A DNA stretch of 64,000 nucleotides from an uncultured Candidatus Saccharibacteria bacterium (GTDB lineage Bacteria; Patescibacteriota; Saccharimonadia; Saccharimonadales; Saccharimonadaceae): NCBI GenBank assembly GCA_964615445.1, contig CAZTOK010000004.1:7436-71435 (forward strand), in the 5' to 3' direction. Below the pieces are notes generated by a model. It made no database searches, had not been told where the DNA came from, and saw only the letters and a list, made by a program, of their open reading frames with translations. Within the stretch, counting starts at the first letter, position 1, and every line of letters starts with the position of its first letter. Both the position numbers and the translations under genes were made by a program. This document shows positions 1 through 64,000 of the stretch, piece after piece.

Positions 1-614
<614 letters not shown>

Positions 615-616
615 CC

Positions 617-1165
617 ATGACACTAGGCCATTGGCAAACCAAAAGCTCTAAAATAGTGTACGAAAACCCGTTTATGATCGTCCATGAAGATCAGGTGACA
701 CTGCCAAACGGCAAGCCGGGACTCTACGGTTACATTGACTCGAAAAGCGACTCCGTGTATGTTGTACCAGTTGATGCTGATGGAAACACATACATTGTCG
801 AGCAAGAACGATACCCCATAAAACGCACCACCTGGGAGTGTGTAGCTGGTCGTATGGATGGTCAGCCGGTCGAAATTGCTGCTAAGCGCGAATTACTTGA
901 AGAAACGGGACTCGTAGCCAAAGATATTACCGTTCTTGGCGACGTACAAGTAGCAAATGGTATCGCAACTTTTAAGAGCACATTCTGTATTGCTCACAAT
1001 ATCACTATGACAAATAGCACCCTCGATCAAGTTGATGGTATTTTGGGTATTGAGAAACTTTCGCTTAGTTCTCTCCCTGAGAAAATTCTTGCAGGTGAAA
1101 TTACCTGCTCTCAAAGTATCGCTGCTTTCTTCATGGCTATTAGTTACTTACAAAAAACTGAGTAA
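617..1165 (+). CDS. NUDIX hydrolase (ADP-ribose/nucleotide-sugar pyrophosphatase-like)
   Basis: Nudix box GRMDGQPVEIAAKRELLEETGL (Gx5Ex7REUxEExGU). It starts 3 nt after the rfbB stop. Confidence 0.8.
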   Translation: MTLGHWQTKSSKIVYENPFMIVHEDQVTLPNGKPGLYGYIDSKSDSVYVVPVDADGNTYIVEQERYPIKRTTWECVAGRMDGQPVEIAAKRELLEETGLVAKDITVLGDVQVANGIATFKSTFCIAHNITMTNSTLDQVDGILGIEKLSLSSLPEKILAGEITCSQSIAAFFMAISYLQKTE

Positions 1166-1185
1166 ACCTTGCATATTTAAAATGC

Positions 1186-1220
1186 TCCTGTTTTAATGAG
1201 ATAAAATCATTAAAACAGGA
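1186..1220 (+). promoter_or_regulatory. Perfect 14-bp hairpin (tcctgttttaatga / tcattaaaacagga, 7-nt loop); a terminator and/or an SD-sequestering structure
   Basis: The arms at 1186-1199 and 1207-1220 are exact reverse complements. The right arm contains the only AGGA (1217-1220), which sits 6 nt upstream of the ATG at 1227. No T-run follows. Confidence 0.4.
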
Positions 1221-1226
1221 TTAAAA

Positions 1227-3059
1227 ATGCCGACAAAAAAATCCGCTTCTCGAAAAACAAAACATAAAGGGCTATTTGCCCGCATCAAGAAGATTCCTTA
1301 TATAAAGCCCTTAAGCGCAGTACTTATCCTCATTATCGTTGGGATTATCGGCGTCCCGCTTATTTCTTCTGCTACCACTACCGAAAGCCTTTGGAGCAGT
1401 TCGGTTACGCCAAAAGTCATCACTTGGGACGACACTCGTAGTATTGAGCTTGGCACAAAGTTCAAGTCAAGCGTCGCTGGCTACGTTACTGGCGTCCGCT
1501 TCTACAAAGGCCCTAAAAATACCGGCACACACACCGGTAGTTTATGGGATAGCGCTGGTAACCGCCTAGCTGGCGTAACCTTCACGAGCGAGACTGCTAG
1601 CGGTTGGCAAACAGCACAATTTGCGACCCCCGTAAGCATCGCCGCAAATGTGACCTACATTGTTTCCTATCATGCACCAAATGGCCACTATTCTTTGAGT
1701 CCCGATTATTTCAAGAATACGACACTTTCTAACGGCCACCTGTCGGCACCAAAATACGCCAAAAACAACGCAAATGGCGTGTACACTGATAACACTTCTC
1801 AATACGCCTTCCCTAAAAATGATGGCGATGGCGACAGTTATTTTGTTGATGTAATTTTTAGCGCACAGCTTATTAATCCACAGCCTGCTCCAGCCGCACC
1901 AACCAACGTTTCGGCTACTATCGGCGATAACAGCAGCGTGAGCCTCGCATGGCAGGCAAGCAATAGTCAAAATCCAATTGCATCATACAATGTATACCGT
2001 GACGGCAACAAAATTGGTAGCGTTGGTACAATTACTACGTATGTCGATGCAACCGTTGTCGCTGGCAGCACCTATAATTATCAGGTACAGGCAATTGATA
2101 ACACCGGCGCTACTTCAGCTCTTTCAGGTGGCACACCAATTACTATTCCAACTGCAACGCCAACGCCGCCAACGGGCGGAAATACAGGAGGTAGCGGCAC
2201 GACAACTGGGGCAACAACAACTTGTCCACTTCCAGCTTACCCAACGCCAAGCTGCGCTGGTAAACCAAGTAGTGTCGCTATTAGCAACGACATAAAGGGT
2301 GATTACGAGGCGAAAACAGACGGACAGGTGATCGATGGCTGGCATATTGCAGGTGATCTGGTCATCGAAGCAAAAAACATTACTATTCAAAACAGTGAAA
2401 TTGACGGCACTGTCATTAACGAAGTCGGCTCTAACCACTACGGCCCATTCACTATTCAAGACACTACCGTAGGCCCTGCGACTGGTTGTATTGGCAGTCC
2501 TGGCGTTGGTGAGTCAATGTATACAGCAAAACGCGTGTATGTTCGCAATCATGATGATGGCTTTCGCATCTCGGGTAACGACGTAAGCGCCTCAGACTCG
2601 TATGTACATATGTGCTACCTTCCTCCGTCACAAGCGCCACCAGACGGTAGCCACTCTGACGGGGTACAGAACTACTGCAGAGCAGGAAGCGGCGATAATC
2701 TTTATGATATTCCCTGTCATAATATCACCATCGTTCACAATACCTTCGATAATCATGACGTCATCGGCAACTCATCTGTATATCTTGGCGGAGCCGCGGA
2801 CGGTAAAGATATTCAAAACGTAACTGTTACCGACAATCTCATGTGGGGTGGTGGGTATAGCTTCTACGTCGAATGGTATATGGGACCAAAGTGGACAGTA
2901 AGCGGCAACCGTATCGCAAGTAACAATGGTTACCAGTATGGCCCCGTTGATGCTGAAGGAACTTGTTCACAACAAGACTGGTCAAATAACAGCATTGTTA
3001 CAGTAGATAGTACTTACGCCATTACAAGTACAGTCAAGCCACTCGATTGTATTAATTAG
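1227..3059 (+). CDS. Secreted or anchored surface protein: DUF4082-like N-domain, FN3-like module, T/P/G linker and a beta-helix-like C-domain
   Basis: N-terminal K-rich region plus a TM/signal segment (LSAVLILIIVGIIGVPLI). DUF4082-type block GYVTGVRFYKGPKNTGTHTGSLWDSAGNRLA...SGWQTAQFATPVSIAANVTYIVSYHAPNGHY. FN3-like APTNVSA...YNVYRDG...YNYQVQAID. Repetitive NITI/NVTV stretches in the C-terminus. Confidence 0.7.
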   Translation: MPTKKSASRKTKHKGLFARIKKIPYIKPLSAVLILIIVGIIGVPLISSATTTESLWSSSVTPKVITWDDTRSIELGTKFKSSVAGYVTGVRFYKGPKNTGTHTGSLWDSAGNRLAGVTFTSETASGWQTAQFATPVSIAANVTYIVSYHAPNGHYSLSPDYFKNTTLSNGHLSAPKYAKNNANGVYTDNTSQYAFPKNDGDGDSYFVDVIFSAQLINPQPAPAAPTNVSATIGDNSSVSLAWQASNSQNPIASYNVYRDGNKIGSVGTITTYVDATVVAGSTYNYQVQAIDNTGATSALSGGTPITIPTATPTPPTGGNTGGSGTTTGATTTCPLPAYPTPSCAGKPSSVAISNDIKGDYEAKTDGQVIDGWHIAGDLVIEAKNITIQNSEIDGTVINEVGSNHYGPFTIQDTTVGPATGCIGSPGVGESMYTAKRVYVRNHDDGFRISGNDVSASDSYVHMCYLPPSQAPPDGSHSDGVQNYCRAGSGDNLYDIPCHNITIVHNTFDNHDVIGNSSVYLGGAADGKDIQNVTVTDNLMWGGGYSFYVEWYMGPKWTVSGNRIASNNGYQYGPVDAEGTCSQQDWSNNSIVTVDSTYAITSTVKPLDCIN

Positions 3060-3099
3060 TACAGCACTAAGCGCAGCCCAGAATTGTTATACTTGAAGT

Positions 3100-4515
3100 A
3101 TGCTAGAAAACAACCCTCTTCAATTCGATAAAAAACTTCAAAAGTATGAAACTTCAATTCCTGGGCTGCTTTTGTTTGACCTTAGTGTATTTGGTGATAA
3201 TCGCGGCTGGTTTAAAGAAAACTGGCAACGCGAAAAAATGCTCGCCATTGGGCTCCCCGATTTTGGCCCAGTGCAAAATAACTTCTCTTTTAACAGCAGA
3301 CGTGGCACCATGCGGGGTATTCACGCAGAGCCGTGGGATAAATTTATTTCCATAGGGAAAGGGAGTTTTTTTGGTGCGTGGGTAGATGTGCGTGAAGATA
3401 GCCCTACCTATGGCAAAACGTTTACTGCGGAGATTGACGCAAGTAAAGCCATCTTTGTACCTGCAGGTGTTGCAAATTCTTATCTTACACTCGAGGACGA
3501 TACCGTCTACTCTTACCTCGTCAATGATCATTGGTATGCCGACGCTAATTATAGCTTTGTAAGCGCTCTCGATTCAGATCTCGATATTACGTGGCCAATC
3601 CCTCCAGAAGAATGGGAGATGTCGGAGAAGGATCGTCACCACCCTGCGTTGAAAGATGCAATGCCTGTGCCTGCTAAAAAGGTCCTTATTACAGGGGCGA
3701 ACGGGCAGCTTGGCAAAGCCTTACGCACAGTTTTTCCACAAGCCGAGTTCGTCAGTCGCGATGAATTTGATATTGCGAACCCTGAAATTCTTACGGCTCG
3801 CCGTTGGCGTGATTATGGCGTTATTATTAACGCCGCTGCATATACCGCGGTAGACGGCGCCGAGACACCTGAAGGTCGTAAAGCTGCATGGCAAACTAAC
3901 GCCTCAGGGGTGGCTACGTTAAGTCGCATTGCCTCAGAAAACAATGTTACGCTGGTAAACATTTCTTCAGATTATGTATTTGATGGCACAAACAAGATCC
4001 ACGATGAGAATGAGGCATTTACACCTCTCGGCGTATACGGTCAAAGCAAAGCCGCCGGCGACATTGCAGTTAGTACCGCTCCAAAACATTACACTATCCG
4101 TACTACATGGGTTATTGGCGATGGCAATAACTTTGTACGCACTATGCAATCACTTGCAAAGCGCGACATTACACCAAGCGTTGTAAGTGATCAAATTGGC
4201 CGCCTCACCTTTGCTGATGACTTAGCCCAGGGTATTAAACATCTGCTTAATACGAATGCGTCATACGGTACTTACAACCTCACAAACGATGGCGAGTCCG
4301 CTAGCTGGGCTGACATCGCTAAACTCGTGTTTAAGGCAGGTGGTAAGCCGGCAGATAGCGTCACGCCAGTTTCAACAGATGAATACTATAAGGACAAAAA
4401 AGACATCGCTCCTCGTCCCCTACAGAGCACCCTCGATCTTGCTAAAATAAAAGCCACTGGCTTTACCCCACGCGATTGGCGCGAGGCGTTAAATGATTAT
4501 CTCCATGTCGAGTAA
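3100..4515 (+). CDS. rfbCD: Fused dTDP-4-dehydrorhamnose 3,5-epimerase / dTDP-4-dehydrorhamnose reductase
   Basis: The N-terminal ~180 aa is RmlC-like (IPGLLLFDLSVFGDNRGWFKENW, RGIHAEPWDKF). The C-terminal ~285 aa is RmlD-like (KVLITGANGQLGKAL, INAAAYTAVDGAE, ISSDYVFDG, YGQSKAAGD). It is one uninterrupted 471-codon ORF. Confidence 0.85.
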   Translation: MLENNPLQFDKKLQKYETSIPGLLLFDLSVFGDNRGWFKENWQREKMLAIGLPDFGPVQNNFSFNSRRGTMRGIHAEPWDKFISIGKGSFFGAWVDVREDSPTYGKTFTAEIDASKAIFVPAGVANSYLTLEDDTVYSYLVNDHWYADANYSFVSALDSDLDITWPIPPEEWEMSEKDRHHPALKDAMPVPAKKVLITGANGQLGKALRTVFPQAEFVSRDEFDIANPEILTARRWRDYGVIINAAAYTAVDGAETPEGRKAAWQTNASGVATLSRIASENNVTLVNISSDYVFDGTNKIHDENEAFTPLGVYGQSKAAGDIAVSTAPKHYTIRTTWVIGDGNNFVRTMQSLAKRDITPSVVSDQIGRLTFADDLAQGIKHLLNTNASYGTYNLTNDGESASWADIAKLVFKAGGKPADSVTPVSTDEYYKDKKDIAPRPLQSTLDLAKIKATGFTPRDWREALNDYLHVE

Positions 4516-5911
4516 AAAGGTAGTTTCATTTTTCACAAACGAAAAACACCACAAGAAACTTTTAGTTGCCCTATACATTGTTGGTATTTTACTATGCGCG
4601 CTCCTCGTGCTTTTAGTTGTTCGTCGACCGGGATCTGATGATACAGTTTTTCAAACTCAAATTCAACCGTACCATACTGTTTTTGATTGGCTTAGCTTTC
4701 GTTATAACAGTTGGAGCGGGCGCATCTTTAGCGAAGCGTTCGTGTATATTTTCAGCCAGCTTTCTGTCTACGCCTGGAAGCTCGTAACAATTGTTCTTTT
4801 TGCTATATGGGGTGGTATAGTATTTCTGTACTATCGTCTTTTTGCTAAAAAACAGAGCTCCAAAAAAGATATTACAATGCTCATTCTTGCTCTTTTGGCG
4901 CCTTTTCTTATGGACACTAACGTGCTATTCGACGGCATGTTTTGGGTGACAGGCGCGATCAATTATTTTTGGATGACCACACTCACTCTTGTAGCGTTTT
5001 ACCCGGTTGCCTACTATACTATTCGTGGTTCTCGCCCATACTGGCTGGTCAGTGTTTTAAGCCTCATAAGTGGCGTAATCGCCGCAAGTTCACAGGAACA
5101 AGCAGGCTTAGTGCTTGTGAGTATCACACTCGCCTTTACTATTTACCTCTCTATTCACTCTTTGCGCAGCATATTCAAAAAGATTCCACTCTATCCACTT
5201 CTCTTTTTGATTATTTTTGCTGTTTCACTCGCTACAAGCCTAGTAGCGCCCGGTAACCATCTACGCCTTCAAGAGGAAACGCTTACGTGGCTTCCTGATT
5301 TCTATACAATTCCACTTACTCAACATATTGAATACGCATATAGATGGTTCCTCGACGCTCTTATTAACCACACTGGCTTTTTACTAGTTGGAAGTTGGCT
5401 TATCCTTTTATTGTTATTCGTGAAGAAGCAGTCAAAAGACCTGCTTGATCGAATATATATAGGCAGCCTTAGCGTTATTTCTCTCATGACAATCTTAAAA
5501 GGGTTTGATGCAGTTAGCTATTGGTTTACGTTTTACCCAACGTGGCATCCAACTATACCACACAAATTCTCTTTCCTCGTGCTTATTCCTTGGGCGCCTA
5601 TACTTCTTGGCACGATTGCAGCGCCACTAGTGTTATATCGTAAAGTCATTCGCGGATATTTAGTCGCTCTCCTATACACTGCGTCGTTTCTCAGCGTCGC
5701 ATTGCTTACATTATCACCAACAATGTATGCTTCAGGCGTAAGAACACTCTTTACTCCTTCAATTGTCTTAATTGTCGTCGTTTATCTCCTCTCTAGCACT
5801 CTGTATGATGAATATAAACAACAGCATATCGAGACTAGTCTTCTTTTAGTCACCAGCATTGTCGCTTCTCAATACCTATTACTTGCAAGCAAAATAGCCA
5901 CAACCCACTAG
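4493..5911 (+). CDS. Polytopic integral membrane protein, probably a glycan-locus transferase or polymerase (DUF6056-like)
   Basis: At least 10 hydrophobic segments and a motif WSGRIFSEAF near the first loop. It overlaps the rfbCD stop; an alternative start is ATG 4505. The function is inferred from context. Confidence 0.6.
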   Translation: MIISMSSKKVVSFFTNEKHHKKLLVALYIVGILLCALLVLLVVRRPGSDDTVFQTQIQPYHTVFDWLSFRYNSWSGRIFSEAFVYIFSQLSVYAWKLVTIVLFAIWGGIVFLYYRLFAKKQSSKKDITMLILALLAPFLMDTNVLFDGMFWVTGAINYFWMTTLTLVAFYPVAYYTIRGSRPYWLVSVLSLISGVIAASSQEQAGLVLVSITLAFTIYLSIHSLRSIFKKIPLYPLLFLIIFAVSLATSLVAPGNHLRLQEETLTWLPDFYTIPLTQHIEYAYRWFLDALINHTGFLLVGSWLILLLLFVKKQSKDLLDRIYIGSLSVISLMTILKGFDAVSYWFTFYPTWHPTIPHKFSFLVLIPWAPILLGTIAAPLVLYRKVIRGYLVALLYTASFLSVALLTLSPTMYASGVRTLFTPSIVLIVVVYLLSSTLYDEYKQQHIETSLLLVTSIVASQYLLLASKIATTH

Positions 5912-5950
5912 AGCTGGTAGAATGAAAATAGTGATAAATTTGGAGGAAGT

Positions 5951-6808
5951 ATGAAAGGCATCATTTTAGCGGGTGGGTCCGGTACGCGTTTGTGGCCAAT
6001 CACCAGAGGTATTAGCAAGCAGCTTATGCCGATTTATGACAAACCAATGATCTATTACCCGCTTAGTACACTTATGTTAGCCGGTATTCACGACACCTTG
6101 ATCATTACGACACCTGAGGAACAGGAAGCCTTCCAGCGTCTTTTAGGTGACGGTTCTCAATGGGGCATTTCGCTAGAATATGCCGTGCAACCATCACCAG
6201 ATGGTCTGGCGCAGGCATTTATTATTGGTGAGGAATTTATTGGAAACGACACAGTCGCGCTTATTTTAGGTGACAATATCTTTCATGGGAGTGATCTTGG
6301 TAAGGCACTAAAAAACTGCACGAGCCCTGATGGCGGGACAGTGTTTGCTTACGAAGTTTCCGATCCTGAACGTTATGGTGTTGTGGAATTTGATGCGAAC
6401 AAACAAGCCATTTCTATTGAAGAAAAACCTGCTTCGCCAAAATCAAACTACGCTGTAGTGGGCCTCTATTTCTACGACAATGACGTGGTAGAAATTGCCA
6501 AAAATGTCCAACCAAGCATGCGCGGCGAGCTTGAAATTACCTCTGTAAACGAAGCTTATCTTAAACAGGGAAAACTCAATGTTACTACGCTTGACCGCGG
6601 CGACGTATGGCTCGATACCGGCACGATTGACTCTATGACCGATGCTGCCGACTATATTCGCGTTATTCAAAAGCGTACAGGCATGATTATTGGCAGCCCC
6701 GAGGAAGTTGCGTACCGCGAAGGGTTCATCACACGCGAACAACTTCAAACACAGGCCGAACCGCTTAAAAAATCTGGTTACGGTAAATACCTTTTGGATT
6801 TACAGTAG
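5951..6808 (+). CDS. rfbA: Glucose-1-phosphate thymidylyltransferase
   Basis: [46 protein letters not shown] is a canonical RmlA N-terminus. The protein is 285 aa and has GGAGG 6 nt upstream. Confidence 0.93.
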
Positions 6809-6810
6809 AT

Positions 6811-7227
6811 ATGGATACAGAAAAAGCGCATCAGCTCGAACGTCTTAAAAAAGTCTCTCGTCAATTTGTCCGCTACTTCCTCGTAGCAGGACTTGGCTAT
6901 GTTGTTGACGTAGGAGTGTTGTATGCTCTTCATGAATATTTCGGCGTGTATTATTTATATGCTGCAATTACAAGTTTTACTCTAGGGCTTGTGGTCGTCT
7001 ATATTATGAGTAGCCTGTTCGTGTTCAGTAACTCAAAGCTGAAGTCAAAATACCTTGAGATTGGTATTTTTAGTCTTATTGGCATTATAGGGCTCATCAT
7101 CCTCACGGCACTCATGTGGGTCCTTACTAGTTTTCTAGGAGTCAACTATCTCATCGCTAAAGTCTTAGCGACAGTTGTCGTCTATACCTGGAACTTTTTT
7201 GCCCGGCGTACTATGTATAACAACTAA
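6811..7227 (+). CDS. GtrA-family small membrane protein
   Basis: 138 aa with 4 TM segments. GtrA-like N-terminus FVRYFLVAGLGYVVDVGVLYAL and C-terminus YTWNFFARRTMY. Confidence 0.75.
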   Translation: MDTEKAHQLERLKKVSRQFVRYFLVAGLGYVVDVGVLYALHEYFGVYYLYAAITSFTLGLVVVYIMSSLFVFSNSKLKSKYLEIGIFSLIGIIGLIILTALMWVLTSFLGVNYLIAKVLATVVVYTWNFFARRTMYNN

Positions 7228-8042
7228 ACTAAGTACATTCCTTGGGCAAAGTGAACGGCTCGTTCAACTCTGTCTTTATTTGTACCTTGGTCGCCTGGAC
7301 GCATTTCGATTGAAATAATTTTATCGTAGGCAATTTCACGAAGTGCTTCGGCAGCCGCTTGGTGATCAACATCATCTCGTTTTTCCACTTGCTCAAGCAT
7401 CGGTGAGCTAATGTGAAAATGCTCAAGAATGTCTTTATTATCAAGAATGGAGTGCTTTATATCGTCGCCGGCAAGTGCCATACATGCGGTATCGAGATGA
7501 AGGCCAAAACCATTATTACCAACGGATCGAACCAACTCTGCTCCTTCGCTTGCCTTGGTGACAAAGTCGCAGGCATATTGGGGCGCGTTCGGCTCTATAC
7601 AAAGGACTACGTTTTCAGCCGCTGCCACTTCACCTAGCGAACGGAAAAAATCGGTGGCAATAACGGTAGCGTCAGCCACTGTCATATCGCCGCGTTGTCT
7701 GTTTTTTGGTGAGCCAAATACCATTTTCCTTACGCCCATCATACCGGCAAGCTTAATAAACTTCTTTAGATACTCTTCGCATTCTTTTCTGTTTGCCTCG
7801 TCTTGAAAAATCTTCAAATCAGGGCGCGCAAACAACATAGACTGAAACGCGACAACGCTAATGTCGTATTGTCTCCACCACTCAACCACTTTCAGCGCAT
7901 CCTCAAGAGTAGCAACTGTGGGATCTTCCCATAGTTTTGTTGGCGCAAGTTCAACGTAGTGCACCCCCATTGATTGTAGTATCGAGGCAACGTCAGCCTC
8001 TTCTTCATTTGTCCATGCAATACTCGAAACAGCTAAATTCAT
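7224..8042 (-). CDS. Sugar phosphate isomerase/epimerase (xylose-isomerase-like TIM barrel)
   Basis: 272 aa with a pattern typical of AP-endonuclease-2/xylose isomerase-like TIM barrels (VELAPTK..., FGSPKNR, CIEPN, HLDTACM, HISSP). Confidence 0.6.
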   Translation of the reverse strand: MNLAVSSIAWTNEEEADVASILQSMGVHYVELAPTKLWEDPTVATLEDALKVVEWWRQYDISVVAFQSMLFARPDLKIFQDEANRKECEEYLKKFIKLAGMMGVRKMVFGSPKNRQRGDMTVADATVIATDFFRSLGEVAAAENVVLCIEPNAPQYACDFVTKASEGAELVRSVGNNGFGLHLDTACMALAGDDIKHSILDNKDILEHFHISSPMLEQVEKRDDVDHQAAAEALREIAYDKIISIEMRPGDQGTNKDRVERAVHFAQGMYLV

Positions 8043-8190
8043 ATTCTTATTATACGGATTTTAGAGTAAACAAAAAACACTTATCAGAAGTGCTTTTGGC
8101 TAATGTAGGTGTGTTCAGGGGATCATCAAGGAAAGACGAACCCCTGAACTTGCTGGCATTCATCAGAATACCAGCCACCAACTCGAAAAA

Positions 8191-8601
8191 TCAGGAGGCA
8201 TCAGTAGAAACCCACGGGGTGGTATCAGCCTCGTGGCCGGGAGCCACAACGAAGGCGCAAAACACCGTAAAGTTCTCCTCGCTCGTGCCACGCAGGTTGT
8301 GCAACACGCCAGGCGGCACGATCACACAGTCACCCACTTCGACGTTGTACGGCTCACCATTCACCTCGATGATACCGGTGCCATGCATAACGAAGAATAC
8401 CTCGACAGCACCACGGTGATCGTGAACCCCACACTCTTCCCCACACGGATGGAGGGCAACGCTTGCTCCCACCAGATAACCGGCGGCGAAGTTGCTGAAA
8501 AGCTGTATCTTACTCAGCGCTGGGTTCCTACGGACAACCTCACGTGTTAGCTCGTTGGCACGAATGATCTGCGGCGCAACACCGTCTCCCACACCAGACA
8601 C
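8191..8601 (-). CDS. Cupin-domain protein (high-GC insert, GTG start)
   Basis: Cupin motifs GVHDHRGAVEVFFVMHGTG and GDCVIVPPGVLHNL. Line 8281-8340 hand-counts to 38/60 G+C, against about 33% in flanking genes. Confidence 0.7.
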   Translation of the reverse strand: MSGVGDGVAPQIIRANELTREVVRRNPALSKIQLFSNFAAGYLVGASVALHPCGEECGVHDHRGAVEVFFVMHGTGIIEVNGEPYNVEVGDCVIVPPGVLHNLRGTSEENFTVFCAFVVAPGHEADTTPWVSTDAS

Positions 8602-8638
8602 GATCGTGTCCCTTCTTTCGATGGTTGGATCGTGAAGT

Positions 8639-8667
8639 ATAATAACACCTTACGTAGAAAGCGTCAA
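8639..8667 (-). promoter_or_regulatory. Sigma70-like promoter for the cupin gene (TTGACG-N17-TATTAT on the minus strand)
   Basis: The -35 is the reverse complement of 8662-8667 and the -10 is the reverse complement of 8639-8644, with an exact 17-nt spacer. It lies in AT-rich DNA about 38 nt upstream of the GTG. Confidence 0.3.
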
Positions 8668-8684
8668 TTCTCTCAGTGACGACG

Positions 8685-9452
8685 TTATTTCTTATACTGA
8701 TCTACAAAGGCCTTAATATCCACAAGTTCTTGTTGTTTTGTGCAGATATACTCCCCATCTCCCCCATAAAGATCGGCATATTTCGTATGCATGTCCCAAA
8801 ACGCTGGCTTTACGTCCTCTGGTGTGTTGGTAAATTCCATACCAAAGCAGTCACGTGCTACTTCTTCTGTACTTACTGGCGGAGTCGCAAAATTCACAAG
8901 TGACACATTATTTACAAGCGCTGTTTGGATATCTTTCCAGATATTTCCTAAATTGTAATATTGATACACGCCATCTCTATGAATGCGATCAACGTTATTG
9001 TCATTAAGTAGGTCAAAGATAACATTTTTCTTAAGCCCACTGCCAAATAGTCCCGGCAATCGAACAATCGTTGTGTCGAAATGATCTTTACAGAACTGCT
9101 CAAGATAATAGCGATTTTTACCATATGGCAAGAGACCATCTGTATCAATTGCAGTGTCTTCATTGGCGCCATTTGGATTCTTATATACTCCAACAGTTGA
9201 AATAAGAACGAGTTTTTTGATATTCACTTTTTTTATATGATCGATAAATTCGTTGATTTCTGCTAAATCTTTTTCTGGTTCTTGATTTATACGCCACATC
9301 TCAGCACGATTAGCTGCGCTTACTACAAGGTCGTATTCTTTACCTTCGATGTCGGCAATATTTTTACTGTTATACAGATCATCAAATTGACGCTGGGCTG
9401 CTATGTTGCCCCCAACAAATCCAGTATAGCCGATAAGAGCCGTTTTACTCAT
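8685..9452 (-). CDS. NAD-dependent epimerase/dehydratase-family (SDR-like) protein
   Basis: N-terminal Rossmann motif ALIGYTGFVGGNI. It is 255 aa, low-GC, and sits in the glycan locus. Confidence 0.6.
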   Translation of the reverse strand: MSKTALIGYTGFVGGNIAAQRQFDDLYNSKNIADIEGKEYDLVVSAANRAEMWRINQEPEKDLAEINEFIDHIKKVNIKKLVLISTVGVYKNPNGANEDTAIDTDGLLPYGKNRYYLEQFCKDHFDTTIVRLPGLFGSGLKKNVIFDLLNDNNVDRIHRDGVYQYYNLGNIWKDIQTALVNNVSLVNFATPPVSTEEVARDCFGMEFTNTPEDVKPAFWDMHTKYADLYGGDGEYICTKQQELVDIKAFVDQYKK

Positions 9453-9513
9453 TCTATCCTCCTTATATACAACAATCAGTATACAGACAAATCATGTCCT
9501 AGATAAGTCAAAA

Positions 9514-9551
9514 CGGCGATTCCGAATGCATTTTCACATTCGGAATCGCCG
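9514..9551 (-). terminator. Rho-independent terminator after the 9566-10441 gene
   Basis: Perfect 15-bp stem cggcgattccgaatg / cattcggaatcgccg with an 8-nt loop. On the minus strand it is followed by TTTTGA. Confidence 0.6.
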
Positions 9552-9565
9552 TCGTCAGTGCTTGA

Positions 9566-10441
9566 TCACTTAGCGTCCTGTTCGAGGCTGACACGGAAAA
9601 GGCGCAGCTGCTCTGCAAGCGCAAGCACCTGATCATCCATCAGAGGATGAACCCTCTGCAGCGCCGCGTCAAGCATCACATCGAGTTGAGCGCGACGCTT
9701 GGCATCGAAAACCGGATTGCCCGTCTCTTCCTGAACCACTGCGGAGTGGTATCGAAAATCGACAGGCACCGAACCAACCCTACAACCAGACTCGACACCA
9801 ATCTGCGGAATCGTAAACAGGTAGGGCCAGCTGTTCTCGATCACGTTTTCGATAAACACCTTCCGGCCGGCCCCGTTGAGAGCCATGACGCCGGAGGGAG
9901 TATCATGCGAAATATTCAACAGCTGACCGATGACATAGCCCAGCCACAGCTCAGTTGTCACCTGGTACGGTGGCATTGATTCCCACGTGGGACGAGTGCG
10001 CTCACCTGTGGTGATGTCGAACATTCGACCCACTTCGAGAAGTGTATCGATATTGCGACCTCCCTCGAAGAGTGGCTTCTCGCCCTCAAACTTCACCATG
10101 AGCGCATGCGGAGCAAATGCATCCAGCAATTGCGCGGCGATCACATAGGGTCGGGCCAGGCCACCCTCCGTCTCATGGTTAACCACCACGACGGCCGCGC
10201 CTACCTCAATCAGTTTCTGTGCCGCATCAGGATGAGACGTATCGTCCAGCATGATGAGATGAGGGACACCGCTCATCGACGATGCAAGCACCGTATCGAG
10301 AATGGCCTGAAAACGCGGAGCGTTGACGTCGTGCTGAAGCACACCAGACACCGCCACCAATGGGGCTTGCGCGAGACGTCGCTCCAGGTTAGCACTCTGG
10401 TTGAGCTCGAACACGCGCCAGTTCGGAACACCAAGAATCAC
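9566..10441 (-). CDS. Hypothetical protein on a high-GC insert, possibly GT-A-fold-like (GTG start)
   Basis: A 291-codon ORF with normal amino-acid composition, while the overlapping plus-strand ORFs are R/H-rich shadow frames. Line 9601-9660 is 35/60 G+C versus 20/60 at 9241-9300. There is a weak GT2-like LDDTSHPD motif. Confidence 0.55.
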   Translation of the reverse strand: MILGVPNWRVFELNQSANLERRLAQAPLVAVSGVLQHDVNAPRFQAILDTVLASSMSGVPHLIMLDDTSHPDAAQKLIEVGAAVVVVNHETEGGLARPYVIAAQLLDAFAPHALMVKFEGEKPLFEGGRNIDTLLEVGRMFDITTGERTRPTWESMPPYQVTTELWLGYVIGQLLNISHDTPSGVMALNGAGRKVFIENVIENSWPYLFTIPQIGVESGCRVGSVPVDFRYHSAVVQEETGNPVFDAKRRAQLDVMLDAALQRVHPLMDDQVLALAEQLRLFRVSLEQDAK

Positions 10442-10494
10442 GACTCATCACCCTTTCCAGGGGTAGTAGGTACATCAACTTCTGACTAGAATAT

Positions 10495-10523
10495 ATAATA
10501 AACTATTTCTAGTAAATAAGCAA
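10495..10523 (-). promoter_or_regulatory. Sigma70-like promoter for 9566-10441 (TTGCTT-N17-TATTAT)
   Basis: The -35 is the reverse complement of 10518-10523 and the -10 is the reverse complement of 10495-10500, with a 17-nt spacer. GGAAAGGGTGA lies upstream of the GTG. Confidence 0.3.
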
Positions 10524-10525
10524 TT

Positions 10526-11347
10526 TTATTTCTTACGATATTTGCCTGTAACAGCTTTTAGAAGCACACCCATCACATGAGCATTACCTTTAATCGGACT
10601 AATCTTCGTAGGTGTTTTGCCTTTTTTTGGATAAGCACGTGTTACTGGCGTCTCAGTAGTTTTGTACTGCTTACGTCGTGAACTTTCAATAGCAAGGTGG
10701 TAGTGAAGTTCGTAGGTTTGAAATAAGTCACGAAATGGCGCTATGTCATCATTCTGTAAAAGCGCAGCACTATATGCTCGAAAACCATTCGTTGTGTCTG
10801 TGTGGCGCTTACCAGACGCAATGCTAATAAGCGGAGCGTGGATGAGATGAAGGCCAATCTCACGAGAAAGTGGCGTATTAATTGCTTTTCCACCGGGGAT
10901 AAATCGTGAACCTTGAATATGATCATATCCTTCATCAAGCTTCTTTATAAAATCAGGAATGGCCGAAATATCATCTTTGCCATTGCCATCAACAACAACT
11001 ACACCTTCGTAGCCTTCGTTCATAGCCCAAGCCAGCGCCATACGCATTTGGGCACTTAGTTTTCCTTTACCTTTTTTTATCAGCAGCGCACGGACATCTT
11101 GGCTTTTTAGAAATTCTTTTTCAAGTGAACCATCGGTACTTCCACCATCTGCAACAACAATATCAATCTGTTTTGCATACTTTTTCATTGCCCTTAGCTG
11201 TTTTTGGACTCGTTCGCCCTCGTTAATAACGAATATACAAACGCAGTATTTATGCTTTTTAGAGTTAATCTCAGTCGCTTCAAACTCCGGAAACTCCCAA
11301 GTTGGATGAGCTTTTTTTATGGTTTCTACGACAGATTGCTTTTTCAT
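10526..11347 (-). CDS. Family-2 glycosyltransferase (Dpm1/polyprenol-phosphate-sugar synthase-like, soluble)
   Basis: VCIFVINEGERV...VVADGGSTDGSL...VVVDGNGKDD shows GT2 DxD-type motifs. Confidence 0.8.
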   Translation of the reverse strand: MKKQSVVETIKKAHPTWEFPEFEATEINSKKHKYCVCIFVINEGERVQKQLRAMKKYAKQIDIVVADGGSTDGSLEKEFLKSQDVRALLIKKGKGKLSAQMRMALAWAMNEGYEGVVVVDGNGKDDISAIPDFIKKLDEGYDHIQGSRFIPGGKAINTPLSREIGLHLIHAPLISIASGKRHTDTTNGFRAYSAALLQNDDIAPFRDLFQTYELHYHLAIESSRRKQYKTTETPVTRAYPKKGKTPTKISPIKGNAHVMGVLLKAVTGKYRKK

Positions 11348-11349
11348 AC

Positions 11350-12345
11350 CTATTTCGTCACATTCCTTTTATTACTATCAGCTAACGCCACCGTACTCGT
11401 TAGCTCATCGGCAACGTAGTAGTGGGGATCTTTGTAGCTCTCAGTTAAAATTCTTCCTATGTATTCAGATAGTATCACGACTGCAATGAAAAGAAGAAAA
11501 AACATTAATGATAGTTGCAGAGAAGTAGTCGTCCAACCCTGTACAACCGTTTTGCTAAAGATATTTACCAGTAGAACATACGCTGCATATAATACATTTA
11601 TAACACCAGCAATAAAACCTAGCCATGTAACAAAGCGAAGCGGGTGAGTTGAGTAGCTAATGGCTATTTCAAGTGCTTCAAACAAGCCAGTCTTCAGTTT
11701 TTTGTTACTCCCTAGCTCCTTAAGTGGCTCATAGGGCACCACCTCGTAGGCATAGCCCACTCGTCGTGCTAAGTGACGAATGTGACGGTGACTTCTGGTT
11801 GACTGCGCAATAGAGTTAATTGCCCTTCGACTATACGAAGCAAAATACGTCGCGTTAAGTGGTATATCGATACCAATGTAGCGTCGGTTATACCAATAAA
11901 ATAGCCGGCGACCCAATTGGCCTACCTTTGAGCCCTTGATTGGCTTGGCGCTTACCCCCTGAACAACATCGTTGCTACGGTTATTTTTAATGAGTTCTGG
12001 GATCATTTCGATAGGATCAGTTGAAGGGTCGAGTGTGCAAACAAAGTCACCGATGGATACTTCGAGCCCGGCAAACAATGCAGTATCGTACTTAAAATCC
12101 TGGGCAAGGCGGATAATACGAATGCACGGTAGCTTCAAAAGCGCTTCAATAACATGATCGTTTTTTGTTTTTGTCAGGCTTCCGTCAACAATAATTACTT
12201 CGTAATTTGTATAGTGAGAAGCAAACAAAGCAATAAGCTTGCGTACATACGCAGCCAAATTTTCTGAATCGGATCGCACTGCAATTACCGCAGATACAAA
12301 TATATCCTGAATTTGCACTTCTTCTCTGTTCTTTTTCCTAGCCAT
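11350..12345 (-). CDS. Family-2 glycosyltransferase with two C-terminal TM helices (GtrB-like polyprenyl-phosphate glycosyltransferase)
   Basis: VSAVIAVRSDSENL...IIVDGSLTK followed by C-terminal TMs (FVTWLGFIAGVINVLYAAYVLLV and LSLMFFLLFIAVVILSEYIG). This is the typical GtrB/ArnC architecture. Confidence 0.8.
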   Translation of the reverse strand: MARKKNREEVQIQDIFVSAVIAVRSDSENLAAYVRKLIALFASHYTNYEVIIVDGSLTKTKNDHVIEALLKLPCIRIIRLAQDFKYDTALFAGLEVSIGDFVCTLDPSTDPIEMIPELIKNNRSNDVVQGVSAKPIKGSKVGQLGRRLFYWYNRRYIGIDIPLNATYFASYSRRAINSIAQSTRSHRHIRHLARRVGYAYEVVPYEPLKELGSNKKLKTGLFEALEIAISYSTHPLRFVTWLGFIAGVINVLYAAYVLLVNIFSKTVVQGWTTTSLQLSLMFFLLFIAVVILSEYIGRILTESYKDPHYYVADELTSTVALADSNKRNVTK

Positions 12346-13453
12346 ACAGCACCTTCAGATCCTCAAACACGTCATAGATATTATCCAACTTACCCCCCAT
12401 TATACATGTATAGTTGTGGAGACCGAAGTGAGGCTTAAACAATATAGGACGACTATCGCTGTCTTCACTTTTACGAAGCACTGTTTTCACTTCTCGAATC
12501 GTATCCATTAACTGCATATCCTTTAGCGCTGGAATGTAACGCACGACATCGGCATACATTTTTTTGTAGTTAGTGGGAAGCGAAAGCTTTGAAAAATACT
12601 CGTGCGTGTCATGCCTATGTCTTGGTGTTTCCGGTATATCGAGCCATGATTCGTGTGGCGTATACCGCACATGTGAAAGCGTATGAAGTTTACGCGACGG
12701 AAAGGGCATAATTGAAAAAAACGGACCGTCCATAACCGTGACGCTAAAATTCTTAAGCGCTTCAGGTAACTTTACCAGGCACATTTCGGTTATTTCATGT
12801 TTTAGTGGCACGAGATTAAGTTGTGAGTTTCGGTGAAGTGTATTAATTTGTGAATAGGCGCAGTTGATGACAAACGTCGCATTATACTTTGACTTACTAG
12901 TTGTAATAGTAATTTCATTGCTATCTTTTTTGATATTCTCAACGCGTTCATTTGTTTGTATCTTAATCGTTGTATTTTTGCGAATTCGTTCGAGCAAAAT
13001 ATCACGTAGCATATGCGAATCAAAGGCATACTCTTTTACCTTAAATACACCTTCAGTTAGATGTGGGGTAAACTGCTTTGCAATGTACTCTGGAGCCGCT
13101 TCAATATCAACACCAATTTTATGGCATACTTCAACAAATTGTCGCGCGTTCACTTTCGATAAGCTGCGTGAAATCGCATAGTATTTATCAAAATCATTTA
13201 CTATCGCCTGGCCATAATCACTCACAAAGCGAGGAAAGTTCACAGCCGATCGGTAGGCCGTAAGAATACTACGTGGATAGTGATATCCGTTGTGAACGCG
13301 TGCCTGGTTGACATACGATGCACGGGACATAAGTTCTTTTTCTTTTTCAATAATTAAAATATCTTTTACGCCCATTTCATCGCGCAAAAAGAGAGCCACC
13401 GATAATCCGTAGAACCCTCCACCAATAACAACCGTGCTATATTTTTTACTCAC
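12338..13453 (-). CDS. FAD-dependent oxidoreductase (DAO-type)
   Basis: N-terminal dinucleotide fold VVIGGGFYGLSVALFL...IIEKE. It overlaps the downstream GT2 by 8 nt, suggesting an operon. Confidence 0.7.
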   Translation of the reverse strand: MSKKYSTVVIGGGFYGLSVALFLRDEMGVKDILIIEKEKELMSRASYVNQARVHNGYHYPRSILTAYRSAVNFPRFVSDYGQAIVNDFDKYYAISRSLSKVNARQFVEVCHKIGVDIEAAPEYIAKQFTPHLTEGVFKVKEYAFDSHMLRDILLERIRKNTTIKIQTNERVENIKKDSNEITITTSKSKYNATFVINCAYSQINTLHRNSQLNLVPLKHEITEMCLVKLPEALKNFSVTVMDGPFFSIMPFPSRKLHTLSHVRYTPHESWLDIPETPRHRHDTHEYFSKLSLPTNYKKMYADVVRYIPALKDMQLMDTIREVKTVLRKSEDSDSRPILFKPHFGLHNYTCIMGGKLDNIYDVFEDLKVLYG

Positions 13454-13520
13454 TATAGTTATAGTGTATTATAATCATCAGTATACATAAAATAAAGAAC
13501 CTCTTTGAACGGATGATCAA

Positions 13521-15350
13521 ATGCTCTCATTAGCTAGCCTCAAAAAACAGCTTGTAAATCTTCTTATTTTTTTGTTCTCACTATCATTCACCTCTATAAT
13601 TGCCTCGTTCGTTCTTCACCGCGCAAGCAATCCATACAACATAACAAACGTCAGCAACCTCGCTTTTGAAGCAAACTACTTCCGCGTATTAGTATTACTG
13701 TTTATGACCATCGCTATTTTCTTTGGCCTTTTAAAATTACGGTCATATGGCGGACGGCTTTTTCGTTGCTGCATTATTATTATGGCGACGGCTGTCGTCG
13801 TAGCTAATGTACTATTGCCACTTCCCAAACAACAAATTGATATGTTTCACGATGGTGAACAGCTAGGACCGGCCCTCGAATTCAAAGAAGGAAAAGTACC
13901 GTATCAAGATCTCTTCTTCTTACACGGAGAAGGCGAAGATATCATTATGCCAAACATTGCCTTTGCTGTTTTCTCAGGTGGCAAGCCTTCGCTAAGCGCT
14001 TATCTTCTCATGTATAAAGTGATTTCCATTACTACCGTTCTTCTGCTTTTTATATTACTCGCTATCACCAGTCGCCATAAGCTCACCTTTCTCCTAGGAG
14101 TACTCTGGCTTTCAGGAAGCATCTTCCTATATAACGGTCTTAGTAGTGGCAAGTACATATTTATGTATGTGACAATGCTCCTTTTCTACCTTTACCTACA
14201 AAAGGCCATGCGCCTACGCTGGCAGTTCCTTACGTTAGGTCTTATTGGTGTCATATCTTCTCTCGCCCTTCTTTACTCTATTGAAATGGGCGTCCTACTC
14301 CTTGCCGTTACTTTCGTTGCTATGATTGGCCTCCTTTTTGTAAAGCGATCGGCAGTCACCATATTTATTGTTACGCTTCCGAAGCAACTCCAGGCTGCAT
14401 ATGCTAGCTTTGCTTTGCTTGCAGGTATCATTATTGGACAACTTATAAGTCTCGCTATCTTAGGAATACATAATTATCAGACATTTTTTCAAACAACATT
14501 TGTTGATATTCCCAAGTACCAGGAGCAGCTATTTAATTACAGCCTTCCTCAGTTTGATGGCAGTATGTACTCGGTAGGAACATGGCTTCCACTACTCCTT
14601 CTGCCTCTTGTTGCGCTACTTGCTGGCGTACTCTTGTCGCAGGCATTTAAGCAAAGAAAGTTTGAAAGCCAACTTTTGTTTGCCACTCTTTTTCTCATTG
14701 CCGGCATTGGTGCGCTGCGCTTTGGCGTGAATCGTCCCGACTTTTTCCATGTTGCCACCGAAGCGATTCCCCTCTTTATTTCGGGCTTTTTGTTGATTGA
14801 GCTTTTTGTTGAAAAAGCAGTGCAAAAACAAAAAAAATATAACGACATTAAGCAGTTTACATGGGCGCCGATATTATTTATCGCGCTTCTTCTATGGCCT
14901 CAGTCTACCTGGAACATCGGCACTATGCTTGTTACACAGGAATCGTCCAGACAACAGCTCTCTGAGCTAATGCATCTTCCATCCAAACCAGATACGAGCT
15001 GGCTAACATCTGAAGAAAAAGATGTTACATCGTTCATAAAAGATAATTCAACCAGTAGTGACAAGCTATTTGTATTTACTGCGCAGCCGCTTTACTATTA
15101 CCTTACTAACCGTCAGAATCCAAGCAGATTCTTCATTACATGGTTTGCCGACCCGCAACAATACACAAATGAACTACTAGCTTCTCTTAAGAAGAATCCG
15201 CCAAAATATATTATTTATAGCAGCAACACGCAGTACGATACGATTGACGGTATCAAGATACAAGATCGTGTTCCTGAAGTAGACGCGTGGATTAAAGCTA
15301 ATTACTCTGTTCATATTCAAAAAGACAATACACTCATACTAAGTAGATGA
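13521..15350 (+). CDS. Large polytopic membrane protein with a C-terminal soluble domain (GT-C-like by architecture)
   Basis: 609 aa with at least 10 hydrophobic helices followed by a ~150-aa hydrophilic tail. ATGA overlap with the next gene. No motif identified. Confidence 0.55.
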   Translation: MLSLASLKKQLVNLLIFLFSLSFTSIIASFVLHRASNPYNITNVSNLAFEANYFRVLVLLFMTIAIFFGLLKLRSYGGRLFRCCIIIMATAVVVANVLLPLPKQQIDMFHDGEQLGPALEFKEGKVPYQDLFFLHGEGEDIIMPNIAFAVFSGGKPSLSAYLLMYKVISITTVLLLFILLAITSRHKLTFLLGVLWLSGSIFLYNGLSSGKYIFMYVTMLLFYLYLQKAMRLRWQFLTLGLIGVISSLALLYSIEMGVLLLAVTFVAMIGLLFVKRSAVTIFIVTLPKQLQAAYASFALLAGIIIGQLISLAILGIHNYQTFFQTTFVDIPKYQEQLFNYSLPQFDGSMYSVGTWLPLLLLPLVALLAGVLLSQAFKQRKFESQLLFATLFLIAGIGALRFGVNRPDFFHVATEAIPLFISGFLLIELFVEKAVQKQKKYNDIKQFTWAPILFIALLLWPQSTWNIGTMLVTQESSRQQLSELMHLPSKPDTSWLTSEEKDVTSFIKDNSTSSDKLFVFTAQPLYYYLTNRQNPSRFFITWFADPQQYTNELLASLKKNPPKYIIYSSNTQYDTIDGIKIQDRVPEVDAWIKANYSVHIQKDNTLILSR

Positions 15351-16813
15351 AACTAACATACAAGGCACTACAGTACCAGATCTTCCAGCTCCCATCACGA
15401 GCTAAATTACTATACAAAACCTCTCCGCTACAAGCAAAACTATTTCTTATTTTTGGTACCGTTTTTGGATTACTATTCGTCTTTATTAACCCACCAATGC
15501 AGACGGCCGACGAACCACAGCATTATTGGCGTGCATACCAAGTTGCGCACCTTCATTTGCGTGCAGACCAGCTTCCAGGTGGCCGCTTTGGCATGAACGT
15601 TCCGCATGATGTAGCTGGTATTGCAGAGGACAATACAAGTGGCAGAGCACCCTATGCCCGTGCAGACATAAGCAACATAAAAAAATATTTCCAAACTCAG
15701 CCTAGAGCCCCATTCCAACCGGTCTACTTTGAAAACACCGCCATCTATCCACCTACTGCGTATATTCCTCAGGCTATTGGCATAAAAACAGGAGAGGTAC
15801 TCCACCTTCCTCTGATGTATGGTTTTTATTTGGGGCGTTTATGTAACCTTATAGTTTGGCTGTTGCTCGTCTTTTTCGCCCTCCGTTTGGTGCCATTTGC
15901 TCGCTGGACATTTACGGCAGTCGCCCTTCTTCCCACCGTTGTCTATCAAGCAGCTTCACTTTCGGCCGATGCAACTATAATTGGACTGTCCTTTTTTGTC
16001 ATTGCCCTCTTTTTACACCTGATTACCAAAAAGGTTATTACCACCTCACATATCGTTACAACTGGTATTGCACTTGCTATCCTTGGCATGTCAAAACAGG
16101 TATATGTTCTTTTGCTCATTCCGTTTTTATTCATTCCATGGAGGTCATTCCAAAATAAAAAAAGGAAACTACTATTCCTTGGCTGTCTTGCACTTGCAGT
16201 CGCTCTCTGTACGCTCTTATGGAACCTTTCGGTAGTCAATATTGCCAGTATTATCCACGTCACCTATCGGCCCGATCAAATCATTGTACCTGCGGCACAA
16301 CTTTCATCTATCCTGCATAATCCTTTAGGATTCCTAGGGCTTATAGGCTCAACGTTATTCTTTAGCAGCTTCTGGCCGCTTGTAAACGGATTTATTGGCA
16401 TTACTGGCTGGCTTGATATTTCACTACCAGGGTATTGTTACTACCTTGCCGTTATCTTAATACTCCTTGCTGTTCTAAAAGATAGCGGGCAAATGCCTCG
16501 CTTAGCCCTCACACTTAAGGCGCTTCGTTTTATCCTTTTAGGAACAGGCTTAGCACTTGTTATTCTCTTATGTTCACTCCTTTATATTGGCTATACTTCT
16601 CCCACCGATACATTCATTAACGGTCTTCAGGGAAGATACTTTATTCCTATTGCGCTTGTACTACTTCCACTTGCTGTAAGCCAGCATGTACAGCTGAAGA
16701 TATTTGAAAAACGATTCGTCATTCTTGTATGTAGTATTTTTGTTGTCATATTAGGCACAACAGTTTTCTGTCTCTTGGACGCTAATTATTTCCGTCTTAT
16801 CTATCCTATATAG
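15347..16813 (+). CDS. DUF2142-like polytopic membrane protein (glycan-locus transferase candidate)
   Basis: The early-loop motif PPMQTADEPQHYWRAYQV matches the D-E-x-x-H signature I recall for DUF2142 proteins of rhamnan loci. About 11 TM segments. Confidence 0.65.
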   Translation: MKLTYKALQYQIFQLPSRAKLLYKTSPLQAKLFLIFGTVFGLLFVFINPPMQTADEPQHYWRAYQVAHLHLRADQLPGGRFGMNVPHDVAGIAEDNTSGRAPYARADISNIKKYFQTQPRAPFQPVYFENTAIYPPTAYIPQAIGIKTGEVLHLPLMYGFYLGRLCNLIVWLLLVFFALRLVPFARWTFTAVALLPTVVYQAASLSADATIIGLSFFVIALFLHLITKKVITTSHIVTTGIALAILGMSKQVYVLLLIPFLFIPWRSFQNKKRKLLFLGCLALAVALCTLLWNLSVVNIASIIHVTYRPDQIIVPAAQLSSILHNPLGFLGLIGSTLFFSSFWPLVNGFIGITGWLDISLPGYCYYLAVILILLAVLKDSGQMPRLALTLKALRFILLGTGLALVILLCSLLYIGYTSPTDTFINGLQGRYFIPIALVLLPLAVSQHVQLKIFEKRFVILVCSIFVVILGTTVFCLLDANYFRLIYPI

Positions 16814-16895
16814 CGTTTGCGCTTATTTTTTACATAAGCGCGTTATGATATACTAATATTAGAAAGCGTTTAATAAATAAACAAGATTTTAACCT

Positions 16896-17438
16896 ATGAA
16901 AATAACACCACGTAAAGGAATATCAAAAAGAACTTGGCTCATTATTATAGCCGCTCTAGCTTTAGTGGTAATAGGCGGAGCTGTCTATGCATGGTACAGT
17001 CGCAGCAAGCCTTCTGAGAGCACCTCAAACGTTAACACTAATCCTCCTACCCAAGAAGAAAAAGATGCTGGTAACGCAGCTAAAAAAGACACAGTAGACA
17101 CCCCTCCAGCGCAAACAACTCCACCGCCAAGATCGGGTAGTGGCAAAACAAACGTTGCTGTTACTATTAGCGCCGCTACTCAAACAGATACTACCGTGCA
17201 AATACGCGGACTTATCTCGACCGTTGTCGATTCAACCGGTAATTGCACGCTCACTCTTACAAAGGGGGCAAGCACTGTCACAAAAACAGCAGGCACTCAA
17301 GCTCTTGCTAATTCTACTACTTGTCAAGGCTTTAATATTGACACAAGCGAACTATCCGCGGGAGATTGGCAGATTACTCTAAAATACGAATCTAATACGC
17401 TTTCCGGTACAGCAACAGGAACCGTTACTGTGAGGTAA
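16896..17438 (+). CDS. Membrane-anchored/secreted protein with an Ig-like beta-rich C-domain
   Basis: N-terminal TM (WLIIIAALALVVIGGAVYAW), a T/P-rich linker and a C-domain with two Cys. No family recognised. Confidence 0.5.
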   Translation: MKITPRKGISKRTWLIIIAALALVVIGGAVYAWYSRSKPSESTSNVNTNPPTQEEKDAGNAAKKDTVDTPPAQTTPPPRSGSGKTNVAVTISAATQTDTTVQIRGLISTVVDSTGNCTLTLTKGASTVTKTAGTQALANSTTCQGFNIDTSELSAGDWQITLKYESNTLSGTATGTVTVR

Positions 17439-17441
17439 GCT

Positions 17442-19160
17442 ATGAATAAGAGAGTACTTGTCGCTGCACTGTATACATTGTCGCTTCTTATTGGTCTCGC
17501 CTATCCTTTTCAGGCAAGTCAAATAGCAAATGCCGCACCAGTTACTGGATTTAACCCCGGTAACATTATTGATGATGCAGTATTTACCAAAAATAACGCT
17601 ATGAATGTAACGGAAATTCAAAATTTCCTTAATAGCAAAGTACCGAGCTGCGACACCCAGGGAACACAGCCTTCGGAATATGGTGGTGGCACCCGTGCTC
17701 AGTGGGCCGCTAATGCATCACTTCACCCGAACATAGGAGCATTCTACCCTCCTTTTACTTGCCTAAAAGACTACAGCGAAAACGGACAAACAGCTGCTCA
17801 GATTATTTATAATATTGCCCAGCAGTACAAAATAAATCCTCAAGTATTTATCGTATTACTTCAAAAAGAACAGGGACTCGTTACTGATACATGGCCACTC
17901 AGTAACCAATATCAAAAAGCTACAGGCTATGGGTGCCCCGATAATTCAGTTTGTGACAGTCAATACTTTGGTTTGACCAACCAGTTAAATCAATCGGGCC
18001 GCATGTTTCGCGCTATCTTTAATAATAGCCCTAATTGGTATTCGCCGTACGTCATTGGCACTAATAATATTCTCTGGAACCCGGTTACGAGCTGCGGAAG
18101 CAGTAGCGTGGGTATAGAAAACCACTCAACACAGGCGCTTTACGACTACACTCCATACAGGCCCAATCAAGCAGCCTTAAACGCCGGGTACGGAACGGGC
18201 GACAGTTGTAGCTCCTATGGAAATAGAAACTTCTATCTCTACTTCACGGACTGGTTTGGGAGCATACGCTACACCTTTGGCCCGCAAGCCTCTAGCACTT
18301 CTCTCTATGCCAGAAGTGCCTGTACTATAGCACCTTTCAACGACACAATGATAGGACGTCTCTATAATCCTGATACTCGCGATTTCTTGTACACAAGGAG
18401 TTTTGCCGAAGCCTGCCAAGCGGTAAAATACGGCTATATATGGGACGATATTGTCATGAAATCAGCCACCGGGCCCGATGCGATACCTATTTATAGGCTC
18501 GCCAATTACGAACGGCATATTTTTACCTCCGACATCAATGCCAAAAACACTGCATTGAATGAGGGGTATAAAGACGAAGGAATAGGCTTTTATGCCTATA
18601 GTACGTCTGCAACAGGCAGAACGCCCGTATATGGCCTACAGTCTGCGGATACGTTCTTTATTACGAGTTCAGGCAAAGAAGCAGAAACCTACAATCAAAC
18701 GTATAACTATTATCTTTATGGCACCGTTTTCTATACCGATAGCCTCACTAATGCAACCGCAACCGTTAACCGATTCGTGCGCAACAATCAGCGAATCTAT
18801 ACTCCAAGTCAAACAGAGGGTGACAATGCCCTGCGTTACGGATTTGCAGCCGAAGGCTCTGTTTCTACTAACGATCTCGCGCCAAACGCTGGCGATCTTC
18901 CCATTTTCCGCATTCGGACTCCCGACGGCACCTATCTTTACACCATGAGTAGACTTGAACGAGATATCGCTGTTATTTACTACAACTGCACCGCCGAAGG
19001 CATCCCTTTCTATAGCCTTGCATGGTCAAATACGCCCGTATATCGGGCTTCTAATCCATATAATGGCTTCCGTATTTATGCAAGCAATATGACTGAATAT
19101 AATGACGCTACCTCGCACTACTCATACGTTGGCGACGGCATCGGTTGGTATGGTTACTAA
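17442..19160 (+). CDS. Secreted protein: conserved N-domain plus four DUF5648-like repeats
   Basis: Signal peptide ending ANA/AP. Repeats are IPIYRLANYERHIFTSD...GYKDEGIGFYAY, TPVYGLQSADTFFITSS, LPIFRIRTPDGTYLYTM...AEGIPFYSL and PVYRASNPYNGFRIYAS...YVGDGIGWYGY. Confidence 0.6.
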   Translation: MNKRVLVAALYTLSLLIGLAYPFQASQIANAAPVTGFNPGNIIDDAVFTKNNAMNVTEIQNFLNSKVPSCDTQGTQPSEYGGGTRAQWAANASLHPNIGAFYPPFTCLKDYSENGQTAAQIIYNIAQQYKINPQVFIVLLQKEQGLVTDTWPLSNQYQKATGYGCPDNSVCDSQYFGLTNQLNQSGRMFRAIFNNSPNWYSPYVIGTNNILWNPVTSCGSSSVGIENHSTQALYDYTPYRPNQAALNAGYGTGDSCSSYGNRNFYLYFTDWFGSIRYTFGPQASSTSLYARSACTIAPFNDTMIGRLYNPDTRDFLYTRSFAEACQAVKYGYIWDDIVMKSATGPDAIPIYRLANYERHIFTSDINAKNTALNEGYKDEGIGFYAYSTSATGRTPVYGLQSADTFFITSSGKEAETYNQTYNYYLYGTVFYTDSLTNATATVNRFVRNNQRIYTPSQTEGDNALRYGFAAEGSVSTNDLAPNAGDLPIFRIRTPDGTYLYTMSRLERDIAVIYYNCTAEGIPFYSLAWSNTPVYRASNPYNGFRIYASNMTEYNDATSHYSYVGDGIGWYGY

Positions 19161-19179
19161 GAATAATACTAAAACTACA

Positions 19180-21612
19180 CTATGGCGCGTATCGATACTT
19201 TTCGGTGTACTCTTTAACTGGAACTTCTTGTATGCCAGTCTTTGAAACAGTGTATACTTTTTTATGATTCAATTTTGGCATAACACCTATAAATCGTTCA
19301 ATAGCATGGGCAATTGTACCGTCAATTTGACCATGTTCTGATTGAAAATCATCCGGCATAAGTCCTAAATCGAGTAGTTTATCCATTTCTTCCAAACGAA
19401 ACCAAAGCATTGTTCCGCCAAAATAGGGATACAATTCTGTCTTATCTAGCACTTTCCTAGCCACCTTATCTCCATACGAACGAGTAATTAAATCCCCAAG
19501 GATCTCTTTATTACTTCCTATATGTCGTTTCAAAGATACAAGATGTCGACTTGGTCCGACGCTTCCGGTAGAGTTATGCCTCAGTTTTTCTATAATTGCA
19601 CTAATCACTTCCGTGGTAGGCAACAGCTCTTCTAGCAAATCAGAGAGCCAATCAGAGCCATCCTCTCTATGTTTTGATTTTTTACTATGAAGTTTAAGTA
19701 CGTATTCGTAACCTGCAGCCCGCAACCTTTTAGCTACATATAAAAACGGCAATACATCTCGGCCCCGATTTGGGACAATATAACGCGTAATGATTACATT
19801 CTTGTTAGCGAGTGTCGGTTGAAAGTCTTGGTCTTTTACATCTAGCGTTACGAAAAGGTCAAATGGTTCGTTAATGAGCGCAAGGCGACTAGCAATTTTT
19901 TCCCAGAGATCGGGATAGTAAAGGTGCACGACAACAGCTAGTTTCTTATTTTTCTCCCTTTTTAATCCATATTTAGGAATATTTTTACTATTAGCTTTGT
20001 GCTTACTATGTGCAGACAACACCTCTACCGTACGATTTAATACAGCATGGCCAAGGTGGTTAGAGGGCTCCATCATCGCGCCCTCGGCCCATTCGTTCCA
20101 AGCGTTCACATAAATAAGCGGCGCTTTTTTATGTGATTGCTCTTTTACGATACGCTCAAGCCACGAAGCGTAAAGATCGGGGTTTGAGTTTTGATAGACA
20201 AAACCTTTTCCCTTTTTCCGAGCGTCATTGTCCCATGACGGTGTAAGACAAGGGTATGTTGGAAACGAATAAGCATTACTAAGCTTGTCATTTAGCGCAA
20301 TAGAGCGGTAATCCGCAACGATACCACTAAAGTTAATATCGAGTAGTTTCTGGCTAACATCGAGGTATGGAAACTGGTTTTTAGGGAAAAGGTTATTCTT
20401 GAAGAACGCGCTTTGTGGAGCAAAATCCAAAGCCGCATCGAATCCAAACCCACGAGGGTCTTTATCGTCAAAGCTGAAACATGAAACTAAGTGAAGCTCT
20501 TTTCCGTGCTGGATACGGAAATACTCCCTCCAAATATCAGCATATCTTTTAGGATCTTTTAGTTCAGAAGCTCGATATACGGTTAGAACGGGTTTTCCAT
20601 CTTCGGTAATATAGCGTTCGTCAAGCAAGATGTGCTCAATGTCTTTTATAAAATTAATAGGATCTTCATCAAGATATTCCTGAGCGATAATAACGTCACT
20701 ATTTCTTCCATCCCAGCGCTTGGTCCAGTTTTCATTCGCCCAACAAATAGAGAAGTGAAAATCCCATTCCGCGTGTGACAAAAACGTTTCAAGTGGTTTT
20801 TCCATAACTTTTTTACCGCTAAACCAGTAGTAGTAAAAAGCAAAACCATAGATACCGTATTTTTTCGCAAGATCAATTTGCTCCTTGATTTTAGAATCAA
20901 GTCGCAAGTCATAAAAACCTAAATCTTTAGGAAGGACTGGTTGTTGATGACCAATAAACCGAGGCTGGCCTGTTGTAACGTTTGCCCATTCCGTAAAGCC
21001 CTTCCCCCATGCCTTATCGTTCTCAGGAAAGGGGTGAAACTGAGGAAGGTAAATGGCCATTATACGAGGGTCAGCATTGTGTCGCACATAGTGTGATTCT
21101 AACGCACCTTCGTAATAAAATTGCTTCCGATTATTCAGTAAGTTGATATGCTCTGGCTGATTGTTAGAGAGGTCTTTGTTATATAAATCCCTTGGCAAAT
21201 CTCCGGTATTGTAAAACACCTGGGTCGTGTATAATTTTTTAAATCCACTTCCAGCGTTTATCTCAATACTGATTTCACCGTCTTGAAACTCAAACTCGCA
21301 GCTAAAACCACTGTGAAGAGCAAGCTCTTTATCCTCTTCAGGGTGCGCCTTTGCAACATCAATCCTCTTTAGGCCAGTTTGAACAAGGTATGTTTGTTCA
21401 CCATTCTTCACCCTCATTTCATAAGGTTTTCTATCTTTAGATATGATCCATCCTTCAACGCTCAGCGTCCGTTTCTCGATAGATTTTTTACGCGGACTAT
21501 CAACACTAAAATGGTAGTTCTTCGTAATGCTAAAGCGTTCTTTTACTTTATGTTTCGTACGTCGTGTTACACGAATGACACGTTTAATGTGAGCTTTCGG
21601 GTTTAAATTCAT
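19180..21612 (-). CDS. Fusion protein: WbsX-type glycosyltransferase domain plus rhamnan-synthesis RgpF-like domain
   Basis: WbsX-type block AIYLPQFHPFPENDKAWGKGFTEWANV...FAFYYYWF...WANENWTKRWDG. The C-terminal part (VVHLYYPDLWEKIASRL...RGRDVLPFL...KLHSKKS) is RgpF-like. Confidence 0.75.
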   Translation of the reverse strand: MNLNPKAHIKRVIRVTRRTKHKVKERFSITKNYHFSVDSPRKKSIEKRTLSVEGWIISKDRKPYEMRVKNGEQTYLVQTGLKRIDVAKAHPEEDKELALHSGFSCEFEFQDGEISIEINAGSGFKKLYTTQVFYNTGDLPRDLYNKDLSNNQPEHINLLNNRKQFYYEGALESHYVRHNADPRIMAIYLPQFHPFPENDKAWGKGFTEWANVTTGQPRFIGHQQPVLPKDLGFYDLRLDSKIKEQIDLAKKYGIYGFAFYYYWFSGKKVMEKPLETFLSHAEWDFHFSICWANENWTKRWDGRNSDVIIAQEYLDEDPINFIKDIEHILLDERYITEDGKPVLTVYRASELKDPKRYADIWREYFRIQHGKELHLVSCFSFDDKDPRGFGFDAALDFAPQSAFFKNNLFPKNQFPYLDVSQKLLDINFSGIVADYRSIALNDKLSNAYSFPTYPCLTPSWDNDARKKGKGFVYQNSNPDLYASWLERIVKEQSHKKAPLIYVNAWNEWAEGAMMEPSNHLGHAVLNRTVEVLSAHSKHKANSKNIPKYGLKREKNKKLAVVVHLYYPDLWEKIASRLALINEPFDLFVTLDVKDQDFQPTLANKNVIITRYIVPNRGRDVLPFLYVAKRLRAAGYEYVLKLHSKKSKHREDGSDWLSDLLEELLPTTEVISAIIEKLRHNSTGSVGPSRHLVSLKRHIGSNKEILGDLITRSYGDKVARKVLDKTELYPYFGGTMLWFRLEEMDKLLDLGLMPDDFQSEHGQIDGTIAHAIERFIGVMPKLNHKKVYTVSKTGIQEVPVKEYTEKYRYAP

Positions 21613-21615
21613 ACG

Positions 21616-23355
21616 TTATGCTTTCACTTCCATATAGCCATTTTCATGCTTAAAATTAGGGTTTAAATATATATCTTCGCGTGATGTAGTCAATGCTGGA
21701 TGATGACCGGTAATGTCAGCGTGATCGTCAATGCTTAGCTGAATGTAAGGCGTATAAATATGGCGTTTGCTATCTTCTAAAAATGAAAGCGACATATCAA
21801 GTACATTAAACTGCTTCGTTTCTTTCAGCTTTTCGAAGAACATATCCGTCTTTATAGCAAATGCTATCCCACTCACCGCACTCACGTTACGACGACTCTT
21901 GGCATAAAGTCCACGCGTATAGTGCGGATCATCAAACGGCATGCCAGCAAGCATATCTGTATATCCTAATGGCCCATAGCCTATACCAATACCAGCACTT
22001 CGTACTGTGCTGGCTGTTTCATTAAGCAAAACAGGTCCAACAAAAGCGACGCCATCAATTTCACTGTCGGCAAGAGCAATCTTTGCCCAATTATCACTCT
22101 TAATAGTAACATCGTCATTAAGGTAAAGGAGCGTTGTACCTTTAATTCTCCCTTTTATCTCGGCAATGTTCTGTAAATTCGTAAGCCTTATGAATGTTGC
22201 TCCTGGCGCAGCCGTCTGAAGCTGTTTTTTATGTGCATCCGATATGTTATGAACATGCAGAATAATCACTTCGTACTTCGCTCCAGCACTATGAGACACC
22301 ATAGACGCAAGGAGTGCTTCTGTGCGAGCAAACGCATTGAAATAAACAACTACACTTAGGTTGCTTTTTGAATTTGGCTCATATTTTATTGTTCGGTGCT
22401 GTCGAATAATTCCAGTTTCTACCGTACCGGTTTTTCCGATTCGTTCGATGTGATCCACGAGCAGTTTACGCTGAGCTTCGTACACATACGGTTTCGCATC
22501 AGTATCGGACGCTGTCGAAGCAGCGTGAATACGCCAACTGTAGAGCATCTTAGGAATATGGACGATATTATGTGTTATCTCAGAAATACGAATAAATAAA
22601 TCCCAATCCTGCGCACCTTCATACCCTTTTCTAAAACCGCCCACTTTGTGCATAATAGTGGTTCGAATACAAGAAAAGTGTGTAATATAATTGCAACTCT
22701 CTAAGAATTCAGGGCTAAAATCCGGCTTTAAAAAAGGATACGAATGAATTACACCCGAACCATCAATTTTATCTTCGTCAGAGTAAATAAAGTCTACCTT
22801 TTTATCAGCACGTAGCACCTTTACAAATTCGTAGAGTGCATTTGGCCACAGCACATCATCGTGATCCATCAATGCCACAAATTTGCCTTTAGCAATGGTC
22901 AGTGCACTATTTGTCGCCTCACTAATATGGCCATTTGTTTCACGTATAACAAGCTTAATTCTTTTATCTTTTTTCTGATATTCTTGAATGATTTTTATAA
23001 CATTTTTATCTGGCGAGTTATCATCCGCAATACATAGCTCCCAGTTTACGTATGATTGGATAATTATACTTTCAATACACTCTCTTAAGTAAACTTCGGG
23101 AGTATTGTAGGTAGGAAGTAAAATACTAATAAGTGGGTCATTTTTTTTTACATCTCGCGATTGCTCATAATAGTCTTGTATAGTCGGGTAAAATGACGTG
23201 AGGTTGTAAATTTCTCGCTGAGAATGATCCTGAACTGCCCTTAGCAATGCCTTCTTAACTGATTTAGCCGCCTTTCTCGTAAGGGGAGTGCTTTTTGCGA
23301 GTTTTTTTGAGTAGGAAAATGCTTTTTTTGCGAGTTTTTTCAGTGTTTTCTTCAT
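21616..23355 (-). CDS. Family-2 glycosyltransferase with an extra C-terminal GT-like domain
   Basis: ISILLPTYNTPEVYLRECIESI...CIADDNSPD...LMDHDD (GT2 DxD). The second half has another Rossmann-like beta-alpha pattern. Confidence 0.8.
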   Translation of the reverse strand: MKKTLKKLAKKAFSYSKKLAKSTPLTRKAAKSVKKALLRAVQDHSQREIYNLTSFYPTIQDYYEQSRDVKKNDPLISILLPTYNTPEVYLRECIESIIIQSYVNWELCIADDNSPDKNVIKIIQEYQKKDKRIKLVIRETNGHISEATNSALTIAKGKFVALMDHDDVLWPNALYEFVKVLRADKKVDFIYSDEDKIDGSGVIHSYPFLKPDFSPEFLESCNYITHFSCIRTTIMHKVGGFRKGYEGAQDWDLFIRISEITHNIVHIPKMLYSWRIHAASTASDTDAKPYVYEAQRKLLVDHIERIGKTGTVETGIIRQHRTIKYEPNSKSNLSVVVYFNAFARTEALLASMVSHSAGAKYEVIILHVHNISDAHKKQLQTAAPGATFIRLTNLQNIAEIKGRIKGTTLLYLNDDVTIKSDNWAKIALADSEIDGVAFVGPVLLNETASTVRSAGIGIGYGPLGYTDMLAGMPFDDPHYTRGLYAKSRRNVSAVSGIAFAIKTDMFFEKLKETKQFNVLDMSLSFLEDSKRHIYTPYIQLSIDDHADITGHHPALTTSREDIYLNPNFKHENGYMEVKA

Positions 23356-23357
23356 TA

Positions 23358-24389
23358 CTAATTACCCTTCGTCATCTTACTTAGCCTATGCTTTGCAGAC
23401 TGCATTTTTTGCGCCAACCGATAGGTTTTTGAATTTCGTATATTCTCGATTTCTTGCAGCAACTGCACATTATTTTCCTGCTGGACTTTAGAGGCTTGCT
23501 CAGCTTTTTTACGCTCTTTTTCAATTTGCTTCTTCTCTTGCCCAGAAAGATTCATGAGACTCAGGTAAAATACGTTCAGCTCTTCGATAACCTTTAGCTT
23601 GTCGCCATTGGTTATATCCGTCTGCCTGGTCCCGAGCCATGCTTTAACCGTGGTGTAGTCATTGTCATTTTTTAGTCCAACAATGATTTTTCTATACGAT
23701 CCCATGCCTCCAGGAAGCGTATCGAACGCTCCTAGTTCTTTATTATAATAGCTATTAAGCGCACTCATACCAGAGCCGCCAATTTCCAAGTACTTCGAGG
23801 TCAAAAACATAGCACCTTGCATAAGCAGCCAAAGCTCAACATCATTACTGCTCATGGTGAGCGTCTTCATTCCTAATTTTTGAAGCGTCGATTCAATATC
23901 TTTCTGGCTCGGGATGGCAAAGTCAATATGTTCTTTCAGCCACCTATGTCGCTCACCGTGAAGTGTTTTATAGTAATTATCGAGGCTTTTTTCTGCAAAT
24001 TCATTTGCGTCATTTTTTTGAGGAAATGCAGCAATAACCCCCCTCTTTGCAATTCGCGCAGATTCTTTTAAGAACGCGACCCTTTGCTCTTGTTTGATAT
24101 GCTCTAGTACATCAAAGCTCAGCGCAAAATCAAACTCGTTATTTTGAAAGGGAGTTTTAGTACCGTCACCTTTTATGTATCCCTCTTCTTTAACGTCAAA
24201 AACATCAAGTACTGTTACGTCATCGTTCGTATGAAGTGCACGAGTAACACCTTTATAGCCACCCATGTCAACTAGTTTAAATGCCTCTTTATTACTGGAC
24301 CGCAAAGCATTAATAGTTTCGTATACTTGAACTTGTCGACTGAATTGATCGAAGGGAAGATTAAGCCATTTTTTATACTGAGTTGTCAT
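23358..24389 (-). CDS. Class I SAM-dependent methyltransferase with a C-terminal coiled coil
   Basis: Motif I-like LVDMGGYKG, then DVLEHI. The last ~70 aa are K/E/Q-rich heptad-like (QEKKQIEKERKKAEQASKVQQENNVQLLQEIENIR). Confidence 0.65.
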   Translation of the reverse strand: MTTQYKKWLNLPFDQFSRQVQVYETINALRSSNKEAFKLVDMGGYKGVTRALHTNDDVTVLDVFDVKEEGYIKGDGTKTPFQNNEFDFALSFDVLEHIKQEQRVAFLKESARIAKRGVIAAFPQKNDANEFAEKSLDNYYKTLHGERHRWLKEHIDFAIPSQKDIESTLQKLGMKTLTMSSNDVELWLLMQGAMFLTSKYLEIGGSGMSALNSYYNKELGAFDTLPGGMGSYRKIIVGLKNDNDYTTVKAWLGTRQTDITNGDKLKVIEELNVFYLSLMNLSGQEKKQIEKERKKAEQASKVQQENNVQLLQEIENIRNSKTYRLAQKMQSAKHRLSKMTKGN

Positions 24390-24410
24390 ATCAATCTAAC
24401 AGGCGTCTTG

Positions 24411-25604
24411 CTATTCCTGTACCTTCCATTCGTTTTTCATAAGCACAATACCTTGAACGTCGCTGTCTTGTTTAATATTGAACGTGACGGCTTTAGGAAG
24501 ATATCTAAAGACTTTTGAAACGTTTTTATTCATCACTGCTACGTTTATATAATAGGTACCAGGCCCTAAAGTTTGGTCGATAGTCACGCTGATTTTAGCA
24601 ACCTTGGCCGTAATAGGATTCACGTGCGCATTTTTGCTATTGGTACCAAAAACGTACGCTCCATCAGTGTTGAAAACTTGAAACCCTACATGAATAGGTT
24701 GCGTCGTCGTTTCGCTCTCAATCGTAAATTCGGCCGTTATCGGATAACCCGATGTAAATGTTCTCGTACCCGAAGAGGCTCCCTTTGAAGTAACTTTTAT
24801 GTTCTTTACGACGTAATTGTTTACTATTTCGTCTTGCCCAGCTTTGTTCTTCTTTTTGGTACGAACATCTAAGTTCTGCTCAAGGTATCTATCGGCGATC
24901 TCACTAGGATTACCTGAAAGCACAATTTTGCCACCATCAATAAGGATGGCTTTTTCGCAAAACCGTTGCACAGCAGACATGTCGTGAGTGACTAAAATAA
25001 TCGTCCTGCCTTCTTCTTTCATATTGGCGAACATTTCGTAACATTTCTGCTGAAAGGCGGCGTCACCAACCGCCAAAACTTCGTCGAACAACAAGATATC
25101 GCTCTCTGCTCTAATAGCGATCGAAAATGCCAAACGCACCTGCATGCCTGAAGAATAATTCTTCAGCTTTTGATCCATGAACTTTTCTAGTTCTGCAAAC
25201 GAAACAATATCATCATAAATAGCTTCTACTTGTTTATGACTCATCCCAAGTAGCGCACCGTTCATAAAAATATTTTCCCTACCAGTAAGCTCAGGGTTAA
25301 AGCCAACCCCCAGCTCAATGAACGGAGTCAGGCTACCATTTACTTCTATAAGCCCAGAATCTGGGGCGTAGATGCCAGCAAGCAGCTTCAAAAGTGTACT
25401 TTTACCACTCCCGTTTTTCCCAACAATACCAAAGAATTCGCCTTTTTTAATATCAAACGATATATCAGTGAGCACCTTTTGAGTTTCAGCCCCACCCCGC
25501 CCATTAAAGATATTAATAATTGCTTGCTTTATGCCGCTGTGCTTTTCATGCGGCAACTTAAATGTTTTATGAAGATCTTTCACTGTAATAGCGACATTAC
25601 TCAT
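24411..25604 (-). CDS. wzt: Polysaccharide ABC exporter ATP-binding protein with a C-terminal glycan-binding domain (Wzt/RgpD-like)
   Basis: Walker A GKNGSGKST, signature YSSGMQVRL and Walker B ILLFDE. A ~150-aa beta-rich extension follows, as in Wzt C-domains. Confidence 0.9.
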   Translation of the reverse strand: MSNVAITVKDLHKTFKLPHEKHSGIKQAIINIFNGRGGAETQKVLTDISFDIKKGEFFGIVGKNGSGKSTLLKLLAGIYAPDSGLIEVNGSLTPFIELGVGFNPELTGRENIFMNGALLGMSHKQVEAIYDDIVSFAELEKFMDQKLKNYSSGMQVRLAFSIAIRAESDILLFDEVLAVGDAAFQQKCYEMFANMKEEGRTIILVTHDMSAVQRFCEKAILIDGGKIVLSGNPSEIADRYLEQNLDVRTKKKNKAGQDEIVNNYVVKNIKVTSKGASSGTRTFTSGYPITAEFTIESETTTQPIHVGFQVFNTDGAYVFGTNSKNAHVNPITAKVAKISVTIDQTLGPGTYYINVAVMNKNVSKVFRYLPKAVTFNIKQDSDVQGIVLMKNEWKVQE

Positions 25605-26417
25605 TTACACCGTCTCCGCAAAATATTTCTGATTTTTTCGGAAGTACCAACTTGCATATGCAATCAGTACCAAAACGAGAACATACGGCATCATGGTAAG
25701 CCATACACTATCCACAAGACCACCGGTAGTTATGGTTTGATGAGTAATGAGGTTATAGCGAGTATCTTGGACGATTTGCGCTACCGGGTTAAGCATAAGA
25801 ATTTTTGCAGCTAAGACACTGTGCGCAATAACCATACTAATAGGGTAAAGAAGAGGTGTTGCATAAAAAGCACCCTGTAAAAATACTTCCCATATGTGGC
25901 TAATATCACGATATTTTACGTACAGCGCGCCCAGCAAAAATGCGATGGCTAGCGCTAGGACATAGAGCTCAAGTATATTAAACGGTAACAGCAGTGACGT
26001 AAAATGAACATGCACGCCATTTATAATCATGAATACAAAGACGACTATTAAGTTAAGGAGGAGGTTAATAAGTGCCGAAATTGTCCCAGAAATAACAATG
26101 ATATATTTTGGAAAGTTAATTTTTCGAATAAGGTCCCCTCTTGCAACAATAGCCTGCATACCCTGATTTGTAGCTTCAATAAAGAAACTCCACATAACCA
26201 CACCAAGCAAAAGATATACCGGATAATGCTCAATGCCTCCACCGAAATTTAAAAACTTTACGAAGACAATATAAAGGATGGCGAAAAGAAGAAGTGGCTT
26301 CAATAACGACCACAAGTACCCTAAGAGAGAACCTTGGTAACGCAACTTGAAATCTGTGATAACAAGCTCTCGCAACAGAATACGATTTTTACGGCTAAAG
26401 ATATTTGAGATTTTCAT
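25605..26417 (-). CDS. wzm: ABC-2 type polysaccharide exporter permease (Wzm/RgpC-like)
   Basis: 270 aa, 6 TM, with the N-terminal motif LVITDFKLRYQGSLLGYLWSLLKP typical of ABC-2 permeases. It abuts wzt. Confidence 0.85.
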   Translation of the reverse strand: MKISNIFSRKNRILLRELVITDFKLRYQGSLLGYLWSLLKPLLLFAILYIVFVKFLNFGGGIEHYPVYLLLGVVMWSFFIEATNQGMQAIVARGDLIRKINFPKYIIVISGTISALINLLLNLIVVFVFMIINGVHVHFTSLLLPFNILELYVLALAIAFLLGALYVKYRDISHIWEVFLQGAFYATPLLYPISMVIAHSVLAAKILMLNPVAQIVQDTRYNLITHQTITTGGLVDSVWLTMMPYVLVLVLIAYASWYFRKNQKYFAETV

Positions 26418-26452
26418 ATTATCTTAAAACAGTATAAGATATATTTAACGTT

Positions 26453-27472
26453 ATGAACAGAGTTGCTGTTGTTGTATTAAATTATAAAGGCATCGAAGAC
26501 ACTACTTCGTGTCTTGCCTCGCTTGCGGCACAAACATATAAAGATTTTTTAATGGTCGCGGTTGAAAATGGCTCGCATGACGGCTCAGCCGAGAAGTTTA
26601 AAGCGTTTGAAAAAAAGTACGGCAGGCGACTACACACGCTTTATAATCAAGAAAACCTTGGATTTGACGGTGGCGTCAACACCGGCATTACATGGGCACT
26701 TGAACATGACTTTGAGTATATTGTGCTATTTAATAATGATGCAATTGCCGACAAAAAGTGGCTTGAAATACTAGTCAAAACAGCCGACAAGCAAAAAGAA
26801 GCCGGCATCATTACAGGATTACTCCTTCATCAGGACGGAAAGACGATTGATAGCACTGGTGATTGGTTTTCAACATGGGGCTTACCATTTCCACGCAATC
26901 GAGATAATCCCACCGACAAGGCACCTGCGTCAGAGTATGTATTTGGTGCGAGTGCCGGTGCGAGTTTATATAAAGCGAAAATGCTTCACGAAATTGGCAT
27001 TTTTGATAATGATTTTTTTGCATATTATGAAGATGCCGACATTAGCTTTCGTGCCCAACTTGCCGGATGGAAGGTGTACTACGAGGCAAAAGCAGTGGCA
27101 TATCATCAGCAAGGCGCTACCAGCAAACGCATGCCATCAGGCTTTACCGTGCATCAAACTTTCAAAAACCTGCCGCTTTTATTTACGAAAAACGTTCCCG
27201 CCGGTCTTCTCTTTTCCGTCGGCACCCGCTTTTGGCCTGCCTACTTTTTGATGCTTGGCAATGCTATCAAAAACGGAAGTGGCAAAGCAGCACTTACAGG
27301 ATATTTTAAGAGCATTGAACTATTTTGGAAGCATGCACTATCTAAACGCCAGTATATCCAGGCGCATAAAAAGATAAGTAATGAATATCTTCGCTCTATC
27401 TTTTGGCCAGACCTTCCACCCGATCAAACCGGTCTACGTAAATTACGCCGCTTCTTTACAGGAAAATCATGA
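26453..27472 (+). CDS. Family-2 glycosyltransferase (rhamnosyltransferase-like)
   Basis: VAVVVLNYKGIEDT...VENGSHDGS...LFNNDA...YYEDADISFR (GT2_3-like motifs). Confidence 0.8.
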   Translation: MNRVAVVVLNYKGIEDTTSCLASLAAQTYKDFLMVAVENGSHDGSAEKFKAFEKKYGRRLHTLYNQENLGFDGGVNTGITWALEHDFEYIVLFNNDAIADKKWLEILVKTADKQKEAGIITGLLLHQDGKTIDSTGDWFSTWGLPFPRNRDNPTDKAPASEYVFGASAGASLYKAKMLHEIGIFDNDFFAYYEDADISFRAQLAGWKVYYEAKAVAYHQQGATSKRMPSGFTVHQTFKNLPLLFTKNVPAGLLFSVGTRFWPAYFLMLGNAIKNGSGKAALTGYFKSIELFWKHALSKRQYIQAHKKISNEYLRSIFWPDLPPDQTGLRKLRRFFTGKS

Positions 27473-28521
27473 AATTACTTGAATATGAGGCGAAGAATCT
27501 ACTAACCCATTACACTATTCTAGTCCCAAAGGGCACACTCGTTACAGCAAATACATTACCTAGTACTGTGCCTATCGTATTAAAGTCACAGGTTCCGGTC
27601 GGTGGGCGCGGTAAGGCCGGTGGGGTGGTTATTGTCACTAAACCAAAGGACATAATACCAACAGTCAATCGTCTCTTAAAGTTGCCTATTAAGGGATACA
27701 CGCCGCGCGCACTACTTGCCGAAGAAAAGATTGACATAGTGCATGAGCTGTATATTTCGCTTACGATTGACCAGACAGAGGCTGCTGTTCGTCTCACCGC
27801 TCATAAGGACGGTGGTGTAGACGTTGAAGGCAATGAGAACTTTTTTACAACAATAATTACACAAGAAACGCTCCAAACATGTGCAAAAAGCCTAACTACT
27901 TACTTTTCGTCTAGTGACGACCTTGTTTATACACTCCTTAGCCATCTCTTTAAGGCGTTTACGCAAAATGATGCAACACTTCTTGAGATTAACCCTCTCC
28001 TTTATACGAGAGACGACGCATTTGTGTGTGGTGACTGCAAAATGGAGCTTGATGATGCAGCTGCCTTTCGTCACGATTGGTATTTTGAAGCCAAGCCCAC
28101 TAATACTAACTTTGTTACCCTGAATGAAAATGGCGTCATTGCCACTATCGCCAACGGCGCTGGCCTCGCTATGGCAACGGTTGATGCTATTACTAGTGCA
28201 GGCTTCACGGCTGCTAATTTTCTTGATATCGGCGGTGGCGCAAATATAGAAACGATACTTGACGCATTTCAAAAGATAAATGAGTTTCCTCATGTGCATG
28301 CAATTATTATTAATATCTTCGCTGGTATTACACGCTGCGATGAAGTAGCTCGAGCTATCATTGCTGCGAAGCATCATACACCTGCCCTTCCTTCGCTATT
28401 TATCCGGCTGGCAGGCACCAATTTTGAAGAAGCTGTCGAACTACTTGCCGCCGAAAATATCCCCACGCTCCCCACGCTCGAAGAATGCCTTACGGCCGCC
28501 AGAAAGAAAGCGTATGCATAA
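27469..28521 (+). CDS. sucC: Succinyl-CoA synthetase beta-subunit-like ATP-grasp protein (ADP-forming acyl-CoA ligase beta)
   Basis: MKLLEYEAKNLL...KSQVPVGGRGKAGGV...LLEINPL...ANGAGLAMATVD...NFLDIGGGA...NIFAGITRCD. ATGA overlap with the upstream GT2 gene. Confidence 0.8.
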   Translation: MKLLEYEAKNLLTHYTILVPKGTLVTANTLPSTVPIVLKSQVPVGGRGKAGGVVIVTKPKDIIPTVNRLLKLPIKGYTPRALLAEEKIDIVHELYISLTIDQTEAAVRLTAHKDGGVDVEGNENFFTTIITQETLQTCAKSLTTYFSSSDDLVYTLLSHLFKAFTQNDATLLEINPLLYTRDDAFVCGDCKMELDDAAAFRHDWYFEAKPTNTNFVTLNENGVIATIANGAGLAMATVDAITSAGFTAANFLDIGGGANIETILDAFQKINEFPHVHAIIINIFAGITRCDEVARAIIAAKHHTPALPSLFIRLAGTNFEEAVELLAAENIPTLPTLEECLTAARKKAYA

Positions 28522-29389
28522 AAGCTTATTCGAGGTCAAGCACGTTATAGTTCAAGGGATCACCGGAAGCCATGGTGCGTTTCATACGGCCGCCATGTGC
28601 GCCGCTGGCACATCAATTGTCGCTGGAACCTCGCCTAGTAAAGCTGGGCAATTCGTTAACGGGGTACCTGTATATAAAACTATTTTGGATATTAAAAAAG
28701 TTCACCCAACTATTGACGCGAGTGTTGTATTTGTGCCGGCGCCATTCGCTAAGGTGGCACTTCTTGAGGCCATTGCCGCCGAAATCCCCCTAATTGTCTG
28801 TATTACCGAGAATATCCCGGTCCACGATATGCTCGTTGTTAAAAAGGCCGCCGCAGAACGGGGAGTAACGATCATTGGCCCTAACTGTCCAGGTATTCTT
28901 ATTCCTGCCAAACTCAAACTTGGGATTATCCCTGTCTCTATGGCGCTACCTGGGTCTGTAGCTATCGTAAGCCGCTCCGGAACGTTAACATACGAGGTCG
29001 CAGCTGGCCTGAGTGCCAAAGGTATTGGCCAGGCCTATATTATTGGTATCGGCGGCGATCGTGTACGCGGCACCAGCTTCATCGATTGTTTAAAACTATT
29101 CGAAGAAGATCCGGCAGTATCCTCTATCGTACTTATTGGAGAAATTGGAGGGAGCGGCGAGCAGCAAGCAGCCGCTTTTATTACCCAACATATTACCAAA
29201 CCGATATATGCCTATATCGCTGGCCACTCGGCGCCTCTAGGGGTACAGCTTGGACATGCCGGAGCTATTTTGGGCAGTACAGACGAAACTGCAGCTGCAA
29301 AAACGAGAGCTCTTTCTCAAGCAGGTGCACATACAAGTAGAAATATAGCTGCGCTTATTGAGAAAGTAGTAGCAACTTACTTATCCTAA
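28514..29389 (+). CDS. sucD: Succinyl-CoA synthetase alpha-subunit-like protein
   Basis: VIVQGITGSHGAFH, IIGPNCPGI, SRSGTLTYE and the catalytic-His block GHAGAI. I chose the ATG at 28514, which overlaps the sucC stop (ATGCATAA). The ORF-track start at 28361 would overlap 160 nt of sucC. Confidence 0.85.
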   Translation: MHKSLFEVKHVIVQGITGSHGAFHTAAMCAAGTSIVAGTSPSKAGQFVNGVPVYKTILDIKKVHPTIDASVVFVPAPFAKVALLEAIAAEIPLIVCITENIPVHDMLVVKKAAAERGVTIIGPNCPGILIPAKLKLGIIPVSMALPGSVAIVSRSGTLTYEVAAGLSAKGIGQAYIIGIGGDRVRGTSFIDCLKLFEEDPAVSSIVLIGEIGGSGEQQAAAFITQHITKPIYAYIAGHSAPLGVQLGHAGAILGSTDETAAAKTRALSQAGAHTSRNIAALIEKVVATYLS

Positions 29390-29562
29390 GGATATATCTC
29401 TCTGTACTCTTGCATCTGCTCGAAGAGATAATAGCGCCTCGATTCGTGGCAACGCCTCGGATACACTAATATAAGGAAGGGTCTCAGAATAAGGATACCG
29501 AATACGTTGTAGTATATATCGAGCCATATCTCGACGAGTATCGTCAGGTATTATTTTCTCTT

Positions 29563-30486
29563 CTACAGGAGCACCCTCAATGTTCCATACCTTTGTTCGG
29601 CTTTAAAAGTCGAATTTATATCAAGTTCGGTGTACGCTCCATTTAAAAATCGGGCAGCAAGCCTACGTGTTTGCGGAGGATTATCATGACGCATCATTCT
29701 GCCATATTGATCCATAGTAAATTTGCCGAGCCCCTGTGCAATATGCACTACTACCTCACCAAGCCTAAAACGCATATAATTTCCATCATTACCAGGAATA
29801 GAATCGACATCTGCATAGTGTACATTTTCTTCTATTTTTTGGCTGTCACTTCCCAGAACTTCTCCCATAATAACAGAACTAACTCCATGCGTATGAGGTA
29901 ATTCAATACCAAAAATATCTAGTACACCATGAGGATTTCTTAATTTTCTTAGCTTTGAGGTCCATGCAAATAGTTCCATTAACGGATTATTGTCATGTGC
30001 TTGTTCATGAATATGGGTAAGGAAATGTTCAAAACTTTTAGAAATAAGATATGGTTCGTTCATAAATGAATTTGACGGAAGATAGTATTCATGAGATTTA
30101 AACCACGCAAACTCCTCCGGGGTTGCCGCGAGAGGCTTTTCTAAAGATAGTACGGGCAGGTCCATACCTTGTTGCGTGTACGCATTTAAGATATCGTAGG
30201 TCGCCGAAGCATGCTGACCGCTGCCGGTAGCGATCGCAACAGCATCAAATCTTCCTTCTGGCATAGTATTTACTAACTCAACTTTTCCTTGATGTAAGGC
30301 GCTACTAAGATTAGGCAAGTCGGTGCGAAATGGCACATTAGGGTTAATATCATAAAAGGTAATACTTGGTATATGTTCTCTACCACCAGCCACTTCAGGA
30401 TCGGTAAGATGCTCGCCGTGTTTAGACTGGCTCGCCCTCGCTCCTACAATTAAAATTCGTTCCATGCCACCCCCCATCATGTACAT
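29563..30486 (-). CDS. Gfo/Idh/MocA-like oxidoreductase (weak call)
   Basis: N-terminal RILIVGA Rossmann start and an EKP motif (SLEKPLAATPEEF). The likely true start is ATG 30465 (MERILIVGA), preceded by a G-rich SD. Confidence 0.5.
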   Translation of the reverse strand: MYMMGGGMERILIVGARASQSKHGEHLTDPEVAGGREHIPSITFYDINPNVPFRTDLPNLSSALHQGKVELVNTMPEGRFDAVAIATGSGQHASATYDILNAYTQQGMDLPVLSLEKPLAATPEEFAWFKSHEYYLPSNSFMNEPYLISKSFEHFLTHIHEQAHDNNPLMELFAWTSKLRKLRNPHGVLDIFGIELPHTHGVSSVIMGEVLGSDSQKIEENVHYADVDSIPGNDGNYMRFRLGEVVVHIAQGLGKFTMDQYGRMMRHDNPPQTRRLAARFLNGAYTELDINSTFKAEQRYGTLRVLL

Positions 30487-30524
30487 ATCTATATAAAGTT
30501 AGATCAAATGTTATAATAAACTCA

Positions 30525-31472
30525 ATGACTCATAAAAAGATTAGCATACTTATCCCTGCCTATAACGAGCACGAGGTCCTTCGTCACCTTTACGAGCGAC
30601 TCAACAAACTCGCCGGCGAAAATCAAAACTATGACTTTGAATTTTTATTCATTAATGACGGTAGTCGCGACAATACTCTTGAAATGATTCAGACATATGC
30701 TGAAGAAGACCATCGCATTGGCTACATTAACCTTTCGCGTAATTTTGGCAAGGAAATCGCCATGATTGCCGGATTAGATCACGTTACTGGTGACGCCACG
30801 GTTATTATCGATGCCGATTTACAAGATCCCCCAGAGCTCATACCTGAAATGATTAAATATTGGGAAGAAGGCTACGACGATGTATATGCCAGGCGAAAAT
30901 CACGCGCTGGTGAGTCGTGGCTTAAAAAAGTAACCTCTACAATGTTTTATAGACTACTTCAAAAATCAACCAACATTCCTATTCAACGCGATACGGGTGA
31001 CTTTCGTTTGCTCGATAAACGCTGCGTTGAAGCATTGCGACAATTCCGAGAATCGCAGCGGTATGGCAAGGGGATGTTCAGTTGGATCGGCTACAAGAAA
31101 AAAGAGATTCTTTATAGCCGTGACGCGCGCGCAGCTGGTGTCACTAAGTGGAACTACCCAAAGCTCGCCAACCTGGCCATTGATGGTATTACCTCTTTTA
31201 CTACAGCCCCGCTCCGTATTTCATCCGTATTAGGCCTGCTTGTATCGTTGGTTGCGTTTATTTATATCATTTACCTTGTTGTTCGCACTGCGCTACATGG
31301 CAGCGACTTGGCCGGCTATCCATCTATGATGGCGGTCATTCTCTTTCTTGGTGGCGTACAGCTTTTGTCACTTGGTATTATTGGCGAATACATTGGACGT
31401 ATTTTTAACGAAACCAAGCATCGTCCACTTTACTTAATAGAGAGTTATCATGAAAGTAAACGTCAAAGATAA
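30525..31472 (+). CDS. GtrB/ArnC-like polyprenyl-phosphate glycosyltransferase (GT2 with 2 C-terminal TMs)
   Basis: ISILIPAYNEHEVL...FINDGSRDNT...IDADLQDPPELIPEM..., with C-terminal TMs LGLLVSLVAFIYIIYLVV and MMAVILFLGGVQLLSLGIIGEYIGRIF. Confidence 0.85.
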   Translation: MTHKKISILIPAYNEHEVLRHLYERLNKLAGENQNYDFEFLFINDGSRDNTLEMIQTYAEEDHRIGYINLSRNFGKEIAMIAGLDHVTGDATVIIDADLQDPPELIPEMIKYWEEGYDDVYARRKSRAGESWLKKVTSTMFYRLLQKSTNIPIQRDTGDFRLLDKRCVEALRQFRESQRYGKGMFSWIGYKKKEILYSRDARAAGVTKWNYPKLANLAIDGITSFTTAPLRISSVLGLLVSLVAFIYIIYLVVRTALHGSDLAGYPSMMAVILFLGGVQLLSLGIIGEYIGRIFNETKHRPLYLIESYHESKRQR

Positions 31473-31884
31473 AGAGCAAAAAATGCGTTTCGTCGCCGTT
31501 GGCGGCGTTAATACAGTTATTGATTTTGGCTTACTTTTCGCACTCAGTACCCTTGGCGTGCCCGTGCTTATTGCTAATATCTTTTCAACTACAACAGCAT
31601 TTTGCTTTAGCTTTTTTGCCAATAAAAAATACACATTCAAAACAACCGATACGAATGTTAAGCGCGAGCTTTTTCTGTTTATCGTTGTAACGCTTTTTGG
31701 ACTATGGATACTCCAAACCATTGTCATTAAGTTAGTAATTATGTCATTTTCAGGCATTCATCTATCCGATAACGCAGCGTTATTCATCGCGAAGGTCATT
31801 GCCACTATGGTGACCCTCGTGTGGAATTATGTCATGTATTCACGTGTCGTCTTTAAAAAGAACGACACAGAAATTGAACTGTAA
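31450..31884 (+). CDS. GtrA-family membrane protein
   Basis: RFVAVGGVNTVIDFGLLFAL...VWNYVMYSRVVF. An alternative start at ATG 31483 would remove the overlap with the preceding gene. Confidence 0.75.
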   Translation: MKVNVKDKEQKMRFVAVGGVNTVIDFGLLFALSTLGVPVLIANIFSTTTAFCFSFFANKKYTFKTTDTNVKRELFLFIVVTLFGLWILQTIVIKLVIMSFSGIHLSDNAALFIAKVIATMVTLVWNYVMYSRVVFKKNDTEIEL

Positions 31885-32975
31885 TGCACATTGCTATTGA
31901 TGCGCGCATTATCAACTCCTCCACGGGCACCTATGTTGAACGACTGCTGCACTACCTACAACAAATCGATAACGTTAATCGCTACACTATTCTTGTGCCT
32001 CCAAAAGACAAAGATTATTTTGTTCCTACAAATAAGAATTTCACCGTCAGAACTATAGATATCCCTAATTACTCATTTGCCGAACAAACAACATTCAAAA
32101 CCTTCCTTGATGAACTCTCACCTGATCTTGTTCATTTTTGTATGCCTCAACAACCAATTTCTTATAAAGGGAAGCACGTAACGACCATTCACGATCTTAT
32201 CCTGTTAAACACCTATAATTCTGATAAAAATTGGCTTATCTTTCGTGTAAAACAGCTCATCGGGCGGTTTGTTTTTAAACGCATCGCATTTACTAATGAA
32301 CACATAATCGTACCGACCGAGTATGTCAAAAAAGCCTACATAGATTTCTCAGGTATTCCTGAAGAAAAGGTTTCAGTCACATACGAATCAGCTGACATTT
32401 CTGTCGATACTCTCAAGCCTTACAAACATACCTTTAAAAACTTTATTTTATACGTAGGTCAGCAAAGCGATTACAAAAATATTCGTCGGCTTGGCGAGGC
32501 CCACCAACAACTACTTAAAAAACATCCCAACCTCGGCCTAATACTTGTAGGTAAAAAAACTGCTGCTCATCTTAAAAACGAAGCCTATTTTACCAAAAAA
32601 GGCTATAAAAATATCCTTTTCACAGGCTTTATCTCAAACGCCGAACTCGGCTGGCTTTATACTAAGTGCACTGCTTACGTCTTTCCATCGCTTATGGAGG
32701 GTTTTGGCCTGCCCGCCCTTGAAGCCATGGCGTACGGCGCACCAGTAGCGAGCAGCAATGCAACGTGCTTGCCTGAAGTATGTGGCGATGCTGCTCGCTA
32801 CTTTGATCCAAACAACACCGATGATATGGCCCATGCGATTAACGATATTCTTGTAGACAAAAAAATGCGTGATTCCCTTATAAAAAGAGGATCTCAGCAG
32901 ATAAAAAAGTACTCGTGGAAACGTATGGCTCAGCAAACGTATGCAGTTTATATGGAAGCTTTAAACACTAAATAA
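31884..32975 (+). CDS. Family-1/4 (GT-B) glycosyltransferase
   Basis: C-terminal EX7E-type block FPSLMEGFGLPALEAMAYGAPVASSNATCLPEVCGDAA. Confidence 0.85.
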   Translation: MHIAIDARIINSSTGTYVERLLHYLQQIDNVNRYTILVPPKDKDYFVPTNKNFTVRTIDIPNYSFAEQTTFKTFLDELSPDLVHFCMPQQPISYKGKHVTTIHDLILLNTYNSDKNWLIFRVKQLIGRFVFKRIAFTNEHIIVPTEYVKKAYIDFSGIPEEKVSVTYESADISVDTLKPYKHTFKNFILYVGQQSDYKNIRRLGEAHQQLLKKHPNLGLILVGKKTAAHLKNEAYFTKKGYKNILFTGFISNAELGWLYTKCTAYVFPSLMEGFGLPALEAMAYGAPVASSNATCLPEVCGDAARYFDPNNTDDMAHAINDILVDKKMRDSLIKRGSQQIKKYSWKRMAQQTYAVYMEALNTK

Positions 32976-32993
32976 TACCTTCAGTAAAGGGCT

Positions 32994-33035
32994 GGCTGTA
33001 TCGTGCACACAGTTGTGCACGATACAGCCTTTTTT
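32994..33035 (+). terminator. Rho-independent terminator, possibly bidirectional between convergent genes
   Basis: Perfect 16-bp stem ggctgtatcgtgcaca / tgtgcacgatacagcc with a 4-nt loop, followed by TTTTTT (33030-33035). Confidence 0.75.
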
Positions 33036-33036
33036 G

Positions 33037-33921
33037 TTATGCAGCCAGCAAACGTCCCTCAAGTTGACTCATACGCCAGGCACGAGTTCGCACGCTTTGT
33101 CGTTGCGCCTTCTGAATAACACTAGGAATGAGGCTATAATCTTCTAGGACGATAAGTCTTCCTTCATCCTCGGCTTTATAAAGATCAGGGAAAGAACGAA
33201 ACGAACCAGGAAACGATTTATTACCATAATCTCGCGTTGTGAGGAACAATACAATACTGCCATTCTCAAGTGCGACTTGGCATTCACGCCTTGTGCCGTC
33301 GCCACCACCAACGCATACCAAAATATCGGGTAAAAGCCCGACAAACACTTCACGCTCAGGGTAGGTGTTAGCCTTAACGACCAAATGGTCACGAGGCCCA
33401 ATACTCGCTAGGCCTTCAAGCGGGATAAACCCCAAGCTGGGGATATCATATTTGGCCGCCAACACCCCGCTTAGGCCAAGTACGCCAGCACTTACCCCAC
33501 CATCGCTGATAAGTGAAGGTGCATAGTTTATATTCACCAAAGTCTGAAGTAATGCTGACATAGCATCAGCTTCGTCCGCATACTCATAGCCACCAGTAGC
33601 GAATCCAGAAAATCCCCAAACAAGTCCATTTTGATGGTACGCTTCAACTACCTGAATAACATCAGTAACCGGTAGCGTAGGCATATTATATTCCCAGAAA
33701 GCATCGCTTAGTGACGAGTCTGTGTATATTCGACTCGTCGTTGAAAGCGCATAATGGTCAATTGCAACGGGCTGATTACCATATTCTGGATGCGGGTAGC
33801 TCACTCCCTCAAGAAGAGAGACGCGTCGTAATGAATCGGGAAATTGCTCTCCTCTGGTGCAAAGTGAAACAAACATCTGCTGCCACGATGCCCAATTATC
33901 TCCAGCCATTACCACTCCCAA
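33037..33921 (-). CDS. LOG/SLOG-superfamily (Rossmann-like, lysine-decarboxylase-like) protein
   Basis: DGGVSAGVLGLSG and VCVGGGDGTRRE resemble the GGGxGxMG and PGGxGTxxE motifs of LOG/SLOG proteins. The N-terminal ~110 aa is unassigned. Confidence 0.45.
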   Translation of the reverse strand: MGVVMAGDNWASWQQMFVSLCTRGEQFPDSLRRVSLLEGVSYPHPEYGNQPVAIDHYALSTTSRIYTDSSLSDAFWEYNMPTLPVTDVIQVVEAYHQNGLVWGFSGFATGGYEYADEADAMSALLQTLVNINYAPSLISDGGVSAGVLGLSGVLAAKYDIPSLGFIPLEGLASIGPRDHLVVKANTYPEREVFVGLLPDILVCVGGGDGTRRECQVALENGSIVLFLTTRDYGNKSFPGSFRSFPDLYKAEDEGRLIVLEDYSLIPSVIQKAQRQSVRTRAWRMSQLEGRLLAA

Positions 33922-34013
33922 GCTGCAGTGAACGTAGTCTAATGACTACACGTATGGTATATGGAAGTAACGTATTTGTCTATTTTTTAAAAAATATCTG
34001 ATATAGAGTTTGT

Positions 34014-34475
34014 TTAACTTGATTTTTGCACAATTACGATACGTCGGTCGCGGCCTTCACCTTCTGAAAAGGTCTGAATATCATCATACTCATCAGCAAC
34101 TCGGTGAACAATCCGGCGATCAGCAGCATTAAGCCGGGCCACATAAGAATCACCTGTTTCACGAACTCCTTCAATCCACATTCGAGCATCGGCAGCCACT
34201 TTATCGGCGCGTTGTTTTTTATAGTCCGCAATGTCTACATTAACACGTGAGGTTTGTGCATTTTTATTGCGAAGTGTCGTTGAAATAATATATTGAATAC
34301 TGCGAAGTGTTTCGGCATTACGACCAATGAGAAGACTGTTGAGTTCAGAAGAGGGGACTGAAAGTTCGATTACTTCATCCGTAAGGACAGCATCAACTGC
34401 TACATTTACGCCAAAAAACGATAAAATATCTTCGAGGTATTTCTTTGCAAATTCAATTGATTGCTGCGTATCCAT
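34014..34475 (-). CDS. jag: Jag/KhpB-type RNA-binding protein (KH + R3H)
   Basis: C-terminal R3H block LNAADRRIVHRVADEYDDIQTFSEGEGRDRRIVI. It lies immediately downstream of yidC (shared boundary at 34475). Confidence 0.85.
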   Translation of the reverse strand: MDTQQSIEFAKKYLEDILSFFGVNVAVDAVLTDEVIELSVPSSELNSLLIGRNAETLRSIQYIISTTLRNKNAQTSRVNVDIADYKKQRADKVAADARMWIEGVRETGDSYVARLNAADRRIVHRVADEYDDIQTFSEGEGRDRRIVIVQKSS

Positions 34476-35413
34476 TACTTCCTCCTTTTTTGGTCTGTAG
34501 CCTTAATGCGCGTAATTGTCGCCGTCGTTGCAGCTTTCTCTCGAGCCCTAGCGGTCGCCTTTTTATGTATCGTGCTCGGTTTTGACTCGGCAATTTCTTC
34601 AAGCTCTTCCTCGTCTTTTCGAAGAAGGTATGTCTGCTGCCCTACGGCAACTAGGTTAGAGACGGCGTAATAGAGAGCAAGCGCACCAGGCACGTTAAGC
34701 ATAATAAATAGCATAAAGAACGGCAACACCATCACCATCTTCCCCATAACAATAGTATTAAGTTCAGACTGATCAGCCGCCTGGCCACTGCTCGCTTCAG
34801 CCATAACATCGCGAAGGCGACGCTTTTTCTCCGGCTGCGGCATAGTTTGTTTGCTCATAAAGTACTGGGTTGCCGCAGCAATAACTGCAAGAAGTACAAG
34901 GACGATATCAACACCATGGTTCGAGAAAGCAGTTTTTGTCAAATCGATTATCCCAAAGAGTTTTTCGTGAAATTGATCGGGATGCGCAATCAATTCTTTG
35001 ACTGGCTCAAGCCCTTTCATAAAGCTATACGTATACTGACCAATTTGGTCACGGTGATCAATAAAAATACGAATCACACTATAAAGTGCGATGAAGATCG
35101 GTAGCTGAATGAGTAAAATACCAATTGAGCGAAATGGGCTAACGCCGTGTTTTTTATATAGCTCAAGCATCTGCATACTCTCTTGCTGTTTATTGCCTTT
35201 AGTCTGCTTTTTAATACGCGCCAGCTCTGGCTGCAACTTCTTCATCGCTTTGGTTTGATGAAGTTGTTTTTTTACTAGTGGAAATAGCGCAAATCGCACT
35301 AGCACAGTAAAAATAATTAAACTAACGCCAAAATCACCACCCGGAATAATACTATACAGCCCAATTAACAGGTTAAAAATTGGCTGAACAATCAAAACGT
35401 CAAAAATATTCAC
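34475..35413 (-). CDS. yidC: Membrane protein insertase YidC (short, Gram-positive type)
   Basis: PLVKKQLHQTKAMKKLQPELARIKKQ...MQMLELYKKHGVSPF... and five TMs. Located in the conserved rnpA-yidC-jag context. Confidence 0.9.
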   Translation of the reverse strand: MNIFDVLIVQPIFNLLIGLYSIIPGGDFGVSLIIFTVLVRFALFPLVKKQLHQTKAMKKLQPELARIKKQTKGNKQQESMQMLELYKKHGVSPFRSIGILLIQLPIFIALYSVIRIFIDHRDQIGQYTYSFMKGLEPVKELIAHPDQFHEKLFGIIDLTKTAFSNHGVDIVLVLLAVIAAATQYFMSKQTMPQPEKKRRLRDVMAEASSGQAADQSELNTIVMGKMVMVLPFFMLFIMLNVPGALALYYAVSNLVAVGQQTYLLRKDEEELEEIAESKPSTIHKKATARAREKAATTATITRIKATDQKRRK

Positions 35414-35460
35414 TTAAAAACTCCAGAAACTATTTGTTCTATTGTACCAGTTTTGTTGTT

Positions 35461-35808
35461 TTATTTATAGAGATCGGTCTGTGTAAAAAGATCTTGTATG
35501 AGTTTTACAAGTTCATCGTGTGGGAGCGAAATGAGTTCACTCGAAAAAACCATAATCGCCACATCGTGTGGTAACTTTATCTGCGGAAGTTCGTGCCGAA
35601 CAATCTCGTACAAGCGACGACGAATACGATTACGACCAACTGCACTTTTATGTACTTTTTTGCTTACTACCACAGTAAAACGAGAATGTTTACGATGGAT
35701 ATTGCGCACATATTTAATCGTCACTAAGTGCGAGCGGATAGCGCGCCCATTTTTATAGACATAACGCAAACTGCCGTGACCATGAAAGCGATGAATAATT
35801 GATAACAT
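35461..35808 (-). CDS. rnpA: Ribonuclease P protein component
   Basis: 115 aa and basic, with FTVVVSKKVHKSAVGRNRIRRRLYE (the RNR motif). Lies downstream of rpmH. Confidence 0.9.
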   Translation of the reverse strand: MLSIIHRFHGHGSLRYVYKNGRAIRSHLVTIKYVRNIHRKHSRFTVVVSKKVHKSAVGRNRIRRRLYEIVRHELPQIKLPHDVAIMVFSSELISLPHDELVKLIQDLFTQTDLYK

Positions 35809-35835
35809 AAGGTGTTTTTATTATAGCGTACAAAT

Positions 35836-35870
35836 AAAAATACGCTCAGGTAGAATTTGAGCGTATTTTT
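35836..35870 (-). terminator. Hairpin between rpmH and rnpA (terminator or attenuator)
   Basis: 13-bp stem aaaaatacgctca / tgagcgtattttt with a 9-nt loop. On the minus strand it is followed by ATTTG. Confidence 0.45.
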
Positions 35871-35874
35871 CCTC

Positions 35875-36012
35875 TTATACAGTCAGTCGAGCGCGACCCT
35901 TAGCACGACGACGCTTCAAGACAGCACGACCGGCTTTCGTAGAAATACGAGCACGGAATCCATGCGTACGCGCGCGGTGCCGTGTGTGTGGTTGGTGAGT
36001 TCGTTTTGGCAT
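35875..36012 (-). CDS. rpmH: 50S ribosomal protein L34
   Basis: Not in the ORF track because it is under 60 aa. The reverse-complement translation is [45 protein letters not shown] (45 aa), a canonical L34. Confidence 0.95.
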
Positions 36013-36021
36013 ATCTTTAGT

Positions 36022-36050
36022 ATTGTATCGTAATTACTACAGCATGACAA
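36022..36050 (-). promoter_or_regulatory. Sigma70-like promoter of rpmH (TTGTCA-N17-TACAAT), implying a near-leaderless transcript
   Basis: The -35 is the reverse complement of 36045-36050 and the -10 is the reverse complement of 36022-36027. Only 9 nt (actaaagat) separate the -10 from the ATG, and there is no SD. Confidence 0.4.
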
Positions 36051-36159
36051 GGGTTATACTCTCTTCTTACTCTTAGTATGTCACTTTTCGCCATTTCTGG
36101 CTCTTCAGCATAAATACACATTTATGAAAGCAACAATGTACTGTCGGGGATGTATTCAA

Positions 36160-36193
36160 GGCAGTAGTAGGCGTTTTCACGCCTACTACTGCC
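36160..36193 (-). terminator. Terminator hairpin downstream of the 36206-36550 ORF
   Basis: Perfect 14-bp stem ggcagtagtaggcg / cgcctactactgcc with the loop ttttca. It begins 13 nt past the stop codon. Confidence 0.55.
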
Positions 36194-36205
36194 TCTAATG
36201 TGCAC

Positions 36206-36550
36206 TCAGCCCATGACCACATGGCGAACGGCGACAGGCAAGTACTTCGCCTGAAGCTCGCTCTGCACGAGGTGACCGACGCTCTGGAATCGAGACGCCA
36301 GCCCGGAAGCCAGCCCGCCCCAGACTTCTCCGCGATTCACGCGACCGAAATCCTGGACCGCGAACCAGACGATAGCCGTTGCCTGATCGGCGGGCCAGCG
36401 CTCGATGTGCATCGTCACGAGTGAGGAACCTAGTGCAAGCGAGGTGTAGCCGAGAACGGCCTCCTCGCCCTGCGAGAACTCAACCCGCACGACATACGCT
36501 CTGTCAAACCCGTAAAGGTCCGCGAAAATCATCTGATCTCCCAACCACAC
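36206..36550 (-). CDS. Hypothetical 114-aa protein on a high-GC insert between rpmH and dnaA
   Basis: This is the ORF with normal composition; the overlapping plus-strand ORFs are R/P/A-rich shadow frames. Line 36301-36360 is 41/60 G+C versus 20/60 at 36601-36660. No family recognised. Confidence 0.55.
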   Translation of the reverse strand: MWLGDQMIFADLYGFDRAYVVRVEFSQGEEAVLGYTSLALGSSLVTMHIERWPADQATAIVWFAVQDFGRVNRGEVWGGLASGLASRFQSVGHLVQSELQAKYLPVAVRHVVMG

Positions 36551-36573
36551 ATGGATTCCTACAGGATATTTAT

Positions 36574-36602
36574 ACTATAACATAAATACTATAAGTATTC
36601 AA
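36574..36602 (-). promoter_or_regulatory. Sigma70-like promoter for 36206-36550 (TTGAAT-N17-TATAGT)
   Basis: The -35 is the reverse complement of 36597-36602 and the -10 is the reverse complement of 36574-36579, with a 17-nt spacer. AGGA lies 5 nt before the ATG. Confidence 0.3.
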
Positions 36603-36628
36603 TACCTTCACTTTGTTGGCAATTCAAA

Positions 36629-36745
36629 ACATCCACAGATTTACTTAGTTTTTCCACACATTTACAGATGATGGCTCTCGATGTGGAAAAGTCACACCCC
36701 TATTTCACCCTCGCCTTTGTTGTAGATTGCACTGGTTGTGGAAAA
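36629..36745. promoter_or_regulatory. DnaA-box-like cluster upstream of dnaA (candidate oriC half / dnaA autoregulatory region)
   Basis: ACATCCACA at 36629-36637, TTTTCCACA at 36650-36658, and TGTGGAAAA at 36682-36690 and 36737-36745. These have 1-2 mismatches to TTATCCACA and occur in both orientations. Confidence 0.5.
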
Positions 36746-36804
36746 CTTCTAGCACCTGTATAGTAAGAAGCACCGAGAAGTTGAGGGTAAAAAGGATACA
36801 TACT

Positions 36805-38169
36805 ATGGAGCATGCGTTATGGCAAAGTGTTTTAGGCGAAATCGAACTTTCTGTTTCACACGCTGCTTTTACCACCTGGTTTAAAAATACTGAGCTGGTG
36901 GGTTCTTCAGACAGTGAAGTAACTATTGCTGTGCCAAATATTTTTGCCAAACGCCAATTTGAAGTGAAGTTTAATGACCAAATTAAATCGGTACTGCAAA
37001 AAAACGGCGTTAGCCCTGAACGTATTACGTATACGGTTAAAACTACTGGGAAGAAAACCGTCAGCCGCGAGACAACGGCTACCTCCTTGGCCATCGATGA
37101 ACTTATTGCTCCAATGCCGCGCGCGCAACAAAGTACATCATCGAGCGTCAGCTCTAATGGACTTAATCCTCGCTACACCTTCTCTAATTTCATTGTTGGT
37201 TCAAGTAATGACCTCGCCTACACCGCCTGTCAAGCAGTCGCCACTACACCGGGTACAAAATACAATCCGCTCTTTTTATATGGCGGCGTTGGCCTTGGTA
37301 AAACTCATCTTATGCAGGCAGTAGGAAACGAGATAGTTCGCACACAGCCTGGAGCGCGGATTCTCTATATTAGTTCTGAAACATTTGTACAAGAATTTAT
37401 GGACACTATTCGCTTTAAAAAGAAAGGATTTGCCGACAAGTACCGCAATGTTGACGTACTAATTGTTGATGACATGCAATTTATTGCTGGGAAAGAAAAA
37501 ACTCAGGAAGAGTTTTTTCACACATTTAACGCGCTCCATCAGGCTAATAAGCAAATCATCATCAGTAGTGATAAGCCGCCAAAAAGCATTCCCACCTTAA
37601 CCGAACGTCTGCGAAGTAGGTTTGAGTGGGGTATGGCGATTGATATTCAAATGCCCGATTTTGAAACGCGTTGTGCCATCCTTGAAACCAAGGCCTTACT
37701 TTCTGGCGTTGAACTAGCTCGTGATACGGTAGAATACCTTGCGAATAATATTAAAACCAATATCCGCGAACTTGAAGGCGCCCTTAATCAATTACTTGCC
37801 TACGCAGAAATGCGCGGAGTAGCTCCGGATATTTCGACCGCAGAGGGACTTATTAGCAATGTACGCCATTCGCGTCCGCAGCACGTTACCTCCAAGCAAA
37901 TTATCGATAAAACTGCCAGACACTTCCAGATTGATGCCAAAGAGATCTGTAGCGCTAAACGCGACAAACACATTGTCGTACCGCGTCAAATCGCCATGTA
38001 TCTTCTTCGCAGCGAATTACACCTAAGTTTTCCAAAAATTGCTGGCGAGCTAGGGAGGAAAGACCACACAACTGCCATACATTCAGTGGAGAAGATAGAA
38101 AAGGCTATAAAGCTCGATTTTCTTATTCGCGAACAAGTAGCGGAAATTCGGGAGAAACTCTATGCCTAG
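36805..38169 (+). CDS. dnaA: Chromosomal replication initiator protein DnaA
   Basis: MEHALWQSVLGEIELSVSHAAFTTWF..., Walker A GGVGLGKTHL, IVDDMQF, the sensor region and the C-terminal DNA-binding block DHTTAIHSVEKI. I chose the ATG at 36805 (GAGGGTAAAAAGGA upstream) rather than the ORF-track start at 36727. Confidence 0.95.
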   Translation: MEHALWQSVLGEIELSVSHAAFTTWFKNTELVGSSDSEVTIAVPNIFAKRQFEVKFNDQIKSVLQKNGVSPERITYTVKTTGKKTVSRETTATSLAIDELIAPMPRAQQSTSSSVSSNGLNPRYTFSNFIVGSSNDLAYTACQAVATTPGTKYNPLFLYGGVGLGKTHLMQAVGNEIVRTQPGARILYISSETFVQEFMDTIRFKKKGFADKYRNVDVLIVDDMQFIAGKEKTQEEFFHTFNALHQANKQIIISSDKPPKSIPTLTERLRSRFEWGMAIDIQMPDFETRCAILETKALLSGVELARDTVEYLANNIKTNIRELEGALNQLLAYAEMRGVAPDISTAEGLISNVRHSRPQHVTSKQIIDKTARHFQIDAKEICSAKRDKHIVVPRQIAMYLLRSELHLSFPKIAGELGRKDHTTAIHSVEKIEKAIKLDFLIREQVAEIREKLYA

Positions 38170-38173
38170 GGCA

Positions 38174-38386
38174 TGTGGAAAATACGCGAATAATCTGCGA
38201 GTTGACATACGGGAACGCGTAGGACAACCGTCCACACATAGTCGAGTTGGCTTAGCAACAATTCGTGAAGCTGGGGTAAAACTCAAAGAAAGCCACCGCC
38301 TATACACATTACTCTCCACGTATTTTTCCCCACGTAAAAATAGTTTTCTACCACTGTCTGAACACTATTTTTACCCAGTTTCCACA
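38174..38386. promoter_or_regulatory. DnaA-box-like cluster in the dnaA-dnaN spacer (candidate oriC half)
   Basis: TGTGGAAAA at 38174-38182, TCCACAC at 38231-38237 and GTTTCCACA at 38378-38386, plus further CTCCACG/CCCCACG motifs. The 264-bp non-coding spacer ends in an AT-rich stretch. Confidence 0.5.
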
Positions 38387-38433
38387 GCACCTATTAACTA
38401 CTACAGCCAATTAAAAATTCAAGAAAGGTAATA

Positions 38434-39537
38434 ATGATGGAACTCAGTGTCACCCAAGAAAATCTCGCTAAAGCGCTCAGTAATGTTGGACGAGTAGCCA
38501 GCAGCAAAGCAGGACTTCCCATACTTAGTAATATTTTACTTCGAACAGACGGTAATCGTTTACTTGTTGCCGCGACAAACCTTGAAATTGCTTCAACTCA
38601 ATATGTTGGCGCCAAAATTATTACGCCAGGTTCACTCACCATTCCTGCACGCCTAGTGAGCGAGTTTGTAAGCAGTCTCCCAAAGGGAACAGTGGAGCTA
38701 AAAGTAACCGACAATCATCTCGATATAGCCTCGGGAAGCTACAGTTCGGTGATAAACGGTGTTGTTGCCGATGAATTTCCTGAACTTCCTACTATCGACG
38801 AAAAATCGTCTATTCAGTATAGTATTAGTACATCTGATTTCAAACAAGCAGTAGCTCAGACGATCATTACGAGTAGTAATGACAGTACACGACCAGTGCT
38901 CACTGGTGTCTATTGGCATTCGTTTGGCGGCCATCTCTATCTTGCTGCTACTGATGGATACCGACTTTCGGAGCGACGACTGGTCGAAACGAAAAGTGAG
39001 GTGGCTGCCATTATTCCTACGACCACTCTTCAAGAAGTACTTCGTACAGTAGCGGATGATGTTAATGAAATCGATGTTCTATTTGATGAAACACAAGTTA
39101 GATTCCGCGTTGGTGAATCAGAAATTACCAGCCGCCTTATTGACGGCAACTACCCTGATTATCGCCAGCTTATTCCAGAAACATCAGAGACAAATATGGT
39201 CATAAATACAGCCGAGTTTATACGTATTACCAAGATTGCTGGACTGTTTGCACGTGAATCTGGCGGCAGCGTGACACTTGCAGCCGATAAAGAAAAGCAA
39301 ACGCTTTCGATTCATTCTATTGCTTCTGAGCTTGGCGAAAATACCTCAAGCACGTCATCTGAGGTATCGGAAGATGGGCAGGTAACGCTTAACTCCCGCT
39401 ATATTAGTGAGGCGTTGGCGGTAATAGACGGTGCTCAGGTGGTCTTTCGCTTTAGTGGTAAGTTGTCACCATGTGTATTGACGGCAAAAACTGAGGACGT
39501 CAATTATAAGCATATAATTATGCCTTTAAAGAGCTAG
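38434..39537 (+). CDS. dnaN: DNA polymerase III beta sliding clamp
   Basis: 367 aa with LAKALSNVGRVASSKAGLPILSNILL...ATDGYRLS...IDGNYPDYRQLIP...IIMPLK. Confidence 0.95.
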   Translation: MMELSVTQENLAKALSNVGRVASSKAGLPILSNILLRTDGNRLLVAATNLEIASTQYVGAKIITPGSLTIPARLVSEFVSSLPKGTVELKVTDNHLDIASGSYSSVINGVVADEFPELPTIDEKSSIQYSISTSDFKQAVAQTIITSSNDSTRPVLTGVYWHSFGGHLYLAATDGYRLSERRLVETKSEVAAIIPTTTLQEVLRTVADDVNEIDVLFDETQVRFRVGESEITSRLIDGNYPDYRQLIPETSETNMVINTAEFIRITKIAGLFARESGGSVTLAADKEKQTLSIHSIASELGENTSSTSSEVSEDGQVTLNSRYISEALAVIDGAQVVFRFSGKLSPCVLTAKTEDVNYKHIIMPLKS

Positions 39538-39538
39538 C

Positions 39539-40582
39539 ATGAGTCTGATTACTTCTCTTCGCGTCCAGCATGTTCGAACGCATGGTGATATTACTGTCGC
39601 TATTTCGCCGAAGGCGACACTTATTACAGGATTAAATGGCAGCGGAAAAACGTCATTAGTTGAAGCACTTTTTATCGCTCTGCAAGGATCGTCGTTTAAA
39701 GGAGGTGATGGAGAGGTACTCAAACGTAATGAGTCGTGGTATCGCATCGATGTTTCTTATGCTGACAAGAGCAGACGTATTGTAAAGTTTGACAGTAAGA
39801 AAACAAGTGGCCGCAAGCAATTTACCGTTGATGGCAAGGTGCAATACCGGCTTCCTGCACGCTTTAAGTATCCTGTAGTATTGTTTGAACCGGACGATTT
39901 ACGGCTCTTAACTGGCTCCCCATCACGCCGTCGCCAATTTATAGATAGGTTCATTAGCCAGCTTGATCCACACTATGACCTTGCATTACGCCGCTACGAC
40001 CGCGCCTTAAAACAACGTAACGCGCTCTTAAAACAGTCACGCATGCATAGTGATGATATATTTGCTTGGAATGTTTCACTGAGTGAATATGGTGCACTTA
40101 TTATCGCCAAGCGTCAACACTTTTTAGATACACTTAACGAAGAGCTGAATGCTACGTACGAACGCATTGCGCATACTGGCGATACTGTATCGATTAGCTA
40201 CTCGTTTCTTCCGCGTCATTCGTTACAACAAAAATTGCTCGCAGATCTTGATGTAAATAGTGAGAGAGACCGTCTACTTGGCTATACGTCGAGTGGACCT
40301 CATCGTCATGATGTTATCTTTACCTTTAACGACGTCCCTGCACTTACGGTAGTGTCGCGGGGCGAAACGCGGAGTATTATTTTGGCGCTTAAATTCTTGG
40401 AAATGAATATCACAGAAGCGCTTACTGGAAAGAATCCTATTGTGCTTTTGGACGATGTTTTTAGTGAGCTTGATGAAGAGCGGCAGCGTTATTTAATTCA
40501 ATTTACTACCAATAACCAGGTCATTATTACCTCTGCAACTCATGGTGACGTGATTGATACTAAATATATAACTGCACTATAG
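39539..40582 (+). CDS. recF: DNA replication and repair protein RecF
   Basis: Walker A GLNGSGKTSLVEAL, signature GPHRHD and Walker B LLDDVFSELD. Confidence 0.9.
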   Translation: MSLITSLRVQHVRTHGDITVAISPKATLITGLNGSGKTSLVEALFIALQGSSFKGGDGEVLKRNESWYRIDVSYADKSRRIVKFDSKKTSGRKQFTVDGKVQYRLPARFKYPVVLFEPDDLRLLTGSPSRRRQFIDRFISQLDPHYDLALRRYDRALKQRNALLKQSRMHSDDIFAWNVSLSEYGALIIAKRQHFLDTLNEELNATYERIAHTGDTVSISYSFLPRHSLQQKLLADLDVNSERDRLLGYTSSGPHRHDVIFTFNDVPALTVVSRGETRSIILALKFLEMNITEALTGKNPIVLLDDVFSELDEERQRYLIQFTTNNQVIITSATHGDVIDTKYITAL

Positions 40583-40592
40583 TTATAGTGTT

Positions 40593-41309
40593 TTACTGAG
40601 CGCCTACGGCATTATTGTCGATGAAGTACGTTGGTGCTGGAGTTGCTGGTGCGGTACTTGGTTCGCTGAAGTATGTATTAGTCTGCCGCAGTACATCTTC
40701 TGGTATGTTTGGATAATCAATTTTATTAAGCGTAATGTCTGGTTCGGTAGCAAGTGACCACTGGTCATTTACAAGATGAGCGATGAGGTGAAGCGTATCG
40801 CGATTGTCGGTGTCCGAACCTTTATACACCAGTGCTGTTCCGTACCACTCTCCTTGATCGAATAGTCTCCCCTCTTGCAGTGTGTAGGTAGATGGAACGG
40901 ATGGATACTTAGAAAAAATGAGCGACGTGAGGGCTGTTTGGTTTTTATCGAGTAACTGGCTAAGATAATCAGTCGAATAAGATACCGTAAATGTTTTTGT
41001 AATAGGTGTGTCACCGACTGTGATTGACATGGGGCTGGCGTCGATATTCATACCGCTTGCCTTGATAATGTATACGCCCTTAGTAATACTAAATGGTACG
41101 TTTGAAGTAATTGTTTGTATAGCTGGGCCACTGGTATCAGTTGAGGTGCCATCTTTAGCATGGTAGAGACTAAGTGTGACCCCTCCCTCTTTATTATCGA
41201 AGGTTATGGTAACTTTTTGCGGTGTACTAGTAAGGATGCCGTAGGCAATCAAGCCAATCACAACAAAGGTAATAACAATTCCAATAATTAAGACGATTCT
41301 TCGATTCAT
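40593..41309 (-). CDS. Bitopic membrane protein with a beta-rich ectodomain; last gene of the T4SS-like operon
   Basis: N-terminal TM (IVLIIGIVITFVVIGLIAYGIL). ATGA overlap with the upstream gene. No family recognised. Confidence 0.5.
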   Translation of the reverse strand: MNRRIVLIIGIVITFVVIGLIAYGILTSTPQKVTITFDNKEGGVTLSLYHAKDGTSTDTSGPAIQTITSNVPFSITKGVYIIKASGMNIDASPMSITVGDTPITKTFTVSYSTDYLSQLLDKNQTALTSLIFSKYPSVPSTYTLQEGRLFDQGEWYGTALVYKGSDTDNRDTLHLIAHLVNDQWSLATEPDITLNKIDYPNIPEDVLRQTNTYFSEPSTAPATPAPTYFIDNNAVGAQ

Positions 41310-41938
41310 TTTAGTTGACTCACGTAATTAGTATAGTTAATTTTGAAATCTGCCGGATTGAATCCCCAGTTGTATATTTTTTGGATAGCTTGATAACGGT
41401 ACATCGCAGAAACACCGGTAATTGTTAATTGAATGGTTTTATTATCGGATGACGTATAGCCAATACTATAGTAAGGGTCGTTGTAAGGGAGGTTTTTAAC
41501 GATTGGGTTAGTGTCTTGGAAACTTTGTGTAATAGCAGCTGCGCTTCTGGCGCCATCCTGCTCGGTTTGGAGATACAAGTCTTGATGGCCTGCTACCCAT
41601 TTCTTTGCATCGTCTGAGGCCGGAAGGAGCTGAATGTTGTAGATGCCTGTATCATTCGGTACGGTGAGCGTGTTGCTAAAGTCATCAAATCCGTCTTTAT
41701 GAGCGTGAATGCTATATGAGCCTGGCTTTAGGTAGAGAGTGCCTGGTGAAATAGTCTGAGAGTTGTTAAGTGTTACTGTCGCGTCTTGGGGTAGCAGTTT
41801 TAATGTAAGCTGTACTTTGTCTTGACGCTGTTGAGCGGTATATATCTGGTAAACAGTAAATCCTCCAATAGCAACAATGAGCGCGGCGGCAAGGATAATG
41901 ATCTGTCGACGATATTGTAAAAATAATTCCCCAAGCAT
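41306..41938 (-). CDS. Bitopic membrane protein with a PEGA-like domain
   Basis: N-terminal TM (IIILAAALIVAIGGFTVYQIY), then LYLKPGSYSIHAHKDGFDDFSNTLTV (PEGA-like). Confidence 0.5.
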   Translation of the reverse strand: MLGELFLQYRRQIIILAAALIVAIGGFTVYQIYTAQQRQDKVQLTLKLLPQDATVTLNNSQTISPGTLYLKPGSYSIHAHKDGFDDFSNTLTVPNDTGIYNIQLLPASDDAKKWVAGHQDLYLQTEQDGARSAAAITQSFQDTNPIVKNLPYNDPYYSIGYTSSDNKTIQLTITGVSAMYRYQAIQKIYNWGFNPADFKINYTNYVSQLK

Positions 41939-41943
41939 ATTTT

Positions 41944-43176
41944 CTATTTCTTTCTATACCAGTTAAAATGACTATCAGTTGGGCTTTGCACGTCGGCCAT
42001 TGGTGCACGTTCATCTAGTGAGGCAGAAGCAATTTTCTCAGGATTTCCATTGGCAACGGTACGGCCATGTGCCGGGTCGTCGCCAAAGCCACTAATCGCT
42101 CCTACCCATACGAATGTGTGTCCTTCCTGGCCCGTGAAAGAACTTTTAATGGCCACATCGCCGGGTTGTAAGTTGGCTGGATTGATAGTGCCTCCCGTTC
42201 CTAAGTATTGCCAGTTTTCTTTTAGCCATTTTTCCTGTGCATCGGTATTGCCACCACCTTTACTCGGAAGATCACCATAATTGTAATTTGGTTCAAAGCC
42301 ACTATTAATCATAAGAAGTGATACGAAGCCACCACAGTCAATACCAGGATGTACAGAACCTCCAACGTACATGTGATTGCTTTGTGCTTGTTGAACGGCA
42401 TCTGTCCAAGCTTGCTGTGCAACAATAGTGAGTCCTCGGTACTGTGGCCAAGCGTAGGCCATAACTTTATCGTTAAGCGTTCCATTTGAACAGCCAGTGC
42501 CGGCTGATGATCCTGACGGTGCACCACTTGGTAGTGTCGCGACCGGTGCGGCGTTTTTGTATTGGTCATATAGTTTTTTTGCATTACCGCCACGGTTAGC
42601 GATAATTTGCTCAAGCGTATCATTTGAACCTTCAAAGTCACGGTGGAATACAAATGCGGCTTGAATTGGATCAGACTGTGCAAGAAGCGACTGTAGTGCT
42701 TTTGAGTGGGTCGTTTGTAGTTCTTGCCAGCTGAAACCAAGTTGCCCACCCAGATCGGTAATACCTACTTTTTGATCTTTTATAAAGTTCTCAAGCGGTA
42801 TTTGACGAGAGCTGAAGGTCCATTGGGCAATACCGAAGCCCACGCCATCTTTTGGTACATAGCTGTCGTCAACAATTCTACCGCCCTGCTCTTTTGCGGA
42901 GTTAACGCCAGATTCGGCAATAAAGTTACCAACAATACCTGCGGCTTGGGCAAGATTAAGTCCCTTCCCCATATAAAAGTTGAGGGCTTTCTCGATAGCA
43001 TCCTTTCCATTGAGCGTGGTCGAGCCACATCCACCGCTGGCATCTGGATTGTAGTAAATGATATCGTTTCCACTATAAAAATTGCGATCGAATGCACTAA
43101 CCTCTTGCACTGAAGTTGCGGCTATAAGGATGGCAACAAGAGAGAGTGGTAAGATTTTACGATACCAACGTAGCAT
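41944..43176 (-). CDS. Secreted bifunctional peptidoglycan hydrolase: phage-tail-lysozyme-like domain plus NlpC/P60- or CHAP-like cysteine peptidase
   Basis: Signal/TM (ILPLSLVAILIAATSV). The lysozyme-type block is AAGIVGNFIAESGVNS...GFGIAQWTFSSR...QLGFSWQEL. The peptidase part has GIDCGGFVSLLM (Cys) and GHTFVWVG (His). Confidence 0.75.
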   Translation of the reverse strand: MLRWYRKILPLSLVAILIAATSVQEVSAFDRNFYSGNDIIYYNPDASGGCGSTTLNGKDAIEKALNFYMGKGLNLAQAAGIVGNFIAESGVNSAKEQGGRIVDDSYVPKDGVGFGIAQWTFSSRQIPLENFIKDQKVGITDLGGQLGFSWQELQTTHSKALQSLLAQSDPIQAAFVFHRDFEGSNDTLEQIIANRGGNAKKLYDQYKNAAPVATLPSGAPSGSSAGTGCSNGTLNDKVMAYAWPQYRGLTIVAQQAWTDAVQQAQSNHMYVGGSVHPGIDCGGFVSLLMINSGFEPNYNYGDLPSKGGGNTDAQEKWLKENWQYLGTGGTINPANLQPGDVAIKSSFTGQEGHTFVWVGAISGFGDDPAHGRTVANGNPEKIASASLDERAPMADVQSPTDSHFNWYRKK

Positions 43177-45716
43177 TAATACGTCCTTCCTGTTGCTATA
43201 GCATGAAGTAAACTACCAATAGTGGTTAGACTGAAAGGGTTAGTCGTGCCGACTGCTTGCTGGGATGGGTCATCATAAAATGCTTGCGTCGCTGGGCTGT
43301 TTGTTCCAGGCGATTCATCGATGGTATCATTCGCTGGGTGGTAGCCTGTGTAATCGCTAAACATTTCTAACTGCGGGGTGTCGGGAAGGCAATTTTTACC
43401 CGTATACCAATCGGCACTGTCGGTCATATCCTCGGCATTAACTGTGGTACTTCCCCAAGGGTCGGTCCGATTAACGCAGTATTTCAAGTAACGTTCATAA
43501 TCACTACCCGGCTTAGGGTTGCCGGCGACATCAATCTGCTGATATGTTTCCATGTAGTCAAGCACTTTGTTAGGGTCAGCCGAAGGGCCACCGGGGACAG
43601 TACGCACAACACATCCCATATCTGGCTGAATACCGGCATCGTTATAGTCAGAGTCATTCGTACACTGACTAAATCGGGTATCGCTGTAGTTTGATACTGG
43701 CATGCTGTAGGCGGCATTCGCGTTTTTTACTATGCTATTTAGCGATGTTGGCAAGGCTGAGAATACTTTACTAAAGGTTGAGAGGAATGGAACACTAGTA
43801 GCTGCTGGAGTGGTAGCAAATTGGTGCATCATCGATCCTAGGAATGAATAGCGGTTGGTAAACGCAAATGGTGTGTTGCGAGCGTCGTATTGCTCTATGG
43901 CAACTTGCTGCTGCTCCACCGCAGCATTATCAGCCATGTTTTTTCGTATAGCATCTAGCTTACCTGGCTTCAAACCAAAGTGCATAGCGGCACTCCCCAT
44001 GATACTAGCTGTTCCAATAAAGAGCACATTGCCCGCATCAACCCCGGCAACGCTTGAGGTAATGTCGGCACCTGCCGCGGCTTGAACCGCAGCATTTACT
44101 AGGTATCCTGCCCAATCTTCCACCGGAAGTATCGCAAAAAGTCCACTGAGTGCAACCGAGAAAATAGGCGCTGCTAAGAAACTGATGACGGTAGTAAGCG
44201 TATTATTAGTTATTTTACATACGTCTCTCATTGTCTCTTTGCCAATATGTGTCTTTATCCAGGACATGGCAGTGCCGAGCGCGCCAAGGAAGGCACCTCC
44301 AATAAATAATCGCTTAGCGATGCTTGAAAGATTAATGCTGTCGCCGTACGCTACTACTTTGTATGCCTCTGAGTCGAGCGCATTCTTCCCCTTATTTGGA
44401 TTATCAATCATTTGGCCGGTTTCGGGGTCCTGTATTTTATCTGGGAAGCTTGAGGGTGCTAAAATATCTACACCTTTTTGCACCTCGGCCCCAGTTGCTT
44501 GGTTTGCCTTAATGGAGGCTGCGAGGGTTAATATAGCCATAGCAAACGACATATACCTTGCTGCTTTAAGAACCTTTGCCGAGGTAGATATAATATTTCC
44601 CATGTTATAGCCTAGACAAATAAGTTGCGGCCCAAGCACGACATTGGATCCGTGTAGACTTAAGTGAGTAACTGTTTTACCTGCTTTTATTGCGCTATTT
44701 ATCGCGCTTGCCGTATCGTTTCCTGTAGCATTCGCTGCGGCTTTGGTTTTATCGCCGCTGTCGTCCGCTACTGCATTAGTGGATAAATCTTCCGACTGGC
44801 CTTTCACGGCTTCATCGAATGACTTATTGGCTTCGTCGGCAGTGTCGCCACTGATTTTTTTTGCTTTTGTAAGATGAAGGCCGCTTAATACTCCATCGAA
44901 AAACTTTCCTAAAAAGAAACTATTTTTAAGGCTATAGGCAGCATTAAAATGACTGGCAGCCTCGACGTCTGTTTTTAATATTGAACCTAGCTCGCTCACG
45001 TTACTTGCGCGCGGCCCGCTCCCTGGCGTGCCGTCCTCGCCCGGGAATTTAATAGCGGTAACTCCCACGCGGCTACCTTGAGTAGTTTTTCCTTCAAATG
45101 TAAAACCTTTAGATTCGAATTTCTTTACTGTTTCTTCGTCTATAGTATTAAATTTACAGCGAATCGAAACGACAGAGTTACAAGCGCTAAACTTCTTTTG
45201 TAAGCCGCCCAACTTGGTTCCGAAAAGATTAATGGTTTTAATCTGTTGCGAAGAATTAGCATCATTTGTATCGTTAGTGAATTCTTCCATAATATCAATG
45301 GGAAGAAGTGCTGCGAGTCCGGTAAATCCAAATGTCCCTCCGCCAAGAAGCAGTAGTAAAATAAATCCAAGTGGACCTTTTTTCCTTATTCTTCCTTTTA
45401 CTGCTTGTTTTTTTGGTTGTGTGCTACTAACATTGTCCTTCCAGCGCCCGTTTTGCTCTTGATCTCTGGTATCATCTATGTTTTTGGTTGATACGGCATG
45501 TAAATCACCGCGCTCCGAAGTTGTTTCGCCACCCCCTTGAATAACTCCAAAACGGTGTTCTTGTTCGCTTAAATCCTCTGAGATATTGTCATCTGGCACT
45601 GATGATAGGTTGCCACGTTCGGGAGTATAGTCGCCATCCCCCTGAATAACATGCAAATCGGGCCGAATAGTAGGCTCTATTTCTTCATGACGGGATTGAC
45701 GTGCGGGTTCGGCCAT
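43176..45716 (-). CDS. 846-aa polytopic membrane protein of unknown family (T4SS-like operon)
   Basis: An acidic N-terminus with a duplicated VIQGxGxxTxERGxL motif, a TM at GFILLLLLGGGTFGFTGLAALL, and further hydrophobic helices in the middle third. TAATG junctions on both sides. Confidence 0.55.
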   Translation of the reverse strand: MAEPARQSRHEEIEPTIRPDLHVIQGDGDYTPERGNLSSVPDDNISEDLSEQEHRFGVIQGGGETTSERGDLHAVSTKNIDDTRDQEQNGRWKDNVSSTQPKKQAVKGRIRKKGPLGFILLLLLGGGTFGFTGLAALLPIDIMEEFTNDTNDANSSQQIKTINLFGTKLGGLQKKFSACNSVVSIRCKFNTIDEETVKKFESKGFTFEGKTTQGSRVGVTAIKFPGEDGTPGSGPRASNVSELGSILKTDVEAASHFNAAYSLKNSFFLGKFFDGVLSGLHLTKAKKISGDTADEANKSFDEAVKGQSEDLSTNAVADDSGDKTKAAANATGNDTASAINSAIKAGKTVTHLSLHGSNVVLGPQLICLGYNMGNIISTSAKVLKAARYMSFAMAILTLAASIKANQATGAEVQKGVDILAPSSFPDKIQDPETGQMIDNPNKGKNALDSEAYKVVAYGDSINLSSIAKRLFIGGAFLGALGTAMSWIKTHIGKETMRDVCKITNNTLTTVISFLAAPIFSVALSGLFAILPVEDWAGYLVNAAVQAAAGADITSSVAGVDAGNVLFIGTASIMGSAAMHFGLKPGKLDAIRKNMADNAAVEQQQVAIEQYDARNTPFAFTNRYSFLGSMMHQFATTPAATSVPFLSTFSKVFSALPTSLNSIVKNANAAYSMPVSNYSDTRFSQCTNDSDYNDAGIQPDMGCVVRTVPGGPSADPNKVLDYMETYQQIDVAGNPKPGSDYERYLKYCVNRTDPWGSTTVNAEDMTDSADWYTGKNCLPDTPQLEMFSDYTGYHPANDTIDESPGTNSPATQAFYDDPSQQAVGTTNPFSLTTIGSLLHAIATGRTY

Positions 45717-45728
45717 AAGTTGCCTTTA

Positions 45729-47645
45729 TTATACCCCTAATCCGTTAGGATTTGGAGGTGTGCTCTGCGGATAAACACTGCTAGCATCGTATCCCTGTGT
45801 GGGTTGTTGTACTTGTGGTTGAGGCGCTGCTTGGGTATCGCCTGGGTTTGTTGTAATAAGACGTGTTTCGGTGTCGCTCCCAACAATTTGAATATGTACA
45901 TGATTTTGTCCTGCAAAGAAAAGCCCCTGCCCTACCGGGAAGTTAGCGAGACGTTTTCGCTCCTCTTCTGTTAGTTTAAAGACATCGGAAAGTACATCAA
46001 CAGCGCTAGCCGACTGTTTAAGGAGAAGCTGCATAGATGAGTTGGCTACGATGGCGCGGCCCATTTTGCTGCCCATAAAGTCTTCAACATCCTGTGTAAT
46101 AGTAGTAAGACCCAGGTAATATTTACGAGCGCGTTTTGCAAGACTAAAGAGGAAGTTAGCAGAATCGTCATACTTCATTAATTGCCAAGCCTCATCCACA
46201 ATAAGCATGCGTTTTCGCTGGTCGGTACGTGTAATGTTCCAAATGTGACTAAGCACGATATACATGGCAACTGGCCGAAGCTCATCCTCAAGGTCGCGAA
46301 TATTAAAGACGACCATGTGGTTATTAATGTCAATATTTGACTGCTGACTAAAAATACCTGCAAATGTACCACTAGTATATTTGCGAAGGCGCTGGGCCAA
46401 ACTTGGGCCAGTGCCACCCATATGGAGGAGTGTGTCGTATAGGTCGGCGATAGTTGGAGGTGTTGAGTTGTGCGTTAATGGATCGCTGGTAATTCCCGCT
46501 CGCGCATAGGTGTCAATCAAGCCTTGGTCAAGGTCGGCCTCTTCCGCCGGCGTGAGCGCAGACATCATTTGACCTGCTGCTGTTGTTTGGCTTCCACCAA
46601 GCATTAAGCGTAACAATCCGTGAAGTGTCACCAAGTTGGCTCGTAAGGCGTCGTCTGCCTCGTCGCTATCGATAACACGAGGTAAGTCAAAAGGATTAAC
46701 ACGTGTGTCGGCGTTAAGGCTAAGACGAATATAACTTCCGCCTACGGCGTCGCACAATTTTTGATACTCATTCTCAGGGTCAATAATAAGTACATCCGAA
46801 CCTACCATCATACTTCGTAGTGCCTCAAGCTTCACAGTAAATGACTTACCAGCACCAGATTTTGCGAAGACGACCATATTGGCATTTTCCAGGCTAAAAC
46901 GGTCAAAAATAACCAAGCCGTTATTATGCATATTTATGCCATAAAGCACGCCTTTTTCCTGCGTAAGGTCAGCACTTGTAAATGGAAAGCTGGTACTGAT
47001 GGCACCCGTATTCATATTACGGCGAATTTGGAGTTGGTCGGTCATTTGTGGAAGTGTGCTGTTGAGCCCTTGTTCCTGTTGGCTACTGGCTACCTTGCTA
47101 AAGATAAGCTGTTGGCCAAAAAGTGTCTCGATTTTATGTTGGACAAAGCTCAATTCATCCATACTGTCAGCGTATAGGGTTACATAAAGGCCAAAGCGAA
47201 AGAAACGTTCTGAGCCAACTTGAAGTTGATCTCGCAGTTCCTCGGCATCTTGCAAGGATGCCTCAAGTCCAGGGTCGCGCGTACGACCCTTCTCGCTATT
47301 AATCGACATCGTTGCTTCGAGCTGTGTCACCTTTTTGCGAAGATTGTTTAACACCACCTGGCTCTCAACCGGATAAACAAATATACTAATATCGAGCACC
47401 TCATCGATATTTATAAGAGAACTTAGCCAGCCGGTATAAATTTGGCGTGGATAGCCATAAATATATAATGTTCTGCCATATTTAGTGCCAAGGCGAAAGT
47501 GGCTCGAGTGGATTTCGAGACTGCTTGGCGCGATCAAGTCGCGTAGCGTGGTCATGCCCGTTAAAAAGGCTTGTTCAACCTCGGCTTGTTCGCGAGCTCG
47601 CTGCTGTGCGGCAATATCAATGGGATCTAACTTTTTCTTGGCCAT
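45729..47645 (-). CDS. virB4: VirB4/TrsE/PrgJ-like T4SS ATPase
   Basis: Walker A VVFAKSGAGKSFT and Walker B RMLIVDEAWQLM. The N-domain pattern is YGRTLYIYGYPRQIYTGWLSSL...LDISIFVYP, with the later block YYLGLTTITQDVEDF. Confidence 0.9.
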   Translation of the reverse strand: MAKKKLDPIDIAAQQRAREQAEVEQAFLTGMTTLRDLIAPSSLEIHSSHFRLGTKYGRTLYIYGYPRQIYTGWLSSLINIDEVLDISIFVYPVESQVVLNNLRKKVTQLEATMSINSEKGRTRDPGLEASLQDAEELRDQLQVGSERFFRFGLYVTLYADSMDELSFVQHKIETLFGQQLIFSKVASSQQEQGLNSTLPQMTDQLQIRRNMNTGAISTSFPFTSADLTQEKGVLYGINMHNNGLVIFDRFSLENANMVVFAKSGAGKSFTVKLEALRSMMVGSDVLIIDPENEYQKLCDAVGGSYIRLSLNADTRVNPFDLPRVIDSDEADDALRANLVTLHGLLRLMLGGSQTTAAGQMMSALTPAEEADLDQGLIDTYARAGITSDPLTHNSTPPTIADLYDTLLHMGGTGPSLAQRLRKYTSGTFAGIFSQQSNIDINNHMVVFNIRDLEDELRPVAMYIVLSHIWNITRTDQRKRMLIVDEAWQLMKYDDSANFLFSLAKRARKYYLGLTTITQDVEDFMGSKMGRAIVANSSMQLLLKQSASAVDVLSDVFKLTEEERKRLANFPVGQGLFFAGQNHVHIQIVGSDTETRLITTNPGDTQAAPQPQVQQPTQGYDASSVYPQSTPPNPNGLGV

Positions 47646-48481
47646 TACATGCCTCCCTCTTGCAAATGTGGTCGTGGCGCTTCACCAGAACCTTTTTTCA
47701 CATAAGTTGAGGTAATTTGTTCAAAATTGCCAAGCGGTTCACGCACTGCCGTATCAGGGTTGTACATATTGTAAAAAAGTTCGCCTAGTTCTTTTGTATT
47801 CAACTGTACGCTCTTAACGCCAATCTGAAACAAGCCATTATTAACAGAGTCAACGCGGTTTTTAATCTCATCACGCGCTTTCTCGTATGATACTTTGTCA
47901 ATTTTTGTAGGGCCACTTTGTTGTTTTTGTAGCAATCTACTAAAAATACTTTTACTTTGTTCAATGACGTTTGTTAAATCGCCGGTTGGGAAATATGGAA
48001 CAATGACAAAGAAGCTCTTATCCATAATATTGGCTTCTTGCGACAGTACGTCGATAAAGTTAATGTAGTCATCCATAAGTACCCCAAGTAGCATGTTGTC
48101 TTGAGACTTGCGAATAGTAGAAAGTCTGTCAATGTATGGGCCAATGTCAACTCGTTGCGATCGGATAAATATTTGCACTGGAAAATAAAGGGCATTCAAG
48201 AAGTTTTGGTAGCTAAATTCAACCCCTTCTCGTTCGCGTGAGCTCATAAGGTCGAAATTGATAGATTTACAAGCAATGACCGCGCGAAAACTACCATCAT
48301 TCATAATGGCCATACTATCGCGGATTTCAGAGATAAGCAAACTATTCTGCGTTGTGTTCTGCGCAGTTTTTGTCTGAGGTGTACTACTCGCAGTCGGAGA
48401 CGATTGAGGTTGCTGCGCTGTAGTGCCACTTCCAATTGCACCAGTTGGCGCCGCTTGTGGTTGTTGATTATTTGGAGGCAC
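47645..48481 (-). CDS. T4SS-associated protein with a Q/P/T-rich N-terminus and a VirB4-N-domain-like C-terminal region
   Basis: LISEIRDSMAIMNDGSFRAVIACKSINFDLMSSREREGVEFSYQNFLNALYFPVQIFIRSQ resembles the start of Gram-positive VirB4 N-domains. Its stop overlaps the virB4 start (TAATG). Confidence 0.5.
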   Translation of the reverse strand: MPPNNQQPQAAPTGAIGSGTTAQQPQSSPTASSTPQTKTAQNTTQNSLLISEIRDSMAIMNDGSFRAVIACKSINFDLMSSREREGVEFSYQNFLNALYFPVQIFIRSQRVDIGPYIDRLSTIRKSQDNMLLGVLMDDYINFIDVLSQEANIMDKSFFVIVPYFPTGDLTNVIEQSKSIFSRLLQKQQSGPTKIDKVSYEKARDEIKNRVDSVNNGLFQIGVKSVQLNTKELGELFYNMYNPDTAVREPLGNFEQITSTYVKKGSGEAPRPHLQEGGM

Positions 48482-48512
48482 GTTCCCACTCTTCCTTGTC
48501 TGTATTATCGCA

Positions 48513-49478
48513 TTATCGAAGCGAAATCACAACTTCATCTTCCGGAAGAGTCTCCTCTTTTTGATGAATGCGGTTTGCTTCGTGAGCAATTGTCTCGATG
48601 GATAAATCAGGATTATTTGCAAGATTTATTATATCAGGAGAGACAGGTTTCTCGCTAGTGTCTGGCGTCGTATTAGGCGTTGGAGGCGGAGTATATTGTT
48701 GTTGCACTGGTGCGGCGGCTTGCTCCTCTAGGGGCTGAATAACTGTTTGATGGATTGCGTTTGGATAAGGGTTAAAAGTAACGTGCGGGTCAGGAGTAGT
48801 TGGCTGTGAAGTTGGGACTGGTGCAGTAAGTGATGCATAGGGGTCGGGCACGGCAAGAGGCGCTGGAGTGAGTTGCATAGGAGTAGCGGGTGTCTGGCGC
48901 ATACGCGTCATCATCTCTTCGCGACGCCTCGCATCCGCCTGGTCGATCATAGAATTAAACGACTGTGCGACGCCACTATTCGTATCGAGCACGTCCTCTG
49001 TTTGCTGTGCCTCGTAGTAAGCATCGCTTTGCATGGCACTATTTGGTTGCGCGACACCACGGACTGCCCATCCTCCTGTGTCAACAATGTCTGCAAGATA
49101 TGATAATCGCTGTTGCGCTTCCGTTTCAGAGAGGTTTTTAGAGCGTTGCACCTCTATTATTTTTGGCGCAGTAATTTCAATCAACGATTGAATACCATCG
49201 GGATGCCATAGGCGTTTACGCGGTTTTAAATAAAATGACACCACAGCAGCAAGATAAATCTCCATAGGCTGGTCTTTACGGAGTGGCAACGCTAACGCAC
49301 CAAAAAAGACGATGATTGGAATGGGAATAACCGCGAGCGGTAGAAAAAGCTGGCTTAAGCCCCACCCAAGTGCAATGCCAATAATGGCAATGATGAGATA
49401 GATAAACTGTCTAAAACTAAACGGCCCGATAAGCTTATCGTCCGCTTCAACGTCTTGAGGAACTTTGTAAACTGCCAT
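48513..49478 (-). CDS. PrgI-family (VirB3-like) membrane protein with a long P/T/Q-rich C-terminal tail
   Basis: MAVYKVPQDVEADDKLIGPFSFRQFIYLIIAIIGIALGWGL followed by a second TM matches the PrgI-family N-terminal signature. The last ~150 aa are low-complexity. Confidence 0.7.
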   Translation of the reverse strand: MAVYKVPQDVEADDKLIGPFSFRQFIYLIIAIIGIALGWGLSQLFLPLAVIPIPIIVFFGALALPLRKDQPMEIYLAAVVSFYLKPRKRLWHPDGIQSLIEITAPKIIEVQRSKNLSETEAQQRLSYLADIVDTGGWAVRGVAQPNSAMQSDAYYEAQQTEDVLDTNSGVAQSFNSMIDQADARRREEMMTRMRQTPATPMQLTPAPLAVPDPYASLTAPVPTSQPTTPDPHVTFNPYPNAIHQTVIQPLEEQAAAPVQQQYTPPPTPNTTPDTSEKPVSPDIINLANNPDLSIETIAHEANRIHQKEETLPEDEVVISLR

Positions 49479-49514
49479 TACATACCATTATATCTGAAGA
49501 GTATCGTTTTTATG

Positions 49515-52385
49515 CTAAAGTGCAATTCTATCAATGATCGCTTTTCCGGCTGGATCAAGCTTGCGGTAAAGTTGCGCGTCTCCTTGGACCTTTCGTGCTT
49601 GAGCTTTAGTAATACCCCCAGCCCTTTCTGCTTCTGCAAGTGAATGAGTTTTTTGTTGAACAAGGTCTTCGTCAGACATAGTCCAGGTAGTTGCGTTTCC
49701 TGAAACCGCAGCCATACTTGTACCGGCAGCTGTAGTGGCATGTTTAGTGAGGTCGGCAGCCGTATTCTTAATAGCCGCATGGTTTGTAAGCATATTCCTC
49801 TTAAGATCTGTCATAGTATCACTAGCCATGTCTGCTGCACTTGTACGATTCATTGCATCGCGGTACTCTTTCGTACCAGCACTTCCACTTGTTAGTAACA
49901 TATTTTGCATTGCTCTGGCGGTAATGCTATCTCCGTCTCTAATTGCGTCAGATAATCGGCGTCCCATGTCTGCTGTATCACCCGGAGCAATGTTAGCCGT
50001 TAACTGAACGTCTCGTATGGCGTCGGCTATTGCTTTTTCTTGTTGTGCAGCTAAAGCTTTTTGCACTTCGGGGTCCGAGGCGGCCCTTCCCATGCCCTGA
50101 CTAATTAATCCTGGATTGTTAGCGATTGAGTTAACCAGCTGATTGTTAAGTGCGCTATTAACAGCATTGGCCTGCGCTTGATTTTGGGCGTTTTGCTGAA
50201 CATACTGGTTTGCTTTTCTGTCTGTCACACCAAACTGTGCCTGACTCGACTTCACTGCACTCGAAGCCGCTTGATCGCGCAACTCTCGGCGATAACTACG
50301 TTTAAATTGGCCTCCTCCAAACGTAGGTCTTCCCGCTAACGCGTTAGCCGAACGTGTATTTTGTCGATATTCACGGTATTTGCCTGCACGTTTTCGCATA
50401 GCGTCGACAGGTCCACGATTTGGATTATTAACATAGGCTCCTACCTTGCCAAGCACACCTTTAGTGGTATTGATAATAGTTGGGACAAGAACAAGGGGTA
50501 TAACAGAGGCGCCGGCACCAATCACCTGAACAGCTGTATTATCACTGGATGCCATAATAATTTTTGATGCTAATGCTGAAGCGCCAAAAATCAATCCCAC
50601 AGTAGGATACACAAGCAAGAGTGTCTCAAAAAGTTCACGCCATCGTTTAAAGAGGGACTCGGTATTTGGAAGAAGATATGCGACAAATGCTAGTGGCGAA
50701 ATAACGACCAAAAGGATAATAAGTGCTTGTCGGATCGTTAAAACAATAAAGACGGTCACAATAGTAACAAGAACAGTTATGAGCGTGGGTATAAGCGCGG
50801 AAAGTCCAACGTATAATGCTGCTATTCCCAATGCTCCCACAACAAGCAGTTTGCCGGCGAGACCAACGAATCCATCTCCGGTTGCACCAACGGCATTTAC
50901 ATTAAAGATCTTCACGTTGCCCATAGCGTTTTGAAGCACTTGATCAATGGAGGCGCCAAGAATGTTCGATAAGTCTACGCAGATTGAACATATCCAATAG
51001 GAAAGGTTAACCAGGATAGCCCCCAAGATAAGCCTTGGTAACATTTTTTTAATGCCATAATTGGTAACGCCAATGCTTGTCACCTGCGAAAATATAATAA
51101 TAAGGAAGGCGATAACGAAGGCGACGTTTGCAATATTACGAGCAACCGACCATACATTGTACATACTTCCGCCCGTATCGGTGGTAGTTAATGGCTGAAC
51201 CTTAAGTAGGTCTGATACGAGCCCGTATGCCGAGTCGGTAATATGAGCCATAAAAGTAACAATTGGGCATATAATCCACCCAAGGCCTGGGATGGAGCAA
51301 GTGGTGACATCTTTTGTATTATCAGTAGTTGACTGCGGTGGACTAGACGAACTCATGTCACCAGTGGCAATAGTTGCTCCGTATTTACAAGCGTTATACT
51401 CAGGATTGTTAGGATCATTACGGTTGCTAGCATCTTTATACGTTACAGAACAATAATTCGGGTCATCTTTATGCTTATATCCATTATCGCAAGCGGTTTG
51501 CTCGGCAACAGTAGCGTGAGCATACTTATCAAGACATGTTCCTGGTTCGCCGTAACCGGGTCGGATAGCGTCTGCGTACGCCTGAGCGTAAGAGTTCGCC
51601 TTGTTGGTAAGATCTAGACAAGTTGGATTTTCATATTCACTCGGACTACCGCCAGTTGCATCTGTTGAAATCTGGCGGTCATGGTCGAGTTGTCCATGGT
51701 AAATATATGGGGTTGGAGTATAGTTTTCTATCTGGTCGAGCGTATAACCAAGAGAGTTATTAGCCTCTAGCTTTTGCGAGCTTGAAGCATCACTTAGTTT
51801 AACAACTGACGTTGCCTGACAGCCGATGATAAATGTCTGACTATAGAGGTAGTAGCGCTCAGCATCATTTAGTAGCGGTTCACTGTGATTTTTTAGTAGC
51901 GCACCCTTCATATTTGCTTCCATGGCGCTGCCACCTATGTTACCGCCGTTAGCCGAACCAGCTTGAAGGTGTCCATCGCCTGGACACGCTCCGCCGTCGG
52001 TGGTTGTCCATTTAGCAGCACAAAGTAAATCAAATGGGTCGCTATAACCAAAGTTACTGGCAACGCCACTTACCCAGTTACTATCCTGACAACTTACCTG
52101 ACCGTCGCTTGAAGAGATAATATGGCCAACATGAACCTGATCACCTCCAAAAATATCCCATCGTTTAATATTGTCTGAGCTAAGCTGATAGCTCGGTGTA
52201 GTAGCACATGAAAGAAATGCATGATAATTAAGGTAGATCTTAACGTTGCTTGCTATCTGGTCTTGCGTTTCGGCATGAGCCTCCTGAGAGGCTGGCCCTA
52301 CAAGTCCAATCAAGGTCGACAAGACAACGACAGCAAGGAGGATGTAGCTTTTAGTGTGTTTCTTTAGTGTGTTAAACATTAACAT
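49515..52385 (-). CDS. Giant VirB6/TrbL-like polytopic protein: Cys-rich ectodomain, ~7 TM core and a ~320-aa hydrophilic tail (paralogue A)
   Basis: Signal/TM (YILLAVVVLSTLIGLV) and about 20 Cys in the first 370 aa. The TM core shares long identical runs with 53493-56156 (GLGWIICP, KKMLPRL, VISPLAFVAYLLPNTE). The VirB6 assignment rests on architecture and context. Confidence 0.6.
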   Translation of the reverse strand: MLMFNTLKKHTKSYILLAVVVLSTLIGLVGPASQEAHAETQDQIASNVKIYLNYHAFLSCATTPSYQLSSDNIKRWDIFGGDQVHVGHIISSSDGQVSCQDSNWVSGVASNFGYSDPFDLLCAAKWTTTDGGACPGDGHLQAGSANGGNIGGSAMEANMKGALLKNHSEPLLNDAERYYLYSQTFIIGCQATSVVKLSDASSSQKLEANNSLGYTLDQIENYTPTPYIYHGQLDHDRQISTDATGGSPSEYENPTCLDLTNKANSYAQAYADAIRPGYGEPGTCLDKYAHATVAEQTACDNGYKHKDDPNYCSVTYKDASNRNDPNNPEYNACKYGATIATGDMSSSSPPQSTTDNTKDVTTCSIPGLGWIICPIVTFMAHITDSAYGLVSDLLKVQPLTTTDTGGSMYNVWSVARNIANVAFVIAFLIIIFSQVTSIGVTNYGIKKMLPRLILGAILVNLSYWICSICVDLSNILGASIDQVLQNAMGNVKIFNVNAVGATGDGFVGLAGKLLVVGALGIAALYVGLSALIPTLITVLVTIVTVFIVLTIRQALIILLVVISPLAFVAYLLPNTESLFKRWRELFETLLLVYPTVGLIFGASALASKIIMASSDNTAVQVIGAGASVIPLVLVPTIINTTKGVLGKVGAYVNNPNRGPVDAMRKRAGKYREYRQNTRSANALAGRPTFGGGQFKRSYRRELRDQAASSAVKSSQAQFGVTDRKANQYVQQNAQNQAQANAVNSALNNQLVNSIANNPGLISQGMGRAASDPEVQKALAAQQEKAIADAIRDVQLTANIAPGDTADMGRRLSDAIRDGDSITARAMQNMLLTSGSAGTKEYRDAMNRTSAADMASDTMTDLKRNMLTNHAAIKNTAADLTKHATTAAGTSMAAVSGNATTWTMSDEDLVQQKTHSLAEAERAGGITKAQARKVQGDAQLYRKLDPAGKAIIDRIAL

Positions 52386-52438
52386 AAGCCTTTAGCTTAT
52401 ATAGTAAACTAAAGGCTTATGTTTTAGCAATATTGCAA

Positions 52439-53362
52439 TTAACTATCTATTTTTGTAGCTTGCCAGCCAGTAAGGTCGTATTTATTGGCATTGTTTGGCT
52501 TTTGGATACCATAAGTTACCTTTAATTGAGTAAGTGTTCCGGGTAGTTGCTCACCGTCTTTATTAACGAAAGCATGTGTGATAGTAGCGGTATCTACAAG
52601 CCCATCGCTAAGTTCGCCAAGATGTGCGATACCAGGTTGAAGTACTTCGTAAACGCTTTTAGTTTGGTGTGTTATATTATACTGACGATTCTGACGAGCT
52701 ACTGCCAAAATTTCAGGCTGCTTTCCTTCAGCGGAAATTGCCTGTGAAAATGCCGCTTCGAACGCATCCTCGGCAGCCTGATTACGCACAGGCTTATTAA
52801 AAGCTATCGCACCATTTGCAGGATCTTCATATGCTTGAATGCTATCGAGAACTAAATGAGTAAAGCCATCTTTGTAGTCAGGTTTGTCATGAGCGGTTAC
52901 CTCGAACATTTTTGCGCAACTATCAATACCGTTGCATTCGGCAGCGCCAATCTGCATCTCAACCGTTTGCGGGTTAATCTGTATGTTTGGATTCGTTTGC
53001 ATCGTCTCGGTGGTTGAAGTGGCGGTCGTAGTGGTAGGTGCCGCTTCAGCGGAGCTAGTGGCTACGGGACCAGAAGCGCCAGAACTTTCCGACTGACTCA
53101 GACCAATAGCGGTACCAAGTCCGCTTGCAAGTAGGATGCCACCGATCGCAATAGCTATCCTTGTTCTAAGTTTCTTCTTAGCTTCTCTCTCTTTAGTTGT
53201 GGTAGTTGGTGTTTCTAAAGGAAGTTGTGCGTACCCACCTTCTCTAGGGGGAACTTCTTGTTTGGGAATTTGAAAGGCGGTTTCGTTACTTTCGGAGCCG
53301 GGCACAATACCCTCCCCCGTACGCTGTACGTCTTGTCTTCCTGGGTAGGTGTCGTGACTCAT
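52439..53362 (-). CDS. Bitopic membrane protein (VirB8/TcpC-like topology) between the two VirB6-like genes
   Basis: Cytoplasmic N-terminus, a TM (IAIAIGGILLASGLGTAIGL), a T/S/A-rich linker and a ~190-aa ectodomain. No motif recognised. Confidence 0.5.
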   Translation of the reverse strand: MSHDTYPGRQDVQRTGEGIVPGSESNETAFQIPKQEVPPREGGYAQLPLETPTTTTKEREAKKKLRTRIAIAIGGILLASGLGTAIGLSQSESSGASGPVATSSAEAAPTTTTATSTTETMQTNPNIQINPQTVEMQIGAAECNGIDSCAKMFEVTAHDKPDYKDGFTHLVLDSIQAYEDPANGAIAFNKPVRNQAAEDAFEAAFSQAISAEGKQPEILAVARQNRQYNITHQTKSVYEVLQPGIAHLGELSDGLVDTATITHAFVNKDGEQLPGTLTQLKVTYGIQKPNNANKYDLTGWQATKIDS

Positions 53363-53492
53363 AATTCTGGCTCCTTGTGCTTACACGGGCACATAAAACT
53401 CTTATTGTCTTTTTAATTATATATTAAATATAGGAAAAAGCAAGGGGTCTCATATTTTTTTCTCACGCTACATATGGTGTGCGTAGAAATGA

Positions 53493-56156
53493 CTATGGTT
53501 TGAGAAATTTCGCTTGTTCGGGCGTTGCTTGCCGCGTTTGTACTCGACCGCTCCTGCGAAGAGCATACTCAATGGTTTGAATCTCTTCTATACGATCACC
53601 AATTGTAGCGCGAATCTGATCGTTAGTGAGGGCCTCGAACACGTTATTGTATGCCTTGTTAAGGTCGTTTGTACTACCAACGGCGGTAATACTATTAATC
53701 TGGTTAGCCACCTCTTTAACCCAGCCAGCTTTAAGATCTTTCATGTTGCTTGCAGCTGTATCACCAAGTGAACCGGCGCGTGCCATGTTCATGTTTGTTA
53801 GGCTCACGCCCGCAAGCTTTGGATCCGCCTGAAGATGAAACCCACCTTTTACCTTCATAGTTGAGGCGTTACGGGCAATAACACGTGAAAGCATATCTTG
53901 ATCTATATGTACATCGTCCATACGTGCTTTTTCAAGAGCCACTACCTGGCCTTCTCGAGCCTGCATCTCAAGGGCAGCTTCGATTTCACTGCTATTGTAG
54001 TTCGTTGCACCTTTTATAACGTCGCTCACGACAGTACCAGAGAAGTCTTTCGGTGTTTGATTATTCTGCAGGGCACGATAGGTAATGAGTTTGACACCAG
54101 CATCAAGAGCGGCATCACTTTCTTTACTAAGCTCACTCACGGCGTGGGCCTGAGCCTTCACGGCACCAGATGGATCAATACCACCTGCTCGGCGACTAAG
54201 ATTTTGGTTAGTGTTAAGCGCCGTAGCAATTTGTTGCGTCTGAATAGTGCGAGCCGCGGCACCACGTTGCGTTTCAACACTTGTTTCAAGAGCATTATTC
54301 ATAATATCTTGCGCCATAACGTTGCGGCTATGAGCAAAGTTAGCAAGCGCACTTACAGATAGATTGTCGGGAACGACCATATTGCGAGAATCGCCCGCTC
54401 GAAATTCATCCCAGTTGGCATCAACCTGCGCCTTAGCAAGATCAACATTGAGCTTGCTTGCACGGGCGTTAAGCTCAAGTCCCTGAATGCGTGCATTAGT
54501 ATGTTTTTGCGCTTCAAAGCGCGCCTCAGCGGCTGTTTCACCACCCTGCTTCAAAAGCGCTGCCTCGAGTGCACGTTCATGAATATTGTGCGCACGATGA
54601 TCGTTTGCCCATTTCGCATCAACCATAGCCTCGTTCGCCTTCTGCCACCCTTCGCGCGCACGACGCTTGGCATCAATTCGTGCCGAGGTACGGTTTAAGA
54701 AATCGCGGCGGCGCATGCCAGGGTCAGCCAGTACACGGGCTTTTCTTTGTGCTGCGCGCTCTTCGGCAAACTTTCGTGTACGATCCACCAAGCCTTTGCT
54801 TGGGTTGTTGGCAAGGCCAGCAATGCGACCAAGCAGCGAACCGCTTAATCGGAGCAATAAAGGAGTAATGGCAAGCGGTGCAACCTGTACCGCCATACCT
54901 AAAATGATCAAGTTGATAGAGTCGGCATTCTGGATAATTGCAATTCCCGCTAGCTGAGACCCACCAAACACAAAAGCAAATATTGGGAACATAATAAGCA
55001 TCGTCGAAAAGAGCTCATGCCATTTTTTAAAATACTTTTCGGTATTTGGTAGTAAGAATGCAACAAAGGCGAGCGGTGACACAATAATAAGCACTGTAAT
55101 AATAGCTTGACGCGCAGCCAGTACAACAAGGGCAATGAAGATGGCAAGAAGGAGTCCTGCAAGAATCGGTAAGAGCAGTGTAATAGACCCTCCAACCGTC
55201 GCCGCAAGGGCACTATGAAGTGCTAGGCCACCAGCCAACGCAGCCGTTCCGCCTGAGAGAATAAACCCTGCTATGCTTTTAAAACTAATAACCGACCACT
55301 GATTACCACCATTTCCAATGACAGTATCATGAATCGACATAAATAAATGTTCAATCGAATATCCTAAGACGTTGGAGGCATCCACTGCAATCGCACACAC
55401 CCAATACGACACGTTGACGAGTATGGCGGCAACAATCAGCCGAGGAAGCATCTTTTTAACGTTGTAGTTAGAAAGACCAACGCTTGTGAGTTGTGAGTAA
55501 ATAACAACAATAAATCCAATAACAAATACCACGTTTGCGAAATTACGCATGACTGACCAAATAGTAAATAGTGCATTATTCTGATCTGTTGATACCGGTC
55601 GAACAGTTAAGAAACCACTGACAATGCCAAAGATCCAGTCCATAGCGTTTGCGAGAAAATTTGTGGCTGGGCAAATTATCCAGCCTAGCCCAAACGTAAA
55701 CGAGCTGTCACAGGAGGTAGCCTGTTTAGCACCTGATTGTGGTGTGATAGTGATGGTTGTTTTATCAGTGGGGTTTGTGTATCCGTCAGGCGGTGTGTAA
55801 TCAAATACGACATATCCTGCAGAAGTTGCCTTGGAGGTGTCCACTCCGGCTGCAAAGTAAATGATGTGCATTTTCTCCGGGCCGCCATTTGCTGCCGGCT
55901 CTATAAAGGTGTACAGCTGCGTACCCTGGTTTAATCCTCGGCTATCATTCGTACCAGCGGTTCCGTTTTGTTGGTACTGATTGTTAAGATATGAAATATT
56001 ACTTCCATCCCATGCGGCTGTAGCTTCGTCAGCTCGAGTAGTAGGACTGCTGGCGAGTATAAATGCTAAACAAGCTGCAATCGTTGCAGCAGCAAAAAGA
56101 AAAAGATTCCGTACGGATAGTCTACCGAACGGGCGAGCTACTCGCAGATCCCACAT
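53493..56156 (-). CDS. Giant VirB6/TrbL-like polytopic protein (paralogue B)
   Basis: Same architecture as 49515-52385. Shared blocks are FGLGWIICPATNF, NYNVKKMLPRLIVAAILVNVSYWVCAIAVDASNVLG and RQAIITVLIIVSPLAFVAFLLPNTEKYFKKWHELF. Confidence 0.6.
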   Translation of the reverse strand: MWDLRVARPFGRLSVRNLFLFAAATIAACLAFILASSPTTRADEATAAWDGSNISYLNNQYQQNGTAGTNDSRGLNQGTQLYTFIEPAANGGPEKMHIIYFAAGVDTSKATSAGYVVFDYTPPDGYTNPTDKTTITITPQSGAKQATSCDSSFTFGLGWIICPATNFLANAMDWIFGIVSGFLTVRPVSTDQNNALFTIWSVMRNFANVVFVIGFIVVIYSQLTSVGLSNYNVKKMLPRLIVAAILVNVSYWVCAIAVDASNVLGYSIEHLFMSIHDTVIGNGGNQWSVISFKSIAGFILSGGTAALAGGLALHSALAATVGGSITLLLPILAGLLLAIFIALVVLAARQAIITVLIIVSPLAFVAFLLPNTEKYFKKWHELFSTMLIMFPIFAFVFGGSQLAGIAIIQNADSINLIILGMAVQVAPLAITPLLLRLSGSLLGRIAGLANNPSKGLVDRTRKFAEERAAQRKARVLADPGMRRRDFLNRTSARIDAKRRAREGWQKANEAMVDAKWANDHRAHNIHERALEAALLKQGGETAAEARFEAQKHTNARIQGLELNARASKLNVDLAKAQVDANWDEFRAGDSRNMVVPDNLSVSALANFAHSRNVMAQDIMNNALETSVETQRGAAARTIQTQQIATALNTNQNLSRRAGGIDPSGAVKAQAHAVSELSKESDAALDAGVKLITYRALQNNQTPKDFSGTVVSDVIKGATNYNSSEIEAALEMQAREGQVVALEKARMDDVHIDQDMLSRVIARNASTMKVKGGFHLQADPKLAGVSLTNMNMARAGSLGDTAASNMKDLKAGWVKEVANQINSITAVGSTNDLNKAYNNVFEALTNDQIRATIGDRIEEIQTIEYALRRSGRVQTRQATPEQAKFLKP

Positions 56157-56293
56157 ATCCCTGTTATGGTATCACTTTATAGGTTAAAAGTCAATCTTAT
56201 TGCCTCATTTTACGTCCATCCTACGCATGTGATTTTTCGCTCTGCAAGAAACCCTTGCAAGGTATCTTTTTTTATCGTATTTTATAGATAGGT

Positions 56294-56677
56294 ATGAAGG
56301 TAAAACAAAAAATAGCAACACTCATAATACTAGCCGTGTCGTTCTGTGCGGTTGTAACGCCTGCGGCCTTAGCAGATTGTGGTGGCGTAAAAACGGCCAT
56401 TCTCCAATGTGATCAGACTGGCAAAGGTACAAGCGCCAAGGATAGTGGCATATGGGGCATTTTGCTTATTGGCCTTAACATCCTTACTGGTGGCATTGGC
56501 ATCGCGGCTGTCGGCGGTATCGTTTATGGGGCTATTCTCTATACGAGCGCCGGCGATAGGGCCGACCAAGTAAAGAAGGCTGTCTCCGTTATTACCAATG
56601 TGGTTATAGGTCTTGCTGCATACGGGCTCATGTATATATTGCTTAACTTCCTTATTCCAGGCGGAATATTTAGCTAA
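56294..56677 (+). CDS. VirB2/TrbC-like T4SS pilin paralogue 1
   Basis: Signal peptide, a Cys pair (ADCGGVKTAILQC), then two TM helices around the loop YTSAGDRADQVKKA. Confidence 0.7.
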   Translation: MKVKQKIATLIILAVSFCAVVTPAALADCGGVKTAILQCDQTGKGTSAKDSGIWGILLIGLNILTGGIGIAAVGGIVYGAILYTSAGDRADQVKKAVSVITNVVIGLAAYGLMYILLNFLIPGGIFS

Positions 56678-56692
56678 AGGAGCTCAATAAAG

Positions 56693-57118
56693 ATGAAACG
56701 ACTACTACAAAACTGGATTGCGGCAATTCTCTTCGTTCTCACATTCGGTGGCGCGTTTGGTGTGGTTGCTTTGCCACAGACTACCTTTGCTGCTTGTAAC
56801 GACCACCTTTTAACATTCCCTGCCTGGTATAGAGGATTAACTGACGGCGATTGTAATATTAAAAGTCCTACAGATTCAGGTGGACTACCTAAGTTTGTAT
56901 GGACCATCGCACTCAACTTTATTGAAATTATGTTGCAACTTGTCGGCTATATTTCAGTAGCCTTTATCATTGTGGGTGGATTTACGTATATGACCAGCGC
57001 TGGGTCACCTGACGGCGCGGCTCGCTCGCGTAAGACGATCACGAATGCAGTTATAGGGCTGGTTATATCTATTTTCTCGGTCGGTATTGTGAACGTTGTC
57101 ACAGGAGCGCTGAAATGA
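56693..57118 (+). CDS. VirB2/TrbC-like T4SS pilin paralogue 2
   Basis: Signal peptide ending TFA/AC, a Cys pair (AACNDH...DGDCNIK), and a TM-loop-TM core GGFTYMTSAGSPDGAARSRKTITNAVIGLVISIF. Confidence 0.7.
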   Translation: MKRLLQNWIAAILFVLTFGGAFGVVALPQTTFAACNDHLLTFPAWYRGLTDGDCNIKSPTDSGGLPKFVWTIALNFIEIMLQLVGYISVAFIIVGGFTYMTSAGSPDGAARSRKTITNAVIGLVISIFSVGIVNVVTGALK

Positions 57119-57414
57119 GCGTGTTACGATTTTTAGCGGCTAGTTCCGATAAAATTGATCCCGGATCTATCGGGTTACAAAGTCCTCCAACGGATGCTAA
57201 CTCGGTGCTCGCGAACGTACTTACCACCGTATACGCTTGGGCTGGCATTATTTGTATTATTATTGTGATTGTTGGAGGTTATCTTTATGTTACTTCAGCA
57301 TCAAATGCATCACAGGTAAAGCGCGCTAAAGATGCTATCATTGGGGCTATCATCGGCCTCGTTGTTATTATGATGGCATTTGTTATTACGCAATTTGTTT
57401 TAGGGAGGTTTTAG
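57115..57414 (+). CDS. VirB2/TrbC-like T4SS pilin paralogue 3 (short, no obvious signal peptide)
   Basis: Core GGYLYVTSASNASQVKRAKDAIIGAIIGLVVIMMAF. ATGA overlap with paralogue 2. Confidence 0.65.
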   Translation: MSVLRFLAASSDKIDPGSIGLQSPPTDANSVLANVLTTVYAWAGIICIIIVIVGGYLYVTSASNASQVKRAKDAIIGAIIGLVVIMMAFVITQFVLGRF

Positions 57415-57789
57415 ATGAAAAAGTGGAAATCGGTTGTTATTATGATTGGCTGTCTTTTTGGCGTAACTGTCGCTATGGTTCCGACTTCTAGCACGTATGC
57501 AATTAACGTATTTAATCAATGTTCGGGGAACGCAGATTCTGCGGTTTGTAAGGCATCGGGAACCGATAATGCAACAAGTATGATTAAAATTGTTGTTAAT
57601 ACCCTACTCTTTATCCTAGGTATTATTTCAGTCATTATGATTATCATTGGCGGCCTTCGATATACTACCTCCGGAGGCGATAGTAGCGCTACCAAGGCTG
57701 CGAAGGATACAATTCTCTATGCGGTTATTGGACTCGTGGTGGCAATGCTTTCATTTACTATTGTTAATTATGTAATAGCACAATTTTAA
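57415..57789 (+). CDS. VirB2/TrbC-like T4SS pilin paralogue 4
   Basis: Signal peptide, a Cys pair (NQCSGNADSAVC), and the core GGLRYTTSGGDSSATKAAKDTILYAVIGLVVAMLSFTIVNYVI. Confidence 0.75.
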   Translation: MKKWKSVVIMIGCLFGVTVAMVPTSSTYAINVFNQCSGNADSAVCKASGTDNATSMIKIVVNTLLFILGIISVIMIIIGGLRYTTSGGDSSATKAAKDTILYAVIGLVVAMLSFTIVNYVIAQF

Positions 57790-57802
57790 GGAGAACAAAA
57801 AA

Positions 57803-58165
57803 ATGAAAAAACTCAAACTGCTGTTTATATCCGTGTTTGCCCTTATGGGAGTAGCAACGATGGTCCCTATGTATGCCTATGCGTCACCCGGTGATCAGAT
57901 TCAAAAAGGTGTCAATTCGGTGAGTGACGGGAGTAAAACCGATATAGCCGTGAGTTTCAAAACGATTGTCAACGTTATCTTGTTTGTCCTCGGTGCCATC
58001 TCGGTCATCATGATCGTTATTGGAGGTGTTCGCTACACCGTCTCTGGGGGTGACAGCGGAAGTACAAAAGGGGCTAAGGATACTATTCTCTATGCAGTTG
58101 TTGGTCTTGTAGTAGCAATGCTTGCGTATGCTATTGTCAACTTTGTCATAACCAGCTTTAAGTAA
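57803..58165 (+). CDS. VirB2/TrbC-like T4SS pilin paralogue 5
   Basis: Signal peptide (AYA/SP) and the core GGVRYTVSGGDSGSTKGAKDTILYAVVGLVVAMLAYAIVNFVI. Confidence 0.75.
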   Translation: MKKLKLLFISVFALMGVATMVPMYAYASPGDQIQKGVNSVSDGSKTDIAVSFKTIVNVILFVLGAISVIMIVIGGVRYTVSGGDSGSTKGAKDTILYAVVGLVVAMLAYAIVNFVITSFK

Positions 58166-58236
58166 AAAGTATTAACAAAAAGTAACGCTTCTGCTATAAA
58201 GTAGATAGAGTAAATCCTACAGGAAAGGAAAAATAA

Positions 58237-58674
58237 ATGAAAAATAATATTAAGAAAAGTCTACAGGCGCTCCTTCTTGTCCCTGTTATTGCACTTGGAG
58301 TAAGCGGGGTTGCTAGTTTTGTAAGCACGCCTGCAGCACAAGCTCAGGCAGCAGCATGTACAAACGGTGCGAGCGGTGGTTTAGCTGGCGGTGCAGGTTG
58401 TGCTAAAGGTAATGACCAGCAGACCGATCTCTTTGGTCAAAACGGTATCTTCAAGACTATTACGAACGTGCTCCTCTTCATCATTGGTGCCATATCAGTA
58501 ATCATGCTTATCATTGGTGGTATTCGCTATGTGGTTTCCGGTGGTGATAGTGGTGCTGTAACAAGTGCAAAGAACACCATTCTTTATGCTGTGGTTGGTG
58601 TAGTTATCTCAATCCTCGCCTACGCACTCGTTAACTTCGTTATCGGCAGCTTTGCTTCAACAAGTGGTAGCTAG
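58237..58674 (+). CDS. VirB2/TrbC-like T4SS pilin paralogue 6
   Basis: Signal peptide (AQA/QA), a Cys pair (AACTNGASGGLAGGAGC), and the core GGIRYVVSGGDSGAVTSAKNTILYAVVGVVISILAYALVNFVI. Confidence 0.75.
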   Translation: MKNNIKKSLQALLLVPVIALGVSGVASFVSTPAAQAQAAACTNGASGGLAGGAGCAKGNDQQTDLFGQNGIFKTITNVLLFIIGAISVIMLIIGGIRYVVSGGDSGAVTSAKNTILYAVVGVVISILAYALVNFVIGSFASTSGS

Positions 58675-58691
58675 TCTTACGATAGCGTAAT

Positions 58692-58724
58692 AAAAATAAC
58701 ATTCTTAGGGAATGTTATTTTTTT
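58692..58724 (+). terminator. Rho-independent terminator of the pilin operon
   Basis: 13-bp stem aaaaataacattc / gaatgttattttt with a 5-nt loop, running into a T-tract. Confidence 0.6.
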
Positions 58725-58735
58725 GCCTTAAAACT

Positions 58736-58766
58736 AAATAGATCCGTATTTATAACGGATCTATTT
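58736..58766 (-). terminator. Terminator hairpin downstream of hsp20
   Basis: Perfect 12-bp stem aaatagatccgt / acggatctattt with a 7-nt loop. On the minus strand it is followed by AGTTTTAAGG. Confidence 0.5.
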
Positions 58767-58787
58767 ATTATAGTACTCGGTTGATGT

Positions 58788-59264
58788 TTATTGAATCGTA
58801 ATCTTCTTAGCTTGTTCTTGCTTAATTTTACTAAAGCTAATAGTAAGAACACCATCTTTAAGAACTGCTTCAACCTCGTCTTCTTTTACGGGTACCGGTA
58901 GTGCTAAGGTGCGACTAAATTCACCCCAATAACATTCCTGTATGTGCCAATTGGTTGCATTGGTTTCATCCCCACTTGAAAGCGTACCGCTAATAGTAAG
59001 AATGCCATCGCTTATGCTAACATCAAGGTCTTCTTTATTAACGCCCGCGGTACGAGCCTTAATGATAAGCTTCTCGTCGGTTTCATATGCATCGACGGCT
59101 AGTTGACCAGGAAAGTCATCCTCTGAATCTTGCCATGCGGCACTGTCGTCAGTTGGTGCTTGTGCTGGCGTAGCGTTCCCCTGTTGGCTTAGCTCGTCAT
59201 CATTTAAAAATGCGGCTGCGAGTTCATCTTCGATCAAGAGATCATCGTTTTGTTTACGGGCCAT
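58788..59264 (-). CDS. Hsp20/alpha-crystallin family small heat-shock protein
   Basis: Alpha-crystallin domain QLAVDAYETDEKLIIKARTAGVNKEDLDVSISDGILTISG...FSRTLALPVPVKEDEVEAVLKDGVLTISFSK. I chose ATG 59264, preceded by GGAGGA; the ORF-track GTG start is at 59276. Confidence 0.9.
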   Translation of the reverse strand: MARKQNDDLLIEDELAAAFLNDDELSQQGNATPAQAPTDDSAAWQDSEDDFPGQLAVDAYETDEKLIIKARTAGVNKEDLDVSISDGILTISGTLSSGDETNATNWHIQECYWGEFSRTLALPVPVKEDEVEAVLKDGVLTISFSKIKQEQAKKITIQ

Positions 59265-59311
59265 GATATCCTCCACTTTTCTCTAGGCTCTATTGACAAA
59301 TAGTCCCTCAC

Positions 59312-59340
59312 ATTATAACTAACATTTACGGTATAATCAA
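59312..59340 (-). promoter_or_regulatory. Sigma70-like promoter of hsp20 (TTGATT-N17-TATAAT)
   Basis: The -35 is the reverse complement of 59335-59340 and the -10 is the reverse complement of 59312-59317, with an exact 17-nt spacer. Confidence 0.4.
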
Positions 59341-59350
59341 CAAAAGGAAT

Positions 59351-59854
59351 GTGCAAAACGTAAAAAACACAATAGTTGACCACCCGCTTTCACACATTGC
59401 TCCTCACTACTGTTGCGGCTGCCAGTAAAAGGGTTGTCCTTTATGTCATAATTGTAAATATAACATCATCAGTGAGCATTATGAATACCGCATCATGTAC
59501 GGAGTACTAACTGAGGCAGCTAACATATGTAAGGGTATCCTGTTTCTTATACGCATGCCAGGTGTGTTGGTGAAAGATCAGATATAATGCAATGTTTAAT
59601 AGATGATTACAAATTTAATACTATGCGTAGCATGCATCTTTCAATGGCTGAGTTCATCGCAGAACAAATTGGTTGGCCCTTTCTGAATACAATTTTTGTT
59701 ACTGCTCCTACAATATCGTCACATTCGTGTGCGCAGATATGATCGTATGCTGCTTATTGCACATGCAGCATCTGTTCTGTTCTATTCTTCTACTTCTTCA
59801 GGCAGTGCAGTGCATCAGCGCTTCTTGATGCCGGTGTTAAGGAAGTATGGGTAG
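59351..59854 (+). pseudogene. comF: Decayed comF-like (ComFC/amidophosphoribosyltransferase-family) gene remnant
   Basis: Three frames read in series give ...HIAPHYCCGCQ*KGCPLCHNCKYNII..., ...MQCLIDDYKFNTMRSMHLSMAEFIAEQIGWPFLNTIFVTAPTISSH... and ...RHIRVRRYDRMLLIAHAAS.... Together they mimic the ComF Zn-finger (CxxC...CxxC), the KF-x-motif and the RqRGYDh blocks. The reading is broken by TAA 59426-59428, TAA 59585-59587 (frame change) and TGA 59740-59742 (frame change). The PRTase C-domain is absent. Confidence 0.5.
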
Positions 59855-59921
59855 CGACTATTGTCTAGGCAGCCCTCTCGACTAACCGAAGGTAATCTGA
59901 TACGATAGTGAACGACCATCG

Positions 59922-60011
59922 GGAGAGATGACCGAGCGGTTGAAGGTAACGGTCTTGAAAACCGTCGTGCCAGCAATGGTACCGTGGGTTCGAATCCCAC
60001 TCTCTCCGCCA
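59922..60011 (+). tRNA. tRNA-Ser (anticodon UGA), CCA encoded
   Basis: Acceptor GGAGAGA/TCTCTCC, anticodon arm ACGGT-CTTGAAA-ACCGT, a long variable arm (GTGCC...GGTAC), T-arm GTGGG-TTCGAAT-CCCAC, discriminator G and CCA. Confidence 0.9.
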
Positions 60012-60056
60012 CGTAAAAACGCCCTATTCTAAGGGCGTTTTTACGTGGCGGAGAGA
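60001..60056. repeat. Perfect 24-bp inverted repeat (8-nt loop) whose left arm includes the last 11 nt of tRNA-Ser(UGA); acts as a bidirectional terminator
   Basis: The sequence tctctccgccacgtaaaaacgccc (60001-60024) is the exact reverse complement of gggcgtttttacgtggcggagaga (60033-60056). The right arm ends 1 nt before the stop of the minus-strand pilin gene. Confidence 0.8.
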
Positions 60057-60467
60057 CTAAACGTTGGTACCCGTACCACTTACGCCTGGGGCAAAACTAG
60101 CAATGACGAAATTAACCACCGCATATGCCAACATGGCTATAACTAAACCGACAACTGCATAAAGAATGGTGTTTTTAGCACCAGTTATATTTCCCGAATT
60201 GCCACCTGATATAACATAGCGAAGTCCGCCAACGACTACCATAATGACGCTAATAGCCCCTACGATAAAAAGCATGACGTTGCTTACCGTCGTAAAAACT
60301 CCGCTGGCTCCAAAGAGTGTAACGGCCTGATCGACACCACGAGCTGAGCTTGCGCCGTCGCTCATTGTAAGATCAAACGCGAAAGTAGCTCGAGATAAAA
60401 AAGTATTCAGCAGTACGGTGACTGCCGTGACAAGTATTCCAAAAAAAGAAAATCGTTTTATCCTCAT
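60057..60467 (-). CDS. VirB2/TrbC-like T4SS pilin paralogue 7 (isolated copy between two tRNA-Ser genes)
   Basis: Signal peptide and the core GGLRYVISGGNSGNITGAKNTILYAVVGLVIAMLAYAVVNFVIASF, nearly identical to paralogues 4-6. Confidence 0.75.
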   Translation of the reverse strand: MRIKRFSFFGILVTAVTVLLNTFLSRATFAFDLTMSDGASSARGVDQAVTLFGASGVFTTVSNVMLFIVGAISVIMVVVGGLRYVISGGNSGNITGAKNTILYAVVGLVIAMLAYAVVNFVIASFAPGVSGTGTNV

Positions 60468-60572
60468 ATACTATTCCTTTTACGGTTTACACCATATCTT
60501 TTAATTATAGCAAAAAATGGCCAAAGGGTCTACCTTCAGCCTCTTTCATATGCTACAATAATCCAAGCGTAC

Positions 60573-60665
60573 GGAGGAGTACCCAAGTGGCTGAAGGGGA
60601 CGGTTTGCTAAATCGTTAGTCCGGGGAGACCTGGAGCGGGAGTTCGAATCTCCCCTCCTCCGCCA
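60573..60665 (+). tRNA. tRNA-Ser (anticodon GCU), CCA encoded
   Basis: Acceptor GGAGGAG/CTCCTCC, anticodon arm ACGGT-TTGCTAA-ATCGT (one G-U pair), a long variable arm, T-arm GGGAG-TTCGAAT-CTCCC, discriminator G and CCA. Confidence 0.9.
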
Positions 60666-60724
60666 AGCAAGAGCACTTTACGAAAGTAAGGTGTTTTTGC
60701 TTGTGTTTAGAAATAACTCTAGCC

Positions 60725-61291
60725 CTACACAAGAAGGAGAATAATAGCGGGTACAACTAGTATGCCCAGTAATGTCAAACCAGCCAACTTGGTAATATAG
60801 CCAATGATGTTTTCAGCCTGACTCATCGAACGCGCAACCAAAACGTATCCAGCATGATTACCGTAAGGCACAATGACCGCGGCATCCCTTATCTTATCGT
60901 GTTGCCATGTGAACCAGTTGTTGCTACGATTTTGCGAATCAGGAAAAGCGCTAGTTGGGGGCAATGGCACTCGGTCGCCGATTTTACCCGAGGAAGCAAG
61001 AACACGAGTGTTGTTATCGACAATAGTCACAAAAGGAGCAAGACTCTGCGACTCATCAACTAACGCCGTAGTAGGTACAACTGAACTAGCAGATGCGCCT
61101 TGACTGAGTTTGCTGGCTATATCTTGAGCCATTTGTAACTGCGGGTCATTCATGCCTATGCGAAGAGATTGCTGCAGACCTACATAACCAAAGAGGAGCA
61201 AACCACAACCAATCGTTACTACTAAGAGCCAAAGACGAAGAGATTGTCGTGTTATTTTTTTGACTTCAATCATATGTATATAATAACTCAC
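60725..61291 (-). CDS. Membrane protein with N- and C-terminal TM helices, unknown function
   Basis: TMs at LWLLVVTIGCGLLLFGYVGL and LAGLTLLGILVVPAIILLLV flank a ~120-aa exposed domain. Confidence 0.5.
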   Translation of the reverse strand: MSYYIHMIEVKKITRQSLRLWLLVVTIGCGLLLFGYVGLQQSLRIGMNDPQLQMAQDIASKLSQGASASSVVPTTALVDESQSLAPFVTIVDNNTRVLASSGKIGDRVPLPPTSAFPDSQNRSNNWFTWQHDKIRDAAVIVPYGNHAGYVLVARSMSQAENIIGYITKLAGLTLLGILVVPAIILLLV

Positions 61292-61448
61292 TTCTAGCCT
61301 CGTGGATAATCTCCTGCCAAGAAAAATAGAGTCCCTAGGGCTTTATTTTTCTTGGGTTTAGGCAAGTATCGCGTCTTCGTGTAATTGACTATTTTACCAA
61401 TTTATGGTACGATCAATACTATAAATATAACAAAAATAAGAAGGTAGC

Positions 61449-62399
61449 ATGTCAGGCGAACGACTTACGACACCGGAAAGGAAAGTTGCTACAACAATAG
61501 CAAGAAGGCTTGGCACGGTTGGTTTGACAAGTAGCGGTGTCGAAAAACCAGACCCAACTCAAGACCAACTATTGATAGATCTTGGGAGAGATCACGCCGC
61601 AAATCCAAAAGATACGCTGGCTGTTGCCCGAGAGTATCTGATGGTTATTGGTTCGAACGAAAACCTCTCTCCTCAGGAAAAAGAGAAACTGCTCGATACG
61701 CAGCTGGATGTCGTTTTTGACCTTACAATCAAACTGGATCATTTGGCATTCCCACCTACTAAACCGGGCGAAGTTCGGAAGGGTGTCCCCGACTATATCC
61801 CTGACGGCTTTGTTGATATGGGTAAAGATGAAAATGTTGATCCGGCGAATCGGGAACGTGAACAGATACTGGTAGATAAACGTGATATTCTTACGAAATA
61901 CAAACCGTTCCTAAAAGATTTGTTGAGTCGAGACTATAGCCGAATTGACTTACAGACAAAAAAACGCCATCTGGCAATTGAAACAGCAAAAGAGATATAT
62001 AGTTCACTTGAATTCAATGCTGCTGCGAGCGATATGGGCGGAGATGTTGTACGACTTAGTAAAGTTCCGGAAGGAGTGTGTCGTCACCAAGGAATGACAT
62101 TTCAAGTTCTATGCCAAACGTTAGGCCTAAAATCACGCGTTCTCAAGTCCTATCGGGACGGTGAGCGCCATTCAGCTAATATGGTTCGCTTTAACGATCA
62201 GTGGTATATTTTTGATGTCACTAACCCTGATTACCAGCTTGATGATTCCGGTCAAAAAAGATGGCGTCCCGGTGCATTTGCAGTCGACGAACCACCTATG
62301 TCGGGTGAAATGAAAAAATACAGCGTAAGAGGTAAGTTTAGTGGTGAAGACCATACCTACCTTGCTCACGACAATATGTATTGGCGAATTGAATCATAG
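61449..62399 (+). CDS. Transglutaminase-like cysteine-protease-fold protein
   Basis: A C/H/D triad in the spacing typical of transglutaminase cores: EGVCRHQGMTFQVLCQTLGL ... GERHSANMVRFNDQWYIFDVTNP. No signal peptide seen. Confidence 0.5.
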   Translation: MSGERLTTPERKVATTIARRLGTVGLTSSGVEKPDPTQDQLLIDLGRDHAANPKDTLAVAREYLMVIGSNENLSPQEKEKLLDTQLDVVFDLTIKLDHLAFPPTKPGEVRKGVPDYIPDGFVDMGKDENVDPANREREQILVDKRDILTKYKPFLKDLLSRDYSRIDLQTKKRHLAIETAKEIYSSLEFNAAASDMGGDVVRLSKVPEGVCRHQGMTFQVLCQTLGLKSRVLKSYRDGERHSANMVRFNDQWYIFDVTNPDYQLDDSGQKRWRPGAFAVDEPPMSGEMKKYSVRGKFSGEDHTYLAHDNMYWRIES

Positions 62400-62434
62400 C
62401 CTATTAATAGTAAACAATATTTTAAAATGAAACG

Positions 62435-62471
62435 CCGGTGGCGCTTCACGTTGGACGTGATGCGCCACCGG
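62435..62471 (-). terminator. Terminator hairpin after the 62484-62999 gene
   Basis: ccggtggcgc-t-tcacgt-tgg-acgtga-t-gcgccaccgg forms 16 bp with one T-T mismatch. On the minus strand it is followed by a T-rich tract (CGTTTCATTTTAAAA). Confidence 0.6.
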
Positions 62472-62483
62472 TAGGTGAGGTGG

Positions 62484-62999
62484 TCAGGAGGCCGCGTTCA
62501 CCGCGGATGTCCTGTTGTAGAGTCCCACGACGGACAGGCTGTAGGAGATGCGCGCGCGCCTCTCCCTGTTGAGACTGGCCCAGTCCGACCCCATCTCCTC
62601 CTGGATCGCCTTGATGGCGCCCGCGGGAGTGTTGCCGTTCTTGTCCAGCCAGAAGCCCTTTTCCAGGGCCACGCGCAGGGCAGTGGTGCTCAGCTCGTTG
62701 TCGAGTCGCGCCCGTACCAACTTGAGCGCCTGCACCGCCAGTCGCGCGCCGGTGTTGGCGTCGTGACGGGCGGCGGCGCTGTCGTTCTCGTCGATACTCG
62801 CCATGGCGGCGGTCCACACTCGCTTGAGGCGGTTGCCCCAGTTGAGCGCCTTGCTCCGCCGGAACGCTCGGATCGCGATCGTGGCGCCGACTCGCTGAGC
62901 GGTCGTGAGACCGGTCAGTTCCTGCCACGCTGCCGTGATCAGGACCTCGAGCGGGACGTTCGCGAAGATGAGCGACTTCGAGCCCTCGTAACGTGCCAT
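62484..62999 (-). CDS. Hypothetical 171-aa protein on a very high-GC insert
   Basis: Starts MARYEGSKSLIFANVPLEV..., preceded by GAGAGGAG. Codons end overwhelmingly in G/C, and line 62521-62580 is 40/60 G+C. The two overlapping ORFs (62446-62928 minus, 62475-63050 plus) are R/G/P-rich shadow frames. Confidence 0.6.
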   Translation of the reverse strand: MARYEGSKSLIFANVPLEVLITAAWQELTGLTTAQRVGATIAIRAFRRSKALNWGNRLKRVWTAAMASIDENDSAAARHDANTGARLAVQALKLVRARLDNELSTTALRVALEKGFWLDKNGNTPAGAIKAIQEEMGSDWASLNRERRARISYSLSVVGLYNRTSAVNAAS

Positions 63000-63054
63000 G
63001 ATGGCACTCCTCTCATCAGTGGAGTGGGAATTTCCCGACTCCGAGATTGATATT

Positions 63055-63083
63055 ACTATAACACACTTATCTAAAATATGCAA
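63055..63083 (-). promoter_or_regulatory. Sigma70-like promoter for 62484-62999 (TTGCAT-N17-TATAGT)
   Basis: The -35 is the reverse complement of 63078-63083 and the -10 is the reverse complement of 63055-63060, with a 17-nt spacer. It lies in AT-rich DNA directly abutting the GC-rich ORF. Confidence 0.35.
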
Positions 63084-63129
63084 GTATTATTTGCATCTGA
63101 CCCCAACCTCGGTGTAGACGGTTCAAGCT

Positions 63130-64000
63130 ATGCAAGCTATACTGACGGCAATGGTGAAATATTTCATTAGACATATTGGGGCAATCTTGGGCACGCTTCG
63201 GGCGGAATATCGTCAGATTATGAATCGTTACTTTAGCACCACAGAGCGTTTTGAAGGCAATGCGAAACAGATTTGTGGTCATATCATTGATAAGTTATGG
63301 GAAGGCGATTTTTACCGCACTAGTCTCGGGCATTTTGACTTTTTCTGGATGCGCGATTTTGGAACAGTATGCCAGTCGTTGGTAAATATTGGTTATACGG
63401 ACAGAGTTCATCATACGCTTTGCTGGGCGTTGCATCATTATCGCCGTGCAGGCGCGGTGACGCTTTGTATTGATAAGAGTGGCAATACATTCAATGCACC
63501 AGCCCGAAAAAGCATTGATGCGCTTCCATGGTTGCTTCATTCACTCGTTGTGAGTGATTATCCTCTGAGCCTTGAGGAGCGAGCGTTTCTTGACAACCAA
63601 CTTGAAATATACGTCGACACTTTCTTAGATCGTAAAACGGGCCGACTTCGAAAAATGCGTTTTGCTGAAATGCGTGATGCAGTGTACTATGACCGGAGCG
63701 CATATGCCGTTGCATTGGTTGCGCGATTGGCGCACTGCGCGTACCAACTGCACCTTCAAACATTTCCTTTTCACACAGCTCAATACCAGGTGGAGCTTCT
63801 TGAAGAGTACTGGACGGGCAATTATTTTCGGGCAGATCAGGCCACTACTGCCTTTAGCTCAGAATGTGCCCTCATACCCTTTTTTCTAGGAGTTATCGGT
63901 GATGCTGAAAAAGCAGCTAAAACGTTCGACTATATTCAAACAGCTAAATACAATACGCTCTACCCTCTTGAATATTGCAGACAGCCCGACGTCTTTCACT
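63130..64000 (+). CDS. Six-hairpin (alpha/alpha)6 glycosidase-like protein, 3' end beyond the window
   Basis: Not in the ORF track because it has no stop. The frame is open from the TAG at 63115-63117 to nt 64000, with ATGs at 63130 and 63151. It translates MVKYFIRHIGAIL...GHFDFFWMRDFGT...IDALPWLLHSL...SSECALIPFFLGVIGD.... The WMRD and loop pattern suggest a GDE_C/GH63-like fold, which is a weak call. Confidence 0.65.
   Translation, partial: MQAILTAMVKYFIRHIGAILGTLRAEYRQIMNRYFSTTERFEGNAKQICGHIIDKLWEGDFYRTSLGHFDFFWMRDFGTVCQSLVNIGYTDRVHHTLCWALHHYRRAGAVTLCIDKSGNTFNAPARKSIDALPWLLHSLVVSDYPLSLEERAFLDNQLEIYVDTFLDRKTGRLRKMRFAEMRDAVYYDRSAYAVALVARLAHCAYQLHLQTFPFHTAQYQVELLEEYWTGNYFRADQATTAFSSECALIPFFLGVIGDAEKAAKTFDYIQTAKYNTLYPLEYCRQPDVFH

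What the first reader, a model, noticed from the sequence alone, without database searches (positions are those of the whole stretch)
40593..58674. Origin-proximal chromosomal T4SS-like machine with no relaxase or coupling protein, mostly built from unassignable proteins
Ten co-directional minus-strand genes run from 56156 down to 40593 and are tightly packed; four junctions overlap: TAATG at 47645 and 43176, ATGA at 41306-41309. A divergent six-gene pilin operon lies at 56294-58674.

Together they encode:
- a VirB4-like ATPase (GAGKS, LIVDEAW)
- a PrgI/VirB3-like protein
- two giant VirB6-like polytopic proteins
- a lysozyme+NlpC/P60 wall hydrolase
- three bitopic proteins
- VirB2-like pilins

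Within the window I see no VirD4/TcpA-type coupling ATPase, relaxase, integrase or replication gene. Base composition looks like the neighbouring core genes. The cluster starts 11 bp after recF, about 3.8 kb from the dnaA start. That pattern fits a domesticated chromosomal apparatus rather than a conjugative element.

The rest of the window looks like a reduced episymbiont, which suggests a host-contact, effector, DNA or nutrient-transfer machine. Seven proteins have no family I can recognise: the 846-, 956-, 887-, 307-, 278-, 238- and 210-aa products. Most of the machine is therefore undescribed.
Basis: partly seen in the sequence, partly recalled or inferred. Interest (0 to 1): 0.85.

Follow-up and report, generated by a model that had tools for sequence, protein, structure and literature searches.

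The report
Known Saccharibacteria type IV secretion locus
This is the chromosomal type IV secretion and pilin gene cluster that sits next to the replication origin in Saccharibacteria (TM7) episymbionts; it is real and correctly read, but it was already published and shown to be essential for growth on a host, so this copy is an ordinary new example.

Summary
Ten tightly packed minus-strand genes lie at 40593-56156. A divergent six-gene pilin operon lies at 56294-58674. The cluster starts 10 bp after recF and 3.9 kb from the dnaA start. The window holds no relaxase, coupling ATPase or integrase. HMM searches support VirB4, PrgI/VirB3, lysozyme and T4SS pilins.

The locus is not new. It matches, gene for gene, the T4SS of Southlakia epibionticum ML1 (SEML1_0004-0019). 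Wang et al. 2023 showed that system to be essential for epibiotic growth, with a pilin array and no recognisable relaxase or coupling protein. Quinonero-Coronel et al. 2025 surveyed the system across Patescibacteria, including its position near dnaA.

"Mostly unassignable" is overstated.
- The 887- and 956-aa proteins are VirB6/TrbL paralogues.
- The 278-aa protein is TrsD-like, equivalent to a split-off VirB4 N-terminal domain.
- The 210-aa protein has a PEGA domain.
- The 307-aa protein is possibly VirB8-like, but the test was inconclusive.
- The 846-aa protein belongs to a large uncharacterised family. Relatives carry interchangeable wall-hydrolase or EEP C-terminal domains.

Substrate and direction of transport remain unknown. 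Novelty: already known. Interest: low.

The parts
53493..56156 (-). VirB6/TrbL-like polytopic membrane protein, paralogue 1 (887 aa). First gene of the operon. It has a signal or TM segment, a variable extracellular N-terminal domain, a conserved TM core (residues about 144-477) and a long helical cytoplasmic tail.
   Evidence: - 41% identical to the 956-aa protein over 346 aa, E = 2e-84.
- 7 of 12 family members hit Pfam TrbL PF04610, best 2.3e-7.
- The family profile's only PDB hit is TrwI, the VirB6 of R388, at E = 0.17.
- TM segments.
- The positional equivalent in ML1, SEML1_0013, is essential.
52439..53362 (-). Fast-evolving bitopic protein (307 aa). It has a Pro-rich cytoplasmic N-terminus, one TM segment (about 69-87), a Ser/Thr-rich linker and an alpha+beta C-terminal domain. 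It is possibly VirB8/NTF2-like.
   Evidence: - Only one non-self homologue among 5.8 billion proteins, at 50% identity.
- No tblastn hit in 80 related loci.
- Bitopic ORFs of similar size occupy the same slot in at least 14 loci, but they are only twilight-similar to each other.
- The structure model is poor (pLDDT 39).
- Foldseek top hits are NTF2-like T4SS proteins (IcmL-like 5cnl at E = 0.065, CagV, Rickettsia VirB8-like). None is significant.
- The ML1 positional equivalent, SEML1_0012, is annotated NTF2-like (ECOD e4ec6D1) and is non-essential.
49515..52385 (-). VirB6/TrbL-like polytopic membrane protein, paralogue 2 (956 aa). It has a Cys-rich extracellular N-terminal domain.
   Evidence: The positional equivalent in ML1 is SEML1_0011, annotated as a 'Type IV secretion system protein' structural match and scored essential.
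48513..49478 (-). PrgI/VirB3-like membrane protein (321 aa) with a long Pro-rich C-terminal extension.
   Evidence: Pfam PF12666 PrgI at 3.8e-13, 50.2 bits, above the gathering score. Present in 38 of 38 full-flank loci at a median 55% identity.
47645..48481 (-). TrsD-like protein (278 aa). It is homologous to the N-terminal domain of full-length VirB4. Its stop overlaps the virB4 start by 1 nt (TAATG).
   Evidence: - NCBIfam TrsD NF041427 at 8.4e-6, below the curated cutoff. It also matches positions 232-280 of the VirB4_plasma profile, just upstream of where the 638-aa protein starts matching (292-893).
- 13 of 13 family members hit TrsD (best 1.9e-7) and VirB4_plasma. 6 of 13 hit TIGR00929 VirB4_CagE.
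- Present in 38 of 38 loci at a median 64% identity.
45729..47645 (-). VirB4-family ATPase (638 aa) with Walker A GAGKS and Walker B LIVDEAW. It is the only T4SS ATPase in the window.
43176..45716 (-). Large membrane-associated protein of an uncharacterised T4SS-linked family (846 aa, the 'short form'). It has a disordered cytoplasmic N-terminus, TM segments and 8 conserved Cys.
   Evidence: - No Pfam or NCBIfam hit.
- The family has 1,457 representatives at E <= 1e-3 in an exhaustive profile search.
- 37 of 38 related loci have an ORF of 789-1540 aa in this slot.
- Among 34 such proteins, Peptidase_M23 occurs in 14, VanY in 10, Exo_endo_phos in 5, Peptidase_C39_2 in 3 and CHAP in 2. The window copy has none.
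- The model has pLDDT 49.6 and no PDB fold match.
- The ML1 equivalent, SEML1_0007, is essential.
41944..43176 (-). Secreted cell-wall hydrolase (410 aa). It has a Phage_lysozyme2 domain and a C-terminal Cys-peptidase-like domain (weak NlpC/P60 hit). It plays the VirB1-type role.
   Evidence: Pfam PF18013 at 7.7e-28 and NlpC/P60 at 0.072. The ML1 equivalent, SEML1_0006, has two lysozyme-like domains plus a cysteine proteinase and is essential.
41306..41938 (-). Bitopic PEGA-domain protein (210 aa).
   Evidence: Pfam PEGA PF08308 at 9e-5, 22.7 bits against a cutoff of 20.8. The ML1 equivalent, SEML1_0005, is a PEGA protein and is essential.
40593..41309 (-). Bitopic protein (238 aa), last gene of the operon. 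It is convergent with recF, 10 nt away.
   Evidence: No family hit here. Homologues were detected in 11 of 38 loci at about 26% identity. The ML1 equivalent, SEML1_0004, has published fold calls of prealbumin-like plus BT0923-like and is essential.
56157..56293 (.). 137-bp divergent intergenic region between the apparatus operon and the pilin operon. It presumably holds the promoters.
   Evidence: The consensus promoter scan gave no more hits than chance.
56294..58674 (+). Array of six divergent VirB2-like T4SS pilin genes (127, 141, 99, 124, 120 and 145 aa). Most have a signal peptide plus a two-TM hairpin.
   Evidence: PF18895 T4SS_pilin, with five of six above the gathering score. The 99-aa protein also hits TrbC/VirB2 PF04956 at 2e-5. 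Alignment A5 shows 22-29% identity to the first pilin. TM segments.
60057..60467 (-). Seventh T4SS_pilin gene (136 aa), lying between two tRNA-Ser genes and outside the finding's range.
   Evidence: PF18895 at 6.9e-9. tRNA genes. It aligns with the other pilins.
36727..40582 (+). Context: dnaA, dnaN and recF, which mark the replication-origin region.
   Evidence: Pfam hits. GC-skew minimum.

Best explanation
**What it is.** This is the Saccharibacteria (Patescibacteria-clade) type IV secretion system. It derives from the monoderm conjugation machinery (MPF-FATA), is fixed in the chromosome beside oriC, and is used for the epibiotic lifestyle rather than for conjugation.

**Parts shown by homology.**
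- The motor is a VirB4 ATPase whose N-terminal domain is encoded separately, as in the TrsD/TrsE arrangement.
- A PrgI/VirB3-like protein and two VirB6/TrbL paralogues form the membrane platform and channel.
- A lysozyme plus Cys-peptidase hydrolase provides cell-wall cutting.
- Seven VirB2-like pilins are encoded nearby.

**How it likely works (inferred).**
- VirB4 hexamers dock on the PrgI and VirB6 proteins.
- The hydrolases open peptidoglycan. This includes the 846-aa scaffold family, whose relatives carry M23, VanY, CHAP or EEP domains. The peptidoglycan opened may be the cell's own and probably the host's.
- The pilins polymerise into a short pilus or conduit that reaches the actinobacterial host envelope.
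- The bitopic proteins (307, 210 and 238 aa) brace the channel across the wall, playing a VirB8-like or stalk role.

**Transport.** No coupling ATPase or relaxase accompanies the cluster. Classical relaxase-led DNA export is therefore unlikely. I expect the machine to work as a contact-dependent conduit. My estimates are about 45% for import of host macromolecules or nucleic acids (as in ComB and Ced), about 40% for export of Sec-delivered or hydrolytic effectors (as in Ptl), and about 15% for adhesion or wall-breaching only.
For: **Identity of the parts.**
- VirB4.
- TrsD-like.
- PrgI and lysozyme.
- VirB6.
- Pilins.

**Taxon and fixation.**
- VirB4 homologues are 85-96% identical in Saccharimonadales and Saccharibacteria MAGs and in Nanosynbacter.
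- dnaA lies near virB4 in 36 of 38 related loci and dnaN in 37 of 38. The gene order is conserved.
- Composition matches the host genome.
- No att repeats, integrase, relaxase or second ATPase were found.

**Published equivalent.**
- The ML1 order is dnaA-dnaN-recF, then SEML1_0004-0013 on the minus strand, six pilins on the plus strand, then Hsp20 and tRNA-Ser. Gene lengths and Pfam hits are matching, and nearly all of the genes are essential in Tn-seq (PMC10633639).
- The survey reports a Patescibacteria VirB4 clade sister to MPF-FATA, TrsD next to virB4, VirB2 arrays, rare relaxases and proximity to dnaA (PMC12102498).

**Conduit idea.**
- It is discussed in PMC12857230 and PMC11665869.
- Tubular structures at a Patescibacteria-host interface are reported in 10.64898/2026.06.21.733656.
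Against: - Orthology to ML1 rests on gene order, lengths and shared Pfam and fold labels from the published tables. I did not have ML1 sequences to align.
- Only 64 kb of the genome is visible, so a VirD4-like gene or a relaxase elsewhere cannot be excluded.
- No pilus, substrate or direction of transport has been shown for any member.
- The VirB8-like call for the 307-aa protein is inconclusive.
- The 846- and 238-aa proteins have no assignable fold here.
- The related loci were chosen by VirB4 similarity, which inflates VirB4 identity somewhat relative to the other genes.
Confidence: 0.88

Rival explanations
1. It is a conventional, or recently decayed, integrative conjugative element of the Gram-positive type. 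Its relaxase, coupling protein and integrase would lie outside the window or have been lost.
For: - The closest curated family for the ATPase is a conjugative one, NF045971 CD1110.
- The component set resembles the monoderm conjugation apparatus: PrgI, TrsD, VirB6 and a wall hydrolase.
- Two tRNA-Ser genes lie 1.2-2 kb beyond the pilin operon.
Against: - No relaxase, T4CP, integrase or att repeat was found in 64 kb.
- The cluster lies between recF and Hsp20 with native composition.
- The same position next to dnaA and dnaN is seen in 36-37 of 38 related genomes.
- VirB4 is more conserved than DnaA in the same genomes (87% against 72% median identity). That fits vertical inheritance under strong selection.
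- It is essential in ML1.
- Relaxases were found in only 103 Patescibacteria genomes.
Confidence: 0.03
2. It is a Ptl-like toxin exporter. Under this reading the six small signal-peptide proteins are secreted toxin or effector subunits rather than pilins.
For: - The small-gene array flanked by T4SS genes resembles the ptx/ptl layout (PMC7427843).
- Most of the small proteins have N-terminal signal-like hydrophobic segments.
- The system lacks a nearby coupling protein, as Ptl does.
Against: - The proteins match the T4SS_pilin family PF18895, with five of six above the gathering score. One also hits TrbC/VirB2.
- All seven share the two-TM hairpin typical of VirB2.
- McLean et al. reported only 11% identity to pertussis toxin S1.
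Confidence: 0.05
3. It is an adhesion and wall-breaching organelle only. The pilus and hydrolases would hold and open the host envelope, while transport of material uses other systems such as T4P, competence proteins or transporters.
For: - Wall hydrolases are abundant and variable in the cluster.
- The surface-exposed parts are fast-evolving.
- No substrate-recruiting ATPase was found.
Against: A VirB4 motor plus two VirB6 channel proteins kept under very strong conservation is more machinery than adhesion would need. Type IV pili already provide adhesion in Saccharibacteria.
Confidence: 0.12

Closest known systems
T4SS of Candidatus Southlakia epibionticum ML1 (SEML1_0004-0019; Wang et al. 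2023, Cell; PMC10633639)
   Same: - The neighbourhood and gene order are the same: dnaA-dnaN-recF, then a convergent minus-strand operon, a divergent six-pilin operon, then Hsp20 and tRNA-Ser.
- The operon order is: bitopic protein, PEGA, lysozyme, large scaffold, VirB4, TrsD-like, PrgI, VirB6-like, small bitopic protein, VirB6-like.
- The Pfam hits are the same: PF12666, PF18013 and six copies of PF18895.
- Neither locus has a relaxase or coupling gene.
   Different: - Protein lengths differ: lysozyme 410 against 643 aa, scaffold 846 against 1113 aa, and VirB6-like 887 and 956 against 1088 and 998 aa.
- The window's scaffold lacks the C-terminal DD-peptidase domain.
- The window has a seventh pilin gene between the tRNA-Ser genes.
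- No experimental data exist for this organism.
Patescibacteria-clade T4SS as catalogued by Quinonero-Coronel et al. 2025 (Microb Genom; PMC12102498)
   Same: - A VirB4 related to MPF-FATA.
- A TrsD homologue beside virB4.
- PrgI-type VirB3 and VirB6.
- A VirB2 array of 2-11 genes.
- No relaxase.
- Proximity to dnaA, dnaN and rnpA.
   Different: Nothing essential differs. I did not run a VirB4 phylogeny, so clade membership is inferred from the 85-96% identity to Saccharimonadales proteins.
Monoderm conjugative T4SSs of class MPF-FATA (pCF10 Prg/Pcf, pIP501 Tra, pGO1 Trs, CTn2/CD1110)
   Same: - A VirB4 of the CD1110 family.
- A TrsD-like partner, as in pGO1.
- PrgI and a VirB6/PrgH-type channel protein.
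- Multi-domain wall hydrolases, as with PrgK, TraG and TcpG.
- No outer-membrane core.
   Different: - No relaxase, T4CP or oriT context.
- Chromosomal and vertically inherited.
- It has VirB2-like pilins, which Gram-positive systems lack.
- It has duplicated VirB6 genes.
- It has no PrgB-type adhesin.
T4CP-less T4SSs: Helicobacter pylori ComB, archaeal Ced (DNA import), Bordetella Ptl (toxin export)
   Same: They operate with a VirB4-type ATPase and no coupling protein, as the FEMS review states for Ptl and Brucella VirB. That ComB and Ced also lack a coupling protein, and import DNA, rests on my own knowledge. The window's ATPase gives a weak CedB hit at 2.5e-11. These systems are the precedent for import or two-step export.
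   Different: ComB and Ptl are diderm systems with VirB7-10 cores. Ced has unrelated membrane parts. No direct homology beyond VirB4, VirB2, VirB3 and VirB6 was tested.
Nanosynbacter lyticus TM7x T4SS region (McLean et al. 2020; PMC7427843)
   Same: VirB4, VirB6 and PrgI plus an array of 4-6 small Sec-signal proteins, conserved across Saccharibacteria. A Nanosynbacter locus (L041) shares the core order.
   Different: In the oral group the slot between the two VirB6 genes is reduced or empty. Those authors read the small proteins as secreted effectors.

Membership tests
Patescibacteria/Saccharibacteria-type T4SS (S. epibionticum SEML1_0004-0019 type) | VirB4 ATPase of the Patescibacteria lineage | tested here: met
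   It passes the NF045971 cutoff and matches 4AG5 at 1e-49. The best homologues are 85-96% identical Saccharimonadales and Saccharibacteria proteins. No phylogeny was run.
Patescibacteria/Saccharibacteria-type T4SS (S. epibionticum SEML1_0004-0019 type) | TrsD-like gene immediately upstream of virB4 | tested here: met
   The 278-aa protein has a 1-nt overlap with virB4. It hits TrsD at 8.4e-6, and 13 of 13 relatives hit TrsD and the N-terminal part of VirB4 models. All scores are below NCBIfam's curated cutoff, so this is homology rather than strict family membership.
Patescibacteria/Saccharibacteria-type T4SS (S. epibionticum SEML1_0004-0019 type) | PrgI/VirB3 and VirB6-like membrane components next to virB4 | tested here: met
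   PrgI scores above the Pfam gathering score. VirB6 is supported by paralogy, by transitive TrbL hits in 7 of 12 relatives, and by a sole weak PDB hit to TrwI.
Patescibacteria/Saccharibacteria-type T4SS (S. epibionticum SEML1_0004-0019 type) | Array of divergent VirB2-like pilin genes in the cluster | tested here: met
   Six genes in tandem plus a seventh nearby, matching PF18895.
Patescibacteria/Saccharibacteria-type T4SS (S. epibionticum SEML1_0004-0019 type) | Chromosomal, near dnaA, with no relaxase alongside | tested here: met
   This applies to the window and 10-kb flanks of relatives only.
Patescibacteria/Saccharibacteria-type T4SS (S. epibionticum SEML1_0004-0019 type) | Required for epibiotic growth | not testable with these tools
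   Shown only for ML1, by Tn-seq.
Conjugative T4SS / ICE (MPF-FATA) | Relaxase (MOB) associated with the MPF genes | tested here: not met
   No relaxase family hit in any ORF of the window at E <= 1e-3.
Conjugative T4SS / ICE (MPF-FATA) | Type IV coupling protein (VirD4/TcpA) | tested here: not met
   No such Pfam or NCBIfam hit. VirB4 is the only T4SS P-loop protein in the window. The rest of the genome is unseen.
Conjugative T4SS / ICE (MPF-FATA) | Integrase and flanking att repeats, foreign composition | tested here: not met
VirB8-like (NTF2-fold) T4SS component, for the 307-aa protein | Bitopic topology with a C-terminal NTF2-like domain | tested here: inconclusive
   The topology fits. 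The model has pLDDT 39. Foldseek top hits are NTF2-like T4SS proteins, but all have E >= 0.065. Profiles find nothing in the PDB.
Bordetella Ptx/Ptl-like toxin locus | The small-gene array encodes toxin subunits rather than pilins | tested here: not met
   The array members are T4SS_pilin/VirB2-like.

The most novel reading that the evidence does not exclude
The locus combines an ultra-conserved motor with a rapidly turning-over outer face.

**The motor.** VirB4 has a median identity of 87% across relatives. That is higher than DnaA (72%) in the same genomes.

**The outer face.**
- The 307-aa slot protein has a single detectable homologue among 5.8 billion sequences.
- The 846-aa scaffold family has C-termini that swap between M23, VanY, CHAP, C39-like and EEP nuclease/phosphatase modules.
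- There are seven divergent pilins.

The novel reading is that these variable parts set host range. Under this reading the machine is an importer that breaches the host wall and pulls in host nucleic acids or other macromolecules, as ComB and Ced do, rather than exporting effectors.
Probability: 0.25. Interest if true: 0.7.

Novelty: already known. Interest (0 to 1): 0.15.

Why it matters
The T4SS of Saccharibacteria is one of the few machines known to be essential for the epibiotic lifestyle of Patescibacteria. Its substrate and direction of transport are an open question. This window does not add a new kind of system. It is another copy of the published locus, from an uncultured soil-type Saccharimonadales genome.

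Its use is comparative. It shows which parts are invariant: VirB4, the TrsD-like protein, PrgI and the VirB6 TM core. It also shows which parts vary: the slot protein, the scaffold C-termini, the hydrolases and the pilins. That contrast can guide the choice of targets for host-range or mechanism experiments in cultivable relatives.

Tried and rejected
- **307-aa structure.** The prediction used a two-sequence alignment. It gave pLDDT 39, so the Foldseek hits are only suggestive.
- **846-aa structure.** The prediction used 21 sequences. It gave pLDDT 49.6 and no meaningful PDB fold match.
- **Slot-protein profile.** A profile of the slot proteins against PDB sequences gave no hits. hhalign of the 307-aa pair against the slot proteins of other loci aligned only the TM and juxtamembrane segment.
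- **TrsD-family profile.** Searched against PDB sequences, it gave no hits. BLASTP of the 278-aa protein against the 638-aa protein found nothing. Homology to the VirB4 N-terminal domain is visible only through HMMs.
- **Lysozyme.** The 410-aa protein found nothing useful among PDB sequences.
- **Seeing beyond the window.** Exact-protein look-ups either failed or returned only a 1.2-kb contig. The cluster look-up gave no accession or name.
- **Promoters and terminators.** The promoter scan gave no more hits than chance. The terminator-like hits were not evaluated.
- **238-aa against 210-aa.** Only the TM regions are similar.
- **ICE reading.** Rejected, see the rival explanations.
- **Direct repeat D1.** The 12-nt seed at 35808 and 60687 was rejected as an att site, because it would enclose dnaA, dnaN and recF.

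Full report

Yes. The ORF list reproduces every coordinate. Ten co-directional minus-strand ORFs run from 56156 down to 40593, encoding 887, 307, 956, 321, 278, 638, 846, 410, 210 and 238 aa. Six plus-strand small ORFs lie at 56294-58674.

Gaps inside the big operon range from -4 to 130 nt. The quoted overlaps are real: TAATG at 47645 and 43176, and ATGA at 41306-41309. The fourth overlap is ATGA at 57115-57118, inside the pilin operon.

recF ends at 40582, 10 nt before the convergent 238-aa gene. dnaA starts at 36727. The cumulative GC skew has its minimum at about 36-40 kb. GC is 0.452 in the cluster and 0.435 elsewhere.

The 100-aa ORF at 49478-49780 overlaps the 956-aa gene in another frame. 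I treat it as spurious.

**2. Do HMMs back the assignments?**

- **638-aa protein (VirB4).** It hits Pfam TraG P-loop at 6e-29 and AAA_10. It passes the curated cutoff of NCBIfam NF045971, the CD1110 family of VirB4-like conjugal transfer ATPases (371.6 against 325 bits). It matches the solved VirB4 ATPase domain 4AG5 at 1e-49 and TrwK weakly.
- **321-aa protein.** PrgI (PF12666) at 3.8e-13.
- **410-aa protein.** Phage_lysozyme2 at 7.7e-28, plus a weak NlpC/P60 signal.
- **Pilins.** Five of the six small proteins exceed the gathering score of PF18895 T4SS_pilin. The sixth scores 0.012. One also hits TrbC/VirB2. A seventh pilin gene lies at 60057-60467 (-), between two tRNA-Ser genes. All seven align as signal peptide plus two-TM hairpin.

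**3. Is anything conjugative nearby?**

No. Pfam scans of all other sizeable ORFs of the window find the following:
- a 33-kb rhamnose, glycosyltransferase and Wzm/Wzt surface-glycan cluster
- rnpA-yidC-jag
- dnaA-dnaN-recF
- Hsp20
- a transglutaminase-like protein

There is no relaxase, VirD4/TcpA, integrase or Rep. The only convincing Walker-A proteins are Wzt, DnaA, RecF and VirB4. Direct-repeat search gives only short chance matches.

**4. What organism is it, and is the locus fixed?**

The VirB4 protein has more than 8,000 homologues. The top ones are 88-96% identical and are named Candidatus Saccharimonadales bacterium.

A scan of one genome per GTDB species returned 80 loci. Nearly all are titled Saccharibacteria, Saccharimonadales, Saccharimonas or Nanosynbacter. 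A few carry generic or other bin names.

Among the 38 loci with full 10-kb flanks, tblastn results were as follows:

| Protein | Loci with a hit (of 38) | Median identity |
|---|---|---|
| DnaA | 36 | 72% |
| DnaN | 37 | 65% |
| RecF | 15 | 55% |
| TrsD-like (278 aa) | 38 | 64% |
| PrgI | 38 | 55% |
| VirB6-like TM core | 38 | 37-38% |
| Lysozyme | 32 | about 31% |

The gene order is conserved: VirB6 (one or two copies), PrgI, TrsD-like, VirB4, large scaffold, lysozyme, PEGA, small bitopic protein. This is vertical inheritance of a chromosomal apparatus, not an ICE.

**5. It is already published.**

- **Wang et al. 2023 (PMC10633639).**
  - They describe an 'apparent T4SS (SEML1_0006-0019)' in Southlakia epibionticum ML1. 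It is essential in Tn-seq during co-culture.
  - Their Tables S1 and S2 give this order:
    - dnaA (0001), dnaN (0002) and recF (0003)
    - on the minus strand: 0004 (249 aa), 0005 (PEGA, 211 aa), 0006 (lysozyme-like, 643 aa) and 0007 (1113 aa)
    - then 0008 (VirB4/TraC-like, 612 aa), 0009 (293 aa), 0010 (PrgI, 300 aa) and 0011 (998 aa)
    - then 0012 (278 aa, NTF2-like, non-essential) and 0013 (1088 aa, TrbL/VirB6-like)
    - then six PF18895 pilins on the plus strand, followed by Hsp20 and tRNA-Ser
  - That is the window's layout, gene for gene.
- **Quinonero-Coronel et al. 2025 (PMC12102498).** They show the following:
  - a Patescibacteria VirB4 clade related to MPF-FATA
  - TrsD homologues beside virB4
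  - PrgI-type VirB3
  - VirB6
  - VirB2 arrays of 2-11 genes
  - rare relaxases
  - T4CP homologues mostly far from virB4
  - proximity to dnaA, dnaN and rnpA
- **Earlier and later coverage.** McLean et al. 2020 had already noted the region in TM7x. The system features in a 2025 T4SS review and a 2024 perspective.

**6. What are the 'unassignable' proteins?**

- **887 and 956 aa.**
  - They are paralogues, 41% identical over a 346-aa TM core, E = 2e-84.
  - Seven of 12 family members hit Pfam TrbL/VirB6, best 2.3e-7.
  - The family profile's only PDB match among 177,635 sequences is TrwI, the VirB6 of R388. The match is weak (E = 0.17) but falls on the conserved Trp-containing segment.
- **278 aa.**
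  - It matches NCBIfam TrsD at 8.4e-6.
  - It also matches positions 232-280 of a full-length VirB4 model. The 638-aa protein matches positions 292-893 of the same model.
  - All 13 relatives tested hit TrsD and VirB4 N-terminal regions.
  - The VirB4 is therefore effectively split into a TrsD-like N-domain gene and an ATPase gene, whose stop and start overlap.
- **210 aa.** It has a PEGA domain.
- **307 aa.**
  - It is the oddest component. It has one non-self homologue in 5.8 billion proteins and none in 80 related loci.
  - A bitopic ORF of 250-340 aa sits in the same slot in at least 14 loci. These ORFs are only twilight-similar to each other.
  - Its model is poor.
  - The Foldseek top list is enriched for NTF2-like T4SS proteins (IcmL-like, CagV, Rickettsia VirB8-like) without significance.
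  - The VirB8-like call is therefore inconclusive.
- **846 aa.**
  - It belongs to a large family with no Pfam model: 1,457 representatives at 50% clustering.
  - In 37 of 38 loci an ORF of 789-1540 aa follows virB4.
  - Among 34 of these, 14 carry Peptidase_M23, 10 VanY, 5 an EEP nuclease/phosphatase domain, 3 Peptidase_C39_2 and 2 CHAP. The window's copy has none.
  - Its model found no fold match.
- **238 aa.** It stays unassigned here.

**7. How it most likely works.**

Shown by homology:
- a VirB4 motor with a separate N-domain
- a PrgI/VirB3 anchor
- two VirB6 channel proteins
- wall hydrolases
- VirB2-like pilins

Inferred: assembly of a monoderm-type channel that extends a short VirB2 pilus to the host envelope, with hydrolases opening peptidoglycan. 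With no coupling ATPase or relaxase in sight, classical DNA export is unlikely.

There are precedents for systems without a coupling protein. From my own knowledge, ComB and Ced import DNA. Ptl and Brucella VirB perform two-step export. The field currently speculates about effector delivery or uptake of host molecules. Tubular structures that may be T4SS pili were seen at another Patescibacteria-host interface. I lean slightly towards import (about 45%) over export (about 40%). Nothing here decides it.

**8. Verdict.**

- The claims of undescribed machinery and novelty do not hold.
- The window's copy is an orthologue of a published, experimentally probed system.
  - the split-VirB4 reading
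  - the contrast between an ultra-conserved motor and a hypervariable outer face
  - the modular C-termini of the scaffold family
- Caveat: the related loci were picked by VirB4 similarity, and ML1 orthology rests on published tables, not on alignments.

Noticed in passing
window 45729-47645 compared with 36727-39537; loci L001-L080: In the same related genomes VirB4 is more conserved (median 87% aa identity) than DnaA (72%), DnaN (65%) or RecF (55%). The surface parts of the cluster are 20-45% identical or undetectable. The loci were chosen by VirB4 similarity, so the contrast is somewhat inflated.
   Followed up: partly
window 52439-53362 (-); slots in L004, L006, L009, L010, L012, L017, L018, L021, L025, L028, L033, L035, L071, L072: A hypervariable gene slot lies between the two VirB6 paralogues. 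It always holds a bitopic protein of about 250-340 aa, but the sequences are barely related between genomes. The window's version has a single homologue in 5.8 billion proteins. In the oral Nanosynbacter-type loci the slot is small or empty.
   Followed up: partly
window 43176-45716 (-); ORFs starting about 11.8-12.0 kb in 37 loci: The large protein after virB4 belongs to an unnamed family with 1,457 representatives. Its C-terminus is modular across genomes (M23, VanY, CHAP, C39-like), and in 5 of 34 cases it is an Exo_endo_phos (EEP) nuclease/phosphatase domain. The window copy is a short form without any such module.
   Followed up: partly
window 59922-60665: A seventh T4SS_pilin gene (60057-60467, -) is sandwiched between tRNA-Ser(tga) at 59922-60011 and tRNA-Ser(gct) at 60573-60665, downstream of Hsp20. 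The 65-aa ORF at 59815-60012 overlaps the first tRNA and is probably spurious.
   Followed up: partly
window 36000-56156: The GC-skew minimum at about 36-40 kb places the origin by dnaA. The ten-gene T4SS operon on the minus strand is therefore transcribed head-on to replication, although it lies within 4-20 kb of the origin.
   Followed up: no
window 1-33000: A large surface-glycan locus is present. It includes dTDP-rhamnose synthesis genes, many GT2/GT4 glycosyltransferases, WbsX/RgpF rhamnan-type enzymes, a Wzm/Wzt ABC exporter, GtrA-like flippases, and secreted DUF4082+fn3 (610 aa) and DUF5648 (572 aa) proteins.
   Followed up: no
window 61449-62399 (+) and 60725-61291 (-): A transglutaminase-like / EDR1-peptidase-like protein of 316 aa lies here, with weak Pfam hits. 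Next to it is a 188-aa two-TM protein with no family. Both lie just beyond the pilin and tRNA region. Neither was found in the related loci.
   Followed up: no
window 38162-38431 (+): An 89-aa ORF between dnaA and dnaN overlaps the dnaA stop and has no Pfam hit. ML1 also has a 266-nt gap between dnaA and dnaN.
   Followed up: no

Follow-up and report, generated by a model that had tools for sequence, protein, structure and literature searches.

The window analysed here, a stretch of 64,000 nucleotides from an uncultured Candidatus Saccharibacteria bacterium, carries two very large genes for membrane proteins of similar design, and the question is what such a pair contributes to the T4SS cluster in which it lies and when it arose. 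The ultrasmall Saccharibacteria live as epibionts on host bacteria, and the T4SS is among the small number of machines with a demonstrated essential role in this lifestyle. From the evidence discussed below, it is likely (probability about 0.85) that both genes, called A and B, encode extended VirB6/TrbL subunits of a chromosomal, origin-proximal Saccharibacterial T4SS. The pair is an ordinary member of a group that is already in the literature, and its value is therefore incremental, with some new evolutionary detail.

Organisation of the locus and of the two proteins

Paralogue A (positions 49515-52385, minus strand, 956 aa) is the fast-evolving copy and adjoins prgI; its orthologues range from 680 to 1070 aa. 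Paralogue B (53493-56156, minus strand, 887 aa) is the conserved copy and adjoins the pilin array. Both large ORFs are intact over these coordinates, which are those of the initial annotation, and all six sequence blocks quoted there are found in the two proteins. The genome possesses exactly two copies of the VirB6-like gene. Their neighbours are PrgI, a VirB4-type ATPase, a lysozyme/NlpC hydrolase, a TraC-like protein and T4SS pilins, which together make up a Gram-positive type T4SS cluster adjoining dnaA, dnaN and recF of the Saccharibacterium. The order pilins, VirB6, PrgI, TraC-like, VirB4 is kept in 50 of the 52 sampled Saccharimonadia genomes, and throughout the class Saccharimonadia the VirB6-like genes are strictly linked with PrgI, VirB4 and pilins. 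The window pair, located beside VirB3 and VirB4 inside a T4SS cluster, thus has the context expected of VirB6/TrbL genes. In view of the chromosomal, origin-adjacent location of the cluster and its class-wide conservation, a reading as a conjugative or mobile element was set aside; when 72,556 plasmids were searched by tblastn with the B core, none matched. In a promoter and terminator scan of the region, the number of sites was not above that in shuffled sequence.

The relationship between A and B is close. In BLASTP they are 41% identical along 354 aa (E 3e-72), the core profiles align in hhalign with E 3e-96, and hydropathy indicates for each protein an N-terminal signal or anchor followed by about seven hydrophobic spans. 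The polytopic core that they have in common comprises roughly 290 aa. These results confirm the paralogous pair with a core of about seven transmembrane spans that had been proposed from the sequence.

All parts of the two proteins are encoded on the minus strand. Paralogue A starts with a Sec-type signal peptide (aa 1-38, 52272-52385; hydrophobic residues 10-34 and an AxA site, ...EAHA/ET), which would be cleaved. The Cys-rich, variable extracytoplasmic head that follows (aa 39-362, 51300-52271) is 324 aa long and contains 10 Cys; the number of Cys in this region is even in 82 of 87 orthologues, the mean pairwise identity is 22%, and the AF2 model has pLDDT values of 70-90 across about aa 150-340. 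An earlier count of about 20 Cys in the ectodomain was too high, as A has 14 in total, 12 of them through the GxGWxxCP motif. The polytopic TrbL/VirB6-like core (aa 363-655, 50421-51299) is recognised by RQALI...SPLAFVAYLLPNTESLFKRW; within it, C363, GxGW, C373 and P374 are invariant and C466 is near-invariant. Residues 768-955 (49521-50084) make up a conserved C-terminal domain, indicated by hhalign and AF2, that is all-helical in the AF2 model, with pLDDT above 80 at aa 800-850 and 920-956.

Paralogue B begins with a signal peptide or membrane anchor (aa 1-42, 56031-56156), in which hydrophobic residues 13-39 precede the sequence TRA/DE and which may be a signal peptide. Its extracytoplasmic head (aa 43-148, 55713-56030) is short (106 aa), rich in Thr, Ala and Gly, and devoid of Cys. 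The polytopic TrbL/VirB6-like core (aa 149-450, 54807-55712) carries C149, the GLGWIICP motif and RQAI...SPLAFVAFLLPNTEKYFKKW, and the conserved helical C-terminal domain (aa 662-871, 53544-54173) is homologous to that of A. In agreement with the initial annotation B has few Cys, namely four, and its orthologues have a median of one Cys upstream of the GxGWxxCP motif, the signal region being counted. Among these orthologues the N-terminal region has a mean pairwise identity of 46% and the core is 59-94% identical; their length hardly departs from about 880 aa.

The ends of the two proteins had been described as diverged. For the ectodomains this holds, as a relationship between them is not detectable (profile probability 44%), but the tails turn out to share a domain. 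They are 316 aa (A) and 450 aa (B) long, with A+Q+N+R amounting to 37-40%, and they evolve fast (mean pairwise identity 29-33%); nevertheless, the last ~200 residues of A and B are homologous (hhalign probability 99.8%, E 1e-27, 200 columns). The tails gave no match to Pfam or to PDB sequences, and tail HMMs made from close orthologues detect just 9 of 73 class-wide proteins.

Between the two copies lies, as annotated, a bitopic gene of 307 aa (52439-53362, minus strand). Its product would have a cytoplasmic N-terminus, one transmembrane segment (aa 68-89), a Ser/Thr-rich linker and a C-terminal alpha+beta domain. The best fold matches of its low-confidence AF2 model (pLDDT 50.6) are NTF2-like (E range 0.02-0.16), among them the IcmL-like structure 5cnl (E 0.023, probability 0.92), the Rickettsia VirB8-like protein 4o3v, CagV (6iqt) and TrwG (4nhf). 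These modelled similarities suggest that the protein is probably VirB8-like, and its predicted bitopic N-in/C-out build also resembles VirB8, TraM(pIP501) and PrgL. It differs from VirB8-type scaffolds in that no match to them was found at the sequence level. The gene is highly divergent, with 16-19% identity even inside the family, and several two-copy loci do without it, the gap there being just 14-200 bp. Its counterpart at the same position in Southlakia, SEML1_0012, has been classed as NTF2-like (PMC10633639) and is, also at variance with VirB8-type scaffolds, non-essential.

Relationship to VirB6 and TrbL

Direct searches with the window proteins did not reveal their family. Neither the full-length sequences nor the cores of A and B match Pfam or NCBIfam models even at E≤10, PF04610 and PF19590.4 found nothing in six-frame genome searches, and an A profile built from 102 orthologues gave chance matches only against PDB sequences. 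Relatives of the pair do match a known family. Pfam TrbL (PF04610) is matched by 12 of 19 orthologous cores (best E 9e-5) and is the sole family that reaches a majority; with full-length orthologues this match is mostly lost. Among homologues from other Patescibacteria classes, six out of ten match TrbL as the sole family, with E values of 4e-6 to 4e-3, and one of these classes' proteins surpasses the curated TrbL cut-off (27.2 vs 25.9 bits). Precomputed matches to PF19590.5 (TrbL_3) at E≤1e-5 are present for B copies and for three close orthologues, P0005, P0008 and P0009.

Comparisons at the profile and fold level point in the same direction. Against a TrwI/VirB6 alignment, for which NC_028464 was the source of the R388 sequence, hhalign gives E values of 3e-5 to 6e-5 on the motif SPLAF...LPNTE..F..W, with a probability of only 65-72%, mainly this one motif being involved, and with reversed controls at E 0.06-0.25. 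When the AF2 model (pLDDT 67.8) was compared with 350,542 PDB chains by Foldseek, R388 TrwI/VirB6 chains occupied ranks 1, 2, 3, 5 and 10, matches that are by themselves non-significant (E 0.2-2.7, probability 0.25-0.82, TM 0.24-0.39). A search of protein representatives yielded 21,856 clusters at E≤1e-3, indicating a very large family; the matches listed were close relatives, and no named VirB6 bridge was among them. Across the phylum, homologues vary in length from 600 to 1700 aa. The similarity to PrgH or TcpH that had also been considered did not emerge, since models of this type gave no match in any Pfam scan of the window proteins, orthologous cores or other-class homologues. This agrees with the published finding that VirB6 proteins of Patescibacteria mostly fit the VirB6 profile of MPF-T and not that of PrgH (PMC12102498).

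In view of the weak Pfam TrbL matches in relatives, the TrwI profile match, the best fold match and the genomic context, A and B appear to belong to VirB6/TrbL at the level of remote homology. The original identification as enlarged VirB6 proteins thus gains remote profile and context support, whereas a direct family match to A or B is lacking: the family models seem to reach the pair by transitive and profile evidence and not through the individual sequences. With 956 and 887 aa, both proteins are well above 300 aa and combine a core with large hydrophilic domains, as extended VirB6 proteins do, and they occur as tandem paralogues, as in the extended VirB6 subgroup.

Proposed role and history of the two copies

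According to the reading that we prefer, each protein would consist of an exported, disulfide-bonded N-terminal head, a hydrophobic core of about seven helices representing the VirB6 module, and a basic C-terminal domain of helical structure, for which a cytoplasmic location is most likely. In the R388 translocon, VirB6 is a central oligomer, a pentamer. Judging from the R388 structure and from Southlakia genetics, the cores of A and B may form an oligomer in the middle of the membrane translocon, where they would be positioned above the PrgI(VirB3)/VirB4 ATPase and form a platform on which VirB2-like pilins assemble, with the bitopic middle gene supplying a VirB8-like scaffold. A single duplication would have been followed by divergence of roles. 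Paralogue B, conserved and constant in size, would be a structural subunit; paralogue A, which has a fast-diverging Cys-rich head and is the copy amplified in relatives, would probably be an envelope- or host-facing variant. A bolder version of this scheme, which we consider unlikely, is a mixed central VirB6 assembly in which B forms the stalk, the fast-evolving, amplifiable, Cys-rich head of A stands in for the VirB5 tip or adhesin, which is missing, and touches the host cell envelope, and the shared cytoplasmic helical domain replaces the missing coupling protein by docking VirB4 or substrates. If true, host range would be expected to be reflected in the copy number and in the sequence of A.

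The gene is present in 101 of 101 genomes of the window's family; nearly all of these have two copies and keep both types, even where the copies are 58-160 kb apart. A phylogeny, which the initial annotation had proposed as a way to date the duplication, places all copies of this family in one clade (support 100/97) that divides into A and B; the A clade has support 97/90, and no sequence from another family is nested between A and B. The duplication thus dated belongs to the base of the window's own family. In other lineages of Saccharimonadia the gene was duplicated independently, as seen from sister pairs in f16, f27 and f2 g83 (99-100% support), many Saccharimonadia families manage with one copy, and outside the class a single copy is the rule. 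Two relatives, G041 and G244, each carry five tandem copies, which in the tree resolve for G041 into one B copy and four lineage-specific A copies. An ancient duplication, common to all Saccharibacteria or Patescibacteria and followed by loss of one copy in the single-copy lineages, would account for the two-copy loci in f6, f16, f19, f27, f29, f33, f34, f36, f41, f42 and f47 and for one older split that is common to several families (a clade of 24 rows), and gene conversion at the family base could mimic a family-specific clade of A and B. The monophyly of the window-family copies, the sister position of the pairs mentioned above and the single copies outside the class nevertheless make such an origin quite improbable.

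The fate of the long tails depends on topology. Basic residues occur in KKMLPR and KRWR, two loops that are predicted to be cytoplasmic, and where the tail begins. Long hydrophobic helices are predicted by AF2, and for both proteins hydropathy and charge, from which alone the topology is derived, predict more than the five helices expected of VirB6/TrbL, in an N-out/C-in orientation. In the assembled R388 machine most VirB6 helices are located outside the membrane, so that the span count in A and B may mislead. Because seven spans follow an exported, Cys-paired head and a strongly basic stretch directly follows the last span, the C-terminal tails are probably cytoplasmic and not secreted, which argues against the suggestion that they could be secreted or cleaved. 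For some extended VirB6 proteins of Rickettsiales and Anaplasmataceae, tail exposure or release has been proposed, and surface-exposed or released tails acting on the host cell would suit the length and fast evolution of the tails in A and B, as well as a locus without a visible coupling protein or known effector. The orientation deduced above, the lack of Cys in the tail and the presence of a conserved folded helical domain in both copies make this very unlikely.

That one of the copies is redundant or decaying, without a role of its own, is still harder to accept. A single copy is enough in many Saccharimonadia families, but in the window both reading frames are intact and the core motifs are invariant, both types persist in the family even when unlinked, and both Southlakia counterparts were scored as essential. 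Finally, database labels such as 'oligosaccharide repeat unit polymerase' (the NCBI record of P0144, a B orthologue) and KEGG K01992 or 'ABC transporter permease' (the Southlakia genes) could suggest a polymerase or ABC-2-type permease that is in the cluster by chance, but there is no Pfam match to such families behind these labels, TrbL is the only family that recurs, the PDB fold that matches best is TrwI and the linkage with PrgI, VirB4 and pilins is class-wide, which leaves this proposal with hardly any credibility.

Comparison with known systems

The preferred reading, a pair of extended VirB6/TrbL subunits, finds its closest parallels in cultivated Saccharibacteria, which means that the arrangement is not a newly seen convergent solution, as had been thought, but was already annotated. 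In Southlakia epibionticum the triplet SEML1_0011/0012/0013 has been published; both large genes were scored by Tn-seq as essential for epibiotic growth, and the best fold matches of SEML1_0011 and SEML1_0013 are 'T4SS protein' and 'TrbL/VirB6' (Wang et al. 2023, PMC10633639, Table S1/S2). Nanosynbacter lyticus TM7x has two predicted virB6 genes, TM7x_00055 and TM7x_00060 (bioRxiv 10.1101/2022.03.25.485537). The locus of Southlakia ML1 resembles that of the window in having a large polytopic protein by prgI, a bitopic NTF2-like protein of ~280-300 aa and a second large protein by the pilins, near dnaA, dnaN and recF; the C-terminal parts of its large proteins are helical (ARM-like), as are the C-terminal domains of A and B. 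Orthology with the window genes is suggested by synteny and size only. The window represents a different species with a larger genome, probably from soil or rhizosphere, its closest relative coming from a root metagenome. The duplication, the shared C-terminal domain and the Cys-rich head were not analysed in the published work on Southlakia and TM7x. What is new here is the timing of the duplication, the occurrence of independent duplications, the five-copy relatives and the putative VirB8-like middle gene. For genetics in cultivable strains, attractive targets are the contrast between one conserved paralogue and another that diversifies and multiplies (to five tandem copies), the presumably cytoplasmic domain common to both, and the repeated duplication.

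With canonical VirB6/TrbL proteins (PF04610; R388 TrwI, 7o3v/8rt9/8rtd; A. tumefaciens VirB6), A and B share the polytopic build, the predicted N-out/C-in orientation, the location by VirB3/VirB4 and a conserved Pro and Trp motif (SPLAF..LPNTE..F..W vs GPLFI..WQPT..FF..W). However, they are about three times larger, owing to an extra exported head and a C-terminal extension of ~300-450 aa, they belong to a monoderm organism without VirB5, VirB7, VirB9 and VirB10, and the sequence similarity is detectable by profiles only.

Enlarged VirB6 proteins of 700-900 aa have already been described for monoderm MPF-FA systems (PMC12857230). Together with RvhB6a-e of Rickettsiales, VirB6-1..4 of Anaplasmataceae and the trwI products of Bartonella, of which there are several per genome, these proteins have large hydrophilic extensions added to a VirB6 core, as have A and B. 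The likeness to the tandem extended VirB6 proteins of Rickettsiales that was pointed out initially is apt, since in these systems, too, tandem paralogues (two in the window, five in two relatives) occur in host-dependent bacteria with reduced genomes, and duplication is recurrent. The systems differ in that the duplications took place independently inside Saccharimonadia, and in that the host is a bacterium instead of a eukaryotic cell.

The paralogous pair and its surroundings

Three successive ORFs on the minus strand make up the tandem: paralogue B (887 aa, 53493-56156), a middle gene (307 aa, 52439-53362) and paralogue A (956 aa, 49515-52385). The six blocks quoted in the initial annotation as common to both paralogues were all found, and sequence alignment of A and B gave 41% identity across 354 residues (E 3e-72). 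The source genome has exactly two copies, A and B, in 1.59 Mb on 103 contigs. This assembly carries 3.7% contamination, and since its size is large for a Saccharibacterium (relatives 0.6-1.2 Mb), some of the sequence may come from other organisms or from a mixture of strains. A stretch at 62446-63083, with a G+C of 0.51 vs about 0.44 and three long ORFs that overlap on the two strands and have Arg/Gly/Pro-rich translations, looks like a compositionally foreign insert.

The pair lies in a T4SS cluster adjoined by dnaA, dnaN and recF. Upstream of B, on the opposite strand, are six T4SS pilin genes, and 3' of A follow a PrgI-family protein, a 278-aa protein, a VirB4-type ATPase, an 846-aa membrane protein, a lysozyme/NlpC hydrolase and a PEGA protein. 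No match in local Pfam was obtained for the first of these after PrgI, the protein of 278 aa (47645-48481, minus strand), whose orthologues carry PF26593 (TraC-like) in precomputed Pfam. The 846-aa protein 3' of VirB4 (43176-45716, minus strand) likewise gave no Pfam match, whereas the same position is occupied by a 1054-aa Peptidase_M23 protein in another locus (L088) and by the DD-peptidase-like SEML1_0007 in Ca. Southlakia epibionticum ML1 (Southlakia), so that the hydrolase module seems to have been lost or to have diverged in the window's lineage.

Hydropathy gives A and B the same layout of a signal or anchor at the N-terminus, a hydrophilic head (about 324 aa in A, 106 aa in B), a core of about seven hydrophobic spans, as annotated, and a long hydrophilic tail (316 and 450 aa, respectively). 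The figure of about 20 cysteines proposed for the ectodomain of A was too high, as the whole protein has 14, with 12 up to the GxGWxxCP motif; B indeed has few (4). No relationship between the heads of A and B was detectable (hhalign probability 44%). A heads are variable (mean pairwise identity 22%, length 65-418 aa) and Cys-rich (median 9), and their cysteine number is even in 82 of 87 A orthologues, the pattern expected of a domain that is exported and disulfide-bonded. In B, the heads are short and less variable (46%). Within the core of A orthologues, C363 and C373 around GxGW are invariant and C466 nearly so.

The tails, described initially as diverged and A/Q/N/R-rich, are not mere low complexity: they are helical in the AF2 prediction, and their last 200 or so residues (A aa 768-955, B aa 662-871) are homologous at the profile level (probability 99.8%, E 1e-27). 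The duplication thus took in the whole gene along with its C-terminal domain. Since basic residues lie on alternate loops and just past the last span, we infer that the tails are cytoplasmic.

The middle gene is bitopic, as annotated, with a TM segment at aa 68-89, a Ser/Thr-rich linker and a C-terminal domain of about 180 aa. It is highly divergent (identity 16-19% in the window's family), and several two-copy loci lack it, with gaps of just 14-200 bp. Its low-confidence model (pLDDT 50.6) matches NTF2-like folds, the best matches including VirB8-like T4SS proteins (IcmL-like 5cnl, 4o3v, CagV 6iqt, TrwG 4nhf). In this it resembles SEML1_0012 of Southlakia, also called NTF2-like (PMC10633639).

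Relationship to VirB6 and TrbL

The proposed VirB6-like identity did not emerge from direct scans of A and B, which returned no family in Pfam, NCBIfam, genome profile searches or PDB sequences; it is borne out remotely by four agreeing indirect lines. The first is formed by relatives. PF04610 (TrbL) is the only family matched by most orthologous cores (12/19, best E 9e-5). The Saccharimonadia core profile also picks up homologues in other Patescibacteria classes (E 1e-18 to 1e-28); TrbL is the sole family for 6 of 10 of these, one exceeding the curated cut-off. For both A and B, close orthologues have precomputed PF19590.5 (TrbL_3) matches at E<=1e-5; in another genome such matches are weak or faint. 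Secondly, profile-profile comparison of the core with 120 TrwI/VirB6 proteins (TrwI being VirB6 of plasmid R388) gave E 6e-5, or 3e-5 with a broadened profile, vs 0.06-0.25 for reversed-sequence controls, and placed RQALI..SPLAFVAYLLPNTE..F..W of the core opposite AKIAL..GPLFILALIWQPT..FF..W. Thirdly, a PDB search with the AF2 model of A (pLDDT 67.8, core 70-87) ranked R388 TrwI/VirB6 chains 1, 2, 3, 5 and 10, all individually non-significant. Finally, the slot between pilins and PrgI/VirB4 is kept across the class. We therefore accept that A and B belong to the TrbL/VirB6 superfamily at the remote-homology level, the same assignment as in published work (PMC12102498; PMC10633639 Table S2).

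Distribution and history of the duplication

Homologues of A and B carry the names Saccharibacteria or Saccharimonadales, the closest relative coming from a root metagenome. An A-type orthologue with 59% core identity (P0079) is labelled Streptomyces caniscabiei; its 957,675-bp contig is probably a near-complete Saccharibacterium genome inside a Streptomyces assembly, and the label hints at a possible host.

The gene was found in 277 of 301 Saccharimonadia genomes. All 101 genomes of the window's family have it, almost always as two copies, whereas most other families of the order have one. Sampling of about 190 Patescibacteria genomes beyond the class gave a match in 107, usually one copy of 600-1700 aa. 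In a maximum-likelihood tree of 73 cores, all copies from the window's family form one clade (100/97), within which an A clade (97/90) separates from a B group; both extend over many genera. On phylogenetic grounds, this topology dates the A/B duplication to the base of the family. It is possible that gene conversion at the family base lies behind this apparent dating. Besides this basal duplication, independent tandem duplications appear as sister pairs (support 99-100%) in families f16 and f27 and in genus g83 of f2, and an older one is common to f29, f33, f34, f41 and f42.

Gene order is variable. A and B have exchanged places in one genome (G212, L036), 14 bp apart with no middle gene; in genus g4 (L034/L035, G030) some 58 kb separate the B copy from the cluster, and in genus g11 (L039/L040, G201) the A copy is about 160 kb away. 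Between pilin array and prgI, two genomes of the window's family have five VirB6-like genes in tandem: G041 (L094, contig C1, about 103.5-117.6 kb), with one B-type and four lineage-specific A-type copies, and G244 (L095, contig C2, about 130.4-143.9 kb). VirB6-like matches number six each in G237 and G249 and five in G273.

Possible roles and comparison with known systems

Monoderm systems with extended VirB6 proteins were known before, as were Rickettsiales with VirB6 genes in tandem. The Saccharibacteria T4SS, its VirB6 genes, the pair of Nanosynbacter lyticus TM7x and the Southlakia triplet have also been published, and the window's locus is thus an ordinary further member. Added here are the family-level timing of the duplication, its recurrence, a C-terminal domain homologous between the copies, and the asymmetry in how A and B evolved.

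In R388, a VirB6 pentamer sits at the stalk base (PMC12857230). By analogy, the cores would most likely form a central translocon and pilus platform above PrgI/VirB4, with B as the putative conserved structural copy and A as a diversifying copy that may face the envelope or the host. The essentiality of both Southlakia counterparts (PMC10633639), together with the retention of both types across the family even where unlinked, argues against redundancy of A and B. Several TrwI proteins were found per Bartonella genome, which fits the amplified trwI copies there, and the five-copy arrays of G041 and G244 parallel rvhB6a-e of Rickettsiales.

Follow-up and report, generated by a model that had tools for sequence, protein, structure and literature searches.

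A set of seven small genes in the DNA analysed here (a 64,000-nt stretch from an uncultured Candidatus Saccharibacteria bacterium, hereafter the window) is likely to be the VirB2-like pilin array of a chromosomal, origin-proximal, monoderm-type T4SS conserved throughout the class Saccharimonadia, made up of ancient paralogues in fixed order rather than of a diversifying set. Six ORFs lie in tandem on the + strand (56294-58674; copies c1-c6) and one lies dispersed on the - strand (60057-60467; c7). All seven encode two-helix membrane hairpins of 99-145 aa, and the paralogues share 20-54 % identity within the window. The original prediction had placed seven such ORFs at 56294-58674 and 60057; their coordinates and lengths were confirmed by ORF translation, and the core and N-terminal peptides that it quoted matched the translations letter for letter. 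The features of the locus are listed in Table 1.

Table 1. Pilin array and neighbouring features of the locus, in window coordinates.
Feature	Coordinates	Strand	Evidence
Cell-wall hydrolase, VirB1/PrgK-like	41944-43176	-	PF18013 Phage_lysozyme2, 97.9 bits
VirB4-like ATPase	45729-47645	-	Pfam P-loop_TraG, 101 bits; also AAA_10, DUF87
PrgI (VirB3-like) protein	48513-49478	-	PF12666, 50.2 bits
VirB6/TrbL-like multi-pass membrane protein, 887 aa, divergent to array	53493-56156	-	Positional orthologues
Promoter-like block 5' of c1: TTGCAA, 17 nt, TATTTT, then ATAGATAGGT before ATG	56255-56293	+	Conservation
c1 pilin paralogue, 127 aa	56294-56677	+	PF18895, 16.1 bits (under cut-off)
c2 pilin paralogue, 141 aa	56693-57118	+	PF18895, 30.3 bits
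c3 pilin paralogue, 99 aa, leaderless	57115-57414	+	PF18895, 37.4 bits; TrbC, 25.2 bits
c4 pilin paralogue, 124 aa	57415-57789	+	PF18895, 43.6 bits
c5 pilin paralogue, 120 aa	57803-58165	+	PF18895, 40.5 bits
Promoter-like site TTAACA-17 nt-TATAAA in the 71-nt spacer 5' of c6	58172-58200	+	Conservation
c6 pilin paralogue, 145 aa	58237-58674	+	PF18895, 35.9 bits
Hairpin and T-run 3' of c6	58684-58728	+	RNAfold -14.9 kcal/mol; stem then TTTTTTT
Hsp20 gene	58788-59276	-	PF00011, 68.8 bits
c7 dispersed pilin paralogue, 136 aa	60057-60467	-	PF18895, 36.1 bits

By hydropathy counts, most c1, c2 and c4-c7 members have three hydrophobic segments (the signal peptide and two more), and c3 has two. In c1, the signal peptide (..AALA/D cleavage) is followed by the Cys pair ADCGGVKTAIxxC, the two-helix hairpin and, at the C-terminus, an NFLIPGGIF motif. 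The signal peptide of c2 is accompanied by the Cys-pair segment AAC-NDHLLTFPAWYRG-x-DGDC, kept in 6/6 genomes, and that of c4 by the conserved Cys pair NVFxQC..DSAVC. Cysteine is absent from c5 (signal peptide, QIQxGVNSV motif) and from c7, which has a signal peptide and the motif FDLxMSDGASSARGVDQAxxLFG and is monocistronic between two tRNA-Ser genes; an Rfam search returned two tRNAs and nothing else. The most conserved copy is c6, with a Cys pair in some lineages only. A conserved DKIDPGSIGL motif marks c3, the start of which overlaps the c2 stop (ATGA). The absence of an obvious signal peptide from c3, noted in the original prediction, holds in the window and in 59 of 67 arrays, where c3 is leaderless with two hydrophobic segments only. 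A longer c3 N-terminus is impossible because its ORF opens at the first start codon past the upstream stop.

The Cys pairs claimed for four copies were found in c1, c2, c4 and c6. Two or four Cys occur in 53 of 63 further c1 orthologues, and two Cys in 60/66 orthologues of c2 and 60/75 of c4; among 93 c6 orthologues, 53 have the pair and 38 lack it. When the Cys-bearing members of copies 1, 2, 4, 5 and 6 were counted together, 249 of 268 had an even number of Cys. The suggestion of disulfide-bonded loops thus gained support from sequence comparison, since conserved pairing of this kind favours disulfides.

The assignment to the VirB2/TrbC superfamily and to a T4SS, as originally proposed, was upheld by profile searches and by the neighbouring VirB6-like, PrgI and VirB4 genes. 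All seven copies match PF18895 T4SS_pilin, as do 63/64 family members; six of the seven, with 30.3-43.6 bits, exceed its gathering score (26.6 bits). Despite its score below the cut-off, c1 is tied to the family by a profile-profile match between the c1 orthologue profile and that of c6 (hhalign probability 85 %, E 6e-6, 98 columns). PF04956 TrbC/VirB2 was matched at E<0.01 by 38 of the 64 family members (best 1.1e-7), and none of the seven window copies reached the TrbC gathering score of 27.9 bits, the top one being c3. These cross-matches point to relatedness at the superfamily level, not to curated TrbC membership. In addition, c3 passes the NCBIfam model NF045849 (Mbov_0395 family pilin-like conjugal transfer protein) with 43.7 bits against a cut-off of 40; c2, c4, c5 and c6 score 21-35 bits, under this cut-off, and c1 and c7 have no match to it. 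The AlphaFold2 model of c5 (pLDDT 80.8) contains a helical hairpin, residues 48-80 and 85-118, at pLDDT >90. Foldseek against the PDB gave 0 matches at E<=0.001 and generic helical hairpins only, the fold being too simple to discriminate. A sequence-profile search of the PDB did not find VirB2 or TraA, and the Foldseek and profile matches were non-specific hairpins or MacB. Weak cross-matches to other Pfam families of small transmembrane proteins were also seen.

From the start of the array it is 138 nt to the VirB6-like gene and ~8.6 kb to the VirB4-like one, with dnaA-dnaN-recF beside the T4SS cluster. The 887-aa VirB6-like protein has no Pfam match of its own; its positional orthologues in three related genomes (L003-L005) match PF19590 TrbL_3, and its counterpart in Southlakia epibionticum, SEML1_0013, was annotated as TrbL/VirB6-like from structure (PMC10633639). 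The linkage of the pilin array to VirB6, VirB3 and VirB4 genes was strict in all genomes examined (L001-L005). The Hsp20 gene directly after the array keeps its position in the same five genomes, and its S. epibionticum counterpart SEML1_0020 is essential (PMC10633639). No relaxase was recognised among the scanned T4SS-cluster genes, and no VirB5 tip protein at the locus.

The intergenic spacing from c1 to c5 is -4 to 15 nt. A clear Shine-Dalgarno sequence precedes five of the six tandem genes, c1 having only a weak AGG. The promoter-like block 5' of c1 sits in the divergent intergenic region common to the VirB6-like gene, and the final ~25 nt 5' of the c1 start codon are near-identical in 6/6 aligned genomes. 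Both hexamers of the promoter-like site 5' of c6 and the GTAGAGTAA block downstream of them are likewise conserved in 6/6 genomes. Both upstream sites may function as promoters. The hairpin 3' of c6 is probably the terminator of the pilin operon; a consensus scan missed it because its stem is A+T-rich. A further promoter-like site, TAGACC-17-TATAAT, lies at 60532-60504, near c7. The consensus promoter scan gave hits no more numerous than in shuffled sequence, and cross-genome conservation told more than the consensus promoter and terminator scan.

For comparison, five related genomes (L001-L005) were set beside the window. A genome scan with the VirB6-like protein as query found no relative; a second scan, with the pilin alignment as query, was successful. 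The array layout, including the position of c7, is the same in all five, and 35/35 of their proteins best match the window copy in the same position, with orthologue identities of 48-94 % (compared with 20-54 % between window paralogues). Over the six genomes, mature N-termini align among orthologues with a mean identity of 45-72 %. In 62 further Saccharimonadia loci containing the 5' end of the array, the order 1-2-3-4-5-6 was found in 40; c1 and c2 are single in every one, and duplications and losses are confined to the c4-c7 group, where assignments to c4, c5, c6 or c7 are noisy in distant genomes, the copy-class HMMs having been made from the six close genomes.

The original prediction described the N-termini as hypervariable and mutually unrelated. 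They are indeed unrelated among paralogues; among orthologues they are conserved. For N-termini and cores, pN and pS are given in place of dN/dS, as synonymous sites were saturated even against the closest relative (window versus L001, pS 0.43-0.91) and many segments were incalculable. In the same comparison, pN was low in both regions, at 0.016-0.185 in mature N-termini (where pS was 0.54-0.91) and 0-0.07 in cores. The core of c6 is 86 % identical across the six genomes and shows zero amino-acid change against L001. The seven copies are thus positional orthologue groups under purifying selection, and the "variable" N-termini are, on this sequence evidence, old, conserved and copy-specific rather than fast-evolving.

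The copies could instead be exchangeable versions of one surface subunit that match different hosts or vary the cell surface, an idea proposed for the VirB2 arrays of Bartonella and Anaplasma. A survey of Patescibacteria (PMC12102498) also raised the possibility of host or surface variation. The paralogues do differ most in their exposed N-termini, these evolve ~2-8 times faster than the core in three copies, c1, c4 and c5 (c6 fits too, its core being unchanged against L001), and extra copies of c4-c6 type occur in some genomes. However, each N-terminus is conserved among its orthologues with pN far below pS, copy order and identity are fixed across the class, and the six tandem genes all scored as essential in S. 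epibionticum, which is unexpected of interchangeable variants. Neither the fast-diverging exposed regions nor the fluid copy sets of antigenic variation were found, and diversification against host surface variation, as originally suggested, finds no backing in the conserved N-termini of six genomes or the class-wide gene order. We consider exchangeable subunits improbable.

The TM7x transcriptome paper labels the genes "six putative effector genes" and reports that three of them rise in stable symbiosis. As small proteins with signal peptides in 6/7 copies and genes that adjoin the T4SS, they might be secreted and delivered to the host, but every copy combines a hydrophobic two-helix hairpin with a pilin HMM match, and, as a rule, T4SS effectors are not two-pass membrane proteins exported by Sec. 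This explanation was rejected on the hairpins and HMM matches, and its probability is very low. Generic small membrane proteins of holin type, unrelated to T4SS pilins, are even harder to credit. A helical hairpin is a simple fold, and the structural and small-transmembrane Pfam matches mentioned above are non-specific. Against this, the curated PF18895 cut-off is passed by six copies and that of NF045849 by c3, TrbC cross-matches occur in 38/64 relatives, and the T4SS linkage is strict; the HMM check that could have revealed a holin-like identity came out for pilins, and this candidate was dropped. Less easily set aside, though still unlikely, are subunits of a membrane-embedded T4SS channel or a short wall stub with no extended pilus. 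In Gram-negative systems VirB2 contributes to substrate transfer independently of the pilus, no imaged T4SS pilus of Saccharibacteria was found in the literature, and no filament of these proteins has been seen. The conserved disulfide-type extracellular N-termini nevertheless suggest exposure to the outside. Moreover, PrgF of a Gram-positive T4SS has been modelled as a pilus-like tube stacking on a VirB6-like pentamer, with support from mutagenesis and from labelling that fits extrusion from the membrane (bioRxiv 10.64898/2025.12.18.695078).

If the locus is a fixed-order pilin array, as we prefer, its paralogues are probably non-redundant and co-assemble on the T4SS. Six of the seven would be exported via a cleavable Sec signal peptide, and c3 would insert without one. 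Each copy is predicted to form a membrane helical hairpin with both termini outside and a short net-positive loop (RY..SGGDS...K.AK) in the cytoplasm. The neighbouring VirB4/VirB6-like machinery would extract the subunits and build from them, by stacking, a tube or a conduit resembling a pilus that leads to the host bacterium. Its lumen would be lined by the loop, and its outer face would carry the N-termini, which are copy-specific and often disulfide-stapled. We infer filament formation and a division of labour; co-assembly and a split into major and minor subunits are suggested by conservation, copy number and promoter-like motifs. Since c1-c3 are always single and differ most from the rest of the set, and two of the three have conserved Cys pairs, they are probably minor, initiating or tip subunits. 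The shaft probably consists of the c4-c7 subfamily; the highest conservation of all copies and a promoter-like site of its own make c6 the likely main subunit.

A heteropolymeric pilus is plausible. A stricter version, which we put forward tentatively and with some doubt, is that the T4SS of the monoderm Saccharimonadia builds a VirB2-type conduit that is obligately heteropolymeric. The three invariant single copies, namely the disulfide-stapled c1 and c2 and the leaderless c3 (alone in passing the cut-off of NF045849, a pilin-like family of monoderm ICEs), would form an initiating or tip complex that replaces the missing VirB5, c4-c6 would form the shaft with c6 expressed as main subunit from its own promoter, and c7 would be a spare that the system can do without. 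If the leaderless state of c3 is ancestral, this would suggest that the pilins come from the MPF-FATA lineage of monoderms and were not borrowed from diderms, a possibility left open in PMC12102498. Epibiotic growth of the ultrasmall Saccharibacteria requires this T4SS, as is known for S. epibionticum, and what the system does has been described as "completely unknown" (PMC11665869). No other part of it is as unusual as the pilin array. Distinct, ancient subunits that form a fixed set and are kept by purifying selection are more in line with a multi-subunit machine than with a variable surface, and they offer genetics groups the hypotheses that c6 is the main subunit, that c1-c3 are minor subunits and that the paired Cys form disulfides.

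Gram-negative VirB2/TrbC/TraA pilins share with the window proteins the small size, signal peptide, two hydrophobic helices, short charged loop, encoding with a T4SS and HMM cross-matches. In contrast to them, the window proteins fall under the TrbC cut-off, belong to a monoderm, number seven paralogues instead of one, and come with neither a recognised VirB5 nor a detected structural match to solved pili. PrgF(B2) of pCF10, other Gram-positive VirB2-like proteins and the Mollicutes ICE family NF045849 (Mbov_0395) are, like c3, leaderless two-helix proteins, with genes adjoining VirB6/VirB3/VirB4 of monoderm T4SSs. Homology to pCF10 PrgF was not detected by hhalign (probability 2.4 % with the c3 profile and 5.7 % with the 64-sequence profile), and a 14-residue C-terminal resemblance to PrgF (ITQ...RF) was discarded as not significant. 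Gram-positive plasmids appear to use one functional copy, whereas this locus has seven. Like the window, Anaplasma and Bartonella have several divergent VirB2 genes per genome in a host-dependent bacterium. A role in antigenic variation or host range is ascribed to their families, whereas the window orthologues are conserved in sequence and order, and the tandem copies scored essential in a relative.

The pilin array has already been published, and the locus is not a new kind of system. The original claim that multiplied VirB2 genes are known chiefly from Anaplasmataceae overlooked the reported Patescibacteria arrays (PMC12102498, PMC10633639, bioRxiv 10.1101/258137). McLean 2018 described the array in TM7x (Nanosynbacter lyticus; bioRxiv 10.1101/258137), and Wang 2023 a series of essential pilin genes in S. 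epibionticum ML1 (PMC10633639), where Tn-seq placed SEML1_0014-0019 all in class I essential and found SEML1_0024, at the position of c7, non-essential. Essentiality of the upstream genes in Tn-seq could partly reflect polar effects on downstream genes. Reviews likewise speak of 6 sequence-divergent, essential VirB2-like pilins. Quiñonero-Coronel 2025 counted 441 arrays, each with 2-11 pilin genes and located near virB4; they were most frequent in Saccharimonadia (PMC12102498). The arrays of that survey resemble the window in lacking a recognised relaxase, in lying near the origin and in paralogue identity (mean 25 %, maximum 54 %). Its authors regard the copies as variable and propose that they adapt to host strains, whereas those of the window sort by position into seven groups of orthologues, all subject to purifying selection.

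S. epibionticum (Table S1 of PMC10633639) and the window share the layout of a VirB6-like gene (-), six pilins (+), Hsp20 (-), tRNA-Ser and a seventh pilin (-) near dnaA. Orthology between them rests on this layout and on protein size, which is 132/185/103/126/127/138 + 144 aa in S. epibionticum and 127/141/99/124/120/145 + 136 aa in the window, where c2 is the shorter. The arrays of both, and that of TM7x, belong to PF18895. Unlike the arrays of S. epibionticum and TM7x, the window comes from an uncultured Saccharimonadales lineage of soil or rhizosphere type. A homologue search with c5 found 4357 proteins, and the closest relative, at 86 % identity for c5, comes from a root metagenome.

The seven ORFs that the original prediction had read as VirB2-like pilins, six in tandem (c1–c6) and one dispersed (c7), were confirmed in the window, and the peptides quoted from them agreed exactly with their translations. 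Their recognition as VirB2-like pilins was also correct. All seven matched the T4SS_pilin family (PF18895), six of them above the curated cut-off and c1 (16.1 bits) below it. In profile–profile comparisons, the profile of the c1 orthologues matched that of the c6 orthologues with a probability of 85% (E = 6e-6, 98 columns), and the c3 profile matched the c6 profile with 97.9% (E = 6e-13). Paralogue identity within the window was 20–54%. In the AlphaFold2 model of c5 (pLDDT 80.8), the signal peptide was helical, as was one short segment, and helices 48–80 and 85–118 formed a hairpin modelled with confidence.

Every window copy scored under the cut-off of TrbC/VirB2 (PF04956; best, c3 with 25.2 bits). 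Because 38/64 relatives cross-matched this family, the sequence evidence supports a relationship to TrbC/VirB2 at the superfamily level, not curated membership. Comparison with solved pilin structures gave no informative match, either by sequence or by fold. The NCBIfam model NF045849 (Mollicutes ICE pilin-like conjugal transfer protein) was passed by c3 alone (43.7 bits; cut-off 40). PrgF of pCF10 had no detectable similarity to the pilin profiles, and its overall similarity to c3 was not significant. The C-termini of c3 (window 57115–57414) and PrgF (prgF, L086 11546–11773) were alike (..AFVITQFVLGRF and ..AYVITQVGAIRF), which may reflect chance or a common assembly motif.

Features of the window at and around the pilin array
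Feature	Position	Strand	Remarks
dnaA, dnaN, recF-like	36727–40582	+	directly beside T4SS cluster
846-aa protein	43176–45716	-	no Pfam or NCBIfam match
956-aa protein	49515–52385	-	no Pfam or NCBIfam match
307-aa protein	52439–53362	-	no Pfam match
c1–c6 ORFs	56294–58674	+	127, 141, 99, 124, 120, 145 aa
Promoter-like site TTAACA-17 nt-TATAAA	58172–58200	+	inside 71-nt spacer ahead of c6
A+T-rich hairpin and T-run	58684–58728	+	3' of c6; -14.9 kcal/mol
Hsp20 gene	58788–59276	-	directly after pilin operon
c7 ORF	60057–60467	-	136 aa
188-aa membrane protein	60725–61291	-	no family match; flanks c7
316-aa protein	61449–62399	+	weak transglutaminase/peptidase-like core

The genes c1–c5 were tightly packed, with gaps of 15, -4 (ATGA overlap), 0 and 13 nt. 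A Shine-Dalgarno sequence preceded each of c2–c6, and c1 had a weak AGG only. The promoter-like site ahead of c6 and the final ~25 nt ahead of c1 were conserved in all six genomes compared (the window and five related contigs, L001–L005). The monocistronic c7 was flanked by two tRNA-Ser genes, with a TAGACC-17-TATAAT site upstream. No signal peptide was found in c3, whose ORF starts at the first start codon past the upstream stop. On inspection, the inter-helix loops were net positive and thus, by the positive-inside rule, fit a VirB2-like topology with both termini outside.

The surrounding cluster is a monoderm-type T4SS adjoining the replication origin. The divergent upstream neighbour of the array encodes an 887-aa multi-pass protein, which is VirB6-like because its positional orthologues match TrbL_3. 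Further minus-strand genes encode the 307-aa and 956-aa proteins, PrgI (VirB3-like), a 278-aa protein with a TraC-like L001 orthologue, a VirB4-like ATPase, the 846-aa protein and a Phage_lysozyme2 hydrolase. The S. epibionticum counterparts of the 846-, 956- and 307-aa proteins carry structure-only annotation, as a second VirB6-like protein and NTF2/VirB8-like (PMC10633639). Beyond the T4SS genes lie recF-dnaN-dnaA, which places the entire T4SS close to the origin, a location also noted for some Patescibacteria (PMC12102498). The Hsp20 gene 3' of the array occupied the same position in every genome examined (the window and L001–L005), in strict linkage to the pilins.

With c5 as the query, 4357 homologues were found, nearly all PF18895, and the named matches were Candidatus Saccharimonadales. 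One NCBI protein was 100% identical to c5, and the closest relative with a contig for comparison came from a root metagenome (86% c5 identity). The contigs L001–L005, with c5 identity from 86% down to 57%, shared the layout VirB6-like gene, six pilins (about 130/140/99/123/121/140 aa), Hsp20, a few genes and a seventh pilin on the opposite strand. Each of their 35 pilins was most similar to its positional counterpart in the window, with 48–94% identity compared to 26–54% for the next-best other copy. The mature N-termini aligned cleanly between orthologues, copy by copy, with the conserved motifs ADCGGVKTAIxxC (c1), AACNDHLLTFPAWYRGLxDGDCNI (c2), DKIDPGSIGL (c3), NVFxQC..DSAVC (c4), QIQxGVNSV (c5) and FDLxMSDGASSARGVDQAxxLFG (c7). 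Across the six genomes, mean pairwise identity was 45–72% for the mature N-termini and 66–86% for the cores. Between the window and L001, pN was 0.016–0.185 and 0–0.07, respectively, and synonymous differences (0.43–0.91) were saturated. These values indicate that all pilin segments, N-termini included, are under purifying selection.

A scan of species-representative genomes, in which ORFs were classed by seven copy-specific HMMs, added 80 further loci; nearly all carried a Saccharibacteria or Saccharimonadia label. The 5' end of the array was present in 62 loci, of which 40 had the order 1-2-3-4-5-6, and the third gene was leaderless in 59/67 arrays. Both c1 and c2 were single in all loci surveyed; gene gain and loss were confined to the c4–c7 subfamily, whose class calls are noisy in distant genomes because the HMMs were built from six close genomes. 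Counting cysteines beyond position 20, two were present in 60/66 c2, 60/75 c4 and 53/93 c6 proteins, and two or four in 53/63 c1 proteins; c5 and c7 were mostly Cys-free. The c6 pair is lineage-specific, with no cysteine in 38/93 proteins. The proposed disulfide-bonded extracellular loops gain support from the even Cys number in 249/268 Cys-bearing c1, c2, c4, c5 and c6 proteins.

The locus is a Saccharimonadia T4SS pilin array; it is real, but has already been published in the same form. McLean et al. 2018 (bioRxiv 10.1101/258137) described 4–6 small signal-peptide proteins arrayed in TM7x and other Saccharibacteria, possibly VirB2-related, alongside VirB4, VirB6 and PrgI homologues. The window layout is that of Southlakia epibionticum (Wang et al., Table S1, PMC10633639): a minus-strand VirB6-like gene (SEML1_0013), six plus-strand genes of 399–558 nt (SEML1_0014–0019), all class I essential, Hsp20 (SEML1_0020, essential by Tn-seq), a tRNA-Ser gene and a non-essential minus-strand 'pilin' (SEML1_0024). 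Quiñonero-Coronel et al. 2025 (PMC12102498) reported 441 arrays of 2–11 pilin genes in 383 assemblies, with a mean identity of 25% (maximum 54%). They pointed out proximity to the origin and an absence of relaxases, and offered, as speculation, that the arrays might be adapted to different host strains. The present analysis adds incrementally the seven positional orthologue groups, the link of leaderless c3 to a monoderm ICE family, the paired cysteines and the conserved promoter-like site ahead of c6.

Positional orthology, purifying selection and the published essentiality favour subunits that are ancient and non-redundant over exchangeable variants. For the upstream pilin genes, the Tn-seq essentiality may be overstated through polar effects. 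We infer that the pilins would assemble together, on a VirB6-like platform, to form a conduit toward the host, with c1–c3 as putative minor, initiating or tip subunits, the c4–c6 subfamily as the shaft and c7 probably dispensable. The main subunit may be c6, because it is the most conserved copy, has zero core change relative to L001 and possesses its own conserved promoter-like site. In the work of ter Beek et al. (bioRxiv 10.64898/2025.12.18.695078), mutagenesis and labelling gave evidence that a VirB2-like protein, PrgF, is used by Gram-positive T4SSs too, and PrgF was modelled as a stack atop a pentamer of a VirB6-like protein.

The sole serious alternative to this conduit is a membrane-only channel; no filament of these pilins has been observed. 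A diversifying surface, as implied by the "hypervariable, diversifying" N-termini originally proposed, finds no support and is not a serious alternative: N-termini evolve faster than cores in some copies, but orthologues align and pN is low against saturated synonymous differences. Nor are secreted effectors or unrelated small membrane proteins serious candidates for this set of PF18895 matches.

Some array-bearing contigs carried unexpected labels. L005 (GCA_033792395.1, contig JARAUW010000001.1, 957,675 bp) belongs to an assembly labelled Streptomyces caniscabiei. It carries a full Saccharimonadales-type T4SS and pilin array, and its G+C content over the 20 kb read, 51.6%, is very unlike that of Streptomyces. 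The contig resembles a Saccharibacteria genome, from an epibiont or a contaminant of the Streptomyces culture, which would indicate a cultivable host–epibiont pair. Contigs L006, L033 and L045, each with a Saccharimonadia-type array, had been assigned to MAGs bearing Verrucomicrobiia, Acidobacteriota and Parcubacteria labels, probably through erroneous binning. In L003, the region adjoining the seventh pilin (14145–20372) holds serine recombinase/resolvase, DNA methylase, Replic_Relax relaxase-like and TraG-like genes; a mobile element has apparently integrated there, next to the T4SS of the chromosome.
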